UHGV virus genome: UHGV-0361196
Strand: one strand, 5' to 3'
DNA: 39,311 nt
Source of the DNA: a virus
Shown here: one piece after another, positions 1 to 39,311 of the stretch
Numbering within the stretch: the first letter of the stretch is position 1
Layout: the number at the start of each line of letters is the position of its first letter
Made by a program: the position numbers and the translations under genes
Notes under the pieces: model-generated
Database searches by the model: none
What the model saw: the letters and a program-made list of their open reading frames with translations, nothing else
What the model was told of the DNA's origin: nothing

Positions 1-274
1 CGAAACGTCAAAACCGCGGCTCCCGAAACTCAACGGGTGATGTTCTTTAAAAATCAGGATTTATTTCAGGCTCCGGCAATACGCATTTATGTGTTCTGTC
101 AGTCATCCGGCTGGCAGGTAATGAAAACGCAGGAACAGAAGGAGGAAAACACCGGAAAGCGTCAGATGCAGATATGAAAAAAAGCAGGTCAGGGACCTGC
201 TTAATCCACGCCGTAAGAATTGTGCGACCAATTTTGACGGCATTGTTAACCAATTTGTCATAAGGAATCCATTT

Positions 275-505
275 ATGACTGTAAGCATTGTTTCACCTTC
301 CGCAGCGGCTGTAAAGCCCCGCCGTCATCCCCGTTTCAGACGCGAAGACATCCCCGCGCCGGAACTTGACCCCGTGCTGAAAGCCTTCGGGCGACACATT
401 GCCCGGAGTTTTCGCCGGGGGCGTGGTGTACACATCCCCGCCATGAAAAACACGGCCTTCGGGCAGGTGCTCCGCACACTCGAACTGAAACGCGCTTTTA
501 ACTGA
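275..505 (+). CDS. hypothetical small basic protein (76 aa), flanking replicon
   Basis: ORF with AGGA about 10 nt upstream of the ATG; Arg-rich; no recognisable motif; weak call. Confidence 0.3.
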   Translation: MTVSIVSPSAAAVKPRRHPRFRREDIPAPELDPVLKAFGRHIARSFRRGRGVHIPAMKNTAFGQVLRTLELKRAFN

Positions 506-556
506 TGAGGTGAGCCGCCCCGCGAGGGGCGGCAACAGACGGAAGGAGAACATTTT

Positions 557-1918
557 ATGACATTAGCAGCAATCACCATGACCGCCCCGGAAGCCGCCAG
601 CCCTGTGCAGATGTACCGCGCGACCTACTCACCGGATGACAACAAACTGCGCCTGTATGCCGTGTCACGTCTTGACCCGGAGACGTATAAAAAAGTGCAT
701 GATGCCGGTTTCCGCTGGGCACCAAAACAGGCGCTGTTTGTCGCGCCAGCCTGGACACCGGGCCGGGAAGACGTGCTCCTCTCACTTGCCGGAGAGATTG
801 AGGATGAAGACAGCACGCTCGCTGAACGTCAGGAAGCACGGGCGGAGCGGTTTACCGGATACAGCGGAAAGCGGGCCAGTGAATCCGCACAGGCACTTGA
901 TGAAGTGGAAAGACTGGCCGCGATGATCCCGCCCGGTCAGCCCATTCTTGTGGGGCATCACAGCGAACGCCGCGCCCGTCGTGATGCGCAGCGTATTGAA
1001 AACGGCATGAAACGTGCCGTGATGCTCTTTGAACGTGCGGAATACTGGGAAGAACGTGCGCGGTCGGCACTGCTTCACGCGAAGTATAAAGAACGTCCGG
1101 ACGTTCGCTGGCGTCGTATCAAAAAAATCGAAGCTGATTTGCGCAAGGCTGAAAAGACCATCGCGCAGTCGCAGAAATATCTGACGATGTGGCGGGCTGA
1201 ATCGCTGGATCTGAATATGGCAAAACTCATCAGCAGTCATGACCATATCAGCGCCTGTTTCCCGCTGGATACGTATCCGCGCCCGGCAGAAAAAAGCCAG
1301 TATGAAGGAAGTCGATCGTTATGGTCGGCCCTGGATGATGACATCATCACCACGGAGCAGGCCCGCGAAATTGCGATCCGCTGTCATGAACGGCAGATTC
1401 AGCATCAACAACGCTGGGTTAACCACTATCAGAACCGCCTGATCTATGAGCGTGCCATGCTGGACGAAAGCGGCGGCGTGGTTACCCGGACACAGGATTT
1501 TGAGCCGGGCGGACAGGTTTTCAGCCGGGGCGAGTGGCTGACCATCATCCGCGTGAACAAAAGCAACGGGGCGGTGAGTTCAGTCACAACGCCGAATTAC
1601 AGTTTTCTCGGGTACAGCGGCACGATGAAAGTGACGCCCGATCGCATCACGGACTACAAAGCACCATCGGCAGAAGAGGCTGCCGTCGCCAGTCAGGCCG
1701 CGAAGCGTCCGCCGGTAGTCAACTATCCGGGGGAAGGTTTCCGGGAAATGACAAAGGCACAGTGGGCCGCCCTGCCCCGGGACTGTAAGGCCGTGCGCAG
1801 TGTGGCAGAGACAGAAGACCACGGGGCATACCGCTACCGCCGCACAATGGACAATAATTTCCGCCTGGTGAATGTGTATATCACCGACATGAAAATCACG
1901 GAAATCCCGCAGAAATAA
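557..1918 (+). CDS. hypothetical protein (453 aa), flanking replicon
   Basis: Long ORF with RBS GGAAGGAG 8 nt upstream of ATG 557; charged Arg/Glu-rich central region; no catalytic motif recognised; immediately upstream of the orphan methyltransferase. Confidence 0.7.
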   Translation: MTLAAITMTAPEAASPVQMYRATYSPDDNKLRLYAVSRLDPETYKKVHDAGFRWAPKQALFVAPAWTPGREDVLLSLAGEIEDEDSTLAERQEARAERFTGYSGKRASESAQALDEVERLAAMIPPGQPILVGHHSERRARRDAQRIENGMKRAVMLFERAEYWEERARSALLHAKYKERPDVRWRRIKKIEADLRKAEKTIAQSQKYLTMWRAESLDLNMAKLISSHDHISACFPLDTYPRPAEKSQYEGSRSLWSALDDDIITTEQAREIAIRCHERQIQHQQRWVNHYQNRLIYERAMLDESGGVVTRTQDFEPGGQVFSRGEWLTIIRVNKSNGAVSSVTTPNYSFLGYSGTMKVTPDRITDYKAPSAEEAAVASQAAKRPPVVNYPGEGFREMTKAQWAALPRDCKAVRSVAETEDHGAYRYRRTMDNNFRLVNVYITDMKITEIPQK

Positions 1919-1964
1919 GGTATATCCCCCCGGGAAATCCCCGGGGGATGACGGAGATAATGAT

Positions 1965-2528
1965 ATGCACAGTCAGTTAAAAGAACGTATCCGGCTGATG
2001 CGCGCAAGGCTGGATAACGCCGCGCCGGTTGCTGAAATCCGGGCTGAATCTCAGCTTTTTGTGACTCCTGCCCCGGTCTGTGATCGCCTGGTGATGCTGG
2101 CGGAGATCAGCAACCGTGATCACATTCTGGAACCCTCTGCCGGCACCGGGGCCATACTGCGGGCGATTCGTCATGTCGCGCCGGGGGCCATGTGTGATGC
2201 GGTGGAGATTAACAGCGGGCTGGTCCGGTATCTGCGGGATAATTTTAACGGTGTCAGGGTTCAGTGTGGCGACTTCATGGAATGGCAGCCGGTGCAGTAT
2301 TACAGCCGGGTTATCATGAATCCGCCGTTCAGCCACGGGCAGGATATCCGGCATATCCTGCGGGCCTTTTCCCTGTTGCGTCCGGGTGGCGTGCTGGTCG
2401 CCGTCTGTCTCAACGGACCACGCCAGCAGGAGAAGCTGTTACCGTTTTCTGACGTCCGCGAGGAGCTGCCGCGCGGCACGTTTGCTTATACCGATGTCCC
2501 GACGATGATTATTCGTCTGCGTGCCTGA
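1965..2528 (+). CDS. SAM-dependent DNA N6-adenine methyltransferase, orphan (no adjacent endonuclease)
   Basis: SAM-binding motif EPSAGTGA (aa 56-63) followed by catalytic NPPF (aa 119-122), the motif order of gamma-class amino-methyltransferases; RBS GGAG upstream. Confidence 0.7.
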   Translation: MHSQLKERIRLMRARLDNAAPVAEIRAESQLFVTPAPVCDRLVMLAEISNRDHILEPSAGTGAILRAIRHVAPGAMCDAVEINSGLVRYLRDNFNGVRVQCGDFMEWQPVQYYSRVIMNPPFSHGQDIRHILRAFSLLRPGGVLVAVCLNGPRQQEKLLPFSDVREELPRGTFAYTDVPTMIIRLRA

Positions 2529-2599
2529 TGACACAGGGCCGGCGGGAGGATAAATGCCTGTCTGCCCGCGCCGGGAAAAAACGCGCGCCGGTGGCGCTG

Positions 2600-2632
2600 A
2601 AAGGGGCCGCGCTCACGCGCCGCCCCTTTCAT
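2600..2632 (+). terminator. candidate intrinsic terminator downstream of methyltransferase gene
   Basis: 12-bp GC-rich stem (AAAGGGGCCGCGC / GCGCCGCCCCTTT, one mismatch) with loop TCAC, followed by TTTCATT. Confidence 0.45.
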
Positions 2633-2694
2633 TACGCGGACGTTCTGATGGGGGCTTCTGTTTCTTCATGCCTGTCATTTGTCTGTTACTTATA

Positions 2695-2870
2695 GAGAGG
2701 TAAATCATTTGATACTGCTGAAAAATCCGGGAGGAAAGTGGATCAAACGGGATTTGATGGGATAAAACAAACAGTTATGACGTAAAACAGTGTTATGCGC
2801 ACAACATGTGATTTGATACTACTGTCGCAAAGAAAGCTAAAAACGAAAAAATATTTGATACTACTGATTT
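2695..2870. repeat. left end (attL-like) with three putative transposase-binding repeats
   Basis: TTTGATAC at 2708..2715, 2812..2819 and 2854..2861 in the same orientation; L1 is about 100 bp from the adjacent L2/L3 pair, as in Mu attL; the reverse complement GTATCAAA recurs three times at the right end. Confidence 0.6.
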
Positions 2871-2895
2871 CTGCGATTTTAACGTTTTAAACAGG

Positions 2896-2932
2896 TTAAA
2901 AAACCAGCCGCGGGCTATTGGAATTAGCCCGC
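2896..2932 (-). terminator. candidate intrinsic terminator of repressor gene
   Basis: 8-bp stem GCGGGCTA / TAGCCCGC (2910..2917 / 2925..2932) with 7-nt loop; plus-strand A-run 2898..2903 gives a U-run after the hairpin on the minus strand; stem overlaps the stop codon. Confidence 0.4.
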
Positions 2933-3508
2933 CTTCGATTCTAAACTACTTGAGAGTTTATCGCTTTCAATTTCTGCCAAAATCTCTCTAACTCTTTCAT
3001 CCGATAAATGATCTAAAAGTAGAGCTGCTGCACGTTTTCGTCCTTCAAGTTGGATTAGTTCTTGATTCTCTGGTTCAAGTAACCGTGACAAGTACTTAGC
3101 TCCATTTAGCGCGAGGATTTTTGATAATCGCTCTGCCTCTGATGCTTCTAAAGCACTTAGTATAGCAAGAAGGCGCTGTAGCGTTATATCTAGGGGCAAT
3201 TGGACGTTTTCATCTATTTTAGGTGATATTGGTTCTATATCCTCCTTGCCAAAAACAAGCCAATCAATGCTCACCCCTTCTGCAAAAGCAATCTGACTAG
3301 CTACTTGTAGAGATGGTGTCGCATCTTTCTCAAAGTAGTTGTTAAGTGTTGAGAACGGTAGCCCCCACGCCTTCGCCACGGCAGTCTTGGAGCGCCCGCG
3401 CATTAGCATGGCTAGGCGCTCTTTAATGCTTTCTTTTTGAAACACAGGAAAAGAAAAATCACTTTCTTTTTCAGTGCTTCTTTCTTTTCTGTTAACCATA
3501 TGATTCAT
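2924..3508 (-). CDS. prophage repressor with XRE/lambda-cI-like HTH (Mu c functional equivalent)
   Basis: Only minus-strand gene in the prophage, divergent from ner as in Mu; HTH-like segment SKTAVAKAWGLPFSTLNNY followed by GVSIDWLVFG; start ambiguous (ATG 3508 or 3499 preferred over the GTG at 3559 that gives the 211-aa track ORF). Confidence 0.7.
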   Translation of the reverse strand: MNHMVNRKERSTEKESDFSFPVFQKESIKERLAMLMRGRSKTAVAKAWGLPFSTLNNYFEKDATPSLQVASQIAFAEGVSIDWLVFGKEDIEPISPKIDENVQLPLDITLQRLLAILSALEASEAERLSKILALNGAKYLSRLLEPENQELIQLEGRKRAAALLLDHLSDERVREILAEIESDKLSSSLESKAG

Positions 3509-3648
3509 AAAGAAATATCCTTTTGTAGATAAAAACCACCAAAGAAAGAGATAAAACACCTTTACTTTTCTTTTGTAGTGATCAAATATTTATCTGTAGA
3601 GATTATCCGGCGGTGTTATCCGCGCAGATAACTTTTAAGGATAAACGA
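3509..3648. promoter_or_regulatory. divergent early/repressor promoter-operator region
   Basis: Intergenic between divergent repressor and ner; repeated CTTTTGTAG-like motifs (about 3514..3530 and 3569..3585; variant TATCTGTAGAG about 3591..3601) and near-palindrome GTTATC-CGCGCA-GATAAC at 3615..3632; lies about 0.8-0.95 kb from the left end, where Mu has its operators and transposition enhancer. Confidence 0.5.
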
Positions 3649-3885
3649 ATGATGTCTATAAATGAAGTTGTTAAACAGGACTGGCACCCCGCGCATGTTG
3701 TCGCGGCGGTGCATGTAAAAGGTTTTACTTTACGCTCTCTGTCCATTGAAGCCGGTTTAAACCAGGATTCTTTAAAGAATGCCCTGTACCGCAAATGCCC
3801 AAAATATGAGCGCATTATTGCTGATGCTATTGGTGTTGCGCCGGAGGAGATCTGGCCCAGCCGTTACGCTCGTAAGGTGGCATAA
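3649..3885 (+). CDS. ner: Ner-like DNA-binding early regulator (Ner/Nlp family)
   Basis: C-terminal region ...ADAIGVAPEEIWPSRY resembles the Ner/Nlp family signature; RBS AGGA 9 nt upstream of ATG 3649; the track ORF from 3613 is probably a 5' over-extension. Confidence 0.8.
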   Translation: MMSINEVVKQDWHPAHVVAAVHVKGFTLRSLSIEAGLNQDSLKNALYRKCPKYERIIADAIGVAPEEIWPSRYARKVA

Positions 3886-3887
3886 AA

Positions 3888-5975
3888 ATGTTTGTATCAG
3901 TTAATGAGCTTGTAGGGTTACCAGGTATGCCGGGAACTGCGCAAGGGGTGCGGTATTCCATAAGGAAACTGGCCTCATCTGAGCATTTCAGGCGCAAACG
4001 TGCGGGTTCAAAAACCATTGAATACAGCATCGACTGCCTCCCTCCGGTTACACAACGGGCGTTACGTGAGCGACATGTAGCTCAACTGATGGCAAGCGCC
4101 CCGCGGGAGATAACTACCCAGCCTCCTGTAAAGCGTGAACGCAAACAAAATGTTGTACAGCCTGTTGAGGCATATCGCGGTTCGCCACAATTGGTAGAAG
4201 AGCGTCTGAATGCGCTTACGGAAAATCAACGTAAAGTTGCAGAAGCGCGCATTGCTCTTGTCTGTGAAGTTCTACGAATTAGCCAGGAGCCGGGATTCAG
4301 TTGTGCCAGCGCTATACGTTTTATTGTGTCGCGGTTAGCGCAGGGTAACCTGGAAGAACGCCTGGAATCTTTGGTCATTACTGCTAATGCCCGTAAAGGA
4401 AAAGAGCGAACTCTGAGCGCAATTACGCTCAAACGTTGGATAGCTGCGTTTAACAAAGCACAGAATGCCGCAGAACGACTGCTGTTACTGGCACCAGGAA
4501 AGCGCGACGAAATAAAACCGGAAGAAATTAGCTGGCTGCCTGAATTTCTGGCGCAGTATCGTCAGGCTAACGGCAGGCCTATGTCTGAAGCCTATGAGGA
4601 TTTTGTCGCTGATTGGCAGCGTCGCCATGCGGACGAACCATACATGCTGGAGGTGATGCCTTCCTATGATGTTGTCCGGTATGCCATGAAAAAACTGCCG
4701 GAAGTGGTGAAACAAAAAGGGCGCGTTACCGGCAGTGAATACCGTCAGCTTGAAGGATTCACCCGCCGCGACTGGACAGCTATGCCGGTGAATTATGTCT
4801 GGATTGGTGACGGTCACGGTATGAAGCTGAAATGTGCACATCCGATCCACGGGCGTCCATTCTCACCGGAAGTTACATTTGTGATCGACGGTGGAACCCG
4901 GTTTGTTGTTGGCTGGAGTCTTGACCTTGCCGAGAACGTGTTCGCCGTTGCCGGTGCGATACAGCACGGCATTCGCAACCACGGAAAACCGTTTCTGTAT
5001 TACTCGGATAATGGTTCTGGTGAAACGGCTGACATACTGGACAAAGAGGTCGTGGGTATTCTGCCCCGCCTGGGGATTAAACACCCTACCGGTATTGCCG
5101 GTAATCCACAGGGGCGCGGCATTATTGAACGCCTGAACCGGACACTGCCGATGCGTATAGCCAGGAGGTATCGCACCTATTTTGGCAAGGGTGCTGACCG
5201 GGAATCGTTGCGTGTACTTAACCGTGATCTGCGTTCAGCGTTTAACGCCATGCAACAGGACAAGCCTCTGAACGACCGCCAGAAAGCTGCAATGCGCGAG
5301 CTACCATCGTGGGCGGAGCTTATTGAGGCTATTCGTGAAGGCGTGGAATGGTACAACAACCGCCCGCATTCTGAGCTGCCAATGAAACCGAACGGGCGGC
5401 ATTACAGCCCGGCAGAGTTCAGAAAAAAACGCCTGGCAGAAGAAGACACCGAAATTGAGTGGCTGAGTGATCTTGAGCTGCGCGACATGTTCCGCCCGAT
5501 GGTGGAACGCCCGGTAAGACGGTGCGAAATTCAGTGGCTGAACAATATTTACTACGCGCCGGAGTTGCGTGACGAACACGGTCGCAAAGTACTTATCAGT
5601 TATGACATTCATGACGCCGAGCGAATTACGGTACGTCGCAAGGACGGCAGCTTTATCTGTGAGGCGATATGGAACGGCAATAAACGCACAGCCTTTGCTG
5701 TCAGTGCTGAATATCACAAACAACAGCAGCGTATTAAAGGAATGCGCAAACGTGCTGAGGAAAAAATTCGTGATGCTGAGGATGAAGGCATTCAGATACT
5801 GGAGCACAAACAGGCTGAACCCTGGCTGGATAATGTTTATCGCCCGGTTGGCAATACGGTAACCATCCAGCAACAGGATTATGAGGAGGATTACGACGAA
5901 GATTATGAACGCGATTTCAGGCTGGGTTTGCAGAAGCTTGTAGCCATACAGGAACAGGATGATCCGCTGGCCTGA
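3888..5975 (+). CDS. DDE transposase, MuA family (divergent from Mu A)
   Basis: 695 aa; N-terminal enhancer-binding-like domain (VNELVGLPGMPGT...KTIEY) and candidate DDE residues in IGDGHG, YYSDNGSG and GIIERLNRTL, aligned by eye to Mu A catalytic core; acidic C-terminus; RBS AAGGTGG. Confidence 0.9.
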   Translation: MFVSVNELVGLPGMPGTAQGVRYSIRKLASSEHFRRKRAGSKTIEYSIDCLPPVTQRALRERHVAQLMASAPREITTQPPVKRERKQNVVQPVEAYRGSPQLVEERLNALTENQRKVAEARIALVCEVLRISQEPGFSCASAIRFIVSRLAQGNLEERLESLVITANARKGKERTLSAITLKRWIAAFNKAQNAAERLLLLAPGKRDEIKPEEISWLPEFLAQYRQANGRPMSEAYEDFVADWQRRHADEPYMLEVMPSYDVVRYAMKKLPEVVKQKGRVTGSEYRQLEGFTRRDWTAMPVNYVWIGDGHGMKLKCAHPIHGRPFSPEVTFVIDGGTRFVVGWSLDLAENVFAVAGAIQHGIRNHGKPFLYYSDNGSGETADILDKEVVGILPRLGIKHPTGIAGNPQGRGIIERLNRTLPMRIARRYRTYFGKGADRESLRVLNRDLRSAFNAMQQDKPLNDRQKAAMRELPSWAELIEAIREGVEWYNNRPHSELPMKPNGRHYSPAEFRKKRLAEEDTEIEWLSDLELRDMFRPMVERPVRRCEIQWLNNIYYAPELRDEHGRKVLISYDIHDAERITVRRKDGSFICEAIWNGNKRTAFAVSAEYHKQQQRIKGMRKRAEEKIRDAEDEGIQILEHKQAEPWLDNVYRPVGNTVTIQQQDYEEDYDEDYERDFRLGLQKLVAIQEQDDPLA

Positions 5976-5982
5976 ATAAAAA

Positions 5983-6006
5983 AACAGTCCGCGGGAACGG
6001 ACTGTT
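5983..6006 (-). terminator. hairpin between A and B, terminator-like on the minus strand
   Basis: 9-bp stem AACAGTCCG / CGGACTGTT with 6-nt loop; a run of 7 A precedes it on the plus strand (U-run after the hairpin on the minus strand); no T-run after it on the plus strand. Confidence 0.35.
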
Positions 6007-6048
6007 AAACGAAGGAAACAAAGCTGATTTGAATAAACGGAGAATAAT

Positions 6049-6981
6049 ATGACCGATATTAATGATGTTTTCAACACGATTAACACACTTATTACTGACG
6101 GCGTAAAAACACAAAGCGCTATTGCTAAAGAAGCGGGGGTGTCGGAGGCCACTCTTTCTGAACTTCGCAAAGGCCGTTACAAAGGTGATACCGAAGGGAT
6201 GCATGACAAATTACTGATGTGGCATCAGAGCTGGCAAAAAAGTCTGGAGTTACCTGGCGCACCACAACTTGTGGAAACACAAACCCTCCGTGATTTGCGC
6301 GAGCTGTTTCAGACCGTGCGTGTTATGGGCTGTATCAGCGTTCTGGTTGGTGTGCCGGGTGTTGGTAAAACCGTTGCGGCCCGTGAATACAGTAACCGTG
6401 TATCTAATACCTGGATGGTGACCCTTTCCCCTGCACACTCAACAGTGACTGAGTGTCTGCTGGAGCTGGCAGACGCGCTGGGAATTGATAATCCGCAAAG
6501 AAATAAAGGCGCATTGACCCGCGCCATTCGCAAAAAACTGAATGGCACACGCGGTCTGGTTATTGTGGATGAAGCTGACCACCTGAGCATGGACGGGCTG
6601 GAGCAGTTACGCGCCATTCAGGATGCAACCGGCGTCGGGATGGTATTGATTGGCAACCCACACCAGTTAGCCAAAGCCACACACCGGGGAACAGATGACC
6701 TTGCACGTTTGTTCAGTCGTTTCGCCAGAACAAAGCAACTACGTAAAGCCAAAAAGGCTGACGTGGTGGCAATTGCGAAAGCCTGGGGCATTGAGGGCGA
6801 AGATGAATTATCACTCATGCAGAGCATCGCGGAAAAACCAGGTGCATTACGTGTATTAACTCATACGCTGAATCAGGCGTGGCTGGCTGCCAGCGGGAAA
6901 GGCGTTCCTCTATCCAAAGGCTACATTAAAGCAGCTTTTAAAGAGGTTTACAGCAACCCGAAATTACTGAACTGGTGGTAA
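6049..6981 (+). CDS. MuB-like AAA+ ATPase transposition target-capture protein
   Basis: 310 aa; Walker A GVPGVGKT and Walker B VIVDEADH; N-terminal HTH-like region; directly after transposase gene as in Mu; RBS GGAGA. Confidence 0.9.
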   Translation: MTDINDVFNTINTLITDGVKTQSAIAKEAGVSEATLSELRKGRYKGDTEGMHDKLLMWHQSWQKSLELPGAPQLVETQTLRDLRELFQTVRVMGCISVLVGVPGVGKTVAAREYSNRVSNTWMVTLSPAHSTVTECLLELADALGIDNPQRNKGALTRAIRKKLNGTRGLVIVDEADHLSMDGLEQLRAIQDATGVGMVLIGNPHQLAKATHRGTDDLARLFSRFARTKQLRKAKKADVVAIAKAWGIEGEDELSLMQSIAEKPGALRVLTHTLNQAWLAASGKGVPLSKGYIKAAFKEVYSNPKLLNWW

Positions 6982-6992
6982 GGGGATAAATA

Positions 6993-7220
6993 ATGATGTC
7001 ACGAAATATAAAAATGGCAACGGATGCGCAGAACTGGTTACAGGCGCGCGGGAGTCATGTAAATGAATCATATCTCGGCGTGGCGCGTCCGATTCTTGAA
7101 ATCACTTACCCACCGGTGGAACTGGTAAAAAACGCGGTCAGAATTATGGAGCATAAGTCCGGGGTGGCCCGTTCTGTATGGACGGCCCGTCTTAATGGTT
7201 GCCAGATTATCTGGAGATAA
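6993..7220 (+). CDS. hypothetical early protein (75 aa), positional equivalent of Mu kil
   Basis: First ORF after B; function not established from sequence. Confidence 0.5.
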
Positions 7221-7222
7221 CG

Positions 7223-7444
7223 ATGTGTATTAAAGCTGAAAAATATATTGAATGGGTTAAACACTGTCAGTGCCACGGGGTGCCGCTGACGACATATAAA
7301 TGCCCAGGATGCGGTGAACAGATTATGACGCAATGCTCACCCGAAAAGGAAATTCGGGATTCCCTGACATGTTGTCCGTGGTGCAGCGCAGTTTTCTTTA
7401 AGCAGGTAAAAGGCGCGAAGGTAAAAGCCAGCGCAGTTATTTAG
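7223..7444 (+). CDS. small zinc-ribbon protein (about 73 aa)
   Basis: Cys pairs CQCHG, CPGCG and CCPWC; RBS GGAGA about 10 nt upstream of ATG 7223; the track ORF from 7199 is an in-frame 5' extension. Confidence 0.5.
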   Translation: MCIKAEKYIEWVKHCQCHGVPLTTYKCPGCGEQIMTQCSPEKEIRDSLTCCPWCSAVFFKQVKGAKVKASAVI

Positions 7445-7464
7445 AATCAATAAGGAGAAGAAAA

Positions 7465-7734
7465 ATGGCAAAGGTTATCTTTGAGTTTACATGGCTGGAA
7501 AGTAGTGACAGTTGCAATGGGCGCAGAGAAGTTCTGGATGCAAAAGCATGTCTTGCAGATATCTCGCCAACGGAAAATACCGGGCCTCATGATTTACTGG
7601 CAAATATAGTCCTGACTATGGCTCCTGAAATTATTAAAAAGGCCAAAGATGAGATGCTGACCACTATGAAGAAAGTGGGTATGGAAGCTGAATGTGATTT
7701 AGTACCACGTCCGGTGAATGTGGTTAAACATTAA
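7465..7734 (+). CDS. hypothetical early protein (89 aa)
   Basis: Strong RBS AAGGAGAAG upstream of ATG; no motif recognised. Confidence 0.55.
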   Translation: MAKVIFEFTWLESSDSCNGRREVLDAKACLADISPTENTGPHDLLANIVLTMAPEIIKKAKDEMLTTMKKVGMEAECDLVPRPVNVVKH

Positions 7735-7754
7735 TTCGCAAAGGAACGCTGACA

Positions 7755-8174
7755 ATGAACGTCAAAATCCGAAATGAAATTCAGGCATTAATTCGAATTA
7801 AAATGCGTAATAACAATCCAGGAGAATTACGCGAGTTTATTTTCACCCGCAAAGTTTATGAGCATGGTGAAACTACTTATCTGATTACATTTGACCATTA
7901 CAGCATTTGTGCGCGTTATTGTGGCGAAAACATCTCTAATGCCATCACGTTTGGCGGTGCGTTTAACGAGGATTTATGGGAATACGTCATGGACCGCGAA
8001 TACATCTGCGCATCAGACCCTGAAGCCCGTGAAATGTGGCAGCGTATCTGGCGCGATTACCGGTTAATGGCAAAAGGCTGGGCGCGCTGCTGTTATTCCT
8101 CGCTTGCCCTGAAAGCGGTTCAGTTATCGCTGCGGCATATTCCGGCATCACTGCACGAGCCTCTGCTGTACTGA
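7755..8174 (+). CDS. hypothetical early protein (139 aa)
   Basis: RBS AAGGAA upstream of ATG; no motif recognised. Confidence 0.55.
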   Translation: MNVKIRNEIQALIRIKMRNNNPGELREFIFTRKVYEHGETTYLITFDHYSICARYCGENISNAITFGGAFNEDLWEYVMDREYICASDPEAREMWQRIWRDYRLMAKGWARCCYSSLALKAVQLSLRHIPASLHEPLLY

Positions 8175-8474
8175 ATGGTGACTGACATGAAGTGTAATCG
8201 TAAGCGCTGGTCACGCGAAGACCGGGAATTTATCGAAGCCAGCGTCGGGAAAATGACCATTGAAGAAATGGCGGAAAAACTGAACGTTGCCACAACCGCC
8301 CTCCGGGCACATGCCAGAAGGCACGGAATATCGTTGTGTGCATACCGGGTCAGTGAGCACGACAAATATTTGTGTCGTGAACTTTATAAAGAAGGACTGG
8401 ATATTCATGTCATTGCCCGAAAGATGGAATTAAGCAATCGAGCTGTATCCAGCATTGTATACAGCGGATATTAA
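8175..8474 (+). CDS. hypothetical early protein with HTH-like segments (99 aa)
   Basis: Two helix-turn-helix-like stretches (TIEEMAEKLNVATTALRAHARRHGI and LDIHVIARKMELSNRAVSSIV); start could instead be ATG 8187. Confidence 0.5.
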   Translation: MVTDMKCNRKRWSREDREFIEASVGKMTIEEMAEKLNVATTALRAHARRHGISLCAYRVSEHDKYLCRELYKEGLDIHVIARKMELSNRAVSSIVYSGY

Positions 8475-8493
8475 TTAACAGGAGCTTTAATTT

Positions 8494-9018
8494 ATGGCTA
8501 AACCAGCAAAACGTATCAAAAGTGCCGCAGCGGCTTATGTGCCACAAAACCGCGATGCGGTGATTACCGATATTAAACGCATCGGGGATTTACAGCGCGA
8601 AGCATCACGTCTGGAAACGGAAATGAATGATGCCATCGCGGAAATTACGGAGAAATTTGCAGCCCGGATTGCACCGATTAAAACCGATATTGAAACCCTT
8701 TCAAAAGGCGTTCAGGGATGGTGTGAAGCGAACCGCGACGAACTGACAAACGGCGGCAAAGTGAAGACGGCGAATCTTGTCACCGGTGATGTATCGTGGC
8801 GGGTCCGTCCACCCTCAGTAAGTATTCGTGGTATGGATGCAGTGATGGAAACGCTGGAGCGTCTTGGCCTGCAACGCTTTATTCGCACGAAGCAGGAAAT
8901 CAACAAGGAAGCGATTTTACTGGAACCGAAAGCGGTCGCAGGTGTTGCCGGAATTACTGTTAAATCGGGAATTGAAGATTTTTCCATTATTCCGTTTGAA
9001 CAGGAAGCCGGTATTTAA
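8494..9018 (+). CDS. gam: Gam, host-nuclease inhibitor (DNA end-binding)
   Basis: 174-aa product matches my recollection of phage Mu Gam nearly residue for residue; RBS AGGAG. Confidence 0.9.
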   Translation: MAKPAKRIKSAAAAYVPQNRDAVITDIKRIGDLQREASRLETEMNDAIAEITEKFAARIAPIKTDIETLSKGVQGWCEANRDELTNGGKVKTANLVTGDVSWRVRPPSVSIRGMDAVMETLERLGLQRFIRTKQEINKEAILLEPKAVAGVAGITVKSGIEDFSIIPFEQEAGI

Positions 9019-9115
9019 TACCACCATTAATATTTAATTAATTCACATTCGTTTAATTATGGCGCGATGCGTCAGGGGACTACTCGCGCCTTAATCAGAA
9101 CCGGAGAGAATGAAA

Positions 9116-9664
9116 ATGAAAGCATGTGCTTATTTTAAACTGAGTGACGAAGCCGCTAACGGTTATACGATTCGCTGGCTAAAAGAGGTTTCTGTTAAGC
9201 GTGGTGAGATTATTGAGTCATTACAGCAATCAGTGAAAGCAATCGGTGTGTCTTTGTCTGGTGACAAAGGGCCTGAGAGGGTTACGCATGTCTGGTTTAG
9301 CTACTTACCACCGGAAGGATGGGGGATTAAATCAAGGACACTTTTCATTGGTGATATTCAGTTATGGGGCGCAATGCCGGATATGACAATACCGGCAGGT
9401 CGTGAGTACGGGAAGCTCATCCGGGACTGTGAAAATCAGCTCGAAAAACACCCGGATTTTCAGCGCTGGCTGTGCAATGAACTTAACGTGGCTACCGACG
9501 TTGACCTGTTTGACATCAGGTCCGTGTGGAAAATGCACCACAGCCGTGACGGATTCAGCATTTTGTTTGCAGTGTACCTTCTGGCTGGCGAAGTGAAGGG
9601 ACCGGTTCCCGCCGAATGCCAGCGCATTAAACATTCTGAATTTGTGGCGCTGACGGAGGAATAA
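9116..9664 (+). CDS. hypothetical early protein (about 182 aa)
   Basis: RBS GGAGAG 9 nt upstream of ATG 9116 (track start 9110 is 2 codons upstream); no motif recognised. Confidence 0.55.
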   Translation: MKACAYFKLSDEAANGYTIRWLKEVSVKRGEIIESLQQSVKAIGVSLSGDKGPERVTHVWFSYLPPEGWGIKSRTLFIGDIQLWGAMPDMTIPAGREYGKLIRDCENQLEKHPDFQRWLCNELNVATDVDLFDIRSVWKMHHSRDGFSILFAVYLLAGEVKGPVPAECQRIKHSEFVALTEE

Positions 9665-9667
9665 CCG

Positions 9668-10207
9668 GTGATTGATGCAAAAGTTCTGAATGGTGTCAGC
9701 ACATTATTACGGGCTTACGGGCGTCTGACCTGCGGGGTTCTGGCTGAAAAAATGAAGATGCTGCCCTCGTCAATGGTTTATTTCCTGCGTGATGCGGTTG
9801 ATGCAGGTGTGCTCACCGAATGCAACGGATTTTATGACGTTCCGCGCCCGCGTCCGACGCTGCCTGTAAGACGAAACGCAACTGAGCAGCCTGCTGTTGA
9901 TGATGCGGTGTGGTGCAACTGGCGTCGCTCATTACCCTGGGTGGAAGGTAATACCATCCCCGCTCTGGCAAAAGAGTTTGCAACGGGCGTGCTGACCTGT
10001 GAATCCGTTCACATCGTTGCAGAAGTGGATAACAGGATGTGCGAACAGGGAATGCCCCGTTTTGTGATGGCTTATATCGATATCCGGCTGGGGCGGTTTA
10101 TTTGCAGTTCAAGCGCCTGGAATATCACCGACCATGTACTGCGTTATCTCATCATTGATTTTTCATCAGCACCGGGTGTGGTGCAGGAGGCTGGTTGTGA
10201 AATTTGA
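9668..10207 (+). CDS. hypothetical early protein (179 aa), possible winged-helix N-terminus
   Basis: GTG start with GGAGG upstream; N-terminal helix-rich segment. Confidence 0.5.
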   Translation: MIDAKVLNGVSTLLRAYGRLTCGVLAEKMKMLPSSMVYFLRDAVDAGVLTECNGFYDVPRPRPTLPVRRNATEQPAVDDAVWCNWRRSLPWVEGNTIPALAKEFATGVLTCESVHIVAEVDNRMCEQGMPRFVMAYIDIRLGRFICSSSAWNITDHVLRYLIIDFSSAPGVVQEAGCEI

Positions 10208-10892
10208 AGACTGGGGTATTGATAAAAGTTGTGGCCGGGACGTCCTGGTGTACAAAAACTGTAGCGTGATTGAAGGAGAAGATGCCTGGCAGGTTCTGGA
10301 TATACTTCGTTCTGCTTTATGCAGAGCTGGCTATGTTACGCCAGCGTCAGTTAATGGCGGAACTGCCACTACCTGTATCAGAAATCAACTTTATAGTTTT
10401 TATACAGCCTACAACCGATGGTTAAAGAATGGGGCAATGGAGACGGGCGATGATGTATTTACCCGGGCTGCCGGATTATGTGCCAATGCTTACGATTATT
10501 TTGAATCAATCGGAGCAGACAGCGAGGCTGCGCTAGAACAATTACATGCGGATTTTGTCGCGAGTGGGCTGGATGAATCCCTGCCATTTAATGTAGATAA
10601 CGTGCACTACCATGATGAATGCCTACATGACAGATGCCACCTGAATTCAGCACGTGTGGCATGGGTTGAAAAACACTGTATTAGTTCTGATTCAGAAATA
10701 ACGGGGAAAAAGACAGTCGGTGAAAATTCGTATTCGTGGCTGGGGAAATTTACCACGGTGAAACAGGAATGCCCGACCTGCGGTAATGAAAACCCTGAAT
10801 ATCTGAAAGAGTGCCCTCATTGTGGCGGGCAGAAATGCAACCACTGCGATATGGGCGATGACACAGCGTGCATGAATTGTGAAGGTGAGTGA
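10197..10892 (+). CDS. Cys-rich protein with C-terminal tandem zinc-ribbon motifs (about 231 aa)
   Basis: Four CxxC motifs in the last 40 aa (CPTCG, CPHCG, CNHCD, CMNCE) plus a His/Cys cluster HYHDECLHDRCH; GTG 10197 preceded by GGAGG at 7 nt is preferred over the overlapping ATG at 10134. Confidence 0.5.
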   Translation: MKFEDWGIDKSCGRDVLVYKNCSVIEGEDAWQVLDILRSALCRAGYVTPASVNGGTATTCIRNQLYSFYTAYNRWLKNGAMETGDDVFTRAAGLCANAYDYFESIGADSEAALEQLHADFVASGLDESLPFNVDNVHYHDECLHDRCHLNSARVAWVEKHCISSDSEITGKKTVGENSYSWLGKFTTVKQECPTCGNENPEYLKECPHCGGQKCNHCDMGDDTACMNCEGE

Positions 10893-10893
10893 T

Positions 10894-11202
10894 ATGAATA
10901 ATGGTGTATTTTCAAAATCAGAAGAGCTTGCCGCCCTGCTGATTGCCGGTGGTTTGCCGAAAAAAGAAGTGCATGACTTTGTGAATTTTGTATATAACCC
11001 GTCTCATGAAAAAGCTATTGATGAGGTCATGGCGTACCGGTTTGGCATTATTGCTGAGTCACTGAGTCCTCACTGGATTATTGAAAATCTCCGCACTATT
11101 GCTGATGGCAAAGATAAATCAGCAGCCGTTGCTGCATTGGATGTGTTACGGCAAATGAGTCTGAAATTTTATCCTGAATTTATTCTGAGGGCCGCAAAAT
11201 GA
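10894..11202 (+). CDS. hypothetical early protein (102 aa)
   Basis: ATG 10894 with AGGTGA upstream, directly after the stop of the upstream gene. Confidence 0.5.
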   Translation: MNNGVFSKSEELAALLIAGGLPKKEVHDFVNFVYNPSHEKAIDEVMAYRFGIIAESLSPHWIIENLRTIADGKDKSAAVAALDVLRQMSLKFYPEFILRAAK

Positions 11203-11501
11203 ACAATGAAGATAAATTTACTCCCCTTAATATTGATAACGTCATGGCTGAAAAAAGGATGCTGGAACGTGTTCGCGCTATCGTTGAATATGGTATTAAG
11301 CATGAACTCACCGCCAGAGAAGTCCGTGACATTATCAACCGCGAAATGAATCGTCTGGAAACAGTAGTGGCACTGCAAAATGAAACAGCCCGCGAGGAGT
11401 ACATCCGCCGCAGGCTGGGGTTATCAGACCAGGATATTGTTACTGACGCTCATGTGTTTGAGGCTTTTGAGATCCGTCAGCATCTGGGCCTTACGAACTG
11501 A
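11199..11501 (+). CDS. hypothetical early protein (100 aa)
   Basis: ATGA start/stop overlap with upstream gene; charged helical product. Confidence 0.5.
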   Translation: MNNEDKFTPLNIDNVMAEKRMLERVRAIVEYGIKHELTAREVRDIINREMNRLETVVALQNETAREEYIRRRLGLSDQDIVTDAHVFEAFEIRQHLGLTN

Positions 11502-11552
11502 TGTGTAAATTCAGGCGGTGTTGCAGCACCGCCTCTTTCCGGAGGTACGATC

Positions 11553-12104
11553 ATGAGCCGCACATCCCTGATTAAATTAATCCATGTCGCCCGTCGGGAG
11601 CTACAACTCGACGACGACACTTACCGCGCCTTTCTGATGCAGAAAACGGGCAAAACCAGTTGCCGCGAGCTGACGGTAACGCAACTGGAACAGGTGCTCG
11701 ATGCCATGAAAGAACGCGGCTTTAAGAAGCTGATTAAACATCCACGTCGCCGCTTTAAGGGGTATGTCACGCCCCGCGAGAAGGTGTATAAAATCTGGCA
11801 GCAGATGGCAGAAGACGGTTTTATTACCGATGGCGGTGATGTGGCGCTGGACAGATATGTTCAACGCCTGACCACGAAACGTAATGGCGGACAGGGTGTT
11901 TCCACGCTGGCGTGGTGTCATGGCGACACCCTGTTGATTGTTCTCGAAACTCTCAAGCAGTGGCATATCCGCTGTATTCGTGAAGCCTTTTCCCGTCACG
12001 GGCTTCCGTTGCCGGTCAGTCCGTCCGGGCGTGAACTGCGCGGCTATGATGCCATGACGGCGGCTTATGCCCATGCCAGAAAGACACGGAGGATGGCACA
12101 ATGA
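11553..12104 (+). CDS. gemA: GemA-like early protein (Mu gp16 family)
   Basis: 183 aa beginning MSRTSLIKLIHVARRELQLDDDTYRAF, which I recognise as the Mu GemA family; sits immediately upstream of mor as in Mu; RBS GGAGG. Confidence 0.75.
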   Translation: MSRTSLIKLIHVARRELQLDDDTYRAFLMQKTGKTSCRELTVTQLEQVLDAMKERGFKKLIKHPRRRFKGYVTPREKVYKIWQQMAEDGFITDGGDVALDRYVQRLTTKRNGGQGVSTLAWCHGDTLLIVLETLKQWHIRCIREAFSRHGLPLPVSPSGRELRGYDAMTAAYAHARKTRRMAQ

Positions 12105-12490
12105 CGGAAGATTTATTTGGTGATTTGCAGGATGACACCATCCTGGCACATCTTGACAATCCCGCAGAGGATGCGTCACGCTTTCCGGCACTGCTGGCGG
12201 AGCTGAACGATTTACTGCGCGGGGAGTTGTCCCGGCTGGGTGTTGATCCTGCCCATTCACTGGAGATTGTTGTGGCTATCTGTAAGCATCTGGGTGGCGG
12301 TCAGGTCTACATTCCACGCGGTCAGGTTCTGGACTCGCTGATTCGGGATTTGCGTATCTGGAATGATTTTAACGGTCGCAACGTCAGCGAACTGACCACC
12401 CGTTATGGTGTCACTTTCAATACGGTTTACAAGGCCATTCGCCGGATGCGACGGCTGAAATACCGCCAGTACCAGCCCTCACTTCTGTAA
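12101..12490 (+). CDS. mor: Mor, middle-operon transcription activator
   Basis: 129 aa, Mor/C family with C-terminal HTH (...NGRNVSELTTRYGVTFNTVYKAIRR); near-identical to Mu Mor as recalled; paralogous to C at 13283..13705. Confidence 0.9.
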   Translation: MTEDLFGDLQDDTILAHLDNPAEDASRFPALLAELNDLLRGELSRLGVDPAHSLEIVVAICKHLGGGQVYIPRGQVLDSLIRDLRIWNDFNGRNVSELTTRYGVTFNTVYKAIRRMRRLKYRQYQPSLL

Positions 12491-12495
12491 ACAGT

Positions 12496-12520
12496 AAAGC
12501 CGGTTAATCCGGCTTTTTTT
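12496..12520 (+). terminator. intrinsic terminator after mor
   Basis: 8-bp stem AAAGCCGG / CCGGCTTT with loop TTAAT, followed by a run of 7 T. Confidence 0.7.
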
Positions 12521-12567
12521 ACGTCCTCAATATCCTGTGATGAATAACCGTACCGGGGGAAATCATC

Positions 12568-12786
12568 ATGGGTAAAGGCTGGAATGCATCCTTTCATCTT
12601 GGCAGACGTGAGCGGCTGCGTCAGGAGGTTTTGCACCGTGTCGCCGGTGGGCCACGGCCTGCGCCCCGCGACTATACCGGTCATGATGGCACCCACGGCA
12701 GTTATTACATGAAAGGCTGGCAGTCAGTTGATATGCCGGAAATTCTTCATCATTGCCTGCTTTACAGGGAGAAACATTATGTCTGA
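12568..12786 (+). CDS. hypothetical protein (72 aa)
   Basis: ORF with GGGGGA upstream; His/Arg-rich; weak call. Confidence 0.4.
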   Translation: MGKGWNASFHLGRRERLRQEVLHRVAGGPRPAPRDYTGHDGTHGSYYMKGWQSVDMPEILHHCLLYREKHYV

Positions 12787-13141
12787 GCGTTCTGCTCGTC
12801 AGTGGCCTGATTTTTTATCGGTGGTATTACTGGCGCTGTTATTGTGGATAAGTCTGTTTTGTGGCTGGCGCGCGCTGATGTTTTGCTGTGCCTCGGTTTT
12901 CAGTGTTGCTTTATGTGTTGCCGCTGATTGTCTGGATGCGCTGATAATGAGCTGCCGGGTGCCTGAACATTTTGCCCGGTTCGTCTGGCCTCTGACCTGG
13001 CTGGGGAGTCTGTCCGGGCTGGGATTAGCCGTGATGGCAACGTCTCAACTGAAAACGGGTCCTGAGCATGTCATCTGGGCGCTGGCCGGATTGCTGACGT
13101 TCTGGCTCTCCTTTCGTTTTCGCGCTCGTCTGTTCGGGTAA
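12779..13141 (+). CDS. multi-pass membrane protein, holin candidate (about 120 aa)
   Basis: ATG 12779 preceded by GGGAGA; three to four hydrophobic segments; lies between mor and C, where Mu carries a small membrane protein. Confidence 0.5.
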   Translation: MSERSARQWPDFLSVVLLALLLWISLFCGWRALMFCCASVFSVALCVAADCLDALIMSCRVPEHFARFVWPLTWLGSLSGLGLAVMATSQLKTGPEHVIWALAGLLTFWLSFRFRARLFG

Positions 13142-13150
13142 AGGGGCACC

Positions 13151-13270
13151 ATGTACAGAAAATTCAGTGATGAATGTTTCGGGCCGTCCACGCTGATGAG
13201 TGCGATAAAAGTGATTGCCCTTGTGGTTCTGATAACCATCAGTGCCGTGGTGTATCTTTCTGTCTGTTAA
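13151..13270 (+). CDS. small single-pass membrane peptide (39 aa), not in ORF track
   Basis: ATG 13151 preceded by AAGGGG at 7 nt; translation MYRKFSDECFGPSTLMSAIKVIALVVLITISAVVYLSVC has one TM helix; fills the gap between flanking genes. Confidence 0.4.
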   Translation: MYRKFSDECFGPSTLMSAIKVIALVVLITISAVVYLSVC

Positions 13271-13282
13271 CCGGGGGAAAAT

Positions 13283-13705
13283 ATGCAGCATGATTTATTT
13301 GAACACGATCCGGCAATTCGCCAGTTAATCGGACATATTGATAACATCCCGGCCCCGGAACTGGAATCACGCTGGCCCCGTTCGGTGGTTGATCTGATTG
13401 ATGTTCTGGAAAACGAACTGAAACGCCAGAACGTCAGCAATCCCCGTGAGCTTGCCCGTAAACAGGCCGTTGCCCTGTCCTGTTTTCTGGGCGGACGGCA
13501 GTTTTACATCCCCTGCGGCGATACGATCCTGACCGCGTTACGTGACGATTTGCTTTACTGCCAGTTTAATGGTCGTAACATGGAAGAACTGCGTCGCCAG
13601 TACCGCCTGTCCCAGCCGCAGATCTACCAGATTATTGCCCGCCAGAGAAAGCTGCATACACGACGTCATCAGCCTGATCTGTTCTCACCTGAAAGCCCAA
13701 AATAA
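13283..13705 (+). CDS. C: C, late-gene transcription activator (Mor/C family)
   Basis: 140 aa, paralogous to Mor (...NGRNMEELRRQYRLSQPQIYQIIARQRK); near-identical to Mu C as recalled; RBS GGGGGA. Confidence 0.9.
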   Translation: MQHDLFEHDPAIRQLIGHIDNIPAPELESRWPRSVVDLIDVLENELKRQNVSNPRELARKQAVALSCFLGGRQFYIPCGDTILTALRDDLLYCQFNGRNMEELRRQYRLSQPQIYQIIARQRKLHTRRHQPDLFSPESPK

Positions 13706-13727
13706 CCGGCATCCTGCCGGTTATTTC
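13702..13727 (+). terminator. candidate terminator/attenuator after C
   Basis: Perfect 10-bp stem ATAACCGGCA / TGCCGGTTAT with 3-nt loop, followed by TTATTTCC. Confidence 0.45.
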
Positions 13728-13796
13728 CTGTCACCATAATCCCGCACCTGCCATCTGATTTTTTAGACTGCCATCAGCGCATTTTTTCAGGGAAGC

Positions 13797-14315
13797 ATGA
13801 TGGCGGGGATACCAAAAAAACTGAAAGCCGCACTGCTGGCGGCAACGATTGCCGGTGGCGGTGTGGGTGGTTATCAGGAAATGACCCGTCAGTCTCTGAT
13901 CCATCTGGAAAATATCGCTTATATGCCTTACCGCGATATTGCCGGTGTGCTTACGGTCTGTGTGGGACATACCGGGCCGGATATCGAAATGCGCCGTTAC
14001 AGCCATGCGGAGTGTATGGCTCTTCTCGACAGTGATTTAAAACCGGTTTATGCGGCAATCGATCGTCTTGTCAGGGTGCCGCTGACGCCATATCAGAAAA
14101 CGGCGCTGGCAACGTTTATTTTCAACACCGGTGTTACCGCATTCAGTAAATCAACGCTGCTGAAAAAACTCAATGCCGGTGATTACGCCGGAGCGCGTGA
14201 CCAGATGGCCCGCTGGGTGTTTGCCGCAGGCCATAAATGGAAAGGACTGATGAACCGTCGCGAAGTGGAAATGGCAATCTGGAATATCAGGGGGGCGGAT
14301 GACCTTCGCCAGTAA
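13797..14315 (+). CDS. lys: SAR endolysin (T4-lysozyme-like muramidase with N-terminal signal-anchor-release segment)
   Basis: N-terminal Gly/Ala-rich weakly hydrophobic segment LKAALLAATIAGGGVGG; catalytic pattern E-x8-D-x5-T in ENIAYMPYRDIAGVLT; matches Mu endolysin as recalled. Confidence 0.9.
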   Translation: MMAGIPKKLKAALLAATIAGGGVGGYQEMTRQSLIHLENIAYMPYRDIAGVLTVCVGHTGPDIEMRRYSHAECMALLDSDLKPVYAAIDRLVRVPLTPYQKTALATFIFNTGVTAFSKSTLLKKLNAGDYAGARDQMARWVFAAGHKWKGLMNRREVEMAIWNIRGADDLRQ

Positions 14316-14685
14316 AAGTTTACTTCTGGCAGCCGTGTTTGCCGCCGTTCTGTCCGGGGTGTTGTGGCACAGGCTGGACAGCACCCGCCACGATAACCAG
14401 ACGCTGCGCCGTAAATTACAGACGGAGCAACAGGCCCGCCACACTGCTGAATGGTTGTTACACAGTCAGGAACAGACGATGCAGGTATTTTCCGCTATCC
14501 GTGCCGCAAATCGTGCCGCGCGGCTGGAAGATGAGACAGAACATCATGATGCCAAACAAAAAATTACAACCGCTATTACCGGTGACAATTGCAGCACTCG
14601 TCCTGTGCCTGCCGTTGCTGCTGACAGGTTGCGGGAACTCGAAAAACGCACCCGTGCCATCGGTGGTGATCCTTCCCGAAACTGA
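14299..14685 (+). CDS. i-spanin (Rz-like)
   Basis: N-terminal TM helix SLLLAAVFAAVLSGVLW followed by charged helical periplasmic domain; overlaps the endolysin 3' end. Confidence 0.65.
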   Translation: MTFASKSLLLAAVFAAVLSGVLWHRLDSTRHDNQTLRRKLQTEQQARHTAEWLLHSQEQTMQVFSAIRAANRAARLEDETEHHDAKQKITTAITGDNCSTRPVPAVAADRLRELEKRTRAIGGDPSRN

Positions 14686-14887
14686 TGCAGAACTGACGGA
14701 AGCAACGCCCGTTCCGCCCATGCCACAGCCCCTGACGTGGGGAGCATCCCTTCTCTGGAATGCTGACCTGCTGATGGCGCTCGGGCAGTGCAACCGCGAC
14801 AAGGCATCAGTCCGGGAACAGGAGACCCGGAGGAAAGAAATTTATGAACGAAGACCAGAACCGGGCGGTGGCGCTGCTGCTCGCTGA
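14546..14887 (+). CDS. o-spanin (Rz1-like outer-membrane lipoprotein), overlapping the i-spanin in another frame
   Basis: Lipoprotein signal MMPNKKLQPLLPVTIAALVLCLPLLLTGC with lipobox LLTGC; Pro-rich mature part; begins inside the i-spanin gene and extends beyond it. Confidence 0.6.
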   Translation: MMPNKKLQPLLPVTIAALVLCLPLLLTGCGNSKNAPVPSVVILPETDAELTEATPVPPMPQPLTWGASLLWNADLLMALGQCNRDKASVREQETRRKEIYERRPEPGGGAAAR

Positions 14888-15038
14888 ACTCTGGCAGGGG
14901 AATACCCGTGATATTCCCCGTCCGGCGGCGTATGACCCGCCTGTATTGTGTGCCGGTTGCGGTCGTGAGCTGCGGCCTGATGTGCTGAGACAGCAGCCAA
15001 TGGCGAACTACTGCCACTGGTGCCGTGGAGCAGAATAA
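14844..15038 (+). CDS. small Cys-rich protein (64 aa)
   Basis: Strong RBS GGAGGAAAG; Cys pairs CAGCG and CHWC. Confidence 0.5.
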   Translation: MNEDQNRAVALLLAELWQGNTRDIPRPAAYDPPVLCAGCGRELRPDVLRQQPMANYCHWCRGAE

Positions 15039-15337
15039 TGGATTTGATTTCAGTTTTAGCGTTATGGCCTTACCTGTTGCCTGTTGTGGCCGGTGGGGCC
15101 GTCTGGGCGATGCGTCGTAGTTTTGCCAGCACCGAGCGTGTGGAGCGTCTTGAAAACCGGATGACCGAAATGGAAACCCGCTACGCCAGCATCCCTGGCA
15201 CAGAAGATGTACACGAAATGCGCCTGCGTATTGCAGAGCTGTCCGGCGATATCCGGGTGCTGTCCCAGCGGGTGCAGTCATTTTCCCATCAACTGGAGCT
15301 GCTGCTTGAAAACGCAGTAAACCGGAGTAATTCATGA
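15038..15337 (+). CDS. membrane-anchored coiled-coil protein, candidate lysis accessory (Mu gp25 releasin-like position)
   Basis: ATG 15038 after GGAGCAG; N-terminal TM helix LISVLALWPYLLPVVAGGAVWA then helical charged region; last gene of the lysis cluster. Confidence 0.5.
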   Translation: MDLISVLALWPYLLPVVAGGAVWAMRRSFASTERVERLENRMTEMETRYASIPGTEDVHEMRLRIAELSGDIRVLSQRVQSFSHQLELLLENAVNRSNS

Positions 15338-15624
15338 TTAACGATATTCTGACCGAAGACCGTCGTCTGGTCATCCTGCGTTCCCTGATGGACTGCAATA
15401 ACGAAGCCAACGAATCCATCCTTCAGGACTGTCTGGATGCATACGGACACAACGTTTCCCGCGATGTGGTTCGCGGCCAGATTGACTGGCTGGCAGAGCA
15501 GCAACTGGTCACCGTGGAAAACCTGCGCGGCTTTTATGTCGTAACGCTGACCTCCCGAGGTCAGGATGTGGCGGAAGGCCGCGCCCGCGTTGCCGGTGTC
15601 AAGCGTCCGCGTCCCCGTGCATGA
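15334..15624 (+). CDS. conserved Mu-like phage protein (96 aa), upstream of terminase genes
   Basis: ATGA overlap with upstream gene. Confidence 0.6.
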   Translation: MINDILTEDRRLVILRSLMDCNNEANESILQDCLDAYGHNVSRDVVRGQIDWLAEQQLVTVENLRGFYVVTLTSRGQDVAEGRARVAGVKRPRPRA

Positions 15625-15635
15625 CAGGAGGCGTG

Positions 15636-16211
15636 ATGGACAGGAAAACACGGGGCCGGGCTTCAAAAGTGGATTTACTGCCGGAAAACGTACGTAAAAC
15701 GCTGCATGAAATGCTGCGTGATAAGGCGATCCCACAGGCCCGCATTCTGGAAGAAATTAACGCACTGATTGAAGACGCTGGCCTGCCGGATGAGATGAAA
15801 CTCTCCCGTTCCGGTCTGAACCGTTACGCGACGAACGTCGAGCAGGTAGGCCATAACCTGCGACAGATGCGTGAAATGACGTCAGCACTGACCGCAGAAC
15901 TTGGCGACAAGCCAATGGGAGAAACCACAAAGCTGATTCTGGAAATGGCCCGCAGCCAGCTTTTTAAGGCCATGATGCGGCAAATCGAAAACCCGGAATC
16001 TGACGTGGATATTGACCTGCTGAAAAATGCCATGCTGGCGGCACAGCGTCTGGAATCCACGGCAATGTCCAGCCACCGGCGCGAGAAAGAAATCCGCCAG
16101 GCATTCGCAGAAGAAGCGGCAAACGCCGTCAGTGAAGAACTGCGCGGGCAGGATGGCATCAGCGAAGAGCTGGAGCAGCGTATCCGTGATGTGCTGCTGG
16201 GTAAGGCATGA
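15636..16211 (+). CDS. terminase small-subunit-like protein (Mu gp27 family)
   Basis: ATG 15636 preceded by AGGAGG; charged helical product directly upstream of the large terminase. Confidence 0.7.
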   Translation: MDRKTRGRASKVDLLPENVRKTLHEMLRDKAIPQARILEEINALIEDAGLPDEMKLSRSGLNRYATNVEQVGHNLRQMREMTSALTAELGDKPMGETTKLILEMARSQLFKAMMRQIENPESDVDIDLLKNAMLAAQRLESTAMSSHRREKEIRQAFAEEAANAVSEELRGQDGISEELEQRIRDVLLGKA

Positions 16212-16218
16212 GAGGGTT

Positions 16219-17874
16219 ATGAACACCAGAGAAAACAACCTTAAAGCCCTTCATGCCCCCCGAAAAATCAACCTGCGTGAGGAAGCCGAACTGCTCGGCG
16301 TGAATATCGTGACCGATATCGGGGAAGCACAGCCCCGCAATGAACCGGTTTTTCTGGGCTATCAGCGCTGCTGGTTTGAGGATGAAAGCCAGATTTGCAT
16401 CGCTGAAAAATCCCGTCGTACCGGTCTGACATGGGCCGAAGCGGGCCGCAATGTCATGACGGCAGCAAAGCCGCGCCGCCGTGGCGGTCGCAACGTCTTT
16501 TATGTGGGTTCCCGTCAGGAAATGGCGCTGGAATATATCGCCGCCTGTGCCCTGTTTGCCCGCGCCTTTAACCAACTGGCAAAGGCTGATGTCTGGGAGC
16601 AGACCTTCTGGGACAGCGACAAAAAAGAAGAAATCCTCACTTATATGATCCGTTTCCCTAACAGCGGATTTAAGGTGCAGGCGCTGTCAAGCCGTCCGTC
16701 TAACCTGCGTGGTTTGCAGGGGGACGTGGTGATTGATGAGGCGGCATTTCATGAAGCCCTGGACGAACTCCTGAAAGCGGCCTTTGCTCTCACCATGTGG
16801 GGTGCCCGCGTGCGGATCATATCGACACATAACGGCGTCGATAACCTGTTTAACCAGTACATTCAGGATGCGCGCGAGGGGCGCAAGGATTACAGCGTTC
16901 ACCGCATCACGCTGGATGATGCCATCGCTGACGGGTTGTACCGACGTATCTGTTACGTCACGAATCAGCCGTGGTCGCCGGAAGCGGAAAAAGCCTGGCG
17001 TGATGGCCTGTACCGGAATGCGCCGAATAAAGAGAGTGCCGACGAGGAATACGGCTGCATTCCTAAAAAATCCGGGGGCGCTTATCTGTCACGCGTGCTG
17101 ATTGAAGCCGCCATGACGCCAGTGCGGGATATCCCGATTCTGCGTTTTGAAGCCCCGGACGATTTTGAATCGCTGACACCACAAATGCGCCACGGCATCG
17201 TTCAGGACTGGTGTGAACAGGAGCTGCTCCCGTTGCTCGATGCGCTGTCGCCGCTCAATAAACACGTACTGGGCGAAGACTTTGCACGCCGTGGCGACCT
17301 GACGGTGTTTGTGCCGCTTGCCATCACTCCTGACTTACGCAAACGCGAATGTTTCCGCGTGGAGCTGCGTAATGTGACCTATGACCAGCAGCGACAAATC
17401 CTTTTATTCATTCTGTCCCGTTTGCCCCGTTTTACCGGCGCTGCATTTGATGCCACCGGTAACGGCGGTTATCTGGCAGAAGCCGCCCGTCTGATTTATG
17501 GCCCGGAGATGATCGACTGTGTGAATCTGACCGCATCCTGGTATCAGGAGTGGATGCCCAAACTGAAAGGCGAGTTTGAAGCGCAGAACATCACGATTGC
17601 CCGGCACCAGACCACACTTGATGACCTGCTCCACATCAAGGTGGACAAAGGTATTCCGCAGATTGATAAGGGGCGCACAAAAGACGAAGGCGGTAAAGGC
17701 CGACGACATGGCGACTTTGCCGTGGCGCTCTGTATGGCTGTCAGGGCGTCTTATATGAATGGTTTTGTTATCGACGAGGACAGCATACAGGCGCTGCCAC
17801 CACGCCACCGTGGTGATGGTGTTGATAACGATGATTTTGATGATTATCACCAGTTTGAACGAGGGGGCTGGTAA
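16219..17874 (+). CDS. terminase large subunit
   Basis: About 551 aa from ATG 16219 (GAGGG upstream); ATPase and nuclease-like acidic motifs (VVIDEAAFHE, DFAVALCMA); the track ORF from 16027 is a 5' over-extension overlapping the upstream gene. Confidence 0.9.
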   Translation: MNTRENNLKALHAPRKINLREEAELLGVNIVTDIGEAQPRNEPVFLGYQRCWFEDESQICIAEKSRRTGLTWAEAGRNVMTAAKPRRRGGRNVFYVGSRQEMALEYIAACALFARAFNQLAKADVWEQTFWDSDKKEEILTYMIRFPNSGFKVQALSSRPSNLRGLQGDVVIDEAAFHEALDELLKAAFALTMWGARVRIISTHNGVDNLFNQYIQDAREGRKDYSVHRITLDDAIADGLYRRICYVTNQPWSPEAEKAWRDGLYRNAPNKESADEEYGCIPKKSGGAYLSRVLIEAAMTPVRDIPILRFEAPDDFESLTPQMRHGIVQDWCEQELLPLLDALSPLNKHVLGEDFARRGDLTVFVPLAITPDLRKRECFRVELRNVTYDQQRQILLFILSRLPRFTGAAFDATGNGGYLAEAARLIYGPEMIDCVNLTASWYQEWMPKLKGEFEAQNITIARHQTTLDDLLHIKVDKGIPQIDKGRTKDEGGKGRRHGDFAVALCMAVRASYMNGFVIDEDSIQALPPRHRGDGVDNDDFDDYHQFERGGW

Positions 17875-19412
17875 TGGGCCGTATTCTGGATATTTCCGGG
17901 CAGCCGTTTGATTTTGACGATGAAATGCAGACCCGCAGCGATGAGCTGGCAATGGTCATGAAGCGTACGCAGGAGCATCCTTCCAGTGGTGTGACGCCGA
18001 ACCGGGCCGCGCAGATGCTGCGTGATGCCGAACGCGGTGATCTGACAGCACAGGCTGACCTGGCCTTTGATATGGAAGAAAAGGACACCCACCTTTTTTC
18101 CGAACTGAGCAAACGCCGCCTTGCCATTCAGGCGCTGGAATGGCGCATCGCTCCGGCACGTGATGCCAGCGCACAGGAGAAAAAAGACGCTGACATGCTG
18201 AATGAATATCTGCATGATGCGGCGTGGTTTGAAGATGCCCTGTTTGATGCCGGTGATGCCATTCTCAAGGGCTATTCCATGCAGGAGATTGAATGGGGCT
18301 GGCTGGGGAAAATGCGCGTGCCGGTGGCGCTGCATCATCGCGATCCGGCGCTATTCTGCGCGAACCCCGACAATCTGAACGAATTACGCCTGCGTGATGC
18401 GTCTTATCACGGGCTGGAGCTGCAACCGTTCGGCTGGTTTATGCACCGGGCCAAATCCCGCACCGGGTATGTCGGCACCAATGGCCTTGTGCGCACGCTT
18501 ATCTGGCCTTTTATTTTTAAAAACTATTCCGTGCGTGATTTTGCAGAGTTTCTGGAAATTTACGGACTCCCCATGCGCGTCGGTAAATATCCGACCGGCT
18601 CAACGAACCGCGAGAAAGCCACGCTGATGCAGGCCGTGATGGATATCGGGCGACGTGCCGGTGGCATTATTCCGATGGGGATGACGCTGGATTTTCAGAG
18701 CGCCGCAGATGGTCAGTCAGACCCTTTTATGGCGATGATTGGCTGGGCAGAAAAAGCGATTTCAAAAGCTATTCTGGGCGGCACCCTGACCACAGAGGCT
18801 GGCGATAAAGGCGCGCGGTCGCTAGGTGAAGTGCATGATGAGGTTCGCCGGGAAATCCGTAACGCGGATGTGGGCCAGCTTGCCCGCAGTATTAACCGTG
18901 ATCTGATTTATCCCCTGCTGGCACTGAACAGTGGCAGCACCATTGATATTAACCGCCTGCCGGGCATTGTATTTGATACCAGTGAAGCGGGTGATATTAC
19001 GGCACTGTCTGACGCCATTCCGAAACTGGCGGCGGGAATGCGTATTCCGGTCTCATGGATACAGGAAAAACTCCATATTCCACAGCCGGTCGGTGATGAA
19101 GCCGTGTTTACTGCTCAACCGGTCGTCATGGATAACGGTCCGCAGAAAGAAGCCGCATTATCCGCTGATGATATCCCGCAGGAGGATGATATCGACCGGA
19201 TGGGCGTTTCACCGGAAGACTGGCAGCGTTCGGTTGATCCCCTGCTGAAACCCGTCATTTTTTCTGTGCTGAAAGATGGCCCGGAAGCCGCCATGAACAA
19301 AGCCGCTTCATTATATCCGCAGATGGATGATGCAGAACTTATCGACATGCTGACCCGTGCCATTTTTGTTGCCGATATATGGGGGCGTCTGGATGCCGCA
19401 GCAGACCATTGA
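17874..19412 (+). CDS. H: portal protein (Mu gp29 family)
   Basis: 512 aa; start overlaps terminase stop (TAATG); directly after the large terminase. Confidence 0.9.
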   Translation: MGRILDISGQPFDFDDEMQTRSDELAMVMKRTQEHPSSGVTPNRAAQMLRDAERGDLTAQADLAFDMEEKDTHLFSELSKRRLAIQALEWRIAPARDASAQEKKDADMLNEYLHDAAWFEDALFDAGDAILKGYSMQEIEWGWLGKMRVPVALHHRDPALFCANPDNLNELRLRDASYHGLELQPFGWFMHRAKSRTGYVGTNGLVRTLIWPFIFKNYSVRDFAEFLEIYGLPMRVGKYPTGSTNREKATLMQAVMDIGRRAGGIIPMGMTLDFQSAADGQSDPFMAMIGWAEKAISKAILGGTLTTEAGDKGARSLGEVHDEVRREIRNADVGQLARSINRDLIYPLLALNSGSTIDINRLPGIVFDTSEAGDITALSDAIPKLAAGMRIPVSWIQEKLHIPQPVGDEAVFTAQPVVMDNGPQKEAALSADDIPQEDDIDRMGVSPEDWQRSVDPLLKPVIFSVLKDGPEAAMNKAASLYPQMDDAELIDMLTRAIFVADIWGRLDAAADH

Positions 19413-20712
19413 TCTGGCGTATGCCGCACGCCTCCCGCCAAAGGAGGCTGTCGCGTATTTCCGCGCCAAAGGCTACAACATCACCTGGAACTGGTACGAA
19501 CAACTGGCAGACGCGCACGCCCGCGCCTTTACCGTTGCCAAAGCCACCCGGATGGATGTCCTGACCACAATCCGTGAGGAAGTGGAGCGGGCTGTCAGTG
19601 AAGGCATCACCCGTGAGGAATTTACCCGCACACTGGCCCCCCGGTTGCAAAAACTCGGATGGTGGGGAAAACAAATCATCGTGGATGCAGACGGAAACGC
19701 AAAGGTAATCGAGCTGGGCAGTCCGCGTCGTCTGGCAACCATTTATAACGTCAATACCCGTACAGCGTATGGGGCAGGACGTTATGCGCAGATGATGAAT
19801 ACCGCCGATTTGTACCCGTACTGGCAGTACGTTGCCGTTATGGATGGCAGAACACGCCCGGAACATGCGCGGCTGCACAATATGGTTTTCCGGTATGATG
19901 ACATTTTCTGGCAGACGCATTACCCGCCCAATGGCTGGAACTGCCGCTGTCGCGTCCGGGCGGTGTCTGCGGCCCGCATGAAAGAACTGGGGCTACAGAT
20001 CAGTTATGGTGCGTCATTCATGAATACCCGCGAAGTGGATGCCGGTACGGATGAAAGCACCGGAGAGATTTTCCGCACATCGTCAACCACGTTTGACAAC
20101 GGTCGGGTAAAAATGACGCCGGATGTGGGCTGGTCATATAACCCCGGTTCGGCGGCATTTGGTACGGATCAGGCACTGATTCGAAAACTGGTGGAAATTC
20201 GCGACGCGCAGTTGCGTGGGCAGGTTGTTCAGACGCTGAATAACAGCCGGGAGCGTCAGCTTGCTTTTTCCCTCTGGCTTAAACGTCTGGCAGGATCACG
20301 TCAGACCGGTCATGAAATCCGGGCACTGGGTTTTATGACGGAATCGGTAGCTGAAGCCGTACATCAGCGCACCGGGAATATGCCAGCCCGTCTGCTTGTG
20401 ATGAACGGGAAAAGTCTGGCGACCACTGCTGATGTCGCCCTGAAACCGGAGGATTTACAGCATCTGCCGTCGCTGATGGCAAAACCACAGGCAGTATTGT
20501 GGGACAGGGAGAACCACCAGTTGCTGTATGTTGTGGCAACCCGTGACGGCATGGCCCGGATTGTGGTCAGAACATCACAGACAGTCGGCAGGCAGAATGA
20601 CCGTGCGGATGTGCTGGTCAGTATCAGCCGCGTATCTGCACAGTCGCTTGAAACCGCGATTGCTGACGGGATGATTGACGTACTGGAGGGACATGTGGAG
20701 GTGAATAAGTGA
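19393..20712 (+). CDS. F: head morphogenesis protein (Mu F family)
   Basis: About 439 aa from ATG 19393; follows the portal gene. Confidence 0.85.
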   Translation: MPQQTIDLAYAARLPPKEAVAYFRAKGYNITWNWYEQLADAHARAFTVAKATRMDVLTTIREEVERAVSEGITREEFTRTLAPRLQKLGWWGKQIIVDADGNAKVIELGSPRRLATIYNVNTRTAYGAGRYAQMMNTADLYPYWQYVAVMDGRTRPEHARLHNMVFRYDDIFWQTHYPPNGWNCRCRVRAVSAARMKELGLQISYGASFMNTREVDAGTDESTGEIFRTSSTTFDNGRVKMTPDVGWSYNPGSAAFGTDQALIRKLVEIRDAQLRGQVVQTLNNSRERQLAFSLWLKRLAGSRQTGHEIRALGFMTESVAEAVHQRTGNMPARLLVMNGKSLATTADVALKPEDLQHLPSLMAKPQAVLWDRENHQLLYVVATRDGMARIVVRTSQTVGRQNDRADVLVSISRVSAQSLETAIADGMIDVLEGHVEVNK

Positions 20713-21179
20713 GTCTTGATATGAACGTTGCCGTGGATGTGCGACGTATTCAGCTTGCACTGGATGAACTGGGAACCGTTACACGTGACCGCGCCATTCC
20801 CCGTGTGATGGCTGCGGCGCTGCTGTCATCCACGGAACAGGCATTTGAACGGCAGGCAGACCCGGATACAGGGAAAGGCTGGGAAGCGTGGAGCGATTCG
20901 TGGCAGGCATGGCGTCAGGATCATGGTTTTGTTCCGGGCAGTATCCTTACCCTGCATGGCGATCTGGCACGCAGCATTACCACCGATTATGGACAGGATT
21001 ATGCCCTGATTGGTTCGCCAAAAATTTATGCTGCCATTCATCAGTGGGGCGGTACACCCGATATGGCACCCCGCCCGGCAGGCGTTCCTGCGCGTCCTTA
21101 TATGGGGCTGGATAAGACCGGGGAACAGGAAATTTTTGATGCCATCAGAAAACGCGTCAGCGCCGCTCTGAGGCAATAA
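20709..21179 (+). CDS. G: virion morphogenesis protein (Mu G-like)
   Basis: 156 aa; GTGA overlap with upstream gene. Confidence 0.75.
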   Translation: MSLDMNVAVDVRRIQLALDELGTVTRDRAIPRVMAAALLSSTEQAFERQADPDTGKGWEAWSDSWQAWRQDHGFVPGSILTLHGDLARSITTDYGQDYALIGSPKIYAAIHQWGGTPDMAPRPAGVPARPYMGLDKTGEQEIFDAIRKRVSAALRQ

Positions 21180-21375
21180 ACTGAATCAGACATGAAATCA
21201 GCCGCACAGATTTTTTAAAACGCGCCACGGGATTTTTAAACCGGTATTTAACGGTGTATGAATCCCGTTTTATCTTCCTTCCACTTTCTTTCTCCAGTAC
21301 TCAAATAGCATAACCCCAGATTTTCCCGCACCTCCCGCAAACTGACTGCTCACAAACCATGATGAGCAGCAGGAC
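21180..21375. other. G-I intergenic region at the genome centre: candidate strong gyrase site and late promoter
   Basis: 196-bp non-coding gap about 18.5 kb from the left end of a 36.6-kb element, the position of the Mu central gyrase site; contains CCCGCACCT (21325..21333), also found upstream of lys. Confidence 0.35.
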
Positions 21376-22461
21376 ATGAAAAAACACGCGATTGGCATTG
21401 CCGCACTGAATGCGCTGTCCATTGACGATGACGGCTGGTGCCAGTTATTGCCTGCCGGTCATTTCAGTGCCCGTGATGGTCGTCCGTTTGATGTGACAGG
21501 CGGTCAGGGGTGGTTCATCGACGGTGAGATTGCCGGGCGTCTGATTGAAGGCGTTCGCGCGCTCAACCAGGACGTGCTGATTGATTACGAGCATAACCAG
21601 CTACGTAAGGACAAAGGATTACCCCCGGAACAACTCGTCGCGGCTGGCTGGTTTAACGCCGATGAAATGCAGTGGCGTGAAGGTGAAGGGTTATTTATCC
21701 ACCCACGCTGGACGGCGGCGGCCCAGCAGCGCATCGATGACGGCGAATTTGGTTATCTCTCTGCGGTTTTTCCGTATGACACCGCCACCGGTGCGGTGCT
21801 GCAAATCCGCCTTGCTGCGCTGACCAATGACCCCGGTGCCACCGGCATGAAAAAGCTGACCGCACTGGCGGCAGACCTTCCCGACATCCTTCAACAGGAG
21901 AACAAACCCATGAATGAAACGCTGCGCAAGCTGCTTGCGCGTCTTGGGGTGACGGTCCCCGAAAATGCAGACATCACCGATGAACAGGCCAGCGCGGCCC
22001 TGAGTGCGCTTGATGCGCTCGAAACAGATGCCGGAAAAGTGGCGTCGTTATCCGCCGAACTGGAAAAGGCACAGAAAGCCGCCGTTGACCTGACGAAATA
22101 CGTCCCGGTGGAAAGCTACAACGCCCTGCGTGATGAACTGGCACAGGCGACTGCACTAAGCGCCACAGCCAGCCTGAGCGCCGTTCTGGACAAGGCGGAA
22201 CAGGAAGGCCGCATTTTCAAAAGCGAACGTGCCTATCTGGAACAGCTTGGCGGTCAGATTGGCGTGGCGGCACTGTCGGCACAGCTTGAGAAAAAACAGC
22301 CCATCGCTGCGTTATCTGCCATGCAGACCACCACAGCGAAAATCCCGTCGCAGGAAAAAACGGCTGTGGCGGTGCTGTCTGCTGATGAACAGGCAGCAGT
22401 GAAGGCGCTCGGCATTACAGAGGCTGAGTATCTGAAAATGAAACAGGAACAAGAAAAATGA
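21376..22461 (+). CDS. I: head protease / scaffold protein (Mu I-like)
   Basis: 361 aa; N-terminal protease-like domain and C-terminal Ala/Glu/Lys-rich helical scaffold-like region. Confidence 0.85.
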   Translation: MKKHAIGIAALNALSIDDDGWCQLLPAGHFSARDGRPFDVTGGQGWFIDGEIAGRLIEGVRALNQDVLIDYEHNQLRKDKGLPPEQLVAAGWFNADEMQWREGEGLFIHPRWTAAAQQRIDDGEFGYLSAVFPYDTATGAVLQIRLAALTNDPGATGMKKLTALAADLPDILQQENKPMNETLRKLLARLGVTVPENADITDEQASAALSALDALETDAGKVASLSAELEKAQKAAVDLTKYVPVESYNALRDELAQATALSATASLSAVLDKAEQEGRIFKSERAYLEQLGGQIGVAALSAQLEKKQPIAALSAMQTTTAKIPSQEKTAVAVLSADEQAAVKALGITEAEYLKMKQEQEK

Positions 22462-23375
22462 TTGTCACCCCGGCATCCATTAAAGCCCTGATGACCTCCT
22501 GGCGTAAGGATTTTCAGGGCGGTCTTGAAGACGCCCCGTCGCAGTACAGCAAAATTGCAATGGTGGTGAACTCTTCCACCCGCAGTAATACCTATGGCTG
22601 GCTGGGTAAATTCCCGACCCTGAAAGAATGGGTGGGTAAGCGAACCATTCAGCAAATGGAAGCGCATGGCTACTCCATCGCCAATAAAACGTTTGAAGGC
22701 ACCGTGGGTATTTCCCGTGATGACTTCGAGGATGACAATCTGGGTATTTATGCGCCGATTTTTCAGGAGATGGGCCGTTCTGCGGCAGTTCAGCCGGATG
22801 AGCTGATTTTTAAACTTCTGAAAGATGGCTTTACCCAGCCCTGCTATGACGGTCAGAACTTCTTCGACAAGGAGCATCCGGTATATCCGAATGTGGATGG
22901 CACGGGCAGCGCGGTTAATACCTCCAACATCGTTGAGCAGGACAGCTTCAGCGGTCTGCCATTCTATCTGCTGGACTGCTCCCGCGCAGTCAAACCGCTG
23001 ATTTTCCAGGAGCGCCGCAAACCGGAACTGGTCGCACGTACCCGTATCGATGACGACCACGTTTTTATGGATAACGAGTTCCTGTTTGGTGCCAGCACCC
23101 GCCGTGCTGCCGGTTACGGCTTCTGGCAGATGGCTGTCGCGGTAAAAGGCGATCTGACGCTGGATAACCTCTGGAAGGGCTGGCAACTGATGCGCTCTTT
23201 TGAAGGTGATGGCGGTAAGAAACTGGGCCTGAAGCCGACGCATATCGTTGTACCGGTCGGGCTGGAAAAAGCCGCAGAGCAACTGCTTAACCGTGAACTG
23301 TTCGCGGATGGCAATACCACCGTCTCCAACGAGATGAAGGGCAAGCTGCAACTGGTTGTCGCTGACTACCTGTAA
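22458..23375 (+). CDS. T: major head (capsid) protein (Mu T-like)
   Basis: 305 aa; ATGA overlap with upstream gene; followed by a terminator. Confidence 0.9.
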   Translation: MIVTPASIKALMTSWRKDFQGGLEDAPSQYSKIAMVVNSSTRSNTYGWLGKFPTLKEWVGKRTIQQMEAHGYSIANKTFEGTVGISRDDFEDDNLGIYAPIFQEMGRSAAVQPDELIFKLLKDGFTQPCYDGQNFFDKEHPVYPNVDGTGSAVNTSNIVEQDSFSGLPFYLLDCSRAVKPLIFQERRKPELVARTRIDDDHVFMDNEFLFGASTRRAAGYGFWQMAVAVKGDLTLDNLWKGWQLMRSFEGDGGKKLGLKPTHIVVPVGLEKAAEQLLNRELFADGNTTVSNEMKGKLQLVVADYL

Positions 23376-23383
23376 CCGTCATT

Positions 23384-23407
23384 AAAAGGCGGTTCAGACC
23401 GCCTTTT
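23384..23407 (+). terminator. candidate intrinsic terminator after major head gene
   Basis: 9-bp stem AAAAGGCGG / CCGCCTTTT with loop TTCAGA; the T-run is part of the stem. Confidence 0.55.
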
Positions 23408-23441
23408 AACCTGATTTAAAGGAAAAGGAGGAGCATGTGTT

Positions 23442-23852
23442 ATGTCAGGCACTTCGCTTAATTCACAACGGCTGGACACTTCTCGCATCACTTGCACGGC
23501 GATTATTAAATGCCTTCGTCCGGTCTACCGCCGCGCCGGAATCGCCTTTACGCGTGGCGAAAACACCGTGGAAGTCACCGAAGAACAACTGGCGATCATT
23601 CGTGCCGACAGCGTGCTGTCTGTGGTATCTGCATCGTCAGCAGAAATGCTCGCTGAGGCTGGGGGGCTGGACGTTCTGGGTATGGGCGATCTGAATACCC
23701 GTATCCGTGCGACCGTTGCCGGTCTGGATAAGGCAAACCCGGAGCACTTTACCGCAGGGGGAGAACCCAAAGTGAAAGCCGTCAGTGCGGCGCTGGGGGA
23801 ACCGGTGAGCAGTGCGCAAATCAAAGCGGCGCTGGCTGAGGCGGATGCATGA
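23442..23852 (+). CDS. head-associated hypothetical protein (136 aa)
   Basis: RBS GGAGGAG upstream; Ala-rich. Confidence 0.7.
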   Translation: MSGTSLNSQRLDTSRITCTAIIKCLRPVYRRAGIAFTRGENTVEVTEEQLAIIRADSVLSVVSASSAEMLAEAGGLDVLGMGDLNTRIRATVAGLDKANPEHFTAGGEPKVKAVSAALGEPVSSAQIKAALAEADA

Positions 23853-24274
23853 ATTACGCGACGGTAAATGACCTGTGCGCCCGCTATACACGTACGCGGC
23901 TGGATATTCTCACCCGCCCTAAAACAGCGGACGGGCAGCCGGATGATGCCGTGGCAGAACAGGCACTGGCAGATGCTTCGGCCTTTATTGATGGCTATCT
24001 CGCCGCGCGCTTTGTTCTGCCGCTTACCGTCGTCCCCTCACTGCTGAAACGGCAGTGTTGCGTGGTGGCCTGGTTTTATCTGAATGAATCACAACCCACC
24101 GAGCAGATCACCGCAACTTACAGGGACACGGTGCGCTGGCTGGAACAGGTGCGCGATGGCAAAACAGATCCCGGCGTGGAAAGCAGGACGGCAGCCTCGC
24201 CGGATGGTGAAAACCTTGTGCGGGTGCAGTCTGACGCGCCGGTCTTCTCACGAAAACAGAAGGGGTTTATCTGA
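23849..24274 (+). CDS. head completion / head-tail joining protein candidate (141 aa)
   Basis: ATGA overlap with upstream gene; assigned by position between head and tail genes. Confidence 0.7.
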   Translation: MNYATVNDLCARYTRTRLDILTRPKTADGQPDDAVAEQALADASAFIDGYLAARFVLPLTVVPSLLKRQCCVVAWFYLNESQPTEQITATYRDTVRWLEQVRDGKTDPGVESRTAASPDGENLVRVQSDAPVFSRKQKGFI

Positions 24275-24822
24275 TGCTGGAAGAAACCGAAGCCGCACTG
24301 CTGGCGCGCGTTCGTGAGTTGTTTGGGGCAACCCTGCGGCAGGTGGAACCCCTTACCGGCACATGGACTAACGAGGATGTGCACCGTCTCTTTCTGGCCC
24401 CGCCATCGGTATTTCTGGCATGGATGGGCTGTGGTGAGGGGCGTACGCGTCGGGAAGTTGAAAGTCGCTGGGCATTTTTTGTCGTGGCGGAGTTGCTGAA
24501 CGGGGAACCGGTAAACCGGCCCGGTATTTATCAGATTGTGGAGCGACTGATTGCCGGTGTTAACGGTCAGACGTTTGGCCCGACCACCGGGATGAGGCTG
24601 ACGCAGGTCAGAAATCTTTGTGACGACAACCGTATCAATGCCGGTGTGGTGCTTTACGGCGTTCTGTTCAGTGGCACAACCCCGCTGCCGTCCGTAGTGG
24701 ACCTGGATTCGCTGGATGATTACGAGCGTCACTGGCAGACCTGGAAATTCCCGGACGAAACCCCGGAATTTGCCGCACATATCAATGTGAATCAGGAAAA
24801 GGATCATGATGCTGAAAATTAA
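24274..24822 (+). CDS. conserved Mu-like head-tail region protein (182 aa)
   Basis: Tightly coupled within the late operon. Confidence 0.7.
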   Translation: MLEETEAALLARVRELFGATLRQVEPLTGTWTNEDVHRLFLAPPSVFLAWMGCGEGRTRREVESRWAFFVVAELLNGEPVNRPGIYQIVERLIAGVNGQTFGPTTGMRLTQVRNLCDDNRINAGVVLYGVLFSGTTPLPSVVDLDSLDDYERHWQTWKFPDETPEFAAHINVNQEKDHDAEN

Positions 24823-25012
24823 ACCCGCAGCGGGAAAAGCCATCCGTGACCCGCTCACGATGAAATTACTGGCTCCGGAGGGAGAAGAAAAGCCCCGTAA
24901 CAGTTTCTGGATACGTCGCCTTGCAGCCGGTGATGTGGTTGAAATCGGGAGCACCGAAAACACGGCGGATGATACCGACGCTGCGCCGAAAAAACGGAGT
25001 AAATCGAAATGA
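24806..25012 (+). CDS. small conserved Mu-like protein (68 aa) upstream of sheath
   Basis: Overlaps both neighbours. Confidence 0.6.
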
Positions 25013-26496
25013 GCGATATTTCATTTAACGCGATCCCGTCAGATGTTCGCGTTCCTCTGACGTATATCGAATTTGATAACAGTAATGCCGTCAGCGGAAC
25101 ACCGGCACCCCGTCAGCGCGTGCTGATGTTCGGGCAAAGCGGAAGTAAAGCCAGTGCGGCACCAAACGTGCCTGTCCGTATCCGTTCCGGCTCACAGGCC
25201 AGTGCGGCATTTGGTCAGGGTTCCATGCTGGCACTGATGGCAGATGCATTCCTGAACGCTAACCGCGTGGCGGAGCTGTGGTGTATTCCGCAGGGAAACG
25301 GCACCGGTAATGCTGCTGTCGGTGAAATCTCACTGTCCGGAACGGCAGGCGAAAACGGCTCGCTTGTGACTTACATAGCCGGTCAGCGACTGGCGGTATC
25401 TGTCGCAGCAGGTGCAACGGGAGCGGCGCTGGCTGACCTGCTGGTTGCCCGAATCAAAGGCCAGCCTGATTTACCGGTGACGGCAGAAGTTCGCGCAGAC
25501 AGCGGGGATGATGACACCCATGCAGATGTGGTTCTGAGTGCAAAATTTACGGGTGCATTATCTGCCGTGGATGTGCGCTGGAACTATTACGCGGGTGAAA
25601 CCACCCCTTACGGGATTATCACGGCATTCAAAGCCGCCTCCGGGAAAAATGGCAACCCGGATATCAGCGCAAGTATCGCGGGAATGGGCGATCTGCAATA
25701 CAAATATATTGTGATGCCCTATACCGATGAACCGAACCTGAATCTGTTACGCACTGAATTGCAGGAACGCTGGGGACCGGTCAATCAGGCTGATGGCTTT
25801 GCCGTGACAGTGCTGTCCGGCACGTATGGGGATATTTCCACGTTTGGTGTCAGTCGTAATGACCATCTGATCTCCTGTATGGGGATTGCCGGTGCACCGG
25901 AACCGTCATACCTGTACGCCGCCACACTGTGTGCCGTTGCCAGCCAGGCGCTTTCCATCGACCCGGCGCGTCCTCTCCAGACGCTGACGTTGCCCGGAAG
26001 AATGCCGCCTGCGGTGGGGGATCGTTTCACCTGGTCAGAACGTAATGCGCTGCTGTTTGACGGCATCTCCACGTTTAACGTGAATGATGGTGGTGAAATG
26101 CAGATTGAACGCATGATCACGATGTACCGCACAAACAAGTACGGTGACAGCGATCCGTCTTATCTGAACGTGAATACCATCGCCACGCTGAGTTATCTGC
26201 GTTATTCGCTGCGAACCCGCATCACGCAGAAATTCCCGAACTACAAGCTGGCAAGTGATGGCACCCGCTTTGCCACCGGTCAGGCCGTGGTGACGCCATC
26301 CGTGATCAAGACGGAACTGCTGGCACTGTTTGAAGAATGGGAAAACGCCGGACTGGTCGAGGATTTCGACACGTTCAAAGAGGAGCTGTATGTGGCACGT
26401 AACAAGGACGACAAAGACCGTCTTGATGTGCTGTGCGGCCCGAATCTGATTAACCAGTTCCGCATTTTCGCGGCACAAGTTCAGTTCATTCTGTAA
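25009..26496 (+). CDS. L: contractile tail sheath protein
   Basis: 495 aa; immediately upstream of the tube gene. Confidence 0.9.
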
Positions 26497-26505
26497 GGAG
26501 CATTT

Positions 26506-26862
26506 ATGGCTGGAAATCAGCGTCAGGGGGTGGCGTTCATCCGTGTCAATGGCATGGAGCTTGAATCAATGGAAGGTGCCTCCTTCACGCCTTCCGGCAT
26601 CACCCGTGAAGAAGTGACCGGCTCGCGGGTTTATGGCTGGAAAGGTAAACCACGTGCCGCAAAAGTGGAATGCAAAATTCCGGGCGGTGGTCCCATCGGG
26701 CTGGATGAAATTATCGACTGGGAAAACATCACCGTCGAATTCCAGGCTGATACCGGTGAAACCTGGATGCTGGCGAATGCCTGGCAGGCGGATGAACCGA
26801 AAAACGACGGCGGCGAAATTTCGCTGGTACTGATGGCAAAACAAAGCAAACGCATTGCATAA
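26506..26862 (+). CDS. M: tail tube protein
   Basis: 118 aa; strong RBS AAGGAG. Confidence 0.85.
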   Translation: MAGNQRQGVAFIRVNGMELESMEGASFTPSGITREEVTGSRVYGWKGKPRAAKVECKIPGGGPIGLDEIIDWENITVEFQADTGETWMLANAWQADEPKNDGGEISLVLMAKQSKRIA

Positions 26863-26871
26863 GGGGAAACA

Positions 26872-27306
26872 ATGGACGAAATGAATTTAAGTCCTGAAGC
26901 ACAGGAACTGCGTGACAGTATTGTGGCGGAGCTTCAGTCCGGTGGGCTGAAACTGAAAGACGGCCTCCCGTTCGGCACCGGTGACGAGACTGAAATGCAG
27001 TATGACGTGACACTGCGTGAACTGACCGCAGGCGATCTGATTGATGCCCAGGCGGCTGCTGAAAAGCTGGTAATGAGCAAGGAAGGTCCGGTGCTGGTCA
27101 GTTCCCCGTCCCGGATGGGACTGGAAATGCTGCGCCGACAGATTGCCAGCGTGGGTTGCATCAAAGGCCCGTTATCGCTGGCGCTGATGCGCAAGCTGTC
27201 TGTTGATGACTTCCAGCGTCTGTCGCTGGCTACAGAGATGCACGACATGGCTGTGGCGGCATCGCTGACGCAAGAACGGGGGCGAGTGGCTGCGGTGCCG
27301 GAATGA
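26872..27306 (+). CDS. tail assembly chaperone-like protein
   Basis: 144 aa; acidic; positioned between tube and tape-measure genes. Confidence 0.65.
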   Translation: MDEMNLSPEAQELRDSIVAELQSGGLKLKDGLPFGTGDETEMQYDVTLRELTAGDLIDAQAAAEKLVMSKEGPVLVSSPSRMGLEMLRRQIASVGCIKGPLSLALMRKLSVDDFQRLSLATEMHDMAVAASLTQERGRVAAVPE

Positions 27307-27450
27307 TATTGAGAAAGCGGCGACAGCGATTGGCGTTATTCTGAAAAGTGGCCCGGAATGGGCCTTGTCTCTCCCGCTGTCCCGCTTTTTCCGGCACTGC
27401 CAGCAGGCGAAAACCCTCTCTCAATATCACCGTTAAATCAGGAAATATCT

Positions 27451-29709
27451 ATGACCGGGAAACGCTTAAAAGCGTCAGTCATTATTGACCTTAATGGCAA
27501 TCTTTCCCGGCGTTCCCGCCAGTATTCGAACCAGATAAACGCCCTGTCCCGTAGCGGGCAAAGTTCCCTTCGTGCCCTGCGTATGGAGGTTGTGCGCGTT
27601 TCTGGTGCCATTGACAGAATGGGTTCTCTGTCAACCCGTACATTCCGAATGCTGTCAGCCGGGGCGCTGGGTATCGCTGGCGTGGGTTACACCGCCAATA
27701 AACTGTTTATTGGTGCAGCCGCCCAGCGTGAGCAACAGATCATCGCCATGAACTCGCTGTATCACGGCGATAAGGTCAGAGCGCAGGCCATGATGGCCTG
27801 GGCAAAGCAGAACGCGAAGGACACCACGTGGGGGCTGAGTGGTGTTCTTGATGAGATCCGTTCGTCGAAAGGCTTCGGCATGACGGATGAACAGACGAAA
27901 CAGTTCATCACCATGTTGCAGGATCAGGGGGCCATGCACGGCTGGGATTTACCCACTGCACAGGGTGCCTCACTGCAACTGAAACAGATGTTTGCCCGCC
28001 AGCAAATCACAGCGGCGGATGCCAACCTGCTGACCGGTTACGGTATCAACGTTTATCAGGCGCTGGCTGATGCAACGGGAACGGACGTTAAAAAAATCCG
28101 TGATCTGGGTACAAAGGGCAAGCTGGGCATGAAATCCATTCTGACGGTATTCAGAACGCTGTCAGAACAGTCAAAAGGTGCACAGGCCAGTGCGATGAAC
28201 TCCTGGGACGGGATGTTCGCCCAGATGGAAGCCAACCTGCTTGAATTTCGCATAAAGGTGGCAAACAGCGGCCCCTTTGAAGAAATCAAGAACGAGATGC
28301 GCCGGGTGCTTAACTGGCACGACATGGCGGATAAATCCGGGGAACTTGACGCACTGGCAGAAAACATTGGTCAGAAATTTCTGACCACGTTCAGAACGGT
28401 AAAAATCGCGGCGCAGGAATTATGGCGCTGGCTGAAACCGGGCAAGGATGCGCTGGTATGGGTTGACCAGAATATTGTCAGCCTGAAAAAACTGGCTGCT
28501 GTTCTGGTGTCCGTCTGGCTTGCCAACAAAGCTCTGAGGGCAGGCTGGGCCGTGGCTAAACCCTCATGGCAGGTTGCCAGTTATCCGTTTAAAACCGGGC
28601 GTCGTATGTGGCGCCGGATGCGGAACCGCAAACGTGAGCAGGCAGGTCTGCCGATCCCGGCGCCCATGACAACTGAGGCGCTGTTGCAGGGCACCGGCAT
28701 TCAGCGTGTGTTTGTCATCAACTGGCCCCGTGGATTTGGTGGCTACGGGAGTGGCGGCGGTCGTCGCGGACGCGGCGGCGGAAGAACGCCCCCGCTGTTA
28801 CCCCGCCAGCCGCTGTTGCTGCCCGGGCCACGACCACTGCCATTACCTGCACCACGCCCTGTGCCGGCATTACCCCCACCCGGCGTTCCGGCAGCAGCAC
28901 GCCCCGCGCCACGACCTTTACCCGGTAAATCCGGTCTTCCGGGCAGGTTTGCAGGCAGCGCTGCCGCGCAGCAGGTTACGGGAGCGGCAGGAACGCTGGC
29001 GAATGCCGGGCGTACTGTCAGCAGACTGCTTTCCGGTGCCGGAAACAGGCAGACCGCGCCATCTCCGGTCGTTCCGGTAACACCGCGCCCCGCGCCCCGC
29101 CCTTTGCCCGCTAAATCCGGTCTTCCGGGCAGGCTGGCAGGCAGCGCTGCCGGGCAACGGGTTACGGGAACGGTCGGAAAACTGGCTGATGTCGGGCGTG
29201 CCGTTGGCGGGTGGTTTTCCGGTATCGGGAACAGACTCGCAGACAGCGCAATCGGTAGGGTTGTGACAAAAGGTGCCGGGGCGCTGGGCTGGATGGGGAA
29301 AGGTGCCGGTCGTGCCCTGTCACGTCTGGGTGGCCCGGTAATGGGGGCACTCCAGCTTGCCCCCGTCCTGATGGATGAGCAGGCGTCAACCCATGAAAAA
29401 GCAGGCGCAATTGGCAGTACAGCCGGTGCATGGCTCGGCGGTGCCGTTGGCAGCCTTGCCGGACCGCTGGGTACGGTTGCCGGTGCCACGTTGGGCAGTG
29501 TCGCCGGGGAGTATCTGGGCGGTTTTGTAACCGACCTGTATCAGAAATGGACGGCCCCGGATAAGGAACCGCAGGAACAAAAAGTGAATGCGGAAGCCTC
29601 GCTGCGCGTCGAACTTGGCGAGGGGTTACGTCTGACCAGTTCCCGCGTCACCGAGGACGGTATGGGGCTGAATATTTACGCGGGCGATAACTACATTACA
29701 GGCTGGTAA
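27451..29709 (+). CDS. tail tape measure protein
   Basis: About 752 aa from ATG 27451 (AGGAAA upstream); Ala/Gly-rich helical N-terminal half; Gly- and Pro-rich low-complexity stretch and internal tandem duplication; C-terminal Gly-rich region. Confidence 0.85.
28898..29269. repeat. in-frame tandem duplication of about 186 bp inside the tape-measure gene
   Basis: TAAATCCGGTCTTCCGGGCAGG occurs at 28926..28947 and 29112..29133 (period 186 bp); encodes two consecutive 62-aa units beginning RPAPRPLP[GA]KSGLPGR. Confidence 0.6.
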
Positions 29710-29713
29710 AACC

Positions 29714-31201
29714 ATGTTTGAAGATGCTTTAAATGCCGTTAATGCTGTCCGGGATAAAATCAGCGGTGGTAAGAAAACAACCGGCAAAGGCACGTTTCGT
29801 AACGTGCCGTTTCTCGTCATCGAGGAGCAAAAACAGGCTGGCGGACGTCGCCTGGTTAAACGCGAGTACCCGTTACGTGATACCGGCGGCGTCAATGACC
29901 TGGGGAAAAAGCTTCGCTCCCGTACATTCAGCGCCTGCATTCTGAACAGCAACGCAGAAACAGCCAGAGATGAAGCGGGTGCGCTGATGGATGCTCTTGA
30001 TGCTCCGGGTGGCGGTGAGCTGGTACATCCTGATTTCGGCACTGTGGACGTCATGGTGGATTCATGGGAATGCCGCACTAAAGCGGATGAACTGAATTAT
30101 TACGCGTTCACCGTTACCGTTTATCCGTCGTTGCAGGATACTGCCCCGGACTCAGAGACAGACACCAGTGCAGCCGTACCGGCACAGGCCGTTGCTGTAA
30201 CCGGTTCTCTGGGAGATACGCTGTCCTCTGTCTGGCAGACCGTAAAAGATGGCACTGCGGCGGCAACCGCCGTGATGGAAGCTGTAACCGGTGTCATCGA
30301 TGATATCAGTGATGCGGTGGACAATCTGGGGGTTACGCAGACTGTCAGCGGTCTGATGGGATCGCTTTCTGCGATGAAAGGCTCTGTGACCAGCCTGATT
30401 AACCAGCCTGCCATGCTGGCCTCCTCGCTGATGGGGGCGCTGTCCGGCGTTTCATCGTTATGCGATACCCGGACAGCATTTTCCACATGGAACCGTCTGG
30501 CGCAGCGATTCGAACGTCGCCATGCCGCCACCGCAGGCAGACAGGGGACAATCACAACCTCGTACAACAGTCCGGTTGCAGAAAAAAATATTGCCACACT
30601 GAACTACGTCATGCTGGCAGCAGCACAGACATACCGGGCGGAGGCAGCAAGCCAGGCACTGACTGCGGCACTGGATTTCAGTCGCCGGATGGATAATGCC
30701 GCCCGTGCACCTGTACTGGATGCCCCGTCCACCACAACCGGCACAGCCAGCGGGGCCAGCAGCACATCCGCTACCGTCACACAGGGACAGTTACAGTTAA
30801 CTGCCATAACCCCGGACGGCGGTTTTTCACAGGTATCCTTTTCAGACAGTGGTACAGCCACGCCCCCGGTATTTGAAAGTGTGTCCGATATCGGAAAAAC
30901 AGCCGCCATGCTGGGGGCAGCGCTGGATACCGTCATTCTGACGGCATCTGAGCAGGGTTTTTCGACAGACAGCGCTCAGCTTACGCAACTGCGCCTGCTG
31001 GTTGTTGCTGACCTGGAAAAACGCGGACTGCAACTGGCGGGCAGTGAAATGCACAGCCTGCCGGAGACGATGCCCGCAGTGGTGGCCCTGTACCGTTACA
31101 CAGGAAACAGCCGGAACTGGCAACGGCTGGCCCGCAGGAATGGCAGCAGCAACCCGTTATTTGTTCCCGGTGGTGTCAGTACTGAGGTGATTAATGAGTA
31201 A
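29714..31201 (+). CDS. N: tail/baseplate protein (Mu N-like, DNA circularisation protein family)
   Basis: 495 aa; Ala/Thr/Ser-rich C-terminal half; assigned by position after the tape measure. Confidence 0.8.
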
Positions 31202-32333
31202 TACCGTCACACTGCGAGCGGATGGCAGGCTGTTTACCGGCTGGACGTCAGTTTCTGTCACCCGCTCCATTGAATCCGTAGCCGGATATTTTGAGCTGGG
31301 GGTGAATGTGCCACCGGGTACAGATTTATCCGGGCTGGCACCGGGGAAGGCGTTCATGCTGGAAATCGGGGGGCAGATTGTCTGCACCGGTTATATCGAT
31401 TCACGGCGACGCCAGATGACCGCTGACAGTATGAAAATCACTGTCGCCGGACGTGACAAAACGGCTGACCTGATTGACTGTGCTGCCGTTTACAGTGGCG
31501 GACAGTGGAAAAACCGCACACTGGAGCAGATTGCGCGTGACCTGTGCGCCCCTTATGGCGTTACCGTTCGCTGGGAGCTTTCCGATAAGGAAAGTTCGGC
31601 AGTTTTTCCCGGCTTCACGCTGGACCATTCAGAAACCGTTTATGAGGCGCTGGTGCGTGCCTCCCGCGCACGCGGTGTACTGATGACCAGCAATGCCGCC
31701 GGAGAGCTGGTATTCAGCCGGGCTGCCAGCACAGCCACTGATGAGCTGGTTCTCGGAGAAAATCTGCTGACACTGGATTTTGAGGAAGACTTCCGCGACC
31801 GGTTCAGCGAATACACCGTCAAGGGGTATGCCCGCGCAAATGGTGCTGAGGGTGATGATATTGATGCGAAAAGTATCGTCTCCCGGAAAGGGACCGCGAC
31901 TGACAGTGATGTGACCCGTTACAGACCGATGATCATCATTGCTGACAGCAAAATTACGGCGAAGGATGCACAGGCCCGCGCCCTGCGTGAGCAACGCCGC
32001 AGACTGGCAAAATCCATCACCTTTGAGGCAGAAATTGACGGATGGACTCGCAAGGACGGGCAACTCTGGATGCCGAACCTGCTGGTCACTATTGATGCCT
32101 CGAAATATGCCATCAAAACCACGGAATTACTGGTCAGCAAAGTCACCCTGATACTGAATGACCAGGACGGGCTGAAAACCCGCGTCAGCCTTGCACCACG
32201 CGAAGGCTTTCTGGTGCCGGTTGAAAGCGACCGTAAAAACAGGAAAGGCGGCGACAGTAACGGCGGTATTGATGCGCTGGTTGAAGATTATTATCGCAGA
32301 CACCCGGAGAAAACGCCGCCATGGAAAGAGTAA
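31194..32333 (+). CDS. P: baseplate hub protein (Mu P-like)
   Basis: 379 aa; overlaps upstream gene. Confidence 0.8.
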
Positions 32334-32914
32334 ATGACTCCGCCATGAACCGCCTGCTAACGCCGCTGATGCGTCGTGTGCGCCTGATGCTTGCGCGCGC
32401 TGTTGTTAACGTGATTAACGACGGGCGAAAGGTTCAGAACCTGCAGGTCGGTCTGCTGGATGATGAGGAATCCGATGAAGTGGAGCGCCTGCAAAATTAC
32501 GGGCATTTCAGCGTTCCCCTGCCGGGCGCAGAGGCGCTGATTGCCTGTGTGGGCGCACAACGTGATCAGGGGATTGCTGTTGTGGTGGAAGACCGCCGCT
32601 ACCGCCCGACAAATCTTGAACCGGGTGATGCAGGCATTTACCACCATGAGGGGCATCGTATCAGGCTGACAAAGGACGGACGCTGCATCATTACCTGTAA
32701 AACGGTCGAGGTTTACGCTGATGAAAGTATGACCGTTGACACACCCAGAACCACGTTTACCGGCGACGTTGAGATCCAGAAAGGTCTGGGCGTTAAAGGT
32801 AAAAGCCAGTTCGACAGCAATATTACTGCCCCGGATGCCATCATCAATGGCAAATCGACGGATAAGCATATCCACCGTGGCGACAGCGGTGGAACCACGG
32901 GGCCAATGCAATGA
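32321..32914 (+). CDS. baseplate central spike / assembly protein V-like
   Basis: 197 aa; C-terminal beta-rich region; assigned by position and size. Confidence 0.7.
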   Translation: MERVNDSAMNRLLTPLMRRVRLMLARAVVNVINDGRKVQNLQVGLLDDEESDEVERLQNYGHFSVPLPGAEALIACVGAQRDQGIAVVVEDRRYRPTNLEPGDAGIYHHEGHRIRLTKDGRCIITCKTVEVYADESMTVDTPRTTFTGDVEIQKGLGVKGKSQFDSNITAPDAIINGKSTDKHIHRGDSGGTTGPMQ

Positions 32915-33348
32915 CCGATTTAGCCATTATCTGGACGAACGGACGCGGCGATATTGCACAGGATGGCATTGATATGCTGACCGACGACAGCCTGACAACC
33001 GATGTGACAATCTCCCTGTTTACAGACCGGCGCGCGCTGGATTCTGACACGCTGCCGGATGGTTCAGATGATCGCCGTGGATGGTGGGGTGACAGTTACC
33101 GCGACCGCCCCATCGGTTCGCGGTTGTGGCTGTTATCACGTGAAAAAGCCACACCGGATACGCTGGAACGCGCCAGAGGGTATGCCGAAGAGGCGCTGGA
33201 ATGGCTGAAAACAGCGGGCCGGGTAAGTGCGATTAACGTCAGAGCGGAACAGTTACATCAGGGCTGGTTATACCTCTACATTGCCCTGACATTACCGGAT
33301 GGTTCCGTTATTCCTTATGAGTTTAAAGCAGCATTTAACGGGGTTTAA
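32911..33348 (+). CDS. baseplate wedge protein (W/gp25-like)
   Basis: 145 aa; ATGA overlap with upstream gene. Confidence 0.7.
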   Translation: MTDLAIIWTNGRGDIAQDGIDMLTDDSLTTDVTISLFTDRRALDSDTLPDGSDDRRGWWGDSYRDRPIGSRLWLLSREKATPDTLERARGYAEEALEWLKTAGRVSAINVRAEQLHQGWLYLYIALTLPDGSVIPYEFKAAFNGV

Positions 33349-34431
33349 ATGGCTTATTCACCACCGACATTATCATCGCTGATTGCCCGTACAGAACAGA
33401 ATATTGAACAGCGCCTGCCGGGTAGCTGGCCTCAGGCCCGTGAAAAAACGCTGAGTGCCATTGCATATGCTCAGGCGGGCCTTGCTGCCGGTTGTCACGA
33501 GCATATTTCATGGGTTGGACGGCAGATTATCCCGTCGACAGCAGATGAAGATGAGTTGCTGGAGCACTGCCGGTTCTGGGGCGTGCGCCGCAAACAGGCG
33601 ACAGCCGCCAGCGGCCCGCTGACTGTCACCACATCGGCAGCGACCACCATTCCTGCCGGTACACGCTGGCAGCGTGCTGATGGTGTGGTTTACAGCCTGG
33701 CTGATGCCATTGTGATTGACCGTGCAGGAACGACGGAAATTACCGTTACCGCACTGGCTGCCGGTGAAGCAGGAAATACCGGTGAGAATACCCTTTTAAC
33801 GTTGATCACCCCGGTTGCCTGTGTTGTTTCCGATGCCATCACTGTAAAAGGGTTTTCCGGTGGGGCTGATATTGAGAGTGCAGCGGAGCTGCTGTCACGG
33901 CTGGAATATCGTGTCCAGTATCCTCCGTTCGGCGGTAATCAGTTTGATTATGTTCGCTGGGCGCGTGAAGTCAGCGGCGTTACCCGTGCCTGGTGTTTTC
34001 CGACATGGAAAGGCGGTGGCACAGTCGGGGTGACGTTTGTTATGGATAACCGGAGCAATATTTTTCCACAACCGGCAGACGTGGAACGCGTGGCGGATTA
34101 TATCGCCGGTCATACTGACCCGATTACCGGTCTGATTGTCGGACAGCCTGACGGTGTAAATGTCACTGTATTTGCGCCAAAGGCAAAGCCGGTAAATCCA
34201 CGGATTTATATATCACCGAAGACAGCCGAACTGAAACAGGCTATTACCCACGCCATTAATACCATGTTTTTTAATGAGGTGACGCCGGGCGGCGCACTTG
34301 CCCCCTCCCGTATTATCCGTGCGGTGGCAGGTGTTACCGGTCTGGATGATTTTGAAGTGCGTTTCCCGACAGAGATCCAGCGTTCGGAGAATACAGAACT
34401 GTTAACACCGGGGACAATTGAATGGCTGTAA
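33349..34431 (+). CDS. baseplate J-like protein
   Basis: 360 aa; assigned by size and position. Confidence 0.8.
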   Translation: MAYSPPTLSSLIARTEQNIEQRLPGSWPQAREKTLSAIAYAQAGLAAGCHEHISWVGRQIIPSTADEDELLEHCRFWGVRRKQATAASGPLTVTTSAATTIPAGTRWQRADGVVYSLADAIVIDRAGTTEITVTALAAGEAGNTGENTLLTLITPVACVVSDAITVKGFSGGADIESAAELLSRLEYRVQYPPFGGNQFDYVRWAREVSGVTRAWCFPTWKGGGTVGVTFVMDNRSNIFPQPADVERVADYIAGHTDPITGLIVGQPDGVNVTVFAPKAKPVNPRIYISPKTAELKQAITHAINTMFFNEVTPGGALAPSRIIRAVAGVTGLDDFEVRFPTEIQRSENTELLTPGTIEWL

Positions 34432-34964
34432 CACCCTATCAGACGGCCTTTCTGCAATTACTGCCGTCAGGGCTTGCCTGGAATAAAAGCCCCGACAGCA
34501 AATTATCTGCGCTGGCGCAGGCCATCAGCGACGTGATTGCCACTGCGGCGGATGATGCGCGGCAAATGCTGCGGGAGCGTTTCCCGTCCACATCCCGCTG
34601 GTATCTGGGTGAGTGGGAATCATTTCTGGGGTTGCCGGACTGTACAAGCGAAAACGGCACCCTGTCCGAACGCCAGCGGGCTGCCGCGAATAAAATGCGT
34701 ATGACCGGCAATCTGAGTCGGCGCTTTTATGAATGGCTGGCTGCGCAGTACGGTTTTACCGTCAGGCTGACGGATTCCACAGAAGGCCAGTGGGTTACGC
34801 AGGTCAATATTTACGGTATTAAAAATTATCGCAACGCAACGGTGCTGGATAATGTTCTGACGCCGTTACGTGTTTATGAATCGGGTGCGCTGGAATGTTT
34901 ACTGGAGAAATATAAACCTGCACATCAGATTTATAAATTTGTTTACCATGACGGAGATAACTAA
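34422..34964 (+). CDS. baseplate/tail protein (P2 gpI-like position)
   Basis: 180 aa; overlaps both neighbours. Confidence 0.7.
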   Translation: MAVTPYQTAFLQLLPSGLAWNKSPDSKLSALAQAISDVIATAADDARQMLRERFPSTSRWYLGEWESFLGLPDCTSENGTLSERQRAAANKMRMTGNLSRRFYEWLAAQYGFTVRLTDSTEGQWVTQVNIYGIKNYRNATVLDNVLTPLRVYESGALECLLEKYKPAHQIYKFVYHDGDN

Positions 34965-37528
34965 TGTTTTATATTGATAACGACAGCGGCGTAACCGTCA
35001 TGCCGCCCGTATCCGCCCAGCGTAGTGCTATCGTTCGCTGGTTTTCAGAAGGTGACGGGAATAATGTTATCACATGGCCCGGCATGGACTGGTTTAATAT
35101 TGTGCAGGCGGAGTTATTAAACACGCTGGAAGAAGCCGGTATTCAACCGGATAAAACAAAATTAAACCAGCTTGCACTGTCCATTAAAGCCATTATGGGC
35201 AATAACGCGCTGCTGATAAAAAATAACCTCAGCGAAATAAAAACGGCCGGGGCATCAGCACAGCGCACAGCACGTGAAAATCTGGGTATTTATGATGCCA
35301 GTGTGAGCAAAAAGGGGCTGGTTCAGCTAAGCAGTGCAACAAACAGCACCAGTGAAAAGCTGGCAGCAACGCCAAAAGCGGTCAAGGCAGCAAATGACAA
35401 CGCAAATTCACGTCTGGCGAAAAATCAGAACGGTGCAGATATCCAGGATAAATCAGCTTTTCTGGACAATGTTGGCGTTACCAGCCTGACGTTTATGAAA
35501 AACAATGGCGAAATGCCGCCTGATGCTGATCTGAATACATTTGGTCCCGTTAAGGCTTATCTGGGGATCTGGTCTAAAGCTACCTCAACTAACGCAACAC
35601 TGGAGAAAAATTTTCCGGAAGATAATGCTGTCGGTGTGCTTGAGGTTTTTGCTGCCGGCAATTTTGCAGGCACGCAACGCTTTATCACGAGAGACGGCAA
35701 TGTATACATGCGTAAACTCGCCAATAAGTGGAATGGTACTGATGGTCCATGGGGCGTATGGCGTCACACTCAATCAGCTACCCGCCCTTTGAGTACGACT
35801 ATAGACCTGAATACGCTTGGAGCCGCCGAACATCTTGGTTTATGGCGTAACAGTAGCTCGGCTATAGCTTCATATGAACGCAATTATCCAGAGGAAGGCG
35901 GCTTTGCTCAGGGGACGCTTGAGATCCTCGAAGGCGGGAATTATGGAAGAACACAACGTTATACCACTCGCCGTGGAAATATGTATGTCCGCTGCCTTGC
36001 GGCAAGCTGGGATGCATCAAATCCGCAGTGGGAACCGTGGTTAAGAGTCGGTCATCAGTCAGAGAGTCGTTATTACGACGGGGATTTGAATGATGTGACT
36101 TCACCAGGTATTTACAGCGTTACAGGTAAAGCGACCAACGGTCCAGTACTGGACGGAAACGGCGTGACTGTACTCGGCATTCTGGAAGTGTTGAGGCGGT
36201 TTGATGGTGTTAATGTATGGCAGCGTTATACAACTGCCGGAACAGGTACAACCCTTAAAGGCCGCACCTTTGAGCGCGTCTTTACCGGCAGCTCATGGAG
36301 CGAATGGCGGGAAGTCTACACCTCGTATTCACTTCCCCTGAATCTGGGTATCGGCGGTGCTGTGGCAAAGCTCACCAGCCTGGACTGGCAGACCCACGAC
36401 TTTGTGCCGGGCAGTCTGATAACCGTTCGGCTTGATAACATGACCAACATTCCCAACGGTATGGACTGGGGCGTCATTGATGGCAACCTGATAAACATCG
36501 CAGTTGGTCCGAGTGATGATTCCGGTACGGGGCGCTCAATGCATGTATGGCGCAGCACTGTAAGTAAAGCGAACTACCGCTTTTTTATGGTGCGTATTTC
36601 AGGAAATCCGGGACGCCGCACGATTACAGCAAGACGAGTACCAATCATTGACGAAGCCCAGACATGGGGCGCGAAACAGACATTCAGTGCTGGCCTTTCT
36701 GGTGAACTGTCCGGCAATGCGGCGACAGCAACAAAGCTGAAAACAGCCCGTAAAATTAATAACGTTTCGTTTGATGGAACATCAGATATTAACCTGACGC
36801 CGAAAAATATTGGTGCATTTGCTTCAGGAAAAACAGGAGACACCGTTGCGAATGATAAAGCCGTTGGATGGAACTGGAGTAGCGGAGCCTATAACGCAAC
36901 TATTGGTGGGGCATCAACGTTAATTCTTCATTTTAATATCGGGGAAGGAAGTTGTCCCGCCGCCCAGTTTCGCGTTAATTATAAGAACGGTGGTATTTTT
37001 TATCGTTCTGCTCGTGACGGTTACGGATTCGAGGCTGACTGGTCTGAGTTTTATACCACAACGCGAAAACCTACAGCGGGAGATGTCGGTGCACTGCCGT
37101 TATCTGGTGGTCAATTGAATGGTGCTCTGGGTATAGGAACATCCAGTGCTCTTGGCGGTAATTCGATTGTTTTGGGTGATAATGACACGGGCTTTAAACA
37201 AAATGGTGATGGTAATCTGGATGTTTATGCTAATAGCGTCCATGTTATGCGCTTTGTCTCCGGAAGCGTTCAAAGTAATAAAACCATAAATATTACGGGG
37301 CGTGTTAATCCCTCGGATTACGGTAACTTTGATTCCCGCTATGTGAGAGATATCAGACTTGGCACACGTGTTGTCCAGACCATGCAGAAAGGGGTGATGT
37401 ATGAGAAAGCAGGGCACGTAATTACCGGGCTTGGTATTGTCGGTGAAGTCGATGGTGATGACCCCGCAGTATTCAGACCAATACAAAAATACATCAATGG
37501 CACATGGTATAACGTTGCGCAGGTGTAA
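34964..37528 (+). CDS. tail fibre protein with three tandem knob-like modules
   Basis: 854 aa; N-terminal region typical of Mu S / P2 H-type fibres (...SSATNSTSEKLAATPKAVKAANDNA...); three tandem modules of about 85 aa at aa 188-452; C-terminal Gly-rich region. Confidence 0.85.
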   Translation: MFYIDNDSGVTVMPPVSAQRSAIVRWFSEGDGNNVITWPGMDWFNIVQAELLNTLEEAGIQPDKTKLNQLALSIKAIMGNNALLIKNNLSEIKTAGASAQRTARENLGIYDASVSKKGLVQLSSATNSTSEKLAATPKAVKAANDNANSRLAKNQNGADIQDKSAFLDNVGVTSLTFMKNNGEMPPDADLNTFGPVKAYLGIWSKATSTNATLEKNFPEDNAVGVLEVFAAGNFAGTQRFITRDGNVYMRKLANKWNGTDGPWGVWRHTQSATRPLSTTIDLNTLGAAEHLGLWRNSSSAIASYERNYPEEGGFAQGTLEILEGGNYGRTQRYTTRRGNMYVRCLAASWDASNPQWEPWLRVGHQSESRYYDGDLNDVTSPGIYSVTGKATNGPVLDGNGVTVLGILEVLRRFDGVNVWQRYTTAGTGTTLKGRTFERVFTGSSWSEWREVYTSYSLPLNLGIGGAVAKLTSLDWQTHDFVPGSLITVRLDNMTNIPNGMDWGVIDGNLINIAVGPSDDSGTGRSMHVWRSTVSKANYRFFMVRISGNPGRRTITARRVPIIDEAQTWGAKQTFSAGLSGELSGNAATATKLKTARKINNVSFDGTSDINLTPKNIGAFASGKTGDTVANDKAVGWNWSSGAYNATIGGASTLILHFNIGEGSCPAAQFRVNYKNGGIFYRSARDGYGFEADWSEFYTTTRKPTAGDVGALPLSGGQLNGALGIGTSSALGGNSIVLGDNDTGFKQNGDGNLDVYANSVHVMRFVSGSVQSNKTINITGRVNPSDYGNFDSRYVRDIRLGTRVVQTMQKGVMYEKAGHVITGLGIVGEVDGDDPAVFRPIQKYINGTWYNVAQV
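35525..36319. repeat. three tandem, diverged protein-level repeats in the tail fibre gene
   Basis: Modules beginning LNTFGPV, LNTLGAA and LNDVTSP share the pattern G-x-LE[IV]-x5-8-Q-R-[FY]-x-T-x4-8-R-x7-8-W-x-x-W. Confidence 0.5.
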
Positions 37529-37531
37529 ATT

Positions 37532-38059
37532 ATGCAGCATTTAAAAAACATTAAGTCAGGTAATCCAAAAACAAAAGAACAATATCAGCTAACAAAGAAT
37601 TTTGATGTTATCTGGTTATGGTCCGAAGACGGAAAAAACTGGTATGAGGAAGTAAGTAATTTTCAGCCAGACACAATAAAGATTGTTTACGATGAAAATA
37701 ATATTATTGTCGCCATCACCAGAGATGCTTCAACGCTCAACCCTGAAGGTTTTAGCGTTGTCGAGGTTCCTGATATTACCGCCAACCGACGTGCAGACGA
37801 CTCAGGTAAATGGATGTTTAAGGATGGTGCCGTGATTAAGCGGATTTATACGGCGGACGAACAGCAGCAACTGACAGAATTACAGAAGGCAACTTTGCTT
37901 TCCGAAGCTGAATCCGTGATTTTGCCGCTGGAACGCGCTGTCAGGCTGAATATGGCAACAGATGAGGAGCACAGCCGACTGGAGGCATGGGAACGCTACA
38001 GCGCTCTGGTCAGCCGCGTGGATACGGCAAAGCCAGAATGGCCACAAAAACCAGAGTAA
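37532..38059 (+). CDS. U: tail fibre assembly chaperone (Mu U / lambda Tfa-like)
   Basis: 175 aa directly after the fibre gene; C-terminal segment [32 protein letters not shown] typical of Tfa proteins. Confidence 0.8.
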
Positions 38060-38064
38060 AAATT

Positions 38065-38092
38065 AAGGCCCGATAGCGGGCCTTCTCTTATT
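38065..38092. terminator. hairpin terminator between convergent tail-fibre-assembly sequences
   Basis: 8-bp stem AAGGCCCG / CGGGCCTT with loop ATAG, followed by CTCTTATTC. Confidence 0.55.
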
Positions 38093-38291
38093 CTGGTTGT
38101 TCGGAAAACGTTACTGGCAGGCTGGAGGGGTCTGTATATTCGACCTTCTGCGCATAGAGCATCCACTCGGTTAATTTTTGTTTATTCTCGTCGGAAATGA
38201 TACCCAGCCGTAGCGAACGCATATAGAAAACGACGATCGAATCAATTGAATCGATCGGTAATACAGATCGATTATGCCCCAATAACCACAC
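38088..38291 (-). pseudogene. relic of an inverted second tail-fibre-assembly gene (G-segment remnant)
   Basis: Minus-strand 67-aa ORF whose last 30 aa (SDENKQKLTEWMLYAQKVEYTDPSSLPVTFSEQPE) mirror the Tfa C-terminus pattern D-E-x4-L-x2-W-x2-Y-x3-V-x3-D; convergent with the intact chaperone gene; no variable fibre part or invertase follows. Confidence 0.35.
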
Positions 38292-38320
38292 TCAACCCAT
38301 GATGTTTTTTAAGATAGTGG
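38231..38320 (+). promoter_or_regulatory. mom operon promoter region with Dam-methylation (GATC) cluster
   Basis: Three GATC sites within 35 bp (38235..38238, 38253..38256, 38266..38269), then T6 tract 38305..38310 and candidate -10 TAAGAT; matches the known Mu mom promoter architecture; RBS AAAGGAGG before com. Confidence 0.6.
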
Positions 38321-38343
38321 CGAATTGATGCAAAGGAGGTGAG

Positions 38344-38532
38344 ATGAAATCAATTCGCTGTAAAAACTGCAACAAACTGTTATTTAAGGCGGATTCCTTT
38401 GTTCACATTGAAATCAGGTGTCCGCGTTGCAAACGTCACATCATAATGCTGAATGCCTGCGAGCATCCCACGGAGAAACATTGTGGGAAAAGAGAAAAAA
38501 TCACGCATTCTGACGAAACCGTGCGTTATTGA
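38344..38532 (+). CDS. com: Com, zinc-finger translational activator of mom
   Basis: 62 aa with CxxC...CxxC (CKNCN, CPRCK); near-identical to Mu Com as recalled. Confidence 0.9.
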
Positions 38533-39190
38533 GTATGAAGGCCAGATTGTTGGCTATGGTTCAAAGGAGCTGCGCGTTGAAACCATATCCTGCTGGCTGG
38601 CCCGCACAATTATTCAGACAAAGCACTATTCCCGCCGTTTTGTGAATAACTCTTACCTCCACCTGGGAGTATTCAGCGGACGCGATCTGGTTGGCGTTCT
38701 CCAGTGGGGATATGCCCTTAACCCCAACTCAGGTCGTCGTGTCGTGCTTGAAACGGATAACCGGGGCTATATGGAGTTGAATCGCATGTGGCTACACGAC
38801 GACATGCCCCGCAACTCTGAATCACGGGCCATCAGCTACGCGCTGAAAGTTATCAGATTACTGTATCCGTCAGTGGAGTGGGTTCAGTCATTTGCTGACG
38901 AACGCTGCGGATGCGCAGGCGTTGTGTATCAGGCGTCGAATTTTGATTTTATTGGCAGCCATGAAAGCACGTTCTACGAGCTGGATGGTGAGTGGTATCA
39001 CGAGATAACGATGAACGCAATTAAGCGCGGTGGACAACGAGGCGTGTATTTACGGGCTAATAAAGAGCGTGCCGTGGTGCACAAATTTAATCAGTATCGC
39101 TACATCAGGTTCCTGAACAAGCGAGCAAGGAAGCGGCTAAATACTAAGCTATTCAGGGTTCAGCCATACCCTAAAAGCACTCCCGATTAG
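38453..39190 (+). CDS. mom: Mom, DNA modification protein (adenine modification, anti-restriction)
   Basis: ORF overlapping the 3' end of com in another frame, as in Mu; matches Mu Mom as recalled; the true start is probably downstream of 38453, near the com stop. Confidence 0.85.
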
Positions 39191-39268
39191 TATCAAATAA
39201 TTTTTCGTTGTGCCGTTTTGGGTGGTATCAAAAAAAATTCAAAACGGTATCAAATGATTTTGCGCGCT
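39186..39268. repeat. right end (attR-like) with three putative transposase-binding repeats
   Basis: GTATCAAA at 39190..39197, 39225..39232 and 39247..39254, the reverse complement of the left-end TTTGATAC motif; the outermost 14-mer AAATCATTTGATAC is shared by both ends in inverted orientation. Confidence 0.6.
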
Positions 39269-39278
39269 TTATACTGAT

Positions 39279-39311
39279 GTTGTTGTTCCTGCTACTGCTA
39301 CTGCTACTGCT
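39279..39311. repeat. short microsatellite in right flank
   Basis: (GTT)3 at 39279..39287 followed by (GCTACT)3 at 39291..39308, running to the window edge. Confidence 0.5.

Follow-up and report, generated by a model that had tools for sequence, protein, structure and literature searches.

A Mu-like prophage with a foreign transposition module, TA...TA termini and 4-bp target duplications

The stretch of viral DNA analysed here (39,311 nucleotides, referred to as the window) contains a prophage flanked by plasmid DNA on both sides. The prophage is very probably an intact mosaic, composed of the body of phage Mu and of a foreign transposition/immunity module with a foreign right end (attR), and its junctions point to cleavage at TA and to joining with a target stagger of 4 bp. 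As judged from the sequence, the element extends from 2691 to 39271, has 5'-TA...TA-3' termini and is bordered by a 4-bp duplication, TACT.

Boundaries of the prophage

The flanks of the element, namely window 1-2690, which carries genes for a DUF3560 protein and a methyltransferase, and the 40 bases at the far end (39272-39311), belong to the leading region of F-type plasmids. The left flank is matched by more than 3,000 E. coli replicons, the best matches ending at window position 2693 with 99.7% identity (BLAST). Only one position differs in this match, T2691 of the window, where the plasmid has g; the two bases that follow agree by chance. In thousands of plasmids the right flank, from 39272 onward, follows directly on the left flank. 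The uninterrupted site of plasmid NZ_CP023827 reads ...tgtctgtTACTgatgttg... and contains a single TACT, while the window has one TACT on each side of the element. In plasmid p4_4.1 the uninterrupted site reads ...gtctgttactgatgttg... (in longer views, ...catttgtctgttactgatgttgttgttcctgctactgct... and ...catgcctgtcatttgtctgttactgatgttgttgttcctgctactgct...). The junctions in the window, with the boundary marked by a slash, are ...gtctgttact/TATAGAGAGG... on the left and ...GCGCGCTTTA/tactgatgttg... on the right. Because identity with the empty site extends up to 2690 and begins again at 39272, the boundaries between host and element are located there and TACT alone is duplicated. The prophage is complete, with a length of 36,581 bp and the termini 5'-TATAGAGAGG...GCGCGCTTTA-3'. 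The features of the boundaries are as follows.

2687..2690, no strand: target-site duplication TACT, left copy, host plasmid DNA (empty site against window)
2691..39271, + strand: complete transposable prophage (limits of plasmid identity; the same boundaries in nine other insertions and two phage records)
2691..2700, + strand: left terminus TATAGAGAGG (junction alignment)
39262..39271, + strand: right terminus GCGCGCTTTA-3' (the same in every copy, that of the sister type with different binding sites included)
39272..39275, no strand: target-site duplication TACT, right copy, host plasmid DNA (empty site against window)

The first-pass annotation of the window had noted that the termini lack an obvious 5'-TG...CA-3' and that the plus strand is devoid of CA between 39253 and 39311. 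Both observations were confirmed, and no TG...CA pair bounds the element. The same annotation had named an empty site as the evidence that could overturn its own placement of the ends, by revealing TG/CA termini and a different 5-bp duplication. The comparison does move both boundaries, but restores neither the TG/CA termini nor a 5-bp duplication.

A cryptic TG/CA pair further out and a right end outside the window were considered as well and were ruled out, the plasmid sequence being back at 39272.

Insertions at other sites

Of 5,426 complete E. coli genomes, 12 contain the left 410 nt of the element, and the right end was located in these same genomes. Both junctions were read in nine genomes with this element and in one copy of a sister type, described below, the junctions of which were taken from STEC346; one further right junction was read in strain A21. 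Ten copies, that of the window included, have a perfect 4-bp direct repeat abutting 5'-TAT.../...TTTA-3', and the repeat is different in each: TACT (window), TTAA, GTGA, AGCC, GATA, CGAA, GGCA, TGTT, TAAG and ATTC. The nine other insertions, all in E. coli chromosomes, are located in ydcV/patD, ydcO, glpT, rlmB, sslE, mscM and others. As these ten insertions are from closely related elements, they represent independent transposition events and not independent lineages. Insertion at many unrelated sites with a short target duplication (ten insertions in different genes) is a property shared with Mu-like elements. The left end always starts with TAT, in the form TATAGAGAGG, TATGAAGAGG, TATGGAGAGG or, in the sister type, TATGACTAGG, and the right end is always GCGCGCTTTA. 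Three IMG/VR contigs provide three more right junctions, all of which diverge directly after CTTTA.

The canonical signature of TG...CA termini and a 5-bp duplication is thus replaced by 5'-TA...TA-3' in all copies and by 4 bp in 10 of 10 insertions, three of which are confirmed by empty sites. In the K-12 empty sites of mscM and rlmB the flanks overlap by exactly 4 bp. The base preceding the left repeat is identical to the terminal A of the element in one of the ten copies, and the base following the right repeat is identical to the terminal T in three. Such matches of a fifth base occur only at chance frequency, and a reading with 5 bp is excluded. As a control, the same analysis was applied to genuine Mu in E. 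coli W and yielded ...tttacgccgc/TGTATTGATTC...GCCGCTTCA/gccgcatccgg, that is, TG...CA ends and a 5-bp duplication of GCCGC (cgccgc/TGTATTG...CGCTTCA/gccgc).

Several features of these copies deserve mention in their own right. The canonical Mu left end is present in 44 of the 5,426 complete E. coli genomes, against 12 for the TA-type left end. Positions 4-5 of the left terminus (window 2694-2696) vary as AG, GA or GG among copies that are otherwise nearly identical, with TAT and GCGCGCTTTA remaining invariant. The copy in FDAARGOS_1059 has no repeat and is flanked by an ABC transporter permease on one side and an SDR oxidoreductase on the other, a pattern that fits a later rearrangement. In strain 12A, matches to the two prophage ends are about 400 kb apart on opposite strands. 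The patterns in these two strains suggest phage-mediated rearrangements or recombination between copies.

Gene content and mosaic structure

The following genes and regions were assigned within the prophage.

2924..3559, - strand: repressor c-like gene, HTH_3 / Phage_CI_repr (open reading frame, Pfam and RefSeq annotation of an identical prophage; unrelated to Mu c in DNA)
3613..3885, + strand: ner-like gene, HTH_35 (open reading frame, Pfam)
3888..5975, + strand: transposase A, 695 aa, DDE triad D308/D374/E415 (Mu-transpos_C, HTH_Tnp_Mu_1; 24% identical to MuA)
6049..6981, + strand: B protein, 310 aa, AAA+ target activator, Phage-MuB_C (44% identical to MuB)
6988..39174, + strand: Mu backbone, kil region to mom (DNA about 97% identical to Mu 4307-36598)
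38453..39190, + strand: mom, the last prophage gene (open reading frame, annotation)

A DDE transposase A and an AAA+ B protein are encoded downstream of c and ner at the left end, and the structural, lysis and mom genes are homologous to those of Mu, both as in Mu-like phages. Region 6988-39174 is also about 97% identical in DNA to D108 and SfMu. No such DNA similarity to Mu was found in the left 4.3 kb (attL-c-ner-A-B, 2691-6987) or in the last 97 bp. Compared with MuA, transposase A is 24% identical in the catalytic region and 37% identical in its first 63 residues, and its D308, D374 and E415 align with D269, D336 and E392 of MuA. In the Pfam search it matched Mu-transpos_C, HTH_Tnp_Mu_1 and, weakly, rve, and the Mu-specific DDE_2 and HTH_Tnp_Mu_2 were not matched; B matched Phage-MuB_C and AAA_22, and Ner matched HTH_35.

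The breakpoints of the mosaic lie directly after the stop codon of B and within the last codons of mom. Their positions imply that the transposition/immunity module and both att ends were exchanged as a set, and as the two foreign segments are 32 kb apart, the exchange needs two crossovers. The element is accordingly best described as Mu carrying a heterologous transposition/immunity cassette with matching ends. There is a known precedent in D108, a Mu in which part of the early region has been exchanged.

The tail-fibre region, 34964-38453, is unlike that of Mu. It contains one tail-fibre assembly gene and an 854-aa S-like protein, for which the annotation in an identical prophage of strain S6 is pyocin-knob-domain protein. 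Within 34964-38453 no gin/hin invertase was found, and the inverted assembly gene is left as a fragment only. The invertible G segment appears to have been lost in this copy. Phage vB_YpM_5 and the WS1933D prophage keep the invertase.

Structure of the ends

A scan of the window for the motif TTTGATAC gave 9 matches against 1.1 expected, and three of them are clustered at each end, starting at 2708, 2812 and 2854 on the + strand (left) and at 39254, 39232 and 39197 on the - strand (right). Multiple inverted transposase-binding repeats at both ends, here three TTTGATAC cores each on opposite strands, are likewise a Mu-like arrangement. The parts of the two ends are the following, with offsets measured from the respective terminus.

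2708..2715, + strand: core TTTGATAC of transposase-binding repeat L1 (motif scan; offset 18 from the left terminus)
2727..2763, + strand: spacer between L1 and L2 (CCGGGAGG...GATGGGAT; CCGGGAGGAAAGTGGATCAAACGGGATTTGATGGGAT), conserved with Mu nt 31-67 (global alignment)
2812..2819, + strand: core TTTGATAC of repeat L2 (motif scan; offset 122)
2854..2861, + strand: core TTTGATAC of repeat L3 (motif scan; offset 164)
39175..39271, - strand: foreign right end (attR), the last 97 bp, carrying the R1-R3 cores
39190-39197, - strand: core of R3 (offset 75)
39225-39232, - strand: core of R2 (offset 40)
39247-39254, - strand: core of R1 (offset 18)

L1 and R1 are symmetric, both being at offset 18 when measured from 2691 and 39271, and the two termini align as a 25-nt imperfect inverted repeat, TAWAGMGMGSWAAATCATTTGATAC. 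The spacer at 2727-2763 is the sole stretch of the left end that resembles Mu. In Mu, the pac site and an HU site lie in the region that matches it, and the spacer is a candidate for a pac and/or HU site serving the Mu-type packaging genes. The same spacer is also conserved in the sister type and in Yersinia phage Tongde, despite the differing transposase sites that flank it.

Related phages and the transposase lineage

Two related phages, vB_YpM_5 and vB_YpM_6, were isolated as infectious Mu-like phages on Yersinia pestis (PMC10434027). Their identity to the window is 99.7% at the left end and 96-97.5% elsewhere in the genome. In transposition module (transposase identity 97%) and termini they agree with the element in the window; they differ from it in that the invertase and the G segment are retained. 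The publication (PMC10434027) says nothing on their ends or duplications. In the circularised records of the two phages, unrelated spacers of 79 nt and 128 nt are found exactly between ...GCGCGCTTTA and TATGAAGAGG. These spacers are probably packaged variable host DNA, as would be expected from the assembly of Mu-type ends, which would place the ends of the virion DNA at the same bases as the prophage ends.

The nearest other phage transposases are those of VW-6B (49%), Kp4852-3 (41%) and D3112-like phages (about 31%). Klebsiella phage Kp4852-3 and VW-6B belong to the same transposase lineage as the element in the window, and the Kp4852-3 record has canonical TG...CA ends, 5'-TGTGGGGAGGT...GCTCTACA-3'. 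The first 11 nt of Kp4852-3 (TGTGGGGAGGT) align position by position with TATGGAGAGGT and its variants here. Similarly, TATAGAGAGG aligns base for base with the left end of Kp4852-3, TGTGGGGAGG, position 2 being A here and G in Kp4852-3. According to this alignment the TA of the element corresponds to TG with a change of G to A at position 2. The Klebsiella paper (PMC8617712) is without information on the ends or the insertion site of Kp4852-3. Pseudomonas phage VW-6B was rejected as a comparator for the ends, since the record of this phage begins 54 nt upstream of the repressor gene, with the att ends missing.

The sister type occurs in E. coli and Shigella. Its transposase is 98-100% identical over residues 202-651 and 44-54% identical over residues 1-201. 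The inner repeats of this type are different (TCAAGATAA), and it has the same termini (TATGA.../...TTTTGCGCGCTTTA) and the 4-bp repeat. A search of genome contigs with the transposase gave two loci, both of the sister type, with only the left ends within reach. Across these two types the inner repeats vary with the N-terminal DNA-binding region, and the terminal bases and the length of the duplication go with the catalytic core. This correlation suggests that the catalytic core may set the terminal sequence and the stagger.

Yersinia phage Tongde is another member of this group of Mu-like Yersinia phages. Its record (MT591577, 36900-37700) is linear, and the left end abuts DNA resembling an insertion-sequence (IS) element. 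Two readings of the junction, ...CTGCTTAT/TGAGAAGGAGTTTATTTGATACC, are possible: a TAT... end with the L1 offset found here, or a TG end four bases inward; the left end is possibly TTAT/TGAGAAGG.

Proposed cleavage and joining

The preferred pathway is deduced from the sequences of integrated copies, which is where the cleavage position and the stagger come from. The DDE transposase of the foreign lineage would recognise three TTTGATAC-type sites at each end (L1-L3 and R1-R3). It would then nick after the terminal A of ...TA-3' on each strand, in place of the ...CA-3' at which Mu is nicked, by analogy with Mu (PMC3562280). Both 3'-OH ends would be joined to phosphates of the target that are 4 nt apart. 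Filling of the gaps by repair or replication would then create the 4-bp duplication, in this case TACT. TA-3' ends in a Mu-type transposase go against the conserved CA that is expected (PMC3562280).

Four other explanations were weighed against this pathway. The one that fares best, itself unlikely, accepts the boundaries but supposes that they do not report the chemistry: the stagger or the cleavage point would be another, and the outermost T and A would be regenerated or trimmed during repair or flap removal. Sequence gives no direct measure of the positions of strand transfer, and the repair of infecting Mu DNA does involve flap removal. Gap filling, however, copies target bases, and a constant non-target base at every site cannot arise in this way. 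Furthermore, when the ends are aligned with the TG...CA ends of Kp4852-3, the outermost T and A fall on the T and A of that phage, which indicates that they are the first and last base of the element itself.

It is very unlikely that the prophage is an immobile fossil, the odd ends of which are products of decay and not functional termini. The invertible G segment and the invertase are indeed missing in this copy. On the other hand, unrelated strains have this conserved type of terminus at many different positions in their chromosomes, and phages isolated on Yersinia pestis that share the module and the ends are infectious (PMC10434027). The reading frames of A and B are intact, as is the DDE triad. 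Perfect 4-bp repeats indicate, moreover, that the insertions are recent events.

A canonical element with a 5-bp stagger and canonical ends, of which one duplication base or the terminal dinucleotide was mutated or misassembled in the window, has hardly any probability. The left TACT is preceded by T and the element ends with A, so that a single substitution could mimic a 4-bp repeat. The same A on the right and the same T on the left are, however, found in 10 of 10 independent assemblies, in the two phage records and in the three IMG/VR contigs, three empty sites overlap by exactly 4 bp, and the same pipeline recovers 5 bp for true Mu.

The reading of the first-pass annotation, in which TTATA is a 5-bp Mu-type target duplication and the termini are 5'-GAGAGG (2695) and GCGCGCT-3' (39268), can be dismissed with near certainty: TTATA does stand at both junctions (2690-2694 and 39269-39273, as had been reported) and Mu itself makes 5-bp duplications (E. 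coli W control; PMC3562280), but TTATA is absent from the empty site of p4_4.1, which shifts both boundaries; the parental sequence predicted, ...gttac TTATA ctgatg... (form ...gttacTTATActgatg...), does not exist; the model fails in eight of ten independent insertions, its 5-mers matching coincidentally in the other two; and L1 and R1 become asymmetric, with offsets of 14 and 15. A shared 5-mer is also expected by chance in such zones (P about 0.7), at least one being present in 70% of mononucleotide shuffles of the two 31-nt junction zones. That TTATA is the only shared 5-mer depends on the choice of the zones, since zones of 51 nt share ATACT, CTGCT, TACTG and TTATA.

With the boundaries at 2691 and 39271, the left TTATA consists of one host base (T2690) and the first four bases of the element (TATA), and the right TTATA of the last three bases of the element (TTA) and two host bases (TA). 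The two coincide because the target duplication here happens to be TACT, and the repeat is evidently a coincidence. The second alternative that had been offered, in which TATA is inside the imperfect inverted repeat and the ends are misplaced by a few bases, turned out to be right.

Comparison with other transposable phages

Mu has TG...CA ends and a 5-bp duplication (PMC3562280), and a terminal CA together with a 5-bp stagger counts as a hallmark common to Mu and HIV integration (PMC3562280). The element in the window shares with Mu and D108 the order c-ner-A-B and the use of many insertion sites with a short duplication. As in Mu, L1 is followed by a gap and then by L2 and L3, and R1-R3 are close together. 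It differs from Mu in its termini (TA...TA against TG...CA), in the length of the duplication (4 bp against 5 bp) and in its transposase, which is only 24% identical.

Phages of the B3 type have a 6-bp duplication and TG-CA ends (PMC8705779), in place of which 4 bp and TA-TA are found here. According to a 2021 study of Leptospira, conserved TG-CA was common to every Mu- or B3-like phage that had been described by that time (PMC8705779). That study described TA-TA prophages with 6-bp repeats in Leptospira, found no obvious deviation of their transposase from a standard DDE enzyme, and left as a question whether such prophages exist in other bacteria (PMC8705779). These prophages (e.g. WETA1; PMC8705779) resemble the element in the window in being transposable and in having TA at both termini. 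They differ from it in having 6-bp duplications, B3/Tn552-type transposases and spirochaete hosts, whereas the element here is flanked by 4-bp repeats, is enterobacterial and has a Mu backbone. Hankyphage-like transposable phages of Porphyromonas and Bacteroides are reported to be bounded by 4-bp repeats (PMC10367356); by this published description they share the repeat length with the element, the hosts and phage families being unrelated. Within the literature searched, TA-TA ends in transposable prophages are reported only from Leptospira, and no report of TA ends or 4-bp duplications in enterobacterial Mu-like phages was found in a search that was incomplete.

The enterobacterial Mu chimera with TA ends and 4-bp duplications thus appears to be new, and the question raised in the Leptospira study (PMC8705779) is answered in the affirmative, TA-TA prophages being present in E. 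coli and Yersinia on a Mu backbone. The length of the duplication, 4 bp, differs from that of Mu (5), B3 (6) and the Leptospira type (6). By a slight balance of probability, the element is the first TA-TA transposable phage from outside Leptospira and has the first Mu/B3-type (Mu-transpos_C) transposase known to make 4-bp duplications; with its backbone about 97% identical to that of Mu, it would also be a natural experiment of a near-isogenic kind. If so, this experiment bears on the determinants of terminal-dinucleotide specificity and target stagger in the Mu/retroviral-integrase superfamily. For transposition biology the interest lies in a transposase that departs from both hallmarks of Mu while the backbone is that of Mu. 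Since the transposition module is essentially all that separates the element from Mu, and infectious isolates have been obtained, the system is a tractable one in which to ask what in the transposase and in the DNA ends sets the cleavage dinucleotide and the target stagger. On the practical side, boundary finders and annotators that assume TG...CA and 5 bp will misplace the ends of such elements.

Plasmid setting

The junction between plasmid and prophage was not found in the plasmid collection or in the complete E. coli genomes. Carriage by a conjugative F-type plasmid means that a transposable phage could spread by conjugation. The insertion lies between the methyltransferase gene (1965-2528) and ssb, inside small hypothetical open reading frames, and is adjoined by a short tandem repeat of the CTGCTA type (39290 onward), which is longer in p4_4.1.

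Follow-up and report, generated by a model that had tools for sequence, protein, structure and literature searches.

Bacteriophage Mu serves as the standard model of DDE transposition, and it is customary to regard its parts as a single co-adapted set. Each Mu end carries three transposase sites (spacings of 105 and 41 nt) with a core of the form ...CGAAA, the termini read TG...CA and insertion duplicates 5 bp of the target. Domain III-beta of the transposase MuA contacts the target activator MuB, while the DNA-binding domain of the Mu and D108 repressors is a winged helix paralogous to MuA domain I-alpha. Mu also carries gin and an invertible G segment. Mu and D108 differ in c, ner and the N-terminus of A only. 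Other close relatives include vB_YpM_5 and vB_YpM_6 (MT374853/4), which are isolated, plaque-forming Yersinia phages with lytic growth, classified in Muvirus (PMC10434027).

The window analyzed here, by which we mean the whole stretch of 39,311 nucleotides (UHGV virus genome UHGV-0361196), contains a complete transposable prophage with the gene order of Mu and D108. Also, the region from kil to mom is 94-100% identical to these phages at the DNA and protein level, and the element shares with them Ner, a divergently transcribed repressor, an AAA+ B protein and Com/Mom. The remainder, however, has been swapped on a scale far exceeding the difference between Mu and D108. We conclude with high confidence that the element is a recombinant phage, which combines the kil-to-mom genes of the Mu/D108 lineage with the transposition and immunity apparatus (attL, repressor, Ner, A, B and attR) of another E. 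coli Mu-like lineage. Of the latter lineage TD225-C4 is the closer representative and Sp18 of O157 a more distant one. Coordinates of all features are provided in Table 1.

Table 1. Features of the prophage and its insertion site (positions refer to the window).
Feature	Position	Strand	Details
Target-site duplication TACT (4 bp), left copy	2687..2690	.	Flank matches and empty plasmid site
Complete transposable prophage	2691..39271	+	36,581 bp; termini 5'-TATAGAGAGG...GCGCGCTTTA-3'; boundaries common to five independent insertions
attL	2691..2861	+	Terminus and three putative A-binding sites, core TTTGATAC
Putative A sites, left end	L1 2708-2715; L2 2812-2819; L3 2854-2861		Spacings 104 and 42 nt
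Mu-like block, L1 and L1-L2 spacer	2705..2763	+	CCGGGAGG...CGGGAT.TGATGGGAT; candidate pac or architectural site
Immunity repressor	2924..3508	-	194 aa; XRE/CI-type HTH N-terminal half, Mu-c-like C-terminal half
TTTCTTTT/AAAAGAAA motif array	3430..3574	.	Repressor 5' end and c-ner intergenic region; candidate (doubtful) operator/enhancer
Ner-like early regulator	3649..3885	+	78 aa; Pfam HTH_35 4e-25; 44-46% identical to Mu Ner
Transposase A	3888..5975	+	695 aa; I-alpha-like N-terminus, DDE core, Mu-transpos_C, non-Mu C-terminal tail (...FRLGLQKLVAIQEQDDPLA)
B, AAA+ target-DNA activator	6049..6981	+	310 aa; Pfam Phage-MuB_C 5e-24, AAA_22 3e-20
Left recombination junction	6982..6996	+	B stop to kil start; lineages all alike from the kil ATG on
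Mu-type backbone	6988..39174	+	kil-gam, gemA-mor, C, lysis, head, tail, com-mom; from blastn and protein identities; includes accessory patches absent from Mu
Tail fibre S and chaperone U	34964..38059	+	S 854 aa; S C-terminal part from 35443 non-Mu-like
attR, non-Mu type	39175..39271	+	R3 39190-39197 (overlaps mom stop codon), R2 39225-39232, R1 39247-39254
Target-site duplication TACT (4 bp), right copy	39272..39275	.	Flank matches and empty plasmid site

The boundaries of the element follow from an empty site in plasmid p4_4.1 (tgtctgtTACTgatgttg), in which TACT occurs only once: when the flanks of the window are joined, the intact plasmid site is restored. The host replicon is a conjugative-type plasmid backbone and the element looks intact; PLSDB holds zero records in which flank and prophage occur together. 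Taking the element and its relatives together, a 4-bp target duplication is present in all five independent insertions, at five unrelated loci, with TA...TA termini in the element. Short duplications at unrelated sites are what defines a Mu-type transposable phage, although the length is 4 bp here and 5 bp for Mu. A Mu-type control prophage subjected to the same analysis indeed yielded TG...CA termini and a 5-bp duplication (TTCAT). The sequence-only reading had placed the ends at 2695 and 39268, next to a 5-bp TTATA duplication. Both are rejected by the empty plasmid site and the four other insertions, which put the ends at 2691 and 39271; the apparent TTATA repeat arises because the terminal TATA/TTTA coincides with the real 4-bp TACT. 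A search of the literature library at hand revealed no account of a 4-bp duplication or of the module swap. The sole trace is a 4-nt feature in LC727895, which its depositors labelled 'duplication due to insertion'.

Comparison with Mu (AF083977) by blastn shows zero matches for positions 2691-6987 and 39175-39271. DNA similarity to either Mu or D108 is undetectable in the left 4.3 kb, which holds attL, the repressor, ner, A and B, and in the last ~97 bp (attR). The blastn match to Mu, at 93-98% identity, begins at position 6988 in the ribosome-binding site of kil (Mu nt 4307) and extends to 39174, where mom ends (Mu 36598). The transitions are abrupt, as identity to Mu/D108 falls from 97-99% to nothing at both the B/kil boundary and the mom stop/attR boundary. 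This is the sharp drop across the left module and the terminal repeats that had been predicted for such an identity profile. The near-identity to Mu suspected for a number of proteins is equally borne out (Gam 100%, GemA 95%, Mor 98.4%, C 99.3%, endolysin 99.4%, Com 98.4% and Mom 99.2%). The late proteins as a whole are 94-100% identical, and the Mu late-gene homologues are all full length. Overall similarity (coverage x identity) amounts to 0.76 to Mu and 0.77 to D108, with ~79% of the length being Mu-like, against 93% for the prophages of E. coli S6 and 1290. By ICTV conventions, a genus requires more than 70% and a species at least 95% genome-wide nucleotide similarity. The element therefore has the late-gene set and the similarity to Mu of a Muvirus, but falls well short of the species Muvirus mu (Mu, D108).

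The ends are clearly of another type. The core TTTGATAC occurs 9 times where 1.1 copies are expected, and six of these lie at the two ends and face inward, while the Mu core RAARYRCGAAAR has 0 matches (the MuA-type consensus, YMyNwRAARYRCGAAAR, was taken from the D108 record). The architecture resembles Mu (three sites per end, those on the left spaced 104 and 42 nt), whereas the core, the TA...TA termini and the 4-bp duplication all depart from MuA-type ends. The sequence-only reading had noted the deviating repeats, and it was also right that the left-end spacer still resembles Mu: local alignment of window 2705-2763 to Mu nt 10-67 scores 32, compared to 12.9 +/- 2.3 for 500 shuffles. This block is also kept in TD225-C4 and Tongde. 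As a pac site co-evolving with the terminase it found no covariation support, being present in TD225-C4 (TerS 47% identical to Mu) and mostly absent from the Sp18-like element (TerS 57%, TerL 73%).

Transposase A and B are only distantly Mu-like with the domain order kept, as had been proposed. A shares 22-24% of its residues with MuA, compared to about 80% with the Sp18-like A and 96% with the A of TD225-C4; Pfam detects Mu-transpos_C (1.8e-18) and HTH_Tnp_Mu_1 (1.3e-6), and D308, D374 and E414 are the predicted catalytic DDE residues. B is likewise nearer to its TD225-C4 counterpart (70% identity) than to MuB (44%). A DDE transposase with a Mu C-terminal domain followed by an adjacent AAA+ B protein (Pfam; phrog_310 and phrog_296) is again the hallmark of a Mu-type transposable phage. 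Among nine elements with three A core types, the type of the A C-terminal tail always tracks the type of B. The last ~30 residues of A thus travel with B, which is consistent with the contact between MuA III-beta and MuB.

The exchange of the module stands, with the refinements that the N-terminus of A is still MuA I-alpha-like and that the repressor was swapped in its DNA-binding half only. An XRE/lambda-cI-type HTH had been assigned to this repressor, and Pfam agrees for the N-terminal half (Phage_CI_repr 5e-6, HTH_3 9e-6), but homology to Mu c persists in the C-terminal half. Profile searches yield phrog_3037 (1e-49) and, on aa 109-184, phrog_7148 of the Mu c family (3.4e-7). By BLASTP the repressor shares with Mu c a 16-aa patch only, and Mu c matches the N-terminus of the element's A rather than its repressor. 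In Mu and D108 the N-terminus of the repressor is paralogous to the transposase; the element has the XRE/CI-type domain instead and does not belong to that immunity type. Neither is it of the lambda CI/LexA type (HTH plus C-terminal S24 peptidase), as the HTH half alone matches; for the repressor, Pfam gives no S24 domain and the solved structures give no match. An alternative GTG start at 3559 would extend the protein to 211 aa, and a terminator-like hairpin is located by the gene at 2932-2910. All five copies of the 8-mer TTTCTTTT in the 39-kb window fall within the motif array. A role of this array as operator or enhancer is doubtful, however, because four of the five copies lie in repressor codons. 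A sigma-70 promoter scan of the early region found nothing.

Outside the module, the element also differs from Mu in its tail fibres. Whereas Mu has gin and the invertible G segment, the element is devoid of gin and S'/U' and its fibre is P2-like, the fibre genes being 92-94% identical to those of P2-type phages. The twin prophages of S6 and 1290 carry what is left of U', annotated as a pseudogene. Searches of the accessory ORFs with Pfam and PADLOC gave zero matches for defence or anti-defence roles.

The mosaic is clear but not unprecedented. Near-identical chromosomal prophages with the same mosaic are present in E. coli S6 (CP107134, in patD) and 1290 (CP184007, in ydcO): identity is 100% (500-bp windows) over the left 5.5 kb (attL-c-ner-A-B) and most of the late region, and both have the same fibre module, no gin and 4-bp duplications. 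They differ from the element in accessory early genes (9100-9650, 10190-11500 and 12780-13150) and in one additional 186-bp tape-measure repeat. Most of the module is also found in vB_YpM_5 and vB_YpM_6, where attL, repressor, Ner and A residues 1 to ~660 are ~97% identical and combined with Mu-type late genes. In these phages, however, the junction lies inside A (Mu nt 3227). They retain the Mu tail of A (...DDEYETERDEYLNHSLDILEQNRRKKAI), which is identical over its last 27 residues, together with gin and a B that shares 99.4% of its residues with MuB. The swap is not mentioned in the paper describing them (PMC10434027).

Regarding the donor lineage, TD225-C4 (CP035860, in rlmB) has attL, c, ner, A and attR that are 89-99% identical to those of the element (repressor 98.5%), whereas for TerS, TerL, portal and capsid its identity to Mu is no higher than 30-47%. 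The match between TD225-C4 and the element declines rightwards, with 99% identity at the left and 70% in B. Given this patchiness, more than one exchange was involved and the true donor is not among the sampled elements. More distant are the Sp18-type STEC prophages (Mu_JNE122137 in LC727895; Sp18 of O157 Sakai). As in the element, the TD225-C4/Sp18-type prophages show TTTGATAC sites, the first of them 17 nt from the terminus, a 4-bp duplication, an A tail ending in DPLA and a non-Mu B; their late genes are divergent from Mu (TerS 47-57%, portal 30-57%, capsid 36-66%). The left terminus is TG in the Sp18-like element and TA here. The element has everything that marks this module (sites 17 nt in, 4 bp, A at least ~78% identical, the DPLA tail and a cognate B). 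Furthermore, attL, attR and A of the new type occur together in 10 of 10 E. coli genomes among the matches listed with new-type attL, TD225-C4 combines these ends with the module, and prophages with a Mu-type A have Mu-type ends. These observations support the suggestion that the transposase and its binding sites were exchanged together.

It might be argued that no exchange took place and that this is a Mu relative whose left region has just evolved quickly. Temperate phages do show fast evolution of their immunity regions, and the kinship with Mu can still be recognised in Ner (44-46%) and B (44%). Nevertheless, such vertical divergence is highly improbable: similarity is undetectable on one side of a gene boundary and 97-99% on the other, a step of about 10 nt, the same late genes pair with Mu-type early genes in Mu and D108, the same early genes pair with late genes 30-47% identical to Mu's, and third forms have their breakpoints inside A. 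We attach just as little weight to an assembly chimera, in which the junctions would be artefacts from reads of two prophages. Flank and prophage are together absent from plasmid and E. coli collections, but the left 5.5 kb including the junction is 100% identical (500-bp windows) in two independently finished E. coli chromosomes, where the copies occupy different loci with their own 4-bp duplications. Moreover, the flanks of the window rebuild an intact plasmid site.

Even if the mosaic is real, the copy in the window could be dead or crippled, either by incompatibility of the heterologous A/B with Mu-type early or late functions or by a host-range defect; gin and the alternative fibre genes are absent and the twins hold the U' pseudogene. 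This seems unlikely given the full-length late-gene homologues, and the loss of gin merely fixes the host range. The three near-identical copies at different sites (plasmid, patD and ydcO), with clean 4-bp duplications, imply recent transposition, and the related chimeras vB_YpM_5/6, in which the ends, repressor, Ner and A core are those of the element, grow lytically (PMC10434027). A more serious alternative, which we hold as quite possible though not as our first choice, concerns the direction of the exchange: a TD225-C4/Sp18-type phage may have gained the whole kil-to-mom block of Mu. The product is identical under either description, and the new-type module is the commoner one in E. coli (248 genomes with a match, against 94 for the Mu type). 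With ~79% of the length Mu-like, it takes fewer words to speak of Mu with an exchanged module, but nothing separates the two.

Under the preferred reading, a Mu/D108-lineage phage with the apparatus of another lineage, two crossovers would have occurred, at the B/kil boundary and between the mom stop and attR; only double recombinants would have ends that match their own transposase. By homology to Mu, the XRE-type repressor with its retained Mu-c-like oligomerisation half would silence the divergent ner-A-B operon. On derepression, A is expected to bind the three TTTGATAC sites at each end in a Mu-like arrangement, probably using an enhancer near the operators through its I-alpha-like N-terminal domain. 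It would then cut the TA-3' termini and join them to the target with a 4-bp stagger, while B may deliver the target and contact the matching non-Mu tail of A. Packaging, virion assembly and Mom modification would subsequently be performed by Mu proteins. Judging from the TA termini and the 4-bp duplication, the element should be heteroimmune, without cross-mobilisation by Mu.

Summarizing, the element and its relatives mark where the co-adapted set of Mu can be cut in nature: the ends, repressor, Ner and A core travel as one, and the late genes accept either apparatus. For annotation this means that searches for Mu ends or a 5-bp duplication cannot delimit a 'Mu' prophage, so knowledge of the swapped apparatus is useful for correct annotation of prophage ends as well as for orthogonal tools. 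The location on a conjugative-type plasmid offers the phage a second route of spread. The evidence leaves us evenly divided on whether, within the MuA family, the Sp18/TD225/window clade forms a branch with a mechanism of its own, with a catalytic core nearer in sequence to retroviral integrases, acceptance of both TA-3' and CA-3' termini, a 4-bp stagger and a repressor without the shared transposase DNA-binding domain. On this view, natural working chimeras reveal three units that can be exchanged separately: the ends with the repressor, Ner and the A core, the A tail with B, and everything else. If so, the clade would provide ready-made orthogonal Mu-type transposition systems and a natural experiment on the importance of individual A-B contacts.

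Alignment with Mu (AF083977, blastn) shows 93-98% identity from window position 6988 (Mu nt 4307) to 39174 (Mu nt 36598) and no match over 2691-6987 or 39175-39271. The same step is seen in a 500-bp profile against Mu, D108 and six further elements; in the identity plot proposed by the sequence-only reading, run against Mu and D108, this is a sharp drop over the left region and the right end. Searching with 51 Mu proteins (tblastn), almost all genes from kil to mom are 94-100% identical to Mu, among them those previously read as near-identical (Gam 100%, GemA 95%, Mor 98.4%, C 99.3%, endolysin 99.4%, Com 98.4%, Mom 99.2%). In the swapped module (attL, repressor, ner, A, B and attR), Ner is 46% and B 44% identical to its Mu counterpart, A shows a short N-terminal match only and the repressor gene is matched by none of the 51 proteins. 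The identity between A and MuA is 22% by full-length BLASTP and 24% in a global alignment, so that A and B are indeed only distantly Mu-like.

To map the ends, 5,426 complete E. coli genomes were searched with short queries that span them. Sequence common to independent insertions begins at window position 2691 and stops at 39271, and alignments of five insertions give the termini 5'-TATAGAGAGG...GCGCGCTTTA-3'. Duplications are TACT in the F-type plasmid of the window, GTGA in ydcO (1290), AGCC in glpT (WS1933D), GATA in rlmB (TD225-C4) and TTAA in patD (S6). Four bp is the sole length that fits all five insertions; a 5-bp duplication does not fit the window, 1290 or WS1933D. A Mu-type control prophage (Z0117EC0098, in arcC) treated in the same way has termini TG...CA and a duplication of 5 bp, TTCAT. 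In LC727895 a related Sp18-like element carries its depositors' annotation of a 4-nt 'duplication due to insertion'. The ends placed earlier at 2695 and 39268, with a TTATA repeat, are rejected as a chance overlap of the terminal TATA/TTTA with TACT.

The transposable prophage between the flanks measures 36,581 bp and is plasmid-borne, since both flanks are plasmid backbone (see the table). The flank region adjoins ssb and a ParB-like gene (plasmid p4_4.1), is present in thousands of Escherichia, Klebsiella and Salmonella plasmids, and reads tgtctgtTACTgatgttg where the site is empty and uninterrupted. The exact insertion has no match among PLSDB plasmids or the complete E. coli genomes. A (CTGCTA)n hexamer repeat starts at about 39290 in the right flank.

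Coordinates of flanking genes, end sites and accessory reading frames in the window
Feature	Position	Remark
F-type plasmid backbone	1-2690 and 39272-39311	flanks of prophage
DUF3560 gene	557-1918	plasmid flank
SAM methyltransferase	1965-2528	plasmid flank
L1	2708	inward-pointing TTTGATAC site, left end
L2	2812	inward-pointing TTTGATAC site, left end
L3	2854	inward-pointing TTTGATAC site, left end
Accessory early ORF	7465-7734	absent from Mu
Accessory early ORF	9110-9664	absent from Mu
Accessory early ORF	10134-10892	absent from Mu
Accessory early ORF	10879-11202	absent from Mu
R3	39190	inward-pointing TTTGATAC site, right end; overlaps mom stop codon
R2	39225	inward-pointing TTTGATAC site, right end
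R1	39247	inward-pointing TTTGATAC site, right end

The putative A-binding sites are built on TTTGATAC, with nine copies in the window where 1.1 would be expected; six of these lie at the two ends, facing inward, with the consensus aAaaT.A-TTTGATAC-tac. The Mu core RAARYRCGAAAR (consensus taken from the D108 record) is absent from the window, in line with the earlier view that the end repeats do not follow the Mu A-site consensus. From terminus to first site the distance is 17 nt at both ends, as in TD225-C4, Tongde and the Sp18-like element, and the L1-L2-L3 spacing is 104 and 42 (105 and 41 in Mu). At the 3' end of mom in D108 (about 36640-36660; window 39180-39200) we find GATTAGTATCATATA, apparently a remnant of a new-type R3 (TAGTATCAAATA); it is followed by D108-specific DNA and then a Mu-type attR, hinting at an older exchange at the right end.

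The left-end spacer is still Mu-like, as had been suggested: an alignment of L1 and the adjoining L1-L2 spacer to Mu nt 10-67 scores 32, against 12.9 +/- 2.3 in shuffles. The pac site of Mu was reportedly mapped to this spacer by Groenen and van de Putte in 1985, and a pac function would explain why the block is kept beside Mu terminase genes. Terminase covariation does not support this: the block is present in TD225-C4, where TerS is 47% identical to that of Mu, and largely missing from the Sp18-like element, whose TerS and TerL are 57% and 73% identical.

The repressor (194 aa) has an XRE/lambda-cI-type HTH in its N-terminal half, as read earlier (Pfam Phage_CI_repr and HTH_3), and this half is unrelated to Mu c; Pfam reveals no S24 peptidase domain. 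Residues 109-184, however, fit the profile of the Mu c family (phrog_7148, 3.4e-7), and reciprocally Mu c residues 90-185 match the family of the window repressor (phrog_3037, 1e-4). These matches mark the protein as an evolutionary hybrid of an XRE/CI HTH half and a Mu-c-like part. In Mu, the A I-alpha domain is a paralogue of the repressor, and the two use the same operator/enhancer DNA; this paralogy is lost here. All five TTTCTTTT 8-mers of the window are confined to 3430-3574, where the repressor gene starts and the c-ner spacer lies. Because four of the five are inside codons for the Lys/Glu-rich N-terminus, the array can be put forward only as a candidate operator/enhancer.

A itself has a MuA I-alpha-like N-terminus (Pfam HTH_Tnp_Mu_1; PDB 1TNS, 5e-5) and retains the Mu-transpos_C domain. 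Among solved structures, its catalytic region (aa 362-424, window 4970-5160, motif NPQGRGIIERLNRTL) fits retroviral integrases (RSV/ASV, E about 1e-4) better than MuA. The triad is probably D308, D374 and E414, a spacing of 66/40 against 67/56 in MuA.

The vB_YpM_5/6 phages, WS1933D and Tongde combine non-Mu A cores with a C-terminal stretch of about 30 residues that equals or closely resembles Mu's: vB_YpM_5/6 and WS1933D share the last 27 (...DDEYETERDEYLNHSLDILEQNRRKKAI) with Mu, and Tongde has a few substitutions. Their B is 99-99.7% identical to MuB, and the vB_YpM_5 breakpoint is at Mu nt 3227. The window, S6, TD225-C4 and the Sp18-like element carry the tail ...FRLGLQKLVAIQEQDDPLA (or variants) and a non-Mu B. 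Tail type thus matches B type in nine of nine elements with three A core types, which fits the known interaction of MuA III-beta with MuB and marks the window as the complete-replacement form. Its A (5900-5975) ends in ...DDPLA; MuA ends in ...RRKKAI, the ClpX recognition signal for transpososome disassembly.

Regarding the source, TD225-C4 has the same attL and attR and a repressor, A and B 98.5%, 96% and 70% identical to the window's, whereas its late proteins differ largely from Mu (TerS 47%, TerL 44%, portal 30%, capsid 36%). Sp18-type prophages, which are frequent in STEC (PMC10132054), share the end geometry, and their A is about 80% identical to the window's. Some version of the new-type module is present in 248 complete E. 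coli genomes, against 94 with the Mu-type. Both junctions are at gene boundaries: all lineages are alike from the kil start codon onward, and the switch away from Mu is at the end of mom. A single crossover would leave mismatched ends, so two are needed. All ten listed genomes with a new-type attL also have a new-type attR and A, as expected if A and its binding sites were exchanged together. In Tongde (520-620, 36960-37190) the A core is of a third type, with only 57% identity to that of the window; the attR is 99% identical to the window's, and the attL is diverged but still built on TTTGATAC. In this record host DNA of Y. pestis flanks the phage on either side.

None of the Mu late-gene homologues is truncated. 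Compared in 500-bp windows, the plasmid-borne copy and the S6 and 1290 prophages show 100% identity over the left 5.5 kb and most of the late region; overall, the similarity to each of these two prophages is 93%. vB_YpM_5/6, which are related chimeras, form plaques and were obtained as phage isolates (PMC10434027, which does not comment on the swap). We infer recent activity of the element.

The invertible G segment is missing (35443-38214), with no gin and no S'/U'; the C-terminal part of S (854 aa) and the chaperone U are 92-94% identical to P2-type (Peduovirus) fibre genes. This is a second module exchange, fixing host range. In the S6 and 1290 twins a U' remnant is annotated as a pseudogene. 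The tape-measure gene holds 1.9 copies of a 186-bp (62-aa) tandem repeat (28880-29234), one copy more than Mu and one fewer than S6/1290, which implies tail-length variants. The four accessory ORFs belong to PHROGs 2230, 2260, 6418 and 1988, with no assigned function, and have no Pfam or PADLOC match; that at 9110-9664 is 99% identical in Tongde and missing from S6/1290.

Overall, the module-swap mosaic is real and its interpretation as an exchange is supported. Modular exchange in the early region is known from Mu and D108, and the exact mosaic is already in public genomes, unremarked. What the analysis adds is the correction of the ends, a duplication of 4 bp with TA termini, a repressor with a swapped domain, and a covariation of A tail and B in natural elements.

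What the first reader, a model, noticed from the sequence alone, without database searches (positions are those of the whole stretch)
3509..3648. Operator/enhancer-like repeat array between divergent repressor and ner
The 140-bp divergent region holds at least two copies of CTTTTGTAG plus a related TATCTGTAGAG, and the near-palindrome GTTATC-N6-GATAAC lies immediately upstream of the ner start. In Mu the equivalent region holds the operators that double as the transposition enhancer, and the A protein here keeps an enhancer-binding-like N-terminal domain. Because the repressor is XRE-type rather than Mu-c-type, which protein reads which repeat is not obvious.
Basis: partly seen in the sequence, partly recalled or inferred. 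Interest (0 to 1): 0.45.

Follow-up and report, generated by a model that had tools for sequence, protein, structure and literature searches.

The report
Mu-like phage lysis–lysogeny control region
The 140-bp gap between the repressor gene and ner is the early control region of a Mu-like prophage: comparison with related prophages indicates that the left half carries sites for the phage's own repressor around the early promoter and the right half carries palindromes for Ner, an ordinary layout with one twist, since the repressor no longer shares its DNA-binding domain with the transposase.

Summary
The repeats are real and at the stated coordinates, but alone they are weak. A 9-mer repeat appears in about 5% of shuffles and a 6-bp inverted repeat in about 49%. 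The evidence comes from 22 related prophage loci in which repressor, Ner and transposase modules have been naturally reshuffled.

All loci share a sigma-70-like early promoter frame (window: -35 at 3561-3566, -10 at 3584-3589). The left part holds both CTTTTGTAG copies and an inverted partner at 3535-3547. This part changes with the repressor type.

The right part (3590-3632) is two palindromes built on the half-site TTATCCG. It follows the Ner type (partial rho 0.79) and not the transposase N-terminus (0.03).

The repressor is a chimera: an XRE helix-turn-helix domain fused to a Mu-c-like C-terminal domain. The transposase keeps the enhancer-binding domain Ialpha.

No block follows Ialpha, so enhancer function is untested. 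The candidates are family-independent CTTTCTTT elements flanking an IHF-like site, which extend into the repressor's first codons.

Verdict: a new variant of a known kind, of moderate-to-low interest. No binding has been shown.

The parts
2924..3508 (-). Immunity repressor gene. N-terminal XRE/CI-type helix-turn-helix domain plus a C-terminal domain homologous to Mu repressor c.
   Evidence: ORF. Pfam HTH_3 and Phage_CI_repr at residues 33-91. hhalign aligns residues 106-191 with Mu c residues 98-186, probability 91%, E 1e-6. No PDB sequence relative.
3493..3505 (-). IHF-consensus-like site, AATCATATGGTTA on the - strand (one mismatch to WATCARNNNNTTR). It overlaps repressor codons 2-5.
   Evidence: A site with at most one mismatch sits at a fixed place on the same strand in 19 of 22 related loci, and is perfect in 9. 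Only the N positions vary. Binding was not tested.
3429..3487 (.). Cluster of family-independent CTTTCTTT-type elements inside repressor codons about 8-27 (exact copies at 3429, 3462 and 3480 on +; AAAAGAAAA at 3449). Candidate left half of an enhancer-like element, or an mRNA hairpin.
   Evidence: CTTTCTTT occurs 6 times in the window against 1.26 expected, 4 of them within 3429-3548. These are nearly the only words of 8 or more bases shared by different immunity cassettes that have the same A N-terminus. Synonymous sites are frozen at codons 19-20 and 25-27 across 15 lineages while other conserved codons vary.
3516..3532 (+). Site A, TATCCTTTTGTAGATAA, holding the first CTTTTGTAG (3520-3528). 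Proposed repressor operator. It overlaps the repressor's ribosome-binding site (AAGGA on the - strand, 3518-3522).
   Evidence: Conserved in 5 of 6 sub-lineages of the same repressor family while flanking bases are scrambled. Replaced in prophages with another repressor but the same ner and A.
3535..3547 (-). Site B', TTTCTTTGGTGGT on the - strand. It is the inverted partner of site B and lies upstream of the -35. It contains the family-independent AAAGAAAG (3541-3548).
   Evidence: Inverted repeat I5, 11 of 13 positions complementary to 3567-3579. Other repressor families also have an arm upstream of the -35 that is the inverse of their spacer motif, for example GATCCACAT / ATGTGGATC.
3561..3566 (+). 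Predicted -35 hexamer of the early promoter Pe (TTTACT).
   Evidence: A -35/17-bp/-10 frame lies 59-62 bp upstream of ner in 23 loci. Mu's annotated Pe has TTTACA-17-TATCTT in the same position. A strict consensus scan did not call it. No start-site data.
3567..3583 (+). Site B, the 17-bp Pe spacer TTTCTTTTGTAGTGATC, holding the second CTTTTGTAG (3570-3578) and a GATC (3580-3583). Proposed primary repressor operator.
   Evidence: Invariant in 5 sub-lineages with 68-100% repressor identity. The spacer sequence sorts by repressor helix-turn-helix family across 23 loci. Partial rho with repressor identity is 0.36 (0 of 2000 permutations), with none for Ner or Ialpha.
3584..3589 (+). Predicted -10 hexamer of Pe (AAATAT). 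It also marks the right edge of the exchangeable immunity cassette.
   Evidence: Identity between the window and the O111-type prophage rises from about 0.7 to at least 0.93 at about 3590.
3591..3604 (.). IR1, the palindrome TATCTGT|AGAGATT. Proposed Ner operator covering the predicted Pe start.
   Evidence: It follows the Ner type, not the repressor. It uses the same half-site as IR2 in every Ner type.
3603..3609 (+). Extra direct half-site TTATCCG between IR1 and IR2. With 3590 and 3616 it gives a 13-bp period.
   Evidence: Present only in the window's Ner type; other types have GATAACAC here.
3615..3632 (.). IR2, the palindrome GTTATCCGC|GCAGATAAC. Proposed Ner operator.
   Evidence: Unique in the window, 0.04 expected. 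A perfect 18-bp palindrome GTTATCCGTACGGATAAC in a 74%-identical Ner type. It becomes GTTATCAAATTTCGTAAC where the Ner recognition helix changes from DSLKNAL to NNLYNAV. Right-block partial rho with Ner is 0.79.
3637..3641 (+). ner ribosome-binding site (AAGGA), 7 nt before the ATG.
   Evidence: Read from the sequence. AACTTTT(A/T)AGG(A/G)TA is conserved in all loci.
3649..3885 (+). ner gene.
   Evidence: Pfam HTH_35, E 2.9e-25. 46% identical to Mu Ner. PDB hits EnrR 7F9H and Mu Ner 1NEQ.
3888..4082 (+). Codons for the N-terminal Ialpha-like (enhancer-binding type) domain of transposase A. The gene runs to 5975.
   Evidence: PDB 1TNS (MuA Ialpha), E 4.6e-6, query residues 2-62; also Mu c DNA-binding domain 1G4D, E 0.01. 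Pfam HTH_Tnp_Mu_1.

Best explanation
The interval is the early (lysis-lysogeny) control region of a Muvirus prophage. It has three parts.

(1) The early promoter Pe sits in the middle: -35 TTTACT at 3561-3566, a 17-bp spacer, and -10 AAATAT at 3584-3589. It reads rightward into ner-A-B.

(2) To its left lie sites for the prophage's own repressor. Site B fills the Pe spacer and holds the second CTTTTGTAG. Site B' is its inverted partner upstream of the -35. Site A holds the first CTTTTGTAG and lies over the repressor's ribosome-binding site. An oligomeric repressor bound here would occlude Pe and probably autoregulate its own gene. Oligomerisation would come from the Mu-c-like C-terminal domain.

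(3) To the right, covering the predicted Pe start and the ner leader, lie two palindromes of the half-site TTATCCG (IR1 at 3591-3604, IR2 at 3615-3632). Ner would bind each, probably as two monomers per palindrome, and turn early transcription down.

What is shown: the sequence elements, their conservation, and which protein module each block travels with. What is inferred: actual binding, the transcription start, and the regulatory signs.
For: Identity of the element:
- The window is 99.8% identical to Yersinia phages vB_YpM_5 and vB_YpM_6 (genus Muvirus) and to E. coli prophages inserted at many different loci.

The promoter:
- A conserved promoter frame lies 59-62 bp upstream of ner in 23 loci.
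- It matches the layout of Mu's annotated Pe.

Natural module swaps:
- Prophages with 100% identical Ner and A N-terminus but a 57%-identical repressor keep 3591-3648 at 93-100% identity. They replace about 2870-3590.
- The same pattern holds in three further Ner groups.
- An O111-like repressor carries GATCCAC(A) upstream of the -35 and its inverse in the spacer, whether paired with the window's Ner or with a 55%-identical Ner.
- Spacer classes follow the end of the repressor recognition helix: NNYFEK goes with TTTTCTTTT-type spacers, and NNYL(T/S/H)(R/K) with ACAT..GGATC-type spacers.

Statistics over 22 loci and 231 pairs:
- Right 44 bp: partial rho 0.79 with Ner (0 of 2000 permutations), 0.03 with Ialpha, -0.06 with repressor.
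- Pe spacer and upstream 48 bp: partial rho 0.36 and 0.29 with repressor (0 of 2000 each), none with Ner or Ialpha.

The Ner sites:
- IR1 and IR2 use the same half-site within each Ner type. Both change together (CCG to CAAA) where the Ner recognition helix changes.
- Mu's Ner region contains CTAAGT-N6-ACTTAG just downstream of Pe, the same geometry as GTTATC-N6-GATAAC.
- A Ner-family protein, EnrR, was crystallised as two closely packed monomers on a palindrome (PMC9023278).
Against: - No binding, footprint or transcription start data exist for this phage. The two papers on its relatives do not analyse the region.
- The promoter is weak by consensus (4/6 and 3/6) and a strict scan found none.
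- The repressor sites are asymmetric and degenerate. Only site B is invariant. No clear dyad of the kind expected for a CI-type dimer was found.
- Part of site A's conservation could be due to the ribosome-binding site.
- The left-block correlations with repressor identity are modest (0.29-0.36).
- Loci share ancestry, so the counts are not independent events.
- Ner and the A N-terminus are genetically linked. They are separated statistically and by a few informative lineages, not by a clean ner/A recombinant.
Confidence: 0.7

Rival explanations
1. The CTTTTGTAG repeats are mainly transposase (A Ialpha) binding sites. They would be the transposition enhancer, as in Mu where operators and enhancer coincide, and the XRE-type repressor would bind something else.
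For: - The A protein keeps an Ialpha-like domain.
- The motif begins with CTTTT, like the repeats in Mu's O1/O2 region (CTTTTCAGTAA and similar).
- One copy sits in the Pe spacer, exactly as a Mu O2 repeat does.
- The region lies about 0.85 kb from the left end, similar to Mu's enhancer at about 1 kb (PMC3145075).
Against: - Prophages with a 100% identical A N-terminus lack CTTTTGTAG and carry GATCCACAT-type repeats in the same positions.
- The spacer and upstream blocks show no positive partial correlation with Ialpha identity (-0.18 and -0.02).
- The GTAG-containing part of the motif is specific to one repressor family.
Confidence: 0.12
2. The direct repeats are a by-product of composition and of the ribosome-binding site in a T/C-rich stretch, and only the promoter is functional. 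There would be no discrete repressor sites at 3520 and 3570.
For: - A 9-mer repeat arises in about 5% of shuffles.
- CCTTTT in site A is the complement of the repressor's Shine-Dalgarno sequence.
- T/C-rich words are common throughout 3420-3580.
Against: - Site B is invariant across sub-lineages whose neighbouring non-coding bases are scrambled.
- Every repressor family has its own motif in the same two or three positions, with an inverted arm upstream of the -35.
- Permutation tests link these blocks to the repressor.
Confidence: 0.06
3. The palindromes at 3591-3632 act as RNA hairpins in the ner leader, affecting mRNA stability or translation, rather than as Ner binding sites.
For: - They lie in the predicted 5' untranslated region.
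- Arm complementarity is kept across lineages.
Against: - The predicted fold of 3596-3660 is no better than shuffles (z = -0.94), and the best structure does not use the GTTATC/GATAAC arms.
- No Rfam match.
- IR1 and IR2 share one half-site sequence and change together with the Ner recognition helix. This points to a common protein reader.
Confidence: 0.05

Closest known systems
Phage Mu early control region (operators O1-O3, promoters Pe and Pc, IHF site, Ner site; also the transposition enhancer, called E or IAS)
   Same: - Divergent repressor and ner-A-B genes, just under 1 kb from the left end.
- Pe with a TTTAC(A/T) -35 and a 17-bp spacer that holds a CTTTT-type repeat, with an inverted copy upstream of the -35.
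- T/C-rich repeats running into the first repressor codons.
- An IHF-consensus site next to the repressor start.
- A 6-bp-arm, 6-bp-spacer palindrome just downstream of Pe (PMC3145075).
- The repressor's C-terminal domain is homologous to Mu c.
- Ner is 46% identical to Mu Ner.
   Different: - The repressor's DNA-binding domain is an XRE/CI-type helix-turn-helix, not the winged helix that Mu c shares with MuA Ialpha. Repressor and transposase therefore cannot read the same sites through homologous domains.
- The Ner half-site is TTATCCG, not CTAAGT.
- The IHF-like site is on the other strand and inside the repressor's codons.
- A GATC abuts the -10.
Pseudomonas Mu-like phages of the B3 / D3112 / Fc02 group
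   Same: A CI-like helix-turn-helix repressor is divergent from a ner-led early operon, with overlapping or adjacent pC and pE promoters. One paper describes this configuration as prevalent among such phages (PMC9936078).
   Different: - No detectable DNA similarity. Only a 123-bp match at 78% to one Pseudomonas phage, inside the repressor gene.
- Here the repressor carries a Mu-c-type C-terminal domain, and the transposase keeps a clear Ialpha domain.
- Operator sequences were not compared.
EnrR of Edwardsiella piscicida (Ner-family protein, PDB 7F9H/7F9I)
   Same: It is the closest solved relative of the window's Ner (E 3.6e-17). It binds a palindrome as two closely packed monomers through the helix-turn-helix (PMC9023278). 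This fits two Ner monomers on each TTATCCG palindrome.
   Different: EnrR recognises AT-rich palindromes (AATAAATNATTTATT, core CTATAG), has an N-terminal extension that contacts the minor groove, and acts genome-wide against H-NS. The sites here are G+C-containing and local.

Membership tests
Mu-type early control region (between c and ner) | Lies between a leftward immunity repressor gene and a rightward ner-A-B operon, just under 1 kb from the left end of a transposable prophage. | tested here: met
   Gene order and Pfam assignments. Left junction at about 2691-2696 from insertions in different genomic contexts. Three end-type repeats at 2708, 2812 and 2854.
Mu-type early control region (between c and ner) | An early promoter whose core is overlapped by repressor sites. 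| tested here: inconclusive
   A conserved -35/17/-10 frame in 23 loci, with repressor-family-specific spacers, parallel to Mu's annotated Pe. The strict scan was negative. There are no start-site or binding data.
Mu-type early control region (between c and ner) | Repressor and transposase share a homologous N-terminal winged-helix domain, so operators double as the enhancer. | tested here: not met
   Repressor N-terminus is HTH_3 / Phage_CI_repr. BLASTP against Mu c aligns only C-terminal stretches. The A N-terminus hits MuA Ialpha and the Mu c DNA-binding domain; the repressor hits neither.
Mu transposition enhancer (E / IAS) | Two clusters of transposase (Ialpha) binding sites separated by an IHF site (PMC3145075). 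| tested here: inconclusive
   Family-independent CTTTCTTT elements lie on both sides of an IHF-consensus-like site, with frozen synonymous sites. No block co-varies with Ialpha, and the coding copies may reflect a conserved peptide or an mRNA hairpin.
Mu transposition enhancer (E / IAS) | Binding by the A N-terminal domain and stimulation of transposition. | not testable with these tools
   Needs protein-DNA binding and mini-element transposition assays.
Ner operator (Mu / D108 type) | Inverted half-sites just downstream of the early promoter start that co-vary with the Ner protein. | tested here: met
   IR1 and IR2 positions. Partial rho with Ner 0.79, against 0.03 for Ialpha. Concerted half-site change with the recognition helix. 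Mu has CTAAGT-N6-ACTTAG at the equivalent place.
Lambda-type CI/XRE operators | Dyad-symmetric operators of about 14-18 bp, each bound by a repressor dimer. | tested here: not met
   Sites A, B and B' share an asymmetric core, CTTT(T/G)GT(A/G)G, in direct and inverted orientation. TATC...GATA-type symmetry around them has inconsistent spacing (inspection). No LexA/S24-type cleavage domain is present; the C-terminal domain is Mu-c-like.

The most novel reading that the evidence does not exclude
In this clade the transposition enhancer has been uncoupled from the immunity operators. The A Ialpha domain would read family-independent CTTTCTTT-type elements. One cluster lies inside the repressor's own first 27 codons, where synonymous sites are frozen. 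Another lies next to the Pe -35. An IHF site separates the two. Interchangeable XRE-type repressors would bind their own interleaved sites. The repressor would then block transposition by overlap and by shutting Pe, not by competing for identical sites through a shared domain as in Mu. Immunity cassettes could be swapped without breaking the enhancer.
Probability: 0.3. Interest if true: 0.55.

Novelty: new variant of a known kind. Interest (0 to 1): 0.35.

Why it matters
Mu is the textbook case in which a repressor and a transposase share a DNA-binding domain, so one set of sites serves as both operator and enhancer.

This widespread enterobacterial clade of Mu relatives keeps the transposase domain, Ner, and the C-terminal half of the Mu repressor. 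It has replaced the repressor's DNA-binding domain with an XRE fold.

The natural module swaps give a testable map of which protein should read which element. They also offer a simple system for asking how an enhancer and an operator coexist when they are no longer the same sites.

In practice, the map defines the immunity cassette (about 2870-3590). That predicts which of these prophages should be immune to one another.

None of this overturns the known logic of Mu regulation.

Tried and rejected
- The strict sigma-70 and terminator scan of 3400-3760 found nothing. I located the promoter by conservation instead.
- Scanning one genome per species with the A protein returned only two loci, both with a different repressor and ner. 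Exact-protein look-ups and viral-contig scans gave the useful diversity.
- My first left/right identity measure, with free end gaps, gave erratic left-block values. I replaced it with promoter-anchored blocks.
- I first read gATCAAatatTTA at 3581-3593 as an IHF site. It is better explained as the Pe -10 region, and the TTR part is not kept in other lineages.
- I searched for a conserved leftward repressor promoter and found no universal candidate. Two local candidates remain. One is TTGGTG (3542-3537), 17 bp, GATATT (3519-3514). The other is TTATCT (3631-3626), 18 bp, GATAAT (3607-3602), present only with the window's Ner type.
- RNA explanations were weak: no Rfam match and a fold of the ner leader no better than shuffles.
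- The PDB sequence search with the repressor gave nothing meaningful.
- The classic Mu and D108 control-region papers were not in the library. Statements about Mu's Ner consensus and operator consensus therefore rest on the Mu sequence itself, its GenBank annotation, a review and my own knowledge.

Full report
**What the window is.** Positions from about 2691-2696 onward are a Mu-like prophage. The stretch 2650-3900 is 99.8% identical to Yersinia phages vB_YpM_5 and vB_YpM_6, genus Muvirus. It is 97-100% identical to prophages inserted at unrelated places in E. coli chromosomes. The DNA to the left matches more than a thousand E. coli plasmids. So this copy sits in a plasmid backbone.

The genes are as follows.
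- A leftward repressor, 2924-3508.
- ner, 3649-3885.
- Transposase A, 3888-5975.
- B, 6049-6981.
- Three end-type repeats TTTGATACTRCTG at 2708, 2812 and 2854.

**Checking the observation.**
- CTTTTGTAG lies at 3520-3528 and 3570-3578, the only exact copies in 39 kb.
- TATCTGTAGAG lies at 3591-3601.
- GTTATC-N6-GATAAC lies at 3615-3632.

On sequence alone they are not compelling. A 9-bp direct repeat arises in 249 of 5000 dinucleotide shuffles of the 140 bp. A 6-bp-arm inverted repeat arises in 2440 of 5000. The case rests on comparison with relatives.

**The three proteins.**
- Repressor: its N-terminal part is XRE/CI-type (Pfam HTH_3 and Phage_CI_repr). A profile of its family aligns residues 106-191 with residues 98-186 of Mu repressor c (probability 91%, E 1e-6). 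Plain BLASTP shows only a short C-terminal match. The protein is therefore a chimera: an XRE DNA-binding domain on a Mu-c-type C-terminal domain.
- Ner: 46% identical to Mu Ner. Its closest solved relatives are EnrR and Mu Ner.
- Transposase A: its N-terminus matches the solved MuA Ialpha domain (1TNS, E 4.6e-6) and, more weakly, the Mu c DNA-binding domain.

**Related loci.** I collected loci in three ways.
- From E. coli genomes.
- By exact look-up of repressor homologues at 43-84% identity.
- By scanning viral contigs with Ner and with the A N-terminus.

Extracting the divergent repressor, Ner, the A N-terminus and the upstream DNA showed that the modules have been reshuffled in nature.
- The window's Ner and A N-terminus (100% identical) occur with a 57%-identical repressor, the 'O111-type'.
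- A 74%-identical Ner occurs with two repressor families.
- A 55%-identical Ner occurs with an O111-like repressor and with yet another.
- A fourth Ner type occurs with two more.

**A common promoter frame.** In 23 loci a -35 / 17-bp / -10 frame lies 59-62 bp upstream of the ner start.
- The -35 is TTTACT, TTTACA, TTGTAA or TTGATT.
- The -10 is AAATAT, AATTAT or AATACT.
- In the window the -35 is 3561-3566 and the -10 is 3584-3589.
- Mu's annotated early promoter has TTTACA, 17 bp, TATCTT in the same relative place.
- A strict consensus scan does not call it. It is a weak promoter identified by conservation, not by start-site data.

**The left part follows the repressor.**
- The window and the O111-type prophage are 93-100% identical up to about 2870 and again from about 3591. 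Between these points identity is only 40-83%. The exchangeable immunity cassette therefore ends exactly at the Pe -10.
- Within the window's repressor family (52-98% identity), the Pe spacer TTTCTTTTGTAGTGATC is invariant in five sub-lineages. It differs at three positions in the most distant one.
- TTATCCTT(T/A)T(G/A)TAGATAA (site A) is also kept, while the bases between the sites are scrambled.
- An inverted partner of the spacer motif lies upstream of the -35 at 3535-3547, matching 11 of 13 positions.
- Other repressor families have their own motif in the same positions. O111-type and its relative L055 both have GATCCAC(A) upstream and GTGGATC in the spacer, although their Ner proteins are only 55% identical. 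A third family has CCATAT upstream and ATATGG in the spacer. A fourth has ACCAAAAATACC and GGTATTTTTGGT.
- Spacer class also follows the end of the recognition helix: NNYFEK versus NNYL(T/S/H)(R/K).
- Over 22 loci, spacer identity and identity of the 48 bp upstream have partial rank correlations of 0.36 and 0.29 with repressor identity (0 of 2000 permutations each). There is none with Ner or Ialpha.

**The right part follows Ner.** The 44 bp after the -10 has a partial correlation of 0.79 with Ner identity (0 of 2000 permutations). The values are 0.03 with Ialpha and -0.06 with the repressor. The block consists of two palindromes of one half-site.
- In the window these are TATCTGT|AGAGATT (3591-3604) and GTTATCCGC|GCAGATAAC (3615-3632). 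An extra direct TTATCCG lies at 3603.
- In the 74%-identical Ner type the second palindrome is a perfect 18-mer, GTTATCCGTACGGATAAC.
- Where the Ner recognition helix changes from DSLKNAL to NNLYNAV, both palindromes change together, to TATCAAATTTGATA and GTTATCAAATTTCGTAAC. A concerted change in two separate palindromes argues for one protein reader.
- It argues against RNA hairpins. The ner leader also folds no better than shuffles (z = -0.94), and there is no Rfam match.
- Mu has CTAAGT-N6-ACTTAG just downstream of its Pe, the same arm and spacer lengths.
- EnrR binds a palindrome as two packed monomers.
It reads TATCCGCAGAG in prophages that share this Ner, so it is not a member of the CTTTTGTAG family.

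**Proposed mechanism.**
- In the lysogen, the repressor occupies sites B (Pe spacer), B' and A. Oligomerisation through its Mu-c-like C-terminal domain is inferred. Binding would block Pe and probably regulate the repressor's own expression, since site A overlaps its ribosome-binding site at 3518-3522.
- After induction, Ner made from the first gene binds the two palindromes over the Pe start and leader and damps early transcription. In Mu, Ner also represses the repressor promoter.
- I could not locate the repressor promoter. Two local candidates exist but neither is universal.

**The enhancer question.** The transposase keeps Ialpha, yet nothing in the region co-varies with it. Prophages with identical Ialpha have different left halves.
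- The words of 8 or more bases that such heterologous cassettes share are almost all CTTTCTTT(T)-type, in both orientations.
- In the window CTTTCTTT occurs 6 times against 1.26 expected. Four copies lie within 3429-3548 and one lies beside the second end repeat.
- Three copies lie in repressor codons 8-27. Between them and sites A/B'/B is a site matching the IHF consensus with one mismatch (3493-3505). A site at the same place and strand is present in 19 of 22 loci, with only the N positions varying.
- This resembles the published description of Mu's enhancer: two clusters of transposase sites separated by an IHF site, overlapping the operators.
- Across 15 diverged repressor lineages, synonymous positions are saturated at most conserved codons. 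They are frozen at codons 19-20 (TCT TTT) and 25-27 (AAA GAA AGY). That suggests a constraint at the nucleic-acid level.
- The caveats are real. These codons encode a conserved peptide (FSFP...KES). The two arms could form an A-U-rich mRNA hairpin. The sequence is of low complexity.
- I therefore treat an enhancer made of family-independent elements as the most novel reading still open (probability about 0.3), not as a finding.

**Comparison with what is known.** The layout is that of Mu and D108, and a CI-like repressor divergent from ner is already described for Pseudomonas Mu-like phages. The papers on the Yersinia phages and on SfMu do not analyse this region. Three things are particular here.
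- The chimeric repressor.
- The clean three-way modularity: repressor sites, shared promoter and shared elements, Ner sites.
- The resulting separation of operator specificity from the transposase's DNA-binding domain.

I file it as a new variant of a known kind, with interest 0.35.

Noticed in passing
window 2924-3508 (repressor residues 106-191): The repressor is a domain chimera. It has an XRE/CI-type helix-turn-helix N-terminus and a C-terminal domain homologous to Mu repressor c (hhalign probability 91%, E 1e-6). Pairwise BLAST barely sees this.
   Followed up: yes
window 3493-3505 (- strand): An IHF-consensus-like site (AATCATATGGTTA) overlaps repressor codons 2-5. A site at the same position and strand occurs in 19 of 22 related loci, perfect in 9. 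It is present whether that DNA is coding or not.
   Followed up: partly
window 3429-3487 and 3541-3548: CTTTCTTT occurs 6 times in the window against 1.26 expected, with 4 copies in 120 bp. Repressor codons 19-20 and 25-27 (FSF...KES) have frozen synonymous sites across 15 lineages. They form a conserved inverted repeat, CTTTCTTTT-N10-12-AAAAGAAAG. This could be a DNA site or an mRNA hairpin.
   Followed up: partly
window 2978-2989 (repressor codons 174-177, AGA GAG ATT TTG): A second patch of completely frozen synonymous sites near the repressor's C-terminus, across 15 diverged lineages. Neighbouring conserved codons vary. The cause is unknown.
   Followed up: no
window 3580-3583: A GATC (Dam methylation site) directly abuts the predicted Pe -10. 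It is there in 18 of 23 related loci across different repressor families. Mu's Pe spacer has none.
   Followed up: no
window 3516-3527 versus L003 (E. coli O111:H2 strain 12A prophage): The 12-mer TATCCTTTTGTA of site A also occurs in the O111-type cassette. There it is in the opposite orientation and abuts that cassette's IHF-like site. Unexplained.
   Followed up: no
window 2691-2870: The prophage left junction is at about 2691-2696, with a plasmid backbone to the left. Three end-type repeats TTTGATACTRCTG lie at 2708, 2812 and 2854, and a diverged inverted copy at 39185-39197 lies near the right end. One CTTTCTTT sits beside the second repeat (2829-2836).
   Followed up: partly
whole window: The Ner half-site word TTATCCG occurs 14 times in the window against 4.2 expected (0 of 100 shuffles reach 14), mostly inside late genes. 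This may be codon bias or dispersed weak Ner sites.
   Followed up: no
L086, L089-L091, L097-L104 (viral contigs from the Ner scan): More distant Ner-bearing prophages carry Mu-c-type repressors, with a winged-helix N-terminus resembling the transposase. Both repressor architectures therefore coexist among Ner-encoding transposable phages.
   Followed up: no

Follow-up and report, generated by a model that had tools for sequence, protein, structure and literature searches.

The window analysed here is the whole 39,311-nucleotide stretch of a viral genome (UHGV virus genome UHGV-0361196). Five short open reading frames (ORFs) were tightly packed on its plus strand at positions 6993–8474, bounded on the left by a MuB-type gene (6049–6981, plus strand; PF09077 and PF13401) and on the right by gam (8494–9018, plus strand; PF07352 at 4.1e-42), whose product was 100% identical to Mu Gam. 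The ORFs are kil (ORF1, 6993–7220, plus strand, 75 aa), gp6/E5 (ORF2, 7223–7444, plus strand, 73 aa counted from its ATG, with the longest frame opening upstream of that ATG at TTG 7199), the gene in the gp7/E6 slot (ORF3, 7465–7734, plus strand, 89 aa), gp8/E7 (ORF4, 7755–8174, plus strand, 139 aa), and gp9/E8 (ORF5, 8175–8474, plus strand, 99 aa, with a probable true start at 8187). Successive ORFs were separated by 2, 20, 20, and 0 nt, with a further gap of 19 nt between ORF5 and gam. Genes for Ner, MuA, MuB, Gam, Gp11_C, GemA, and Mor were found in the neighbourhood. The GC content of the cluster was 45.8%, compared with 55.6% for the late genes (13797–35000), so that both the compact layout and the AT-richness noticed in a preliminary description made from the sequence alone were borne out.

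That description also credited each ORF with a plausible ribosome-binding site, which held for four of the five. Shine-Dalgarno–like sequences preceded kil (GGGG, 6982–6985), gp6 (GGAG, 7213–7216), gp7 (AAGGAG, 7452–7457), and gp8 (AGGA, 7742–7745), but none was found before the first ATG of gp9 at 8175. Instead, GGTGA (8177–8181) lies 5 nt ahead of a second ATG at 8187, which was present in essentially all of 37 distinct gp9 alleles, while ATG 8175 was absent from many of them. Given the position of this ribosome-binding site and the conservation of the second ATG, the gp9 product is probably 95 aa rather than 99 aa long, which is also the length annotated by PGAP.

Comparison of the window with its relatives revealed purifying selection in frame for all five ORFs. 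The dN/dS ratios were 0.09–0.29 for kil (0.09–0.11 against the more divergent relatives), 0–0.49 for gp6, 0.36–0.83 for gp7 (0.25–0.29 within each allele class), 0.21–0.28 for gp8, and 0.22–0.32 for gp9. Off-frame ratios for kil, gp8, and gp9 mostly reached about 1 or exceeded it; those for gp6 and gp7 were 0.6–1.1, a weaker contrast with the in-frame values. This modest contrast, together with the absence of gp6 from many related prophages and the fact that PGAP leaves the gp6 intervals of E. coli S6, 2014C-3075, and A20 without a gene call, could mean that at least one of the ORFs, with gp6 as the main suspect, is not a real gene. We consider this extremely improbable, as all nine differences (9/9) between gp6 of the window and those of Mu, 2014C-3075, and S6 were synonymous, the dN/dS ratio against a 75%-identical allele was 0.38, and the ORF has a good ribosome-binding site, a start 2 nt past the kil stop, a PHROG family of its own, and cysteines retained in nearly all of 17 alleles (see below).

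The five ORFs are catalogued early genes of phage Mu and were already known; the only departure from the ordinary is a swapped-in variant of one gene. The cluster was colinear with positions 4315–5781 of Mu (NC_000929), and its DNA was ~90–95% identical to Mu, D108, Mu_3F6, SfMu, and Yersinia Mu-like phages, whose annotations in this region read kil, gp6–gp9, and gam. All five proteins had full-length PHROG matches. In Mu, the counterparts (Mup05, Mup06/E5, Mup08/E7, and Mup09/E8) are likewise placed between B and gam, on the same strand and with the same order and spacing. Protein identities were 97% (kil), 100% over 73 aa (gp6), 88% (gp8), and 95% (gp9), and the DNA was 94–100% identical except in gp7 and the 5' half of gp8. 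The remaining ORF (ORF3) was 97% identical to gp7 of Mu_3F6. We therefore assign the cluster, with high confidence, to the semi-essential early region of a transposable prophage of the Mu family, in which it forms the part nearest the promoter and comprises kil and orthologues of gp6–gp9. The preliminary description had correctly recognised a Mu-type early operon and placed the cluster in its accessory part, which lies between B and gam and includes kil. It had gone astray in holding that no ORF could be assigned, and the high identity to Mu early proteins that it had named beforehand as counting against novelty is what was obtained.

The genes to the left of the cluster differ from those of Mu, as c, ner, A, and B of the window are of another type and its B protein was only 43.5% identical to Mu B. 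In the alignment, DNA similarity to Mu began at ~6988; the 3' end of B was unrelated to Mu, and identity ran from the start of kil. The short interval 6979–6992 (plus strand) holds the B stop codon, an 11-nt spacer with the ribosome-binding site of kil, and the mosaic junction; a c/ner/A/B module of non-Mu type is joined here to a Mu-like kil–gam module exactly at the B/kil spacer. Two other genomes help to delimit the exchanged parts. Escherichia virus Mu_3F6 (LR595867) carries the same five genes with the same gp7 allele class and was 95.5% identical in DNA over 95% of the query, but has A and B of the Mu type and the common gp8 allele. A prophage of E. coli S6 (NZ_CP107134) carries the same five genes and the same gp7 class, and was 99.2% identical in DNA over 6000–9100, differing from the window by 11 nt in gp9.

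Kil is a genetically characterised protein. The Kil of the window had 97% amino acid identity to Mu Kil, was basic (pI 10.2) and soluble, and matched phrog_2743 at E=4.9e-43 over residues 1–75 of 75. No match was found in the Pfam copy that we scanned, which apparently lacks the model for PF26843 (Kil_protein); precomputed assignments to this family were present on all 121 Kil homologues found, including proteins 85–97% identical to that of the window. An AlphaFold2 model of Kil reached a pLDDT of 93.3 and returned no significant structural match, and no significant match came from sequence searches of the PDB with Kil, gp8, or gp9. According to the literature, expression of Mu kil kills E. 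coli and turns its cells spherical (PMC3961180, citing Waggoner 1989; PMC3325207), and deletion of the Mu semi-essential region, where kil lies along with unassigned ORFs of the early transcript, restores the viability of the host (PMC3325207). On the basis of these reports, the Kil of the window would be a host-killing protein. It shares its name and the character of a small toxic early phage protein with Kil of phage lambda and Kil of Rac, which are division inhibitors directed at FtsZ. [quoted passage not shown]

The gp6 protein agreed with Mu gp6 at all 73 residues, the Mu protein being three residues longer at its C-terminus, and matched phrog_3786 at 2.1e-39. The preliminary description had called it zinc-ribbon-like from three cysteine motifs, all of which are present in ORF2. 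Two of them, CPxC at residues 27–30 and CPWC/CPFC at residues 51–54, were kept in nearly all of 17 gp6 alleles, and the four cysteines C27-x2-C30 and C51-x2-C54 were retained even in an allele with 31% identity (L074); the exceptions were one allele with a C54Y substitution (L010) and one truncated allele (L027). The third motif, CQCHG, for which other alleles have VQNNN or LEAQS, lies outside the conserved metal site. Scores of gp6 fell below the curated cut-offs of the zinc-ribbon models TIGR02605 (18.1 vs 31.3 bits) and NF047912 (16.1 vs 37), and below that of PF17848 (14.9 vs 24.5). We classify gp6 as a predicted four-cysteine zinc ribbon.

The gp7 slot is occupied by an acidic protein of the Mu_3F6 type (the W allele), with 40% identity to D108 gp7 and 24% to Mu gp7, and a match to phrog_2230 at 5.7e-35. 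Proteins in this slot were 82–89 aa long and shared their first eight residues and a C-terminal histidine, while residues 9–33 were hypervariable. Positive selection in gp7 was considered and rejected, as codons 9–33 evolved faster (dN/dS of 0.5–0.6 vs 0.14–0.25 elsewhere) yet remained below 1. The Mu occupant of the slot (gp7/E6/Mup07) is gnarl2, listed as NP_050611.1 in the supplement of Silas et al. (Nat Commun 2025, PMC12373910), and the Mu allele was reported to shift O-antigen bands downwards and to make wild E. coli sensitive to T5 (PMC12373910). Like window gp7, gnarl2 lies between gp6 and gp8, has a similar length (87 vs 89 aa), and has the N-terminus MAKVI.E. and the C-terminal histidine; the two differ in their low global identity and in their PHROG families (10252 vs 2230).

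The relationship between window gp7 and gnarl2 was traced through intermediates. Direct BLASTP of window gp7 against gnarl2 gave no alignment, window gp7 had no match to phrog_10252, and Mu gp7 matched phrog_2230 weakly (E=0.009). A direct hhalign comparison gave E=0.058 after the nine shared N-terminal residues were removed. A BLASTP path via intermediates led from the W allele to Mu gp7 with every link at 1.7e-7 or better, the hhalign chain without the N-terminus gave 2e-19 (W–D), 1.4e-5 (D–X), and 4.6e-6 (X–Mu), and the gp7 proteins of the window, Mu, and D108 fell into one single-linkage cluster. An hhalign value of 3.9e-27, obtained with intermediates pooled with Mu-type gp7, was discounted since the pool held D108-like sequences. 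From its sequence, window gp7 appears to be no more than a distant relative of gnarl2, linked to it transitively, and in view of the missing direct BLASTP match, the function of gnarl2 is not simply transferable to it. The slot would carry one of three allele classes that replace one another within a single family of small proteins, and gnarl2 would thereby belong to a three-class allele family. It is conceivable, though somewhat unlikely, that the slot encodes a rapidly exchanged family of gnarl2-type effectors of the host surface, whose alleles are reshuffled between Mu-like prophages so as to fit the surface of the host. If so, the W-type allele would differ from gnarl2 in its target or host-serotype specificity within lipopolysaccharide/O-antigen synthesis; any lipopolysaccharide effect of the window allele is something that we infer from the position of the gene and the work on gnarl2.

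The gp8 protein was 88–89% identical to gp8 of Mu, D108, and 3F6, and matched phrog_3690 at 6.3e-87. The 5' half of the gene (~7800–7960) is a distinct allele, as the DNA identity over 7732–7956 was 74–82% to Mu and 3F6 versus 100% to E. coli S6. An AlphaFold2 model from an 11-sequence alignment was unusable (pLDDT of 42.8), and an exhaustive profile search with gp8 recovered, besides some fragments, a single full-length cluster and two remote relatives, with no link to any known domain; an apparent relative with 42% identity (P0022) was dropped as a frameshifted copy. No fold can be assigned to gp8, which is restricted to this lineage and linked to kil by synteny. In 68 of 68 IMG/VR loci, kil was preceded on its own strand by a MuB homologue, and in the loci of the two remote gp8 relatives the gp8-like gene is intercalated between MuB and the Kil-family gene, adjacent to both, and overlaps the start of the latter. 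The Kil and gp8 families co-occur in this way across ~25–40% identity while the surrounding genes change, which might mean that they form a functional pair in which gp8 modulates, targets, or neutralises Kil. Although compatible with the assignment of the cluster to the Mu early region, such a pairing is improbable, because five close relatives (L048, L051, L053, L055, and L057) have kil, gp7, gp9, and gam and lack gp8, and because two other genes separate kil from gp8 in the Mu lineage. We regard the kil–gp8 linkage in remote lineages, the confident Kil model, the place of gnarl2 among the gp7 alleles, and the map of fixed and exchangeable parts given below as leads for work on host takeover by Mu, not as discoveries.

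The gp9 protein, 95% identical to Mu gp9, matched phrog_323 ("transcriptional regulator, D5-like") at 3.4e-28. Two helix-turn-helix (HTH)–like segments had been noticed beforehand in one of the proteins, and ORF5 had Pfam HTH matches in two separate segments (~residues 9–53 and 69–94), all under the gathering scores. Weak similarity was also found to Cbp1, a tandem-HTH family, and to 2lvs, and BLASTP of the two halves against each other found no internal duplication. Taken together, gp9 is a predicted DNA-binding protein with two HTH segments.

A consensus scan of positions 2600–12100 found no promoter-like or terminator-like site on the plus strand, and the early promoter itself was also missed. 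Promoter-like matches numbered seven, against a shuffle expectation of 12.9; those on the minus strand inside kil and gp6 were disregarded because the total count was below this expectation. Rfam gave no match in 2500–13000. The first terminator-like site on the plus strand was located at 12496–12516, just after mor. [quoted passage not shown] Their products would be small soluble proteins acting on the host, not on phage assembly.

Over 79 related loci, the architecture of the region was B–kil–gp7–gp9–gam, with gp6 present or absent after kil, gp8 present or absent after gp7, and three allele classes of gp7, confirming the earlier remark that Mu-like phages diversify here. The order in the window (gp6–gp7W–gp8–gp9) was the commonest of at least six arrangements. 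The block changes through cassette exchange at gene boundaries, and the comparison separates its fixed parts (kil and gp9) from its exchangeable parts (gp6, gp7, and gp8). The variable presence of gp6 and gp8 among relatives, the 37–82% DNA identity to Mu in gp7 and in the 5' half of gp8, and the lack of a curated Pfam or NCBIfam assignment for any of the five proteins might be taken as signs of a novel accessory or anti-defence island particular to this prophage, a view suggested by the way the preliminary description had framed the cluster. However, every ORF had a 97–100% identical counterpart in public phages or prophages, the close match to E. coli S6 extended over the whole block, the exact sequences of the five proteins were each public on 99–588 contigs, and PADLOC returned no significant matches to defence systems. 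The novelty of the block is refuted by these findings, and an island of this kind is very unlikely.

The cluster as part of the Mu early region is textbook material, with the same proteins in hundreds of sequenced Enterobacterales genomes. Among complete E. coli genomes, the region was present in 90 of 5,426.

The five plus-strand ORFs at 6993–8474 are previously described Mu genes, kil and E5–E8. They occur in the arrangement seen most often, and public collections already contain their exact sequences. Both the ORF list and the sequence placed them exactly where the preliminary description had, with kil at 6993–7220, gp6 at 7223–7444, gp7 at 7465–7734, gp8 at 7755–8174, and gp9 at 8175–8474, separated by gaps of 2, 20, 20, and 0 nt. 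A megablast search of 6900–8560 against phage records matched 14 Mu-group genomes (Mu, D108, SfMu, Mu_3F6, PhiR68_1, and Yersinia Mu-like phages), the DNA match beginning at ~6988, directly past the B stop codon. The annotated records name the genes kil (Mup05), gp6 (formerly E5), gp7 (E6), gp8 (E7), gp9 (E8), and gam. Relative to Mu, protein identity was 97% (Kil), 100% over 73 aa (gp6), 24% (gp7), 88% (gp8), 95% (gp9), and 100% (Gam). The window gp7 was closer to its counterparts in Mu_3F6 (97%) and D108 (40%). The preliminary reading, a Mu-like phage's early accessory cluster, was right in general, and the named records and protein identities supply gene identities for ORFs that it could not assign to a known function from sequence.

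Each of the five ORFs had a full-length match to one PHROG family: kil to 2743 ("Kil"), gp6, gp7, and gp8 to 3786, 2230, and 3690, respectively (all labelled unknown function), and gp9 to 323 ("transcriptional regulator, D5-like"). The exact proteins were found in public collections on 588 (kil), 356 (gp6), 327 (gp7), 139 (gp8), and 99 (gp9) contigs, under source names including "putative phage kil protein", "Protein cim", "Mu prophage protein", and, for gp6, "RPC12/RpoP". Of 5,426 complete E. coli genomes, 90 contained the region, with a 99.2% match in strain S6. As described previously, the cluster was more AT-rich than the late genes (45.8% and 55.6% GC, respectively). A plausible ribosome-binding site had been proposed for every ORF; four had clear Shine-Dalgarno sequences, but none preceded the fifth start, ATG 8175. 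GGTGA lies five bases upstream of ATG 8187, which was kept in essentially all 37 distinct gp9 alleles, many without ATG 8175, and the resulting 95-aa form is also the call of the NCBI annotation pipeline (PGAP).

On sequence grounds, we take all five ORFs to be real genes. The dN/dS ratio was calculated per gene between the window and ten related loci, in frame and in the two other frames. In-frame values were 0.09–0.11 for kil against more divergent relatives, 0–0.39 for gp6 and 0.36–0.45 for gp7 in most comparisons, 0.21–0.28 for gp8, 0.22–0.32 for gp9, and 0.09 for Gam, versus mostly ~1 or above in the other two frames for kil, gp8, gp9, and gam. The weakest case is gp6, because PGAP omitted it from several complete genomes of E. 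coli despite an intact, conserved ORF (9222–9465 in locus L004; 1734–1977 in L008 and L010). All nine differences between the window gp6 and the Mu, 2014C-3075, and S6 alleles were synonymous, and the four key cysteines were retained in an allele of only 31% identity. Some related loci showed decay: E. coli A20 carried an internal stop in gp9 (2688–2987) and C54Y in gp6 (1736–1966), and gp7 was frameshifted in STEC346 (1756–2026).

The prophage in the window is a transposable element of the Mu family and encodes a CI/HTH_3-type repressor (2924–3559, minus strand), a Ner-type protein (3613–3885, PF13693), a MuA-type transposase (3888–5975), a MuB-type ATPase (6049–6981), and, to the right of the five ORFs, Gam (8494–9018), followed by a Gp11_C protein, GemA, and Mor. 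The window B protein shared only 43.5% identity with Mu B and 97% with B of the E. coli STEC346 prophage, and c-ner-A matched Yersinia phages vB_YpM_5 and vB_YpM_6 at 96%. The immunity/transposition module (2924–6981) differed from those of Mu and D108. In the alignment, likeness to Mu started at the kil start codon; DNA identity was 96–100% in kil and gp6, 37–65% in gp7, 74–82% in the first half of gp8, and 92–100% in the rest of gp8, gp9, and gam. Only three features are specific to the window: a junction with a non-Mu A/B module at the B/kil spacer, a gp7 allele of the Mu_3F6 type, and the variant first half of gp8. All three also occur in other sequenced E. coli prophages.

We compared 68 IMG/VR loci recruited with a Kil profile, together with phage and E. 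coli loci. Close relatives shared the layout B-kil-gp6-gp7-gp8-gp9-gam, with gp6 and gp8 each present or absent, and gp7 fell into three classes, W (window, Mu_3F6), D (D108), and MU (Mu), freely combined with flanking alleles. Among Gam-bearing loci, gp6-gp7W-gp8-gp9, as in the window, was found in 16, gp6-gp7MU-gp8-gp9 (Mu) in 11, gp7MU-gp8-gp9 in ten, gp7D-gp8-gp9 in nine, gp6-gp7D-gp8-gp9 (D108) in seven, and gp7D-gp9 in four, counts that are descriptive only since the sample was redundant. In some relatives, the gp6 position held an unrelated 70-aa ORF (MMVINIHDNLG...) or ~236 nt that may be its remnant (4158–4370 in L026; between kil and gp7 in L034, L042, L044, and L061); if so, the gp6 slot would also be a replaceable cassette. 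In distant relatives (Kil 39–57% identical), kil still followed B and the following genes were mostly different, with a gp9-like gene directly 3' of kil in four loci. An alternative conserved set followed kil in the distant Kil-bearing Mu-like elements L062–L079, encoding proteins of ~205–225, 88–92, 163–168, and 146–147 aa.

Mu gp7 (NP_050611.1) is "gnarl2", which, when expressed in wild E. coli, shifted O-antigen bands and increased sensitivity to T5 by five to six orders of magnitude (PMC12373910, accession confirmed in its supplement). The window gp7 gave no BLASTP alignment to gnarl2 and belongs to a different PHROG family. However, the 46 distinct proteins from the gp7 slot all grouped together by single linkage. 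After trimming of the nine N-terminal residues that the classes share, profile-profile comparison linked W to D (E=2e-19), D to an intermediate group (L064–L066, E=1.4e-5), and this group to MU (E=4.6e-6), versus E=0.058 for W to MU directly. All classes had an N-terminal MAKV[IV][FI]E[FI] and a terminal His. Residues 9–33 were hypervariable (1/25 identical between W and D, versus 18/29 at residues 34–62), and within-class dN/dS was 0.25–0.29 overall and 0.5–0.6 in the hypervariable part. The window gp7 is probably a remote gnarl2-family member and only a candidate for the O-antigen function.

The Kil family was confined to Enterobacterales, with PF26843 on every homologue. Kil is basic (pI 10.2), and its sequence contained no hydrophobic segment. 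An AlphaFold2 model from a 27-sequence alignment was confident (pLDDT 93.3, pTM 0.79), with a predicted topology of helix 2–18, strands 22–27 and 34–38, helix 42–46, and strands 49–55, 58–67, and 70–74. Deletion of the semi-essential early (SE) region restored host viability after infection by replication-defective Mu (PMC3325207). Expression of Mu kil yielded spherical cells, whereas Kil of lambda and Kil of Rac, which are unrelated to it, cause filaments (PMC3961180). Judging from this phenotype, the likeliest mechanism would be inhibition of the cell-elongation machinery through direct binding.

The zinc-ribbon-like character proposed for gp6 held in part: two CPxC knuckles (C27/C30, C51/C54), 20 residues apart, were kept, but the CQCHG motif was not conserved, and matches to zinc-ribbon profiles were all below cut-offs. 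The two HTH-like segments were supported by sub-threshold HTH matches at two separate segments of gp9, the second of which (HDxxLCRELYKEGLxIxxIAxKMELSNRxVSxIV) was its best-conserved part. The protein weakly resembled the tandem-HTH, CRISPR-repeat-binding Cbp1 family and, separately, PDB chain 2lvs (E=0.053), and BLASTP detected no similarity between its halves. No domain match was found for gp8, and when 1.84 billion representatives were searched exhaustively, the only hits were a single full-length cluster and two remote relatives. Because both remote relatives lay directly 3' of MuB and just upstream of a Kil-family gene, overlapping its start, there are hints of a functional tie to Kil, although five close relatives keep kil without gp8.

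A crude scan, which also missed the early promoter, found no promoter-like or terminator-like sites on the plus strand in 2600–12100, and Rfam gave no family match; the first terminator-like site was at 12496–12516, after mor. This absence fits the published single long early transcript, which spans A and B as well as the SE region (PMC3325207).

The putative prophage ends lay at ~2704–2717 and ~39246–39259, where the left AAATCATTTGATAC is the inverted complement of the right GTATCAAATGATTT, giving an element of ~36.56 kb; no matching 5-bp target duplication was seen at these two boundaries. The left flank (1–2700) was non-Mu and GC-rich (0.52–0.60), encoding a DUF3560 protein (557–1918, 453 aa) and a small methyltransferase (1965–2528, 187 aa), a gene pair typical of conjugative or integrative elements. 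The near-identical S6 prophage adjoins patD instead, so its insertion site is unlike that of the window. In the next accessory stretch, a 252-aa ORF (10134–10892) with no Pfam match carried a C-terminal cysteine cluster, CPTCG...CPHCGGQKCNHC...CMNC, and, in a different frame, overlapped the Gp11_C-containing ORF at its end.

Follow-up and report, generated by a model that had tools for sequence, protein, structure and literature searches.

Five small genes between gam and gemA

In Mu-like phages, the region between gam and gemA is described as a run of small, poorly conserved genes without a known function (PMC8705779; PMC4553209), a label that this early accessory region has kept for decades. 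The locus considered here, in a 39,311-nucleotide stretch of viral DNA (UHGV virus genome UHGV-0361196; the window in what follows), raises the question of what such genes are and whether their products are directed at the host or at the phage itself. An earlier sequence-only reading had proposed an accessory cluster of five ORFs at this place, with overlapping or abutting ends, as the likeliest site in the window for an undescribed nuclease-inhibitor, anti-restriction, or superinfection-exclusion function. The cluster was borne out. ORFs 1 to 5 occupy positions 9116 to 11501 in a Muvirus prophage, with gam on one side and gemA on the other, all on the + strand and of the proposed sizes (Table 1). 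ORF1 and ORF2 are 3 nt apart, ORF2 and ORF3 overlap by 11 nt, ORF3 and ORF4 are 1 nt apart, and ORF4 and ORF5 overlap by 4 nt (ATGA).

TABLE 1 Features of the gam-gemA interval, with positions in the window
Feature	Position	Strand	Description
gam (Mu gp10)	8494..9018	+	PF07352, E 4e-42; left anchor of interval
ORF1	9116..9664	+	182 aa; phrog_2260, E 1.4e-38; putative divergent DUF5420-like cassette
ORF2	9668..10207	+	GTG start, 179 aa; Mu gp11 orthologue
ORF3	10197..10892	+	GTG start, 231 aa; phrog_6418 over full length, E 2.6e-154
ORF3 module A	10197..10346	+	Residues 1-50; two short strands and a helix
ORF3 module B	10359..10700	+	Residues 55-168; five-helix N4-gp3-like domain
ORF3 module C	10722..10892	+	Residues 176-231; Mu gp13 zinc ribbon
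ORF4	10894..11202	+	102 aa; phrog_1988, E 1e-48
ORF5	11199..11501	+	100 aa; Mu gp14 orthologue; phrog_6075, E 2e-53
Hairpin	11513..11534	+	9-bp stem, 4-nt loop, followed by CUUUCC; in 51-nt ORF5-gemA spacer
gemA (Mu gp16)	11553..12104	+	PF06252, E 3e-30; right anchor of interval

Public gene calls give the order transposase A, B, kil, gam, ORFs 1 to 5, gemA, mor, with the block flanked by Gam and GemA, on one strand, and 3' of A/B and kil, as in the semi-essential early region of Mu. The Gam protein of the window has 100% amino acid identity to Mu Gam, and the block includes orthologues of Mu gp11, gp13, and gp14 at 93 to 97% amino acid identity (ORF2, 94% to gp11; ORF3 residues 176-231, 93% to gp13; ORF5, 97% to gp14). 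Judged from gene order and orthology, the block is the gam-gemA part of the Mu semi-essential early region. In its DNA, the window is mosaic relative to Mu, SfMu, and Yersinia Mu-like phages, and the prophage is inserted in a conjugative-plasmid backbone.

Flanks, order, strand, and packing are identical in the Mu genes gp11 to gp14 (formerly E10 to E15). The window differs from Mu in carrying the extra genes ORF1 and ORF4, in lacking gp12 and the ∼220 bp that hold gp15/Mu_54, and in having gp13, a free 60-aa protein in Mu, as the tail of a 231-aa fusion. The sequence-only reading had allowed that all five ORFs might prove to be conserved Mu gp10 to gp15 genes with established roles; ORF2, ORF5, and the ORF3 C terminus do correspond to gp11, gp14, and gp13, yet no role has been established for any of the three, and Mu gp11 to gp14 are all annotated as hypothetical. 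SfMu gp11 to gp15 and Yersinia vB_YpM_3 genes 11 to 15 both include ORF1 (DUF5420-type), ORF4, gp11, gp13, and gp14. Unlike the window, both lack modules A and B of ORF3, the place of which is taken by a frame-broken gp12 in SfMu and by almost nothing in vB_YpM_3.

The hairpin downstream of ORF5 has a folding energy of -16 kcal/mol (z, -2.1 versus shuffled sequences), and its DNA is common to the window and a Mu segment annotated as semi-early promoter. An Rfam scan of the region gave no match.

Gene content of the interval in related prophages

Outside the window, 47 distant Mu-like prophages were gathered through Gam, and 50 non-identical intervals were picked through gp11. Among the distant prophages, gemA was also detected in 35, the gam-gemA gap ranged from ∼0.15 to 3.6 kb, gp11 was found only in Kluyvera, and ORF1, ORF3, ORF4, and ORF5 were found in none. 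Gene content was also variable at shorter distance, with 19 gene architectures in the gam-gemA interval of 58 closer loci. In the 50 intervals, gp12 and the ORF4 family were each present in 34, ORF1 in 26, a free zinc ribbon and gp14 in 16 each, and the A-B-zinc ribbon fusion and a free domain B in 3 each; gp12 and domain B never occurred together. The E. coli elppa5 interval consists of ORF1 and gp11 only, and another E. coli Mu-like lineage has the order gam-gp11-B-gemA, with a free 129-aa domain-B protein in that same slot. Prophages of the ORF3 type or the free-B type are carried by several hundred assemblies. The gam-gemA interval behaves as a fixed-anchor slot with exchangeable cassettes, which is ordinary for Mu-like phages. 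Natural relatives without ORF1, ORF3, ORF4, and/or ORF5 exist, which is weak proof of dispensability because such prophages may be defective.

The anti-CRISPR locus of JBD30 and other Pseudomonas Mu-like phages is likewise a slot for small genes with fixed anchors and variable content. Such anti-defense loci lie in the late region, with an aca regulator gene, and Pfam and PHROG scans revealed no sequence relation between them and ORFs 1 to 5.

ORF3 is a three-module protein

ORF3 is composed of module A, a helical module B in the position of Mu gp12, and an in-frame gp13 zinc ribbon, and thus is one chimeric protein in place of both the gp12 and gp13 slots of Mu. An AGGAGG motif lies 6 nt upstream of the GTG at 10197, the phrog_6418 alignment spans residues 1 to 231, consistent with that start, and the protein is called as 231 aa in six public assemblies.

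The sequence-only reading had noted four CxxC motifs at the end of this protein. They are at residues 192-195, 206-209, 214-217, and 225-228, four in 37 residues, and the proposed tandem zinc ribbon was confirmed as a zinc-ribbon-type module with two times two CxxC motifs. Its pattern, C-x2-C-x10-C-x2-C-x4-C-x2-C-x7-C-x2-C with CDMGDD, is that of phrog_5584 (E 1.9e-39), and similarity to Mu gp13 is strong (E 6e-39). The fusion keeps the frame and lacks an internal start codon, and the module was modeled with a pLDDT of 82 to 87. From the Cys pattern, we infer two Zn ions per ribbon. None of the Pfam families DZR (PF12773), Zn_Ribbon_1 (PF13240), and DnaJ_CXXCXGXG (PF00684) scored above its gathering threshold; zinc-ribbon scores were 14.6 versus 27.3 and 15.6 versus 25 for ORF3 and 18.2 versus 32.7 for Mu gp13. 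In 12 proteins of 53 to 316 aa (11 cluster representatives and the close relative P0001), the gp13 ribbon lies 3 to 12 residues from the C terminus with all eight Cys retained. The His/Cys cluster said to precede the ribbon is present as a stretch at residues 137-161. It forms the C-terminal portion of the helical domain and offers no obvious metal site, because only C147 (69%) and H148 (80%) are conserved in the family.

Module A, which was modeled with lower confidence (pLDDT, 60 to 73), also opens the proteins P0053 (112 aa) and P0061 (64 aa) and is internal in the Serratia and Pseudomonas proteins P0007 and P0008; P0053 occupies the gp13 slot in a different Mu-like prophage. Module-shuffled relatives (P0006 to P0008, P0014, and others) had no match in NCBIfam, and Pfam gave only a sub-threshold match, to P0006. 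A likeness of these relatives to lambdoid Ea22-type proteins is not claimed, as no family match was above threshold.

The net charge of ORF3 is -17, of which domain B contributes -11 and the ribbon -6, and this acidity argues against DNA binding.

Domain B belongs to a widespread family of phage proteins

Residues 55-168 of ORF3 are 38% identical to N4 gp3 (E 4e-18). The model of this domain has five helices at high confidence (pLDDT, 94 to 98) and superimposes on BFVD models of its relatives with TM scores of 0.7 to 0.87 (normalized to the target); uncharacterized phage proteins were the only matches in a Foldseek search of BFVD. For the family, no Pfam model, solved structural relative, annotation, or paper was found. 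Homologues of the phrog_2510 type (∼100 aa) occur in N4-like, T7-like, T1-like, rV5-like, and phAPEC8-like phages, and all are uncharacterized. Most are free-standing proteins of ∼100 to 110 aa in lytic phages, whereas domain B of ORF3 is embedded between two modules in a temperate transposable phage. ORF3 ties Mu to a very widespread uncharacterized family of early proteins in lytic phages, with N4 gp3 among its members.

Domain B has the family positions F68, Y72, W75, G93-L94-C95, P130-F131-N132, N150, R153, and W156. Across ∼140 diverse sequences, seven polar positions were 80 to 99% conserved (C95, 98%; N97, 81%; N132, 82%; E141, 87%; H148, 80%; N150, 96%; R153, 99%). Relatives were detected in 210 phage genomes. 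In podophages they sit at the left end, the first part to be injected (N4 gp3 at 1.2 kb, N4-like phages at 0.5 to 3.3 kb, RSB1 and Rhizobium podophages at 0.4 to 4.3 kb), and in N4 this end holds the early genes (PMC4496689). The rV5-like and phAPEC8-like phages have 3 to 6 copies each.

Two further possibilities were rejected. The strong acidity of ORF3 is not a DNA-mimic signature across the family, since family acidity is only mild (mean net charge, -4.6; 82% of members negative). Mu gp12 and its same-slot counterpart, domain B, are not remote homologues (no BLASTP match; hhalign probability, 0.8%).

ORF1, ORF2, ORF4, and ORF5

The sequence-only reading had described a winged-helix-like N terminus in ORF2. 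The predicted layout of this protein is a three-helix N-domain, a disordered linker, and a beta-rich Gp11_C domain at residues 90-166 (PF25754; 134.6 bits versus a gathering threshold of 27). A winged helix is possible for the N-domain and would fit DNA binding.

ORF1 and ORF4 are missing in Mu. The ORF1 proteins of SfMu and vB_YpM_3 are only 65% and 85% identical to that of the window, although flanking gam is 94 to 99% identical. An alternative ATG at 9110 would give an ORF1 protein of 184 aa, and both starts are in use among gene callers of other assemblies. ORF1 aligned end to end with a PF17457-matching protein at the same position in the related locus L149 (25% identity, E 2e-10), yet the PF17457 (DUF5420) HMM gave no match at an E value of ≤0.1 to ORF1 or to the SfMu and elppa5 copies, which RefSeq labels DUF5420.

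ORF4 is 96% identical to its SfMu counterpart and 78% identical to that of vB_YpM_3. Family alignments of ORF4 and ORF5 matched each other (hhalign probability, 62%; E 7e-5), a hint that the two might be paralogous; pairwise BLASTP gave no match.

Possible functions of the block

Scans of the five proteins with Pfam, NCBIfam, PHROGs, and PADLOC returned families of unknown function only, and sequence and profile searches of PDB gave nothing significant for any of them. Nuclease-inhibitor or anti-restriction activity gained no support: profile scans (Pfam, PHROG) and structural searches revealed no profile or fold similarity to ArdA, Ocr, KlcA/ArdB, Gam, or other families of this kind. Neither sequence nor fold similarity to anti-CRISPR or sponge proteins was detected. 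Literature on the functions of Mu gp11 to gp14, DUF5420, or N4 gp3 was not found.

We consider there to be about an even chance that the ORFs as a set encode early-expressed, dispensable, host-directed accessory proteins in a gam-gemA cassette slot. By analogy with the timing of Mu gene expression, the block would probably belong to the early transcript and be expressed shortly after induction or infection, with gp11 (ORF2) as the near-constant member adjoining gam and ORF1, ORF4, and gp14 (ORF5) as optional members. Transcription from the early promoter Pe has indirect evidence in the lack of excess promoter-like sites within the block and in the coupling of its stops and starts. The small, mostly acidic products may bind and neutralize host defense or DNA-metabolism factors and would be needed neither for transposition of Mu nor for assembly of the virion. 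ORF3 would bind its target through the helical domain, and its zinc ribbon would be a portable module, at the C terminus, for protein interaction or stabilization. An early, host-directed role is hinted at by the first-injected left-end position of domain B relatives in podophages, and an anti-defense role would be plausible. More tentatively, the domain B family might consist of widespread early phage proteins that neutralize one conserved host function (in immunity, a sensor or an effector; otherwise a factor of DNA repair or replication), with gp12 and domain B plus ribbon as countermeasures swapped in one slot. Domain B, its same-slot alternative gp12, the portable gp13 ribbon, and ORF1 are candidates for anti-defense or host-takeover screens, and Mu and N4 are both genetically tractable for such screens.

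Counting against a host-directed role, classical genetics placed phage-directed phenotypes, arm and cim, somewhere in this region (PMC4553209). The ORFs could tune Mu's own cycle, corresponding to arm (for amplified Mu replication) and cim (for immunity control) and acting on the transposition/replication machinery or the repressor, and a winged helix in ORF2 would suit this. However, functions that serve the conserved A/B machinery should be conserved alongside A/B, which disfavors such tuning: the distant prophages lack ORF1, ORF3, ORF4, and ORF5 even where gemA is kept, the ORFs vary combinatorially even within Muvirus, and domain B is common to lytic phages that do not transpose (N4, T7-like, T1-like, rV5-like). 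We regard this explanation as possible but on the unlikely side; if the ORFs do prove to be phage-internal regulators, the finding will amount simply to orderly annotation of a variable region that was already known.

It is rather unlikely that ORF3 acts as a small enzyme, or by binding a ligand or metal, instead of as a stoichiometric inhibitor. In that case the Cys, His, Asn, Glu, and Arg residues of domain B would build a pocket or active site, perhaps one for a nucleotide signal, with the ribbon conferring stability. The conserved polar residues of domain B would suit a small enzyme or ligand pocket and a binding surface equally. Among the relatives, P0017 carries a fused dATP/dGTP pyrophosphohydrolase domain (PF04447), and some, such as P0051, have three tandem copies, which would also be in keeping with an enzyme or pocket.

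Protection of the lysogen, by prophage defense or superinfection exclusion, appears distinctly improbable, even though variable prophage cassettes frequently encode defense and conjugative-plasmid backbones commonly bear such cargo. In Mu, the early operon that holds this region is shut off by the repressor in lysogens, and the five genes are co-directional within it. Promoter-like sites in the block were not in excess (2 found versus 5.8 expected), no PADLOC-DB defense model matched ORFs 1 to 5, and relatives of domain B occur in strictly lytic phages. Superinfection exclusion, which the sequence-only reading had listed, thus became the least likely of its options, lacking a promoter signal of its own and a PADLOC match.

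It is scarcely credible that the ORFs, in part or in full, are reading frames in decay or without meaning, although the gp12 of SfMu is broken, an 11-bp insertion breaks ORF4 in E. coli JCKP02 (a 99.2%-identical relative), and dN/dS reaches 0.73 for ORF4 over a very short divergence. Loss of frame, which the sequence-only reading had regarded as evidence against its proposal, was thus seen for ORF4 in this one close relative. All five ORFs match PHROG families (E 1e-38 to 1e-154), four of the five starts are preceded by a readable Shine-Dalgarno-like motif, stops are coupled to starts, and domain B is modeled with high confidence. Compared to relatives, dN/dS is below 1 everywhere (0.12 to 0.73 for ORFs 1 to 5; 0.40 to 0.44 for ORF1; for ORF3, 0.30 overall, with 0.24 within a recombination tract); these are coding sequences under purifying selection. 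The exact ORF3 protein recurs in 169 blocks of a public assembly collection, in the same context at all six of the places displayed.

A block of five early genes between gam and gemA

The window contains a Mu-like (Muvirus) prophage, and the five plus-strand ORFs that the sequence-only reading had placed between gam and gemA were all found at exactly those coordinates, so that this observation was correct. Going from ORF1/ORF2 to ORF4/ORF5, successive pairs are 3 nt apart, overlap by 11 nt, are 1 nt apart, and overlap by 4 nt. Among the five inspected starts, Shine-Dalgarno-like motifs were detected upstream of four and no obvious one preceded ORF5. The GTG start of ORF3 (10197) was backed by alignment to phrog_6418 over residues 1-231 and by six public assemblies, whose gene calls use it as well. 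There was no excess of promoter-like sites inside the block (2 found versus 5.8 expected). Each of the five ORFs matched a PHROG family (E values of 1e-38 to 1e-154), all of unknown function. The dN/dS of the ORFs relative to the copies in SfMu (Shigella), vB_YpM_3 (Yersinia), and Mu was 0.12-0.73, compared with 0.05-0.10 for gam. ORF1 to ORF5 are real genes under purifying selection.

Genes of the gam-gemA block (window positions) and modules of the ORF3 model (residues)
Feature	Location	Strand	Length	Description
gam	8494-9018			left flank; PF07352, E 4e-42; protein identical to Mu Gam
ORF1	9116-9664	+	182 aa	
ORF2	9668-10207	+	179 aa	
ORF3	10197-10892	+	231 aa	
ORF3 module A	residues 1-50			helix and two short strands; pLDDT 60-73
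ORF3 module B	residues 55-168			five-helix domain; pLDDT 94-98
ORF3 module C	residues about 187-228			zinc ribbon, CxxC at 192, 206, 214, 225; pLDDT 82-87
ORF4	10894-11202	+	102 aa	
ORF5	11199-11501	+	100 aa	
gemA	11553-12104			right flank; PF06252, E 3e-30

DNA comparison with Mu, SfMu, and vB_YpM_3 revealed a mosaic region. ORF2 corresponds to Mu gp11 (94% amino acid identity; PF25754 Gp11_C, 134.6 bits), ORF5 to gp14 (97%), and residues 176-231 of ORF3 to gp13, a 60-aa cysteine-rich protein (93% identity, E 6e-39). The identity of the region and these three orthologies are direct observations. ORF1 and ORF4 are carried by SfMu and vB_YpM_3 but not by Mu. The 530 bp coding for ORF3 residues 1-175 had no match in Mu, SfMu, or vB_YpM_3; this part occupies the position of Mu gp12, and no similarity to gp12 was found. 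Mu 7959-8177 (∼220 bp), which holds gp15/Mu_54 together with 27 nt at the upstream end of the annotated semi-early promoter, is missing from the window at 11502-11552. What remains before gemA includes a stable hairpin (11513-11534; -16 kcal/mol, z -2.1), and gemA expression may be wired differently from that in Mu. No role for Mu gp11-gp14 was found in database records or the searched literature, and in reviews the small genes of this region are called poorly conserved and functionally uncharacterised (PMC8705779; PMC4553209). The cluster is a typical piece of the Mu-like early region, already catalogued (PHROG, Pfam) yet uncharacterised.

ORF1 diverges rapidly (65-85% identity beside gam at 94-99%; dN/dS 0.40-0.44) and is distantly related to DUF5420-type proteins that occupy this position. 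Searches with ORF4 and ORF5 gave no leads. Profile-profile comparison of the ORF4 family with the gp14 family (hhalign probability 62%, E 7e-5, 62 columns) hints that these adjacent ∼100-aa genes are old paralogues; pairwise BLASTP gave no match. In the 99.2%-identical prophage of E. coli JCKP02, an 11-bp frame-shifting insertion (window 10947) breaks ORF4, for which RefSeq calls only a 77-aa remnant; whether mutation or assembly error, either could account for the insertion. Upstream of the block, at 7199-7444, lies a small cysteine-rich early ORF (81 aa; CQCH, CPGC, CC, and CS motifs), in the position taken in related loci by a Phage_Mu_gp6 (PF26833) gene.

ORF3 is a chimera carrying a widespread phage domain

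An AlphaFold2 model of ORF3 built from 148 sequences (mean pLDDT, 79.6) consists of three modules separated by low-confidence linkers. Module A is also N-terminal in two small proteins, P0053 and P0061, and internal in Serratia and Pseudomonas proteins. The eight cysteines and CDxGD motif of module C are common to 12 of the compared proteins (53-316 aa), in all of which the ribbon lies 3-12 residues from the C terminus, so that it is a portable C-terminal module whose N-terminal partners vary. All matches to the Pfam zinc-ribbon, DZR, and DnaJ-CXXCXGXG families were subthreshold. Because ORF3 has no in-frame start codon ahead of the ribbon, it is a true fusion, and the protein is a chimera. 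It is also strongly acidic (pI 4.75, net charge -17), which argues against DNA binding.

An exhaustive HMMER search recovered 548 cluster representatives (E ≤ 1e-3). Among the best 150, 137 align via ORF3 residues of about 58-169, and most are free-standing proteins of 100-110 aa. Near-invariant positions are F68, Y72, W75, G93-L94-C95, P130-F131, N150, R153, and W156, with N97, N132, E141, and H148 conserved at 80-87%. The domain was detected by tblastn in 210 phage genomes, and this breadth was observed directly. N4 gp3, the product of gene 3 from the left end, is 38% identical (E 4e-18); that end enters first at injection and holds early genes (PMC4496689). The domain lies at 2.4-3.3 kb in N4-like Achromobacter and Erwinia phages and at 0.4-4.3 kb in T7-like RSB1 and Rhizobium podophages; it is also found in T1-like phages, and rV5-like and phAPEC8-like myophages have 3-6 copies each. 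A literature search for N4 gp3 found no paper. The family is widespread and undescribed, and what is worth keeping is the N4-gp3-like domain, together with its fusion to the zinc ribbon of gp13.

ORF3 differs from an IMG/VR variant (L068) at 47 nucleotides, 42 of which lie in nt 301-480 (window 10497-10676, residues 101-160, inside domain B), where dS is 0.78 versus 0.03 elsewhere and dN/dS is 0.24. The window's version of this tract matches P0002, a free 129-aa Salmonella domain-B protein, which indicates that domain-B alleles recombine.

The gam-gemA interval is combinatorial

Among 47 distant Mu-like prophages located via Gam, gemA was detected in 35, with gam-gemA spacing of about 0.15 to 3.6 kb; none had ORF1, 3, 4, or 5, and gp11 was present only in Kluyvera. 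Both anchors were present in 58 of 80 IMG/VR loci located via gp11, and these showed 19 architectures. In the 50 nonidentical intervals, all with gp11 by construction, gp12 and the ORF4 family each occurred in 34, ORF1 in 26, the free zinc ribbon and gp14 each in 16, and the A-B-Zn fusion and free domain B each in 3. An uncharacterised 177-183-aa family, absent from the window, occurred in 25. No interval of the 50 had both gp12 and domain B. Several smaller recurrent families (103-135 aa) were also seen in the IMG/VR intervals.

Another common Mu-like lineage of E. coli has the order gam-gp11-B-gemA, with a free domain-B protein of 129 aa (P0004) in this slot. In Mu-like prophages carrying DUF3164 instead of Gam, the gp13 slot holds P0053, in which module A is joined to something else, or P0006, in which the ribbon follows another N terminus. 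The exact ORF3 protein was found in 169 blocks of a public assembly collection, in the same context in all six listed places, and the whole 2.6-kb arrangement in only 2 of 5426 complete E. coli genomes. The interval is combinatorial. In a group of related Mu-like prophages (L148, 1343-1981; L149, 1316-1954), a 212-aa DUF3164 protein (PF11363) stands at the location of Gam, flanked by kil-side small genes and DUF5420/gp11/gp12 genes, and may be what fills this position in place of Gam.

Potential functions

The five genes are probably co-transcribed early. We favour, with roughly even confidence, host-directed accessory proteins that would bind and inhibit host defence or DNA-metabolism factors, because interval content varies while the anchors stay, domain B also occurs in regions that unrelated lytic phages express first, and ORF3 is acidic. 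The function proposed in the sequence-only reading, namely nuclease inhibition, anti-restriction, or superinfection exclusion, was a reasonable guess; nothing in this analysis linked any of the five ORFs specifically to nuclease inhibition or anti-restriction. That the proteins modulate the phage itself, as in the old arm and cim phenotypes, is a rather unlikely account, and that domain B acts as a small enzyme or holds a ligand pocket is distinctly doubtful. Defence that protects the lysogen is improbable, and junk reading frames are scarcely credible.

Prophage ends and flanking DNA

The left flank (1-2693) is not chromosomal: it matches, at 98.6-99%, F-like conjugative plasmids in their leading region, including a DUF3560 protein and a methyltransferase; ssb adjoins in relatives. 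Plasmids account for 6862 of 6931 matching places, so the Mu-like prophage sits in a plasmid backbone. Rfam identified the plasmid antisense RNA AS-pc01 at 179-280 (minus strand). The apparent prophage ends are inverted sequences, AAATCATTTGATAC on the left (about 2694-2715) and GTATCAAATGATTT on the right (39249-39262), with approximate termini, and differ from the TGTATTGATTCAC-type ends of Mu. The plasmid homology and the left repeat are separated by seven bases, agagagg (2694-2700). In the right flank, the last bases of the window (39290-39311) are short tandem copies of a hexanucleotide, (TGCTAC)n.

Follow-up and report, generated by a model that had tools for sequence, protein, structure and literature searches.

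How a Mu-like phage would lyse its host when genes for small membrane proteins lie on both sides of the late activator gene C is the question that this locus raises. The window, the whole stretch of 39,311 nucleotides from the virus genome UHGV-0361196, carries an endolysin gene, a spanin pair and further membrane proteins around this activator. A preliminary description had read them as a lysis module split around C, with gp19 and the 39-aa gp20 upstream of it as candidate holin-like lysis proteins. Comparing positions 12500-15700 with phage Mu (AF083977, 9180-12380), we found 98.6% nucleotide identity and zero indels, and the same region is 98.7% identical to phage D108 (GQ357916). All ORFs of the preliminary description are annotated Mu genes (19, 20, C, 22, 23, 23.1, 24 and 25); they lie on the plus strand where it had placed them, colinear with Mu. 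The proteins gp18, gp19, gp25 and gp26 are 100% identical to their Mu counterparts, and the Pfam and PHROG family matches of the cassette proteins are far beyond chance. We are thus highly confident that a Muvirus prophage has its lysis region here, effectively that of Mu/D108, and that it works as published for Mu.

The cassette itself is already known: the experiments that assigned its components date from 2022, and GenBank AF083977 carries the annotation. Promoter and terminator coordinates were taken from the curated Mu record and transferred with an offset of +3320. The activator and late genes are arranged as follows.

13283..13705, plus strand: gene C, late transcription activator of the Mor family; 139 of 140 residues identical to Mu C; PF08765, E 9e-34
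13703..13789, plus strand: terminator after C, then the C-dependent late promoter Plys; transferred from Mu 10383-10406 and 10403-10469
13800..14315, plus strand: gene 22 (lys), SAR endolysin, GH24-type muramidase of 171 aa; 170 of 171 residues identical to Mu gp22; PF00959, E 1e-37
[quoted passage not shown]
14546..14887, plus strand: gene 23.1, o-spanin, outer-membrane lipoprotein; 106 of 113 residues identical to Mu gp23.1; PF23793 LysC/Rz1-like, E 8e-15
14844..15038, plus strand: gene 24, late gene for a soluble protein of 64 aa, in which a putative C4 zinc knuckle follows an N-terminal helix; 63 of 64 residues identical to Mu gp24
15038..15337, plus strand: gene 25, releasin (DUF2730), type I membrane protein of 99 aa, N-out/C-in; 100% identical to Mu gp25; PF10805, E 2.5e-13

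Examining gp22, we found a PF00959 domain with the catalytic triad E37-x8-D46-x5-T52, preceded by a weakly hydrophobic, Gly/Ala-rich N-terminus that follows basic residues. Residues 6-26 (KKLKAALLAATIAGGGVGGYQ) hold five Gly, five Ala and three Lys (K6, K7 and K9). The mean Kyte-Doolittle (KD) hydrophobicity of residues 8-26 is 0.93, compared with 1.6-2.8 in the true TMDs of the neighbouring proteins. K6, K7, E37 and D46 are invariant across five Muvirus endolysins. The single difference from Mu gp22, V15A, lies inside the SAR domain and is the D108 allele; the protein is 100% identical to D108 Lys. In the program-made list the ORF opens at 13797, one Met upstream of this start. In Mu, gp22 is released by the pinholin S21-68 and also by chloroform, and K6A or K7A removes its dependence on gp25 (PMC9239132).

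The spanin pair is the part most diverged from Mu, with seven amino-acid changes per protein. The first 17 nt of gene 23 lie within the end of gene 22, and GGGGGG precedes the gene 23 start; the product of gene 23 has a TMD at residues 4-22 (KD 1.93) and matches PHROG 214, 'Rz-like spanin' (E 3e-34). Gene 23.1 begins in the +1 frame, 247 nt into gene 23; the two genes share 140 nt, and the last 202 nt of gene 23.1 lie beyond gene 23. The o-spanin carries the lipobox LTGC at residues 26-29, with Cys29, and ten Pro in the 84-aa mature part. These are the sequence features of a two-component spanin with overlapped architecture. Loss of spanin function leads to spherical cells when Mg2+ stabilises the outer membrane. 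The Mu 23.1am mutant gave spherical cells, the spanin phenotype, and was tested for rescue with lambda RzRz1 (PMC9239132). On the opposite strand, we take an ORF of 291 aa at 14544-15419 to have arisen by chance in coding DNA that is GC-rich; it was unmatched in NCBIfam, the sole library searched with it.

The last gene of the cassette starts, as annotated in Mu, at the ATG 15038 with GGAG before it; an in-frame GTG lies upstream, at 15020, and is not used as the start in the annotation. Its product, gp25, shows the features of a releasin: a full-length PF10805 match, an N-terminal TMD (residues ~4-22) and an RR motif (M25 R26 R27) at the membrane-cytoplasm junction. The cytoplasmic domain holds 12 acidic residues, nine Ser and two His, matching the description in PMC9239132, and the AF2 model predicts a TM helix plus a helical hairpin (helices 10-49 and 56-97). 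Gene 25 is the fourth gene after gene 22, within the five genes allowed for a releasin, and genes for GemA, Mor and the Mu head are likewise present in the prophage. In Mu, the 25::cam mutant is non-lytic and is rescued by chloroform, gp22 plus gp25 from plasmids are enough for lysis, and gp25 is not DNP-triggerable (PMC9239132). The literature offers a protease, charge neutralisation and a transient channel as candidates for releasin action. The preliminary description had thus correctly recognised the SAR endolysin with its E-x8-D-x5-T triad and the spanin genes overlapping in different frames with a lipobox, and its guess that a TM-anchored helical protein is the Mu releasin is confirmed by complete identity to the prototype.

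Considering these components together, we propose the following course of lysis. Mor would activate Pm, the middle promoter, and genes 18, 19, 20 and C would be transcribed. The C protein would then activate Plys and other late promoters, giving transcription of 22-23/23.1-24-25 and on into gene 26 and the terminase genes. Exported by Sec, gp22 would stay in the inner membrane in an inactive form, retained by its SAR domain, which is weakly hydrophobic and rich in Gly and Ala. The basic K6 and K7 on the cytoplasmic side would lock it there, making its release gp25-dependent. The releasin gp25, with its N-terminal TMD anchor and acidic helical cytoplasmic domain, would be required for this release, and the freed gp22 would refold to an active muramidase and degrade the peptidoglycan. 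The complex of the inner-membrane gp23 and the outer-membrane lipoprotein gp23.1 would then disrupt the outer membrane. No holin would take part, and gp19 and gp20 would be non-essential middle-operon membrane proteins unrelated to lysis timing. The SAR endolysin, spanins and releasin of Mu were demonstrated experimentally (Chamblee et al. 2022, mBio, PMC9239132), and the functional steps were all shown by experiment in the Mu literature. What we establish here is the sequence identity, the domains, the motifs, the gene order and the promoter conservation; that this particular prophage behaves identically to Mu we infer from them. The sequence holds nothing that contradicts the Mu-type explanation.

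The claim of a split module concerns the middle operon, which is arranged as follows.

12483..12553, plus strand: Pm, Mor-activated middle promoter; transferred from Mu 9163-9233; overlaps the terminator hairpin 3' of mor
12568..12786, plus strand: gene 18, soluble protein of 72 aa; identical to Mu gp18
12779..13141, plus strand: gene 19, middle gene for a 120-aa inner-membrane protein with four TMDs; 100% identical to Mu gp19
13151..13270, plus strand: gene 20, middle gene for a 39-aa peptide with a single TMD; 37 of 39 residues identical to Mu gp20

The 111-nt Pm region differs from Mu at one nucleotide, and a terminator-like hairpin lies at 12496-12516. In the terminator/Plys region, four differences were found over a 121-nt alignment to Mu. 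A sigma-70 promoter scan of the region gave nothing relevant, as expected, because Pm and Plys are activator-dependent. For gp18, the Pfam search gave no match and the PHROG match is a family of unknown function. Homologue matches of gp19 are confined to close Mu relatives and thus give no clue to its function. No informative NCBIfam match was found for gp19, gp20, gp24 or gp25. None of the PADLOC defence models matched gp18, gp19, gp20, gp24 or gp26, and gp25 gave only a sub-threshold coiled-coil match.

Are gp19 and gp20 a holin/antiholin pair, with the lysis module split around C, a reading found also in Samanta et al. 2021? Both are indeed small integral membrane proteins of holin-like topology encoded near the endolysin gene. 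Hydrophobicity peaks four times in gp19 (~12-30, 32-50, 71-89 and 97-113), and gp20 (I16M and N17S compared with Mu) has one strong C-terminal hydrophobic segment (KD 2.77); furthermore, the Mu genome encodes no TMD proteins other than gp19, gp20, gp23 and gp25 (PMC9239132). The predicted TM segments of the preliminary description therefore stand, but the lysis role does not survive the negative tests made in Mu, and the lack of TM segments, which it had named as one finding that would speak against it, is not a relevant test for these two proteins. Their genes lie upstream of C and Plys in the Mor-dependent Pm operon, with promoters virtually identical to those of Mu, and are not co-expressed late with the endolysin. 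According to Mathee & Howe 1993, as cited in PMC9239132, genes 19 and 20 can be inactivated without effect on lysis. Singly or together, Mu gp19 and gp20 are not lethal and not DNP-triggerable, which sets them apart from real holins; lysis by Mu comes later with DNP, not earlier, and the authors conclude that Mu is holin-less (PMC9239132). Nor are the two genes conserved along with the endolysin. Gene 19 is deleted in SfMu, where the counterpart of window positions 12750-13151 is replaced by ~30 nt, and, judged by the coverage pattern, it is probably missing from several other isolated Muvirus phages. The distant relative L008 (gp24 identity 61%) lacks genes 18-20 and keeps the block 22-23-23.1-24-25-26-27. 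Because SfMu does without gene 19, and L008, without 18-20, retains 22-23-23.1-24-25, we do not call this a split lysis module. A holin/antiholin pair is hardly credible here, and this annotation should not be given to gp19 and gp20; Mu-type phages lyse without a holin, via a SAR endolysin and a releasin.

Another reading takes the prophage for a decayed remnant whose cassette is non-functional in this element. The prophage sits in a plasmid, in a conjugative-plasmid leading region; neither its ends nor its early region are those of Mu, and its tape-measure gene holds ~184 nt of extra sequence. The element is flanked by a 4-nt TACT repeat, and a clean 5-bp target-site duplication and TG...CA termini are not evident at its ends. 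Against decay, the ORFs of the lysis region are all full length, with starts, stops, RBSs and promoters intact. The element measures ~36.6 kb from end to end, and its early region is 99% identical to the isolated Yersinia phage vB_YpM_5. We consider loss of function very improbable.

A third question is posed by gene 24, which was noticed beforehand as a Cys-rich 64-aa ORF after the spanins and is indeed present, as gp24 with its four Cys (C36xxC39-x17-C57xxC60). Rather than being carried along as a passenger, it could have a function in lysis as the fifth component of the cassette, for instance as a zinc-binding protein of the cytoplasm that partners with or regulates the releasin. The gene has a strong RBS (GGAGG) and lies between the o-spanin and releasin genes, overlapping both: 44 nt are shared with gene 23.1, and its stop overlaps the start of gene 25 as TAATG. 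Searching 1.84 billion representatives for homologues, we recovered no more than three true relatives, after long multi-stretch matches were set aside as Cys-repeat proteins. In both diverged relatives recovered (61% and 43% identity), the gene lies directly upstream of a DUF2730 gene, and down to 41-43% identity the four Cys stay invariant, as do several other residues. However, in a late operon packed this tightly, synteny says little about function, and plasmid-borne gp22 and gp25 suffice for lysis without gp24 (PMC9239132), a paper that makes no mention of gp24. Nonsense-mutant screens in Mu over decades yielded, as far as that paper recounts them, one lysis gene only, the endolysin gene 22. 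A lysis role for gp24 is therefore unlikely, and the cassette of endolysin, spanins and releasin is our preferred reading.

What else gp24 may be is suggested by its fold and spacing. Its AF2 model (pLDDT 79) shows a helix at residues 3-23, and the protein weakly resembles TraR/DksA: the spacing CxxC-x17-CxxC is that of F TraR, likewise in a ~70-aa protein after an N-terminal helix. The N-terminal DxxDxA motif of that family (D3, D6 and A8) is essential to TraR/DksA function, and D6N cripples lambda Orf73. In gp24 the corresponding residues are E3, N6 and A8, and in its relatives they are E3, T6 and A8 or D3, Q6 and A8, the second Asp occurring in none. The chain ends four residues past the last Cys and has no C-terminal helix after the zinc finger, the element that contacts the RNAP beta lobe in TraR; TraR has 12 residues more at this end. 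As the Pfam model zf-dskA_traR gave no match to gp24 even at E 10, we did not file it as TraR. One possibility is that gp24 is related to the TraR/DksA zinc-finger proteins but truncated and diverged. Its translation would be coupled to that of the releasin gene, and late in infection it could act on host RNA polymerase; alternatively, it could be a cytoplasmic zinc-binding partner that modulates the releasin and sets lysis timing in a holin-less phage. Separately, a perfect 19-nt inverted repeat pairs the 3' end of gene 19 with codons ~48-54 of C. Within the middle transcript it could fold into a long-range RNA stem, which could adjust how strongly C is translated and, through this, when the late (lysis) genes come on; an Rfam search of the region returned no RNA family. 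That gp24 acts late as a TraR/DksA-like protein or releasin partner while this repeat tunes C is, taken jointly, quite unlikely.

Among known systems, the closest is the Mu cassette 22, 23, 23.1, 24, 25 (Chamblee et al. 2022, mBio 13:e00813-22; AF083977), with which the order, frames, overlaps and promoters agree. The differences from Mu are the endolysin V15A, the seven amino-acid changes in each of gp23 and gp23.1, a single one in gp24 and the two in gp20, together with the element ends, the early (repressor/transposase) region and the integration in a conjugative-plasmid leading region. D108 has an endolysin 100% identical to that of the window and 98.7% nucleotide identity over the region, whereas its early region gives no near-identity match to that of the window prophage. 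SfMu and related Yersinia and Escherichia Muvirus isolates have the late block 22-25 in common with the window at ~98% identity; SfMu is without gene 19, which the window keeps like Mu and D108. Lambda Rz/Rz1 is also a two-component spanin, made of a type II protein of the inner membrane and a lipoprotein of the outer membrane whose gene is in the +1 frame, but Rz1 is wholly embedded in Rz, whereas the o-spanin gene here is of the overlapped kind, reaching beyond gene 23. In the pinholin and SAR endolysin systems of phage 21 (S21-68/R21) and P1 (Lyz), the enzyme is likewise exported by Sec, tethered by its SAR domain and active once off the membrane. There, a holin or pinholin depolarises the membrane and frees the enzyme, whereas the system in the window would use no holin and need the non-lethal releasin gp25.

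Performing megablast against the phage collection, we find that the lysis region of the prophage is that of Mu. Window 12500-15700 matched Mu (AF083977, NC_000929), D108 and Mu_3F6 over 100% of its length at 98.6-98.7% identity, while SfMu and several Yersinia and Escherichia Muvirus isolates covered 80-88% of it. The offset from Mu to window coordinates stayed constant at +3320, without an indel. The Mu annotation could thus be carried over gene by gene.

Mu annotation of the homologous interval, in order, with identity to Mu by in-register translation
Pm, the Mor-activated middle promoter
gene 18: gp18 has exactly the Mu sequence
gene 19 (12779-13141): 4-TMD protein; exactly the Mu sequence
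gene 20 (13151-13270): 1-TMD protein; 37/39 identical (I16M, N17S)
C, the late activator: 139/140 identical (T138S)
terminator
Plys, the C-dependent late promoter
gene 22: SAR endolysin, catalytic E37/D46/T52; 170/171 identical (V15A, the D108 allele)
gene 23: i-spanin; 121/128 identical (seven substitutions)
gene 23.1: o-spanin, lipobox LTGC, Cys29; 106/113 identical (seven substitutions)
gene 24 (14844-15038): hypothetical; 63/64 identical (D20N)
gene 25: releasin, DUF2730; exactly the Mu sequence
gene 26: winged HTH; exactly the Mu sequence
gene 27: small terminase

All ORFs named in the preliminary description were found in our ORF listing of window 11500-17000, with Shine-Dalgarno sequences at the start sites. 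The sequence observation itself is confirmed, well above chance. The late genes are tightly packed, with overlaps of 17 nt at 22/23 and 44 nt at 23.1/24, TAATG at 24/25 and ATGA at 25/26. Pfam placed C in the Mor family. PHROGs assigned 22, 23 and 23.1 to endolysin and Rz-like spanin; its families for 18, 19, 20, 24, 25 and 26 carry the label 'unknown function'. A 291-aa antisense ORF (14544-15419, minus strand) runs across genes 23.1-25. It had no family match in NCBIfam, the sole library searched, and probably arose by chance in GC-rich coding DNA.

The late block bears out the SAR endolysin, the overlapped spanins and the accessory membrane protein that had been proposed from the sequence. 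The gp22 protein, 100% identical to D108 Lys, matches Phage_lysozyme (Pfam, E 1e-37). Our hydropathy and motif script found the triad E37-x8-D46-x5-T52 and, following K6, K7 and K9, a weakly hydrophobic segment rich in Gly and Ala (five of each; mean Kyte-Doolittle value 0.93). In the close gp22 homologue of phage vB_YpM_5 (L003 2153-2668), the catalytic-triad Thr52 is replaced by Ser and Ala48 by Gly. The gp23 protein has one N-terminal TMD, and gp23.1 shows the LTGC lipobox and a LysC/Rz1-like match (Pfam, E 8e-15). The start of gene 23.1 lies 247 nt inside gene 23, in the +1 frame; the two genes share 140 nt, and 23.1 continues for 202 nt past the end of 23, which is the 'overlapped' spanin architecture. 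The gp25 protein, with one N-terminal TMD, matches DUF2730 (Pfam, E 2.5e-13), and its start is the ATG at 15038 rather than the GTG further upstream at 15020. Its AF2 model (pLDDT 79) has a TM helix running to residue 49 and a second long helix at 56-97, and predicts a membrane-anchored helical hairpin. 'TM-anchored coiled coil' was therefore fair wording, and the identity with Mu gp25 together with the DUF2730 match make the releasin suggestion hold.

These roles were established in Mu by Chamblee et al. 2022 (PMC9239132). There, gp22 is a SAR endolysin releasable by the phage 21 pinholin, and 23 and 23.1 are the spanin subunits, whose amber mutants give a spherical-cell phenotype. The 25::cam lysogens do not lyse in time, yet chloroform lyses them, and plasmid-expressed gp22 and gp25 are enough for lysis. 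The K6A or K7A change in gp22 removes the gp25 dependence, while K9A does not, and gp25 also aids the release of foreign SAR endolysins. DUF2730 is defined by gp25 and lies, in Mu-like phages, no more than five genes downstream of the endolysin (PMC9239132).

A further claim was that gp19 and gp20 are holin-like, so that lysis functions would straddle C in a split module. The TM segments are present; in the hydropathy script, gp19 showed four hydrophobic peaks and gp20 a single one. The lysis role, however, failed in the Mu experiments. Genes 19 and 20, singly, together or with gene 25, were not lethal after DNP, whereas lambda S105 and S21-68 were; DNP delayed Mu lysis rather than advancing it, and the authors conclude that 'Mu is a holin-less phage' (PMC9239132). 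The holin/antiholin idea put forward by Samanta et al. 2021 was drawn from topology alone, and the preliminary description made the same inference. Transcription also sets these genes apart from the lysis block. Compared with Mu, there is 1 nt difference in the Pm region (111 nt) and there are 4 in the stretch with the end of C, the terminator and Plys (121 nt). Because both are nearly Mu-identical, 18-19-20-C is predicted to be a Mor-dependent middle operon and 22-25 a C-dependent late transcript, exactly the assignment in Mu.

Comparative gene content speaks against the split module as well. The homologue search with gp19 gave close relatives of Mu only. In SfMu, the perfect match to the window stops at 12749 and resumes at 13152; in between (L002 550-581), about 30 nt stand in place of the 402 nt with all of gene 19, and gp18 and gp20 are kept. 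The loss of gene 19 in SfMu is thus a clean replacement of about 400 nt (window 12750-13151). Five further phage records, judged by coverage pattern alone, have 87-88% coverage in two pieces with a gap like that of SfMu. In vB_YpM_5 and vB_YpM_6, the match begins at 13148, and different ORFs stand where genes 18/19 would be. In L008, a more distantly related Mu-like prophage, the order is GemA, a putative lipoprotein of 127 aa that is unrelated, C, SAR endolysin, i-spanin, o-spanin, gp24 homologue, DUF2730, gp26 homologue and gp27; genes 18, 19 and 20 are absent from this cassette region. Its endolysin begins MPGIPKKLKAS..., retaining K6 and K7, and its o-spanin lipobox is LTSC. The 127-aa protein between GemA and C (L008 1958-2341) has a signal peptide and a lipobox-like LATC, and the gene 18-20 position in L008 looks like a moron-type cargo slot. 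Since L008 keeps the block and gene 19 varies among relatives, 22-23-23.1-24-25 is the evolutionarily stable unit, and the membrane proteins encoded upstream of C are accessories that vary. The Mu experiments and the comparative gene content together contradict a split module with gp19/gp20 holins.

Gene 19 also carries one arm of a perfect 19-nt inverted repeat. This arm (13088-13106) lies in the last TMD codons at the 3' end of the gene, and the other (13425-13443) lies inside C, so that gene 20 and the start codon of C fall between them. With imperfect pairing the repeat reaches about 35 nt, and we estimate that about 2e-5 such 19-nt repeats would be expected by chance in 3.4 kb. In the MFE fold of 13070-13460 (z = -3.8), the two arms pair as the closing stem. 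Mu and D108 carry both arms, and phages without gene 19 the C arm alone. Searching the literature, we found no discussion of this repeat. Possible explanations are a long-range RNA structure within the middle transcript and a relic left by the acquisition of gene 19.

The Cys-rich 64-aa ORF noted after the spanins is gp24, the sole late-block gene without an assigned role and absent from the text of the mBio paper (PMC9239132). The protein is soluble (maximum Kyte-Doolittle value 0.14) with a strong RBS and the pattern C36xxC39-x17-C57xxC60. It has three true relatives among 1.84 billion representatives. All four proteins keep the four Cys, E3/D4 and a PMA motif unchanged, and the gene lies directly upstream of DUF2730 in both relatives with genomic context (2/2). 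The L008 homologue is 61% identical. The AF2 model (single-sequence, pLDDT 79) has a helix at 3-23 and, after it, a zinc knuckle. Its top two Foldseek matches in the PDB, weak at E 0.37-0.5, were F-plasmid TraR on RNAP (6n57_M) and DksA (2kq9). The 4-sequence profile against PDB sequences also gave DksA 2kq9 as best match (E 0.028), with one other, far weaker, and hhalign aligned columns 33-62 to 34-63 of the TraR-family alignment (59.7% probability). Taking the TraR-family defining features listed in PMC9239242 as yardstick, the DxxDxA counterpart reads E/D-x-x-N/T/Q-x-A and lacks the second essential Asp; there is no C-terminal helix, and gp24 did not match Pfam PF01258. Membership of the TraR/DksA family was set aside for these reasons, and we keep gp24 as weakly resembling the TraR/DksA zinc finger.

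The prophage around this region lies in a plasmid, because both flanks are the leading region of a conjugative plasmid.

1 to about 2690: leading region of a conjugative plasmid; antirestriction, DUF3560, methyltransferase and ssb neighbourhood
179-280, minus strand: AS-pc01 antisense RNA (plasmid pHK01), in the plasmid flank; the only Rfam match in the window, at 79.4 bits just over the gathering threshold
about 2691-39271: complete Mu-like prophage
39272-39311: right flank, a further 40 nt of this plasmid

NZ_CP024888 shows the insertion site uninterrupted. The insertion has a TACT repeat on either side, but no clean 5-bp duplication could be resolved. Between GemA and the tail-fibre gene, identity of the prophage to Mu is 97-98%. 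Its ends are TTTGATAC / GTATCAAA repeats (39175-39271 at the right) and not Mu attL/attR sequences, and the early region (about 2696-6988; repressor, transposase) had no blastn match to Mu. The part queried (2696-5000) matches Yersinia phage vB_YpM_5 at 99% identity. With ends and early region (about 2691-6988 and 39175-39271) non-Mu and the rest 97-98% Mu, the element is a mosaic of a different transposition/immunity module on a Mu late region. The tape-measure gene has about 184 nt extra relative to Mu (about 29047-29250), re-matching Mu 25560-25727. This appears to be an internal tandem duplication and, if true, would mean a longer tape measure and possibly a longer tail. The invertible G-segment and tail-fibre C-terminal region (35442-38214) is 70-87% identical to Mu or unmatched, while the flanking gin, com and mom are about 98% identical; the divergence suggests a different host-range cassette.

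In summary, the functional reading held for the endolysin, spanins and releasin but failed for the 'holin-like' proteins and the split module. The comparative picture agrees with the experimental verdict in Mu and contradicts the split-module reading, and the whole functional picture is already published for Mu and annotated in GenBank.

Follow-up and report, generated by a model that had tools for sequence, protein, structure and literature searches.

The window, by which we mean the whole stretch of 39,311 nucleotides that was analysed (UHGV virus genome UHGV-0361196, one strand), contains a prophage of Mu type. Its late region is about 98% identical to that of Mu overall, and positions 13000-15000 show 98.3-98.4% identity to phages Mu and D108. 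The Mu gene order is kept, with mor (12101-12490) followed by C, lys (13797/13800-14315) and the head protease/scaffold gene I (21376-22461). The C protein shares 139 of its 140 residues with Mu C and is 100% identical to D108 C; the cognate activator is encoded within the same prophage as the late promoters, just upstream of the lys promoter Plys. In the case of lys, the Mu annotation takes the second ATG (13800) as the start. The gene I open reading frame, downstream of the promoter PI, has its start codon at 21376 and gives a Pfam match to Mu-like_Pro.

The prophage is a mosaic, as seen at window positions 1-7000 and 39150-39311, and the first ~7 kb, on the repressor/transposase side, lack DNA similarity at the level of Mu. 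Canonical Mu attL/attR ends were searched for in the window to place the prophage and were not found. End repeats that differ from those of Mu are present, with ATTTGATAC at 2707, 2811 and 2853 and inverted copies at ~39198 and ~39255. All this suggests a transposition module other than that of Mu, and a host flank from 1 to ~2690.

Between C and lys, a hairpin (Table 1) corresponds to the TransTermHP terminator 10383-10406 in AF083977. A simple terminator scan did not call it, because its T tail is weak. On one side the hairpin shares sequence with the C stop codon, and on the other it extends to or into the upstream edge of the part of Plys that C protects, so that the predicted middle-transcript terminator and the late promoter Plys abut.

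Mapping of the four late promoters

The late-promoter features of GenBank AF083977 (citing PMID 2522923) map onto window positions 13723-13789 (Plys), 21297-21363 (PI), 30793-30859 (PP) and 38269-38335 (Pmom). Over 92 nt each, i.e. the 67-bp feature plus 25 nt downstream, three differences from Mu were counted in Plys, one in PP and none in PI or Pmom. The promoters are placed like their Mu counterparts, preceding the lys, I, P and com-mom units, whose open reading frames were identified by Pfam. An earlier note on this DNA had flagged the interval 13725-13775, which corresponds to -51 to -1 of Plys, and had proposed it and the region upstream of gene I as candidate Mu late promoters that depend on the C activator. 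This assignment is supported, as both regions map onto the AF083977 Plys and PI features and the C protein is that of Mu in all but one of 140 residues.

The four promoters could be aligned without gaps, with the motif cCATAAyCCC at index 11-20 and the -10 hexamers at index 41-46. Index 53 was taken as +1 using three published anchors: the C dyad centre at -43.5 (PMC2582627), the Mor dyad at -51 to -36 (PMC4287176) and the tin7 substitution at -14 (PMC3378877). The -10 hexamers then lie at -12 to -7, and transcription would start at ~13776 (Plys), ~21350 (PI), ~30846 (PP) and ~38322 (Pmom), with these positions estimated to be good to 1-2 nt.

The earlier note had also described these promoters as having poor -35 elements, and this was borne out: a sigma-70 consensus promoter scan found no -35/-10 pair at the Plys or PI regions. 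At the nominal -35 position Plys reads CCCGCA and PI reads CCCAGA, both non-consensus. Such a recognizable -10 without a usable -35 at Plys and PI matches the description in PMC2582627.

Table 1. Window coordinates of the genes, promoter elements and repeats at and around the late promoters.
Feature	Position	Strand	Basis or content
Gene C, late transcription activator, Mor/C family, 140 aa	13283..13705	+	ORF; Pfam Mor PF08765, E = 9e-34
Hairpin after C, perfect 12-nt arms AAATAACCGGCA/TGCCGGTTATTT, 3-nt loop	13700..13726	+	inverted repeat; predicted middle-transcript terminator
Plys 16-bp imperfect dyad, putative C-binding element, -51..-36	13725..13740	+	position inferred from published centre -43.5 and four-promoter alignment
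Plys conserved late-promoter core CCATAATCCCG, -42..-32	13734..13744	+	in-register identity with PI, PP and Pmom
TCCCGCACCT in Plys, -36..-27, spans nominal -35 CCCGCA	13740..13749	+	sequence match
Plys T6 tract, -17..-12	13759..13764	+	sequence; in register with Pmom T6
Plys -10 hexamer TAGACT	13764..13769	+	alignment with other three promoters
lys, SAR endolysin	13797..14315	+	ORF; Pfam Phage_lysozyme, E = 1e-37
PI C-binding dyad (-51..-36) and conserved core GCATAACCCCA (21308-21318)	21299..21318	+	alignment, matrix
TCCCGCACCT second copy, in PI spacer, -26..-17	21324..21333	+	sequence match
PI -10 hexamer CAAACT	21338..21343	+	alignment
PP	30795..30839	+	dyad 30795-30810, core CCATAACCCCG 30804-30814, -10 TATCCT 30834-30839
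Pmom	38271..38315	+	dyad ATTATGCCCCAATAAC 38271-38286, T6 38305-38310, -10 TAAGAT 38310-38315; com ATG 38344
Pmom proposed -35 ACCACA	38285-38290	+	-35 and 19-bp spacing from PMC2582627

Some smaller features were observed within these promoters. In Plys, CTGCCATC occurs twice, at 13748-13755 (-28 to -21) and 13768-13775 (-8 to -1), 20 bp apart; the repeat is perfect because T stands at -22 here where Mu has C. In the case of PP, window position 30823 (-23) is T where Mu has C, leaving a T5 run at -23 to -19 of the spacer. Downstream of PI, a 7-bp inverted repeat (CTGCTCA/TGAGCAG, 21346-21369) has its beginning near the predicted +1 of gene I; folded, it might give a hairpin at the 5' end of the transcript, shortly before the ribosome-binding site.

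The element shared by the late promoters

In register, the element common to the four promoters is cCATAAyCCC at -42 to -33, located 26 bp upstream of the -10. ATAA and yCCC occupy -40 to -33 in Plys, PI and PP, and Pmom reads CCA at -35 to -33. This element combines the right half of the 16-bp dyad published for C binding with the adjoining CCC; in Plys, the ATAA of this right half is found at 13736-13739. The left half is degenerate in Plys and PI, in line with the ‘imperfect dyad’ of PMC2582627. According to the same study, the imperfect 16-bp dyad is centred at -43.5, the C footprint covers about -55 to -30, and the mutationally critical region of Plys comprises -52 to -34 plus the -10 region (PMC2582627). 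The consensus of the C site has been given as TTAT-N5-6-ATAA (PMC12867686).

When a matrix over -51 to -7 was trained on three promoters and the fourth was scored, the promoters left out ranked 4, 6, 34 and 4 of 78,490 positions, in support of the alignment. With the matrix trained on all four, no fifth late-promoter site was found in the window. A matrix of the box ranks the four promoters 1-4 of 78,600 positions, which holds by construction, as it was trained on them. Altogether, we infer from the alignment that the true shared signature of the late promoters is the upstream ATAAyCCC box, as part of the C-binding dyad at -43.5.

The 10-bp match between Plys and PI

The earlier note had singled out a different element, CCCGCACCT, upstream of lys and gene I as a mark of candidate C-dependent promoters. 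The repeat itself is there: the 9-mer has exactly two copies in the window, both on the + strand, at 13741-13749 and 21325-21333. The distance from the end of the copy to the start codon is 48-51 nt for lys (ATG at 13797/13800) and 43 nt for gene I (ATG at 21376). The match extends by one base to the 10-mer TCCCGCACCT (Table 1), which is the only 10-bp match between Plys and PI. A 10-bp match between lys and I, as well as the T6 common to lys and mom, was already pointed out by Swapna et al. 2015 (PMC4461284); since TCCCGCACCT is the sole match of this length, both observations of the earlier note had already been published.

With the promoters aligned by their -10 hexamers, the two copies are 10 bp apart, the 9-mer being located at -35 to -27 in Plys and at -25 to -17 in PI. 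In Plys, the final base of the dyad and the conserved CCC make up the beginning of the 10-mer, and only the first two bases of the Plys 9-mer fall within the critical region of -52 to -34. The PI 10-mer is located downstream of the region that C protects at Plys and Pmom (about -55 to -30). Neither PP nor Pmom contains a copy within two mismatches. From these positions, the Plys 9-mer would represent the tail of the box (CCC) plus unconserved spacer, and the PI 9-mer would represent spacer sequence, one helical turn further downstream than in Plys.

Genome-wide, 0.32 copies of the 9-mer would be expected where two are present, and two copies were reached in 5 of 100 shuffles. The chance that any pair of the four 67-bp promoters shares a 9-mer at any offset was 0.07-0.13. 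For the 10-mer, the same chance was marginal (0.018 with shuffled promoters, 0.040 with random window segments).

The PI copy is also the first unit of a direct repeat of TCCCGCA (21324-21330 and 21333-21339, 9 bp apart), the second unit of which overlaps the -10 hexamer. TCCCGCA is not enriched in the window (11 copies vs 7.3 expected). The possibility that PI has another C half-site 10 bp downstream was considered and rejected as unsupported, since this position scores -2.5 bits with the box matrix (rank 1962 of 78,600).

Comparison with related prophages

A DNA search of the phage collection with the Plys region returned only relatives of at least 97% identity, and a protein search of the collection with C returned relatives at 95% identity or above and below 40%, with none in between. 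The diverged set consisted of one intermediate relative (Erwinia tracheiphila), taken from species-representative genomes, and of lineages from IMG/VR. Six lineages were compared, namely that of the window and five further Mu-like prophage lineages, and their promoters were aligned on the -10 hexamers. The C proteins of the five further lineages are 54-67% identical, and most of their recognition region is conserved.

At both Plys and PI, AA-y-CCC starts exactly 26 bp upstream of the -10 in all six lineages. Plys and PI of the Erwinia-type groups have 17 bp in common in register (AGATACCGGAATCCCCG or AGATACCGGAATCACCT). Mean pairwise identity at Plys was 0.78 for -43 to -33, 0.33 for -32 to -20 and 0.78 for the -10, and the corresponding values at PI were 0.63, 0.37 and 0.69. 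The columns of the 9-mer at Plys read CCCGCACCT, CCCCGATAC, CACCTCTCT, CCCTGACCA, CCCACACCC and CCCCGCCAG in the six lineages, with only CCC (-35 to -33) conserved; at PI, the same columns contain unrelated strings across lineages. Among 22 close relatives, the Plys copy of the 10-mer is invariant, and the PI copy is altered at two positions in one natural variant (L021).

As the 10-mer is out of register and only CCC is conserved among the relatives, the 10-bp identity is most likely a coincidence specific to the Mu lineage rather than an operator. The claim that CCCGCACCT marks C-dependent promoters thus did not hold: it is found in two of the four promoters, 10 bp out of register, and is unconserved in the diverged relatives. 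The motif search that the earlier note had proposed, within this element and in related phages, did recover the 9-mer twice in the window, but in relatives its columns are unconserved beyond CCC.

Two further observations were made in these genomes. In the Erwinia tracheiphila prophage (L005, 10537-10610), the 5' end of the endolysin gene contains an in-frame 9-bp tandem repeat, CCCCAAAAG, with ~8 copies in L005 and L028 and 1-2 copies in L027 and L029, amounting to a variable-length PKS repeat at the lysin N-terminus. Upstream of PI (window ~21190-21260, L005 18100-18180), a repeated TTTAAA(C/A)CG is found near the annotated strong gyrase site of Mu, and this region is recognizably conserved in lineages with C 54-67% identical.

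The T-tract of the Plys spacer

The earlier note had described a T6 tract followed by a hexamer upstream of both lys and com. The tracts are present and the layout is in register, but the sixth T belongs to the hexamer. In TTTTTTAGACT (13759-13769, Plys) and TTTTTTAAGAT (38305-38315, Pmom) the -10 begins at the sixth T, and the run is therefore ‘T5 + TAnnnT’ at both promoters and not T6 followed by a separate hexamer. Plys and Pmom share TTTTTTA in exact register (-17 to -11). In the window, TTTTTTARNNT occurs 4 times vs 0.62 expected, a number reached in none of 100 shuffles. A second T6 is found in the lys leader at 13782-13787 (+7 to +12), just before the ribosome-binding site.

In the comparison set, a run of 5-8 T touches or nearly touches the Plys -10 in four of the six lineages (L036 and L030 are without a tract), and the T fraction at -19 to -13 across lineages is 0.69, with the rest of the spacer diverged to 33% identity. 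In the case of Pmom, all 22 copies of the Mu type have T6-TAAGAT unchanged, even those of a class with ~12 substitutions nearby. T6 was not found in the other promoter classes that precede Mom proteins 84-97% identical to that of the window.

These other classes are varied. In L055-L078, ~100-300 nt upstream of mom, several unrelated promoter classes precede Mom proteins in the same identity range. The L055-type promoter has AAATACCCCCAG and no T6, those of L076 and L078 have CCATAAT/CC boxes and no T6, and that of L077 has TTAT-N6-ATAA with a T5 shifted to -27 to -23. The GATC clusters upstream of mom persist in all L055-L078 classes.

At Pmom, the T stretch has been described as intrinsically curving the DNA and thereby adding to the dependence on the activator; it is reported to be a negative, distortion-conferring element that C relieves, and the tin7 mutation is a -14 substitution that creates an extended -10 (PMC3378877). 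In the case of Plys, RNA polymerase binds without C, unlike at Pmom (PMC4461284), and a role of the Pmom type can therefore not be assumed for the Plys tract. The T-tract adjoining the -10 is a real spacer feature, in register with Pmom, and is probably under selection at Plys too.

Alternative explanations

The 10-bp identity between Plys and PI could be read in other ways than as a coincidence. If TCCCGCACCT were a functional cis element of both promoters, it might offer a second, helically phased contact to the C oligomer or to RNA polymerase (sigma region 4/beta flap) and tune both promoters. The low chance of an exact match among four promoters (0.018-0.040), the offset of exactly 10 bp, which places both copies on the same helix face, and the unchanged Plys copy in the 22 close relatives are consistent with such a contact; so are the partial resemblance to ATAA of an ATTT upstream of the PI copy and the cryo-EM preprint, in which the C tetramer covers nearly three helical turns. 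However, the same preprint has the tetramer extending upstream of the -35 region and not downstream, and the critical region of Plys ends at -34 (PMC2582627). PP is activated at the same kinetic step (PMC4461284) and yet is without a copy within two mismatches, as is Pmom. Moreover, the 10-mer is unconserved at Plys and PI in the five other lineages, where the upstream box is conserved, L021 carries its two substitutions in the PI copy, and the site 10 bp downstream in PI has the negative matrix score given above. We therefore regard a functional 10-mer as very improbable. A functionless relic of an exchange or duplication between Plys and PI in the Mu lineage would explain why the match is limited to the Mu clade, and the tandem TCCCGCA of PI, with its units 9 bp apart, suggests a local duplication. 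On the other hand, the similarity of the two copies does not continue into their flanks, TCCCGCA is commonplace in the window, and with these data a relic is indistinguishable from plain chance, so that we consider this origin quite improbable.

Regarding the T-tract, the question is whether the likeness of Plys to Pmom is itself coincidental, the T6 of Plys being an AT-rich spacer beside the -10 without a role of its own. This agrees with the binding of polymerase to Plys without C, by which the tract does not exclude polymerase there (PMC4461284), with the missing tract at Plys in two of the six lineages and with the missing T6 in the other Pmom classes. It is at odds with the excess of TTTTTTARNNT over shuffled sequence, the exact register of the Plys and Pmom copies, the T run kept at Plys in four lineages despite the divergence of the remaining spacer, and the invariance of the tract in the Mu-type Pmom copies. 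Weighing both sides, a tract without a role is possible but somewhat doubtful. A bolder proposal is that the Plys T-tract may be not only selected but also mechanistically required in Mu-like lysis control. If true, the tract might silence the promoter as long as C has not acted, or provide the geometry in which C drives open-complex formation. Less likely still, the 10-mer, offset by one turn, would be contacted on one helix face by the C tetramer or by polymerase in both Plys and PI. The proposal appears unlikely to us.

Discussion

Our main reading, with a probability of roughly 0.93, is that 13725-13775 would be the core of Plys, one of four C-dependent late promoters (with PI, PP and Pmom) of a Mu-type prophage, with the upstream box as their signature and the 10-mer not being an operator. 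The earlier note is partly supported in that it was right on the promoters and wrong on the operator.

The promoters, the C operator, the 10-bp match between lys and I and the T6 of lys and mom are all already in the literature, and little is added here to promoter biology. The late promoters have been known since 1989, when Margolin, Rao and Howe reportedly determined their starts in Mu by S1 mapping, and a mutational study of Mu Plys was reportedly published by Chiang and Howe in 1993. A modest addition is the exact 26-bp distance between box and -10 at Plys and PI across lineages with C 54-67% identical. Another is the tendency of the Plys T-tract beside the -10 to persist where the remaining spacer does not, which gives comparative support for selection. 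As an annotation, the analysis describes a prophage with an intact Mu-type late circuit (mor, C and four C-dependent promoters) and gives its coordinates at the base level.

In Mu, all four late promoters are strictly C-dependent (PMC4461284, PMC2582627). By in vitro transcription, late transcription starts ~7 nt downstream of the -10, solely with C. The effect of C at Plys, PI and PP is to speed up open-complex isomerization, and at Pmom it enables recruitment and escape (PMC4461284). In a cryo-EM preprint, C binds as a tetramer that contacts the alpha C-terminal domain, sigma region 4 and the beta flap. C also interacts with the sliding clamp, as described in a 2026 paper (PMC12867686).

Because the promoters and the activator are essentially identical to those of Mu, the same mechanism is presumed for this prophage. 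C, whose gene lies just upstream and is expressed from the middle transcript, would bind the 16-bp dyad centred at -43.5 and protect about -55 to -30, and the sigma-70 holoenzyme would use the -10 TAGACT in the absence of a usable -35. The change from closed to open complex would be sped up by C at Plys, PI and PP, and at Pmom C would be needed for polymerase recruitment and promoter escape.

Comparison with known systems

The closest known system is Mu Plys, which occupies the same locus between C and lys and is identical from -53 to +39 except at -22, +3 and +5. Box, T6 and -10 are all the same, and the activator matches in 139 of 140 residues. The three point differences affect neither the box nor the T6 nor the -10; the early region and the ends of the prophage, in contrast, are not those of Mu. 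In the case of Mu PI, the window promoter is identical over the 92 nt compared and carries the second copy of the 10-mer, although 10 bp closer to the -10 than in Plys.

Mu Pmom resembles Plys in the T6 at -17 to -12 that abuts a TAnnnT hexamer and in the position of the C box. Unlike Plys, it has a proposed -35 (ACCACA) with 19-bp spacing and a good TTAT-N6-ATAA dyad, as well as a divergent competing promoter and regulation by Dam/OxyR and Fis, and it needs C for recruitment and escape, whereas C acts at isomerization at Plys.

Finally, the Mu middle promoter Pm is similarly organized, with a Mor/C-family activator paralogous to C, a dyad at -51 to -36 centred at -43.5, and a -10 with no -35 (PMC4287176). 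[quoted passage not shown]

Follow-up and report, generated by a model that had tools for sequence, protein, structure and literature searches.

The DNA analysed here (UHGV virus genome UHGV-0361196, one strand of 39,311 nucleotides, referred to below as the window) contains a Mu-type prophage, in which a 196-bp gap separates the late genes G and I. [quoted passage not shown] No natural strong gyrase site has been studied more thoroughly than the Mu SGS, which is the standard substrate in mechanistic and structural work on gyrase; its recurrence in a prophage of the Mu family is an ordinary feature, which merely confirms that the annotation is correct. The comparisons presented below indicate that the gap is very probably the already known strong gyrase site of Mu and D108 together with a terminator-like hairpin and the late promoter P_I.

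Extent, position and orthology of the G–I gap

The open reading frame coordinates placed the gap at 21180-21375, exactly 196 bp. It is preceded by gene G (20709-21179, + strand, 156 aa, TAA stop codon at 21177-21179), the last gene of the lys late transcript, and followed by gene I, which encodes the head protease/scaffold (21376-22461, + strand, 361 aa, ATG at 21376) and is the first gene of the P_I transcript. The two products showed 99.4 and 97.5% identity to Mu gpG and gpI, respectively, in tblastn comparisons. Inside the gap no + strand reading frame of at least 20 aa with an ATG, GTG or TTG start was present, and the reading frames overlapping it were short and confined to the - strand. 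In the PGAP annotation of the 99.8%-identical prophage of Escherichia coli S6, these 196 bp formed the largest intergenic gap of the late region between lys and the tail fibres, followed by gaps of 144 and 94 bp. Between the left end of the prophage and the start of the gap there are 18,489 bp; the predicted gyrase overhang (21196-21199, see below) is 18.5 kb away from this end and 18.07 kb from the opposite one, which corresponds to 50.6% of the total 36,581 bp. The original prediction had described a non-coding gap between G and I, about 18.5 kb from the left end and almost exactly at the midpoint of the element, and this description was confirmed in all its parts.

Comparison of the gap with phage records gave 13 matches of 98-99.5% identity. 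In a three-way alignment 192 of the 196 positions (98.0%) were identical to Mu 17860-18055 and 195 (99.5%) to D108, so that the alignment with the Mu G–I intergenic region, proposed beforehand as a check, came out positive over the whole gap. The likeness to the Mu region extends to the flanking genes, the gap length of 196 bp, the central place in the element and the order of a terminator prediction followed by P_I. Judged from these features, the gap is the ortholog of the G–I region of Mu and D108. The window differs from D108 by a single base at 21324 within P_I, which is T in the window and in Mu but C in D108.

The D108 record also annotates in this gap a doubtful reading frame, orf31.5, whereas the Mu records do not. 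According to this annotation (GQ357916, nucleotides 706-834 of the D108 segment compared) the gap would encode a small protein of 42 aa, corresponding to window 21185-21313. The annotated coding sequence begins with ATC (Ile), which is not a start codon, the gap offers no + strand frame of the kind sought above, and the 5' part of the region is hypervariable, with an indel in one of the close relatives. The lack of a start codon and the hypervariability led us to reject this candidate: that the gap encodes such a protein is hardly credible, and the D108 annotation is very likely an artefact.

The probable gyrase site and its arms

Both GenBank records of Mu carry a misc_feature named 'gyrase cut site' at 17879/17880, equivalent to 21199/21200 of the window. 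The expectation that the gap coincides with the strong gyrase site of Mu was thereby borne out, the annotated site falling at the homologous position in both records. Cryo-EM of gyrase bound to a 217-bp fragment of the Mu SGS located the scissile bonds at A/A in one strand and at T/GATTT in the other (PMC11626157), and these positions are concordant with the annotation of the Mu records. Transfer of the Mu positions to the window would place the top-strand cut at 21195/21196 and the bottom-strand cut at 21199/21200, leaving a 4-nt 5' overhang, AATC, at 21196-21199. With the geometry of the 130-bp gyrase motif taken from PMC6379681 (positions -63 to +66, position 0 at 21196), the DNA bound by gyrase would be expected to span about 130 bp, 21133-21262, the left portion of which (21133-21179) falls within the 3' end of gene G. 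Gyrase binding had been assayed on a 133-bp Mu SGS fragment (supplement to PMC6379681); this fragment aligned with 21132-21264 at 129 of its 133 positions, which puts 21196-21199 at its centre. At 21201, just to the right of the overhang, the base is G in the window, as in the GenBank sequence of Mu, and C in the 133-bp fragment of the Topo-Seq paper (AGCC versus ACCC). Many laboratories have worked with a stronger mutant site, nuB103, as noted in a review.

The differences from Mu are distributed unevenly around the cut. Three of them (21182, A>T; 21190, G>A; 21194, A>G) lie at -14, -6 and -2 from the top-strand cut, and the fourth, at 21281, lies at +85. D108 has the same three left-arm substitutions, so that position -2 is G in the window and in D108 and A in Mu. 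All the near-site differences are thus contained in the part of the left arm inside the gap (21180-21195), which is hypervariable, the remainder of this arm overlapping the 3' end of gene G. The overhang and the right arm (21200-21280), in contrast, are identical to Mu, the latter over 81 of 81 bp. The right arm contains phased T-tract/AA elements, namely TTTTTTAAAA at 21211-21220, TTTTTAAA at 21233-21240 and TTTAA at 21247-21251, with T-to-A junctions at +21, +42 and +54 from the cut, as well as a direct repeat, D1, whose copies CACAGATTTTTTAAAACG and CACGGGATTTTTAAACCG are spaced by 21 bp. According to later papers that cite the published dissection of the Mu SGS (J Bacteriol 2004 and 2006), the left arm is reported as dispensable and the right arm as essential, the latter showing an extended footprint and phased bending signals, wrapping one GyrA C-terminal domain and presenting the T-segment. 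This asymmetry matches the location of the differences between the window and Mu.

The same asymmetry was found among 20 close relatives (the window, the S6 prophage, Mu, D108 and 16 IMG/VR contigs) with 16 distinct sequences among them, a comparison which is descriptive in nature, the sequences being few and related. The 16 bp of the left arm between the G stop codon and the overhang contained seven variable sites, the 4 bp of the overhang none, and the 81 bp of the right arm two, compared with about five variable sites per 100 bp of flanking coding DNA. At 21194 the alleles A and G were each present in ten of the 20 sequences. The natural variation matches the published dissection, in that changes occur freely in the left arm but hardly at all in the overhang and right arm.

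More distant Mu-like prophages (the E. coli SE11 type, an O157:H7 prophage, Citrobacter braakii and IMG/VR contigs), whose gpG is 84, 69 or 55-58% identical, all keep a G–I gap of 173-201 bp, the sequence of which has diverged for the most part. The T-tract/AA elements are found again in the lineages compared, their junctions lying 20-21, 11 and 10 bp apart, and of the 126 columns of the alignment of divergent gaps the 26 invariant ones correspond mostly to these phased elements. Of the divergent lineages, SE11 and L008 alone have a recognisable AATCA core. The O157:H7 gap holds TATTTAACGG, as does Mu. According to a review, only one heterologous SGS has been able to sustain the replication of Mu, that of the Mu-like prophage of E. 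coli O157:H7 Sakai, which is presumably the O157:H7 prophage compared here.

Features intrinsic to the sequence were also considered. Fourier analysis of the right arm gave an A/T periodicity of 10-11 bp between the 96th and the 99.9th percentile of windows of the same size. Periodicity is equally high elsewhere in the element and the right arm is not unique in this respect; by this measure the site would not have been identified from sequence alone. Matches to the published 133-bp gyrase consensus were also counted, both as letters and as G/C versus A/T. In this crude scan of the window the site was neither first nor near the top of the ranking, and its core matches the consensus poorly. The scan was judged uninformative rather than contrary, because the GC-rich consensus favours GC-rich coding DNA. 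Around the site the consensus score oscillates strongly with approximately the period of the helical repeat and peaks within a few bases of the register expected, the best single offset being 21197 and the in-register position 21196. Since the crude scan did not single the site out, the assignment rests on homology, and we infer the function as a gyrase site from the near-identity to the experimentally characterised site of Mu. The strong sites of pSC101 and pBR322 and the 130-bp Topo-Seq motif follow a like logic, with a central cleavage region and arms that wrap the GyrA C-terminal domains, and show in the arms a G/C–A/T periodicity of roughly 10.75 bp; the plasmid sites, however, have no sequence homology to the site in the window. 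The pSC101 and pBR322 sites have been reported to be unable to replace the Mu SGS for Mu replication.

Terminator-like hairpin and late promoter P_I

The right arm of the gyrase site is overlapped by a terminator-like hairpin with a U-rich tail (21227-21279, + strand). The hairpin itself, at 21227-21268, is formed by the stem ACGGGAUUU, which pairs with GAAUCCCGU and is followed by UUUUAUCUUCC; at the DNA level it corresponds to an imperfect inverted repeat, I1, of 20 nt (21227-21246 / 21249-21268) with 80% complementarity. The predicted RNA fold had an energy of -19.8 kcal/mol, compared with -11.7 ± 2.9 for shuffled sequences (z = -2.8), and the U-rich tail reads UUUUAUCUU. A TransTermHP terminator annotated in the Mu record AF083977 at 17908-17953 is equivalent to 21228-21273 of the window. 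A simple terminator scan of 20900-21700 did not call the hairpin, the stem of which is interrupted and the loop long; the miss is accounted for by a loop that exceeds 8 nt.

An inverted repeat of this kind, 80% complementary and more stable as RNA than its shuffled counterparts, might instead be bound by a dimeric protein or give rise to a structured non-coding RNA, and belong neither to a gyrase site nor to a terminator. The Rfam search of window 21000-21500 gave no match, and the data gathered suggest no binding protein. Moreover, divergent lineages each have at the same place a hairpin with a U-rich tail of their own and of other sequence, the position and the tail being kept as a terminator would keep them. 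The protein-site or RNA reading is therefore considered very unlikely. The occurrence of differing hairpins at the same place speaks for a conserved role in terminating the lys-to-G transcript, and the predicted terminator probably marks the end of this late transcript.

The original prediction had also located in the gap a candidate late promoter for gene I, and this was substantiated by the Mu annotation. Record AF083977 gives a Mu late promoter at 17977-18043, based on PMID 2522923, and the equivalent segment of the window, 21297-21363 (+ strand), is identical to it at 67 of 67 positions. The C-binding element lies at approximately 21299-21314, the conserved CATAAC-CCC box at 21309-21317 and the -10 hexamer CAAACT at 21338-21343, and a -35 hexamer is absent. 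This geometry agrees with the published description of the C-dependent late promoter, which has a 16-bp dyad centred at -43.5 and no -35 hexamer (PMC2582627). The three other late promoters, Plys, PP and Pmom, are also present in the window and are 64-67/67 identical to their Mu counterparts; the four are in register, with a common CATAAY-CC box and the -10 hexamer at the same offset. The gene for the activator C, at 13283-13702, is 99.3% identical to Mu C. By these similarities P_I is the Mu C-dependent late promoter, predicted to drive gene I and the genes downstream of it, and its transcription start would lie near 21350. No promoter was found in 20900-21700 by a scan with the sigma-70 consensus, as expected for an activator-dependent promoter.

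The distant gaps mentioned above resemble that of the window in having a hairpin with a U-rich tail and, ahead of gene I, a box that reads CATAAC-CC or CGCAAACCC. The succession of gyrase arm, terminator and late promoter thus appears to be conserved as an architecture and not as a sequence. The box upstream of I varies by lineage, the forms observed being CATAAC-CCC, CATAAACCC and CGCAAACCC.

A second hairpin was noticed at 21342-21372 (CUGCUCA / UGAGCAG; -14.7 kcal/mol, z = -5.3), just upstream of the start of gene I and ending at the ribosome-binding region. Both arms are kept in the SE11-type prophage. With the P_I start predicted near 21350, the 5' arm of this hairpin would occur only in transcripts reading through from upstream.

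The probable gyrase site in a mosaic prophage

The ends of the Mu-type prophage were mapped by comparison of the window with the empty site as found in two plasmids, one of them pAPEC-O2-R, and with two chromosomal copies of the prophage. The prophage was found to occupy 2691-39271, 36,581 bp, the left end being TATAGAGAGG... and the right end ...GCGCGCTTTA. From about 6988 on it matches Mu, D108, SfMu and several Mu-like phages of Yersinia at about 96-98%. The structure is that of a mosaic, with late genes 97-99% identical to those of Mu and an early region, 2691-6988, which is not Mu-like. The latter includes the transposase gene at approximately 3888-5975 and a B homolog at approximately 6055-6948; the match to MuA was limited to 61 residues with 36% identity, MuB was 44% and Ner 46% identical, and nucleotide matches among phage records were obtained only with Yersinia phages vB_YpM_5 and vB_YpM_6. 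The element in the window thus differs from Mu in its early region and transposase, in its termini and in target duplications of 4 bp.

If the published work on Mu can be applied to this element, host DNA gyrase would bind the site and cut at AATC 21196-21199, and the right arm (21200 to about 21280), by means of its phased A/T tracts, would be wrapped around one GyrA C-terminal domain and would present the T-segment. Wrapping of the arm would lead to fast and processive supercoiling, and a supercoiled plectonemic loop would grow with the SGS at its apex until the prophage ends, about 18 kb away in each direction, meet at its base. The ends so paired would be available for synapsis by the transposase and assembly of the transpososome, and an element without the site would be expected to show a strong delay of replicative transposition after induction. 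In Mu, deletion of the SGS delays replication by about 100 min and lowers Cre-loxP recombination across the prophage 30-fold, and the central position of the SGS is optimal for both replication and synapsis of the ends. For its effect on the prophage domain and on end pairing in Mu, the SGS depended in addition on the L end and MuB, and it had no effect in non-Mu DNA.

This last observation bears directly on the mosaic. Hairpin and P_I alone would account for a gap of about 150 bp, and the gap could accordingly be regarded as nothing but an operon junction, formed by the lys terminator and P_I, in which the gyrase site is vestigial, inherited with the Mu late region and useless with a different transposase and different ends. 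The early region that is not Mu-like and the Mu-specific partners required for the SGS effect in Mu speak for such a reading. On the other hand, the right arm is visibly more conserved than the neighbouring left arm in close relatives, and the phased-tract architecture survives where the rest of the gap has diverged. Furthermore, the site is still central in the mosaic element, and near-identical mosaic prophages were found elsewhere at varied chromosomal sites (patD, glpT, ydcO, rlmB and sslE), from which it follows that the element is mobile now or was so recently. Taken together, a vestigial site in a mere junction is regarded as improbable.

For the preferred reading, that of a gyrase site retained together with terminator and promoter, cooperation of the SGS with the non-Mu module is an assumption, as MuA and MuB have diverged here and the SGS effect in Mu needs Mu-specific partners. 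The assumption is a reasonable one in view of the site still being central and of the near-identical mosaic prophages at several chromosomal positions. It is tempting to speculate that the Mu SGS is a portable module which also works with a non-Mu transposition system, a proposal for which the arguments on either side appear to us about evenly balanced. Should the site be functional here, gyrase-driven synapsis of the ends would offer long transposable prophages a generally applicable solution, without dependence on the Mu-specific partners, the L end and MuB. The retention of the SGS at the centre of a mosaic with another module makes this independence testable.

With regard to the surroundings of the prophage, 1-2690 and 39272-39311 are flanks of plasmid type, with a backbone common to thousands of conjugative E. 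coli plasmids; the left flank contains a DUF3560 gene and a methyltransferase gene. The empty-site plasmid pAPEC-O2-R was typed IncFIA/IncFII. A search of plasmid and E. coli collections for the junction between prophage and plasmid yielded no record containing it. The termini of the prophage (window 2687-2695 and 39267-39276) read 5'-TATAGAG...CTTTA-3', that is TA...TA, compared with TG...CA in Mu. Three independent insertions, those in the window, in E. coli S6 and in E. coli 1290, were compared and showed exact flanking direct repeats of 4 bp, TACT, TTAA and GTGA, Mu typically giving 5 bp; that one of the three is located in an IncF-type plasmid backbone forms part of the context in which a portable module would be viewed. 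For the insertion in the window the empty site, GTTACTGATG, excludes a duplication of 5 bp, barring a point mutation.
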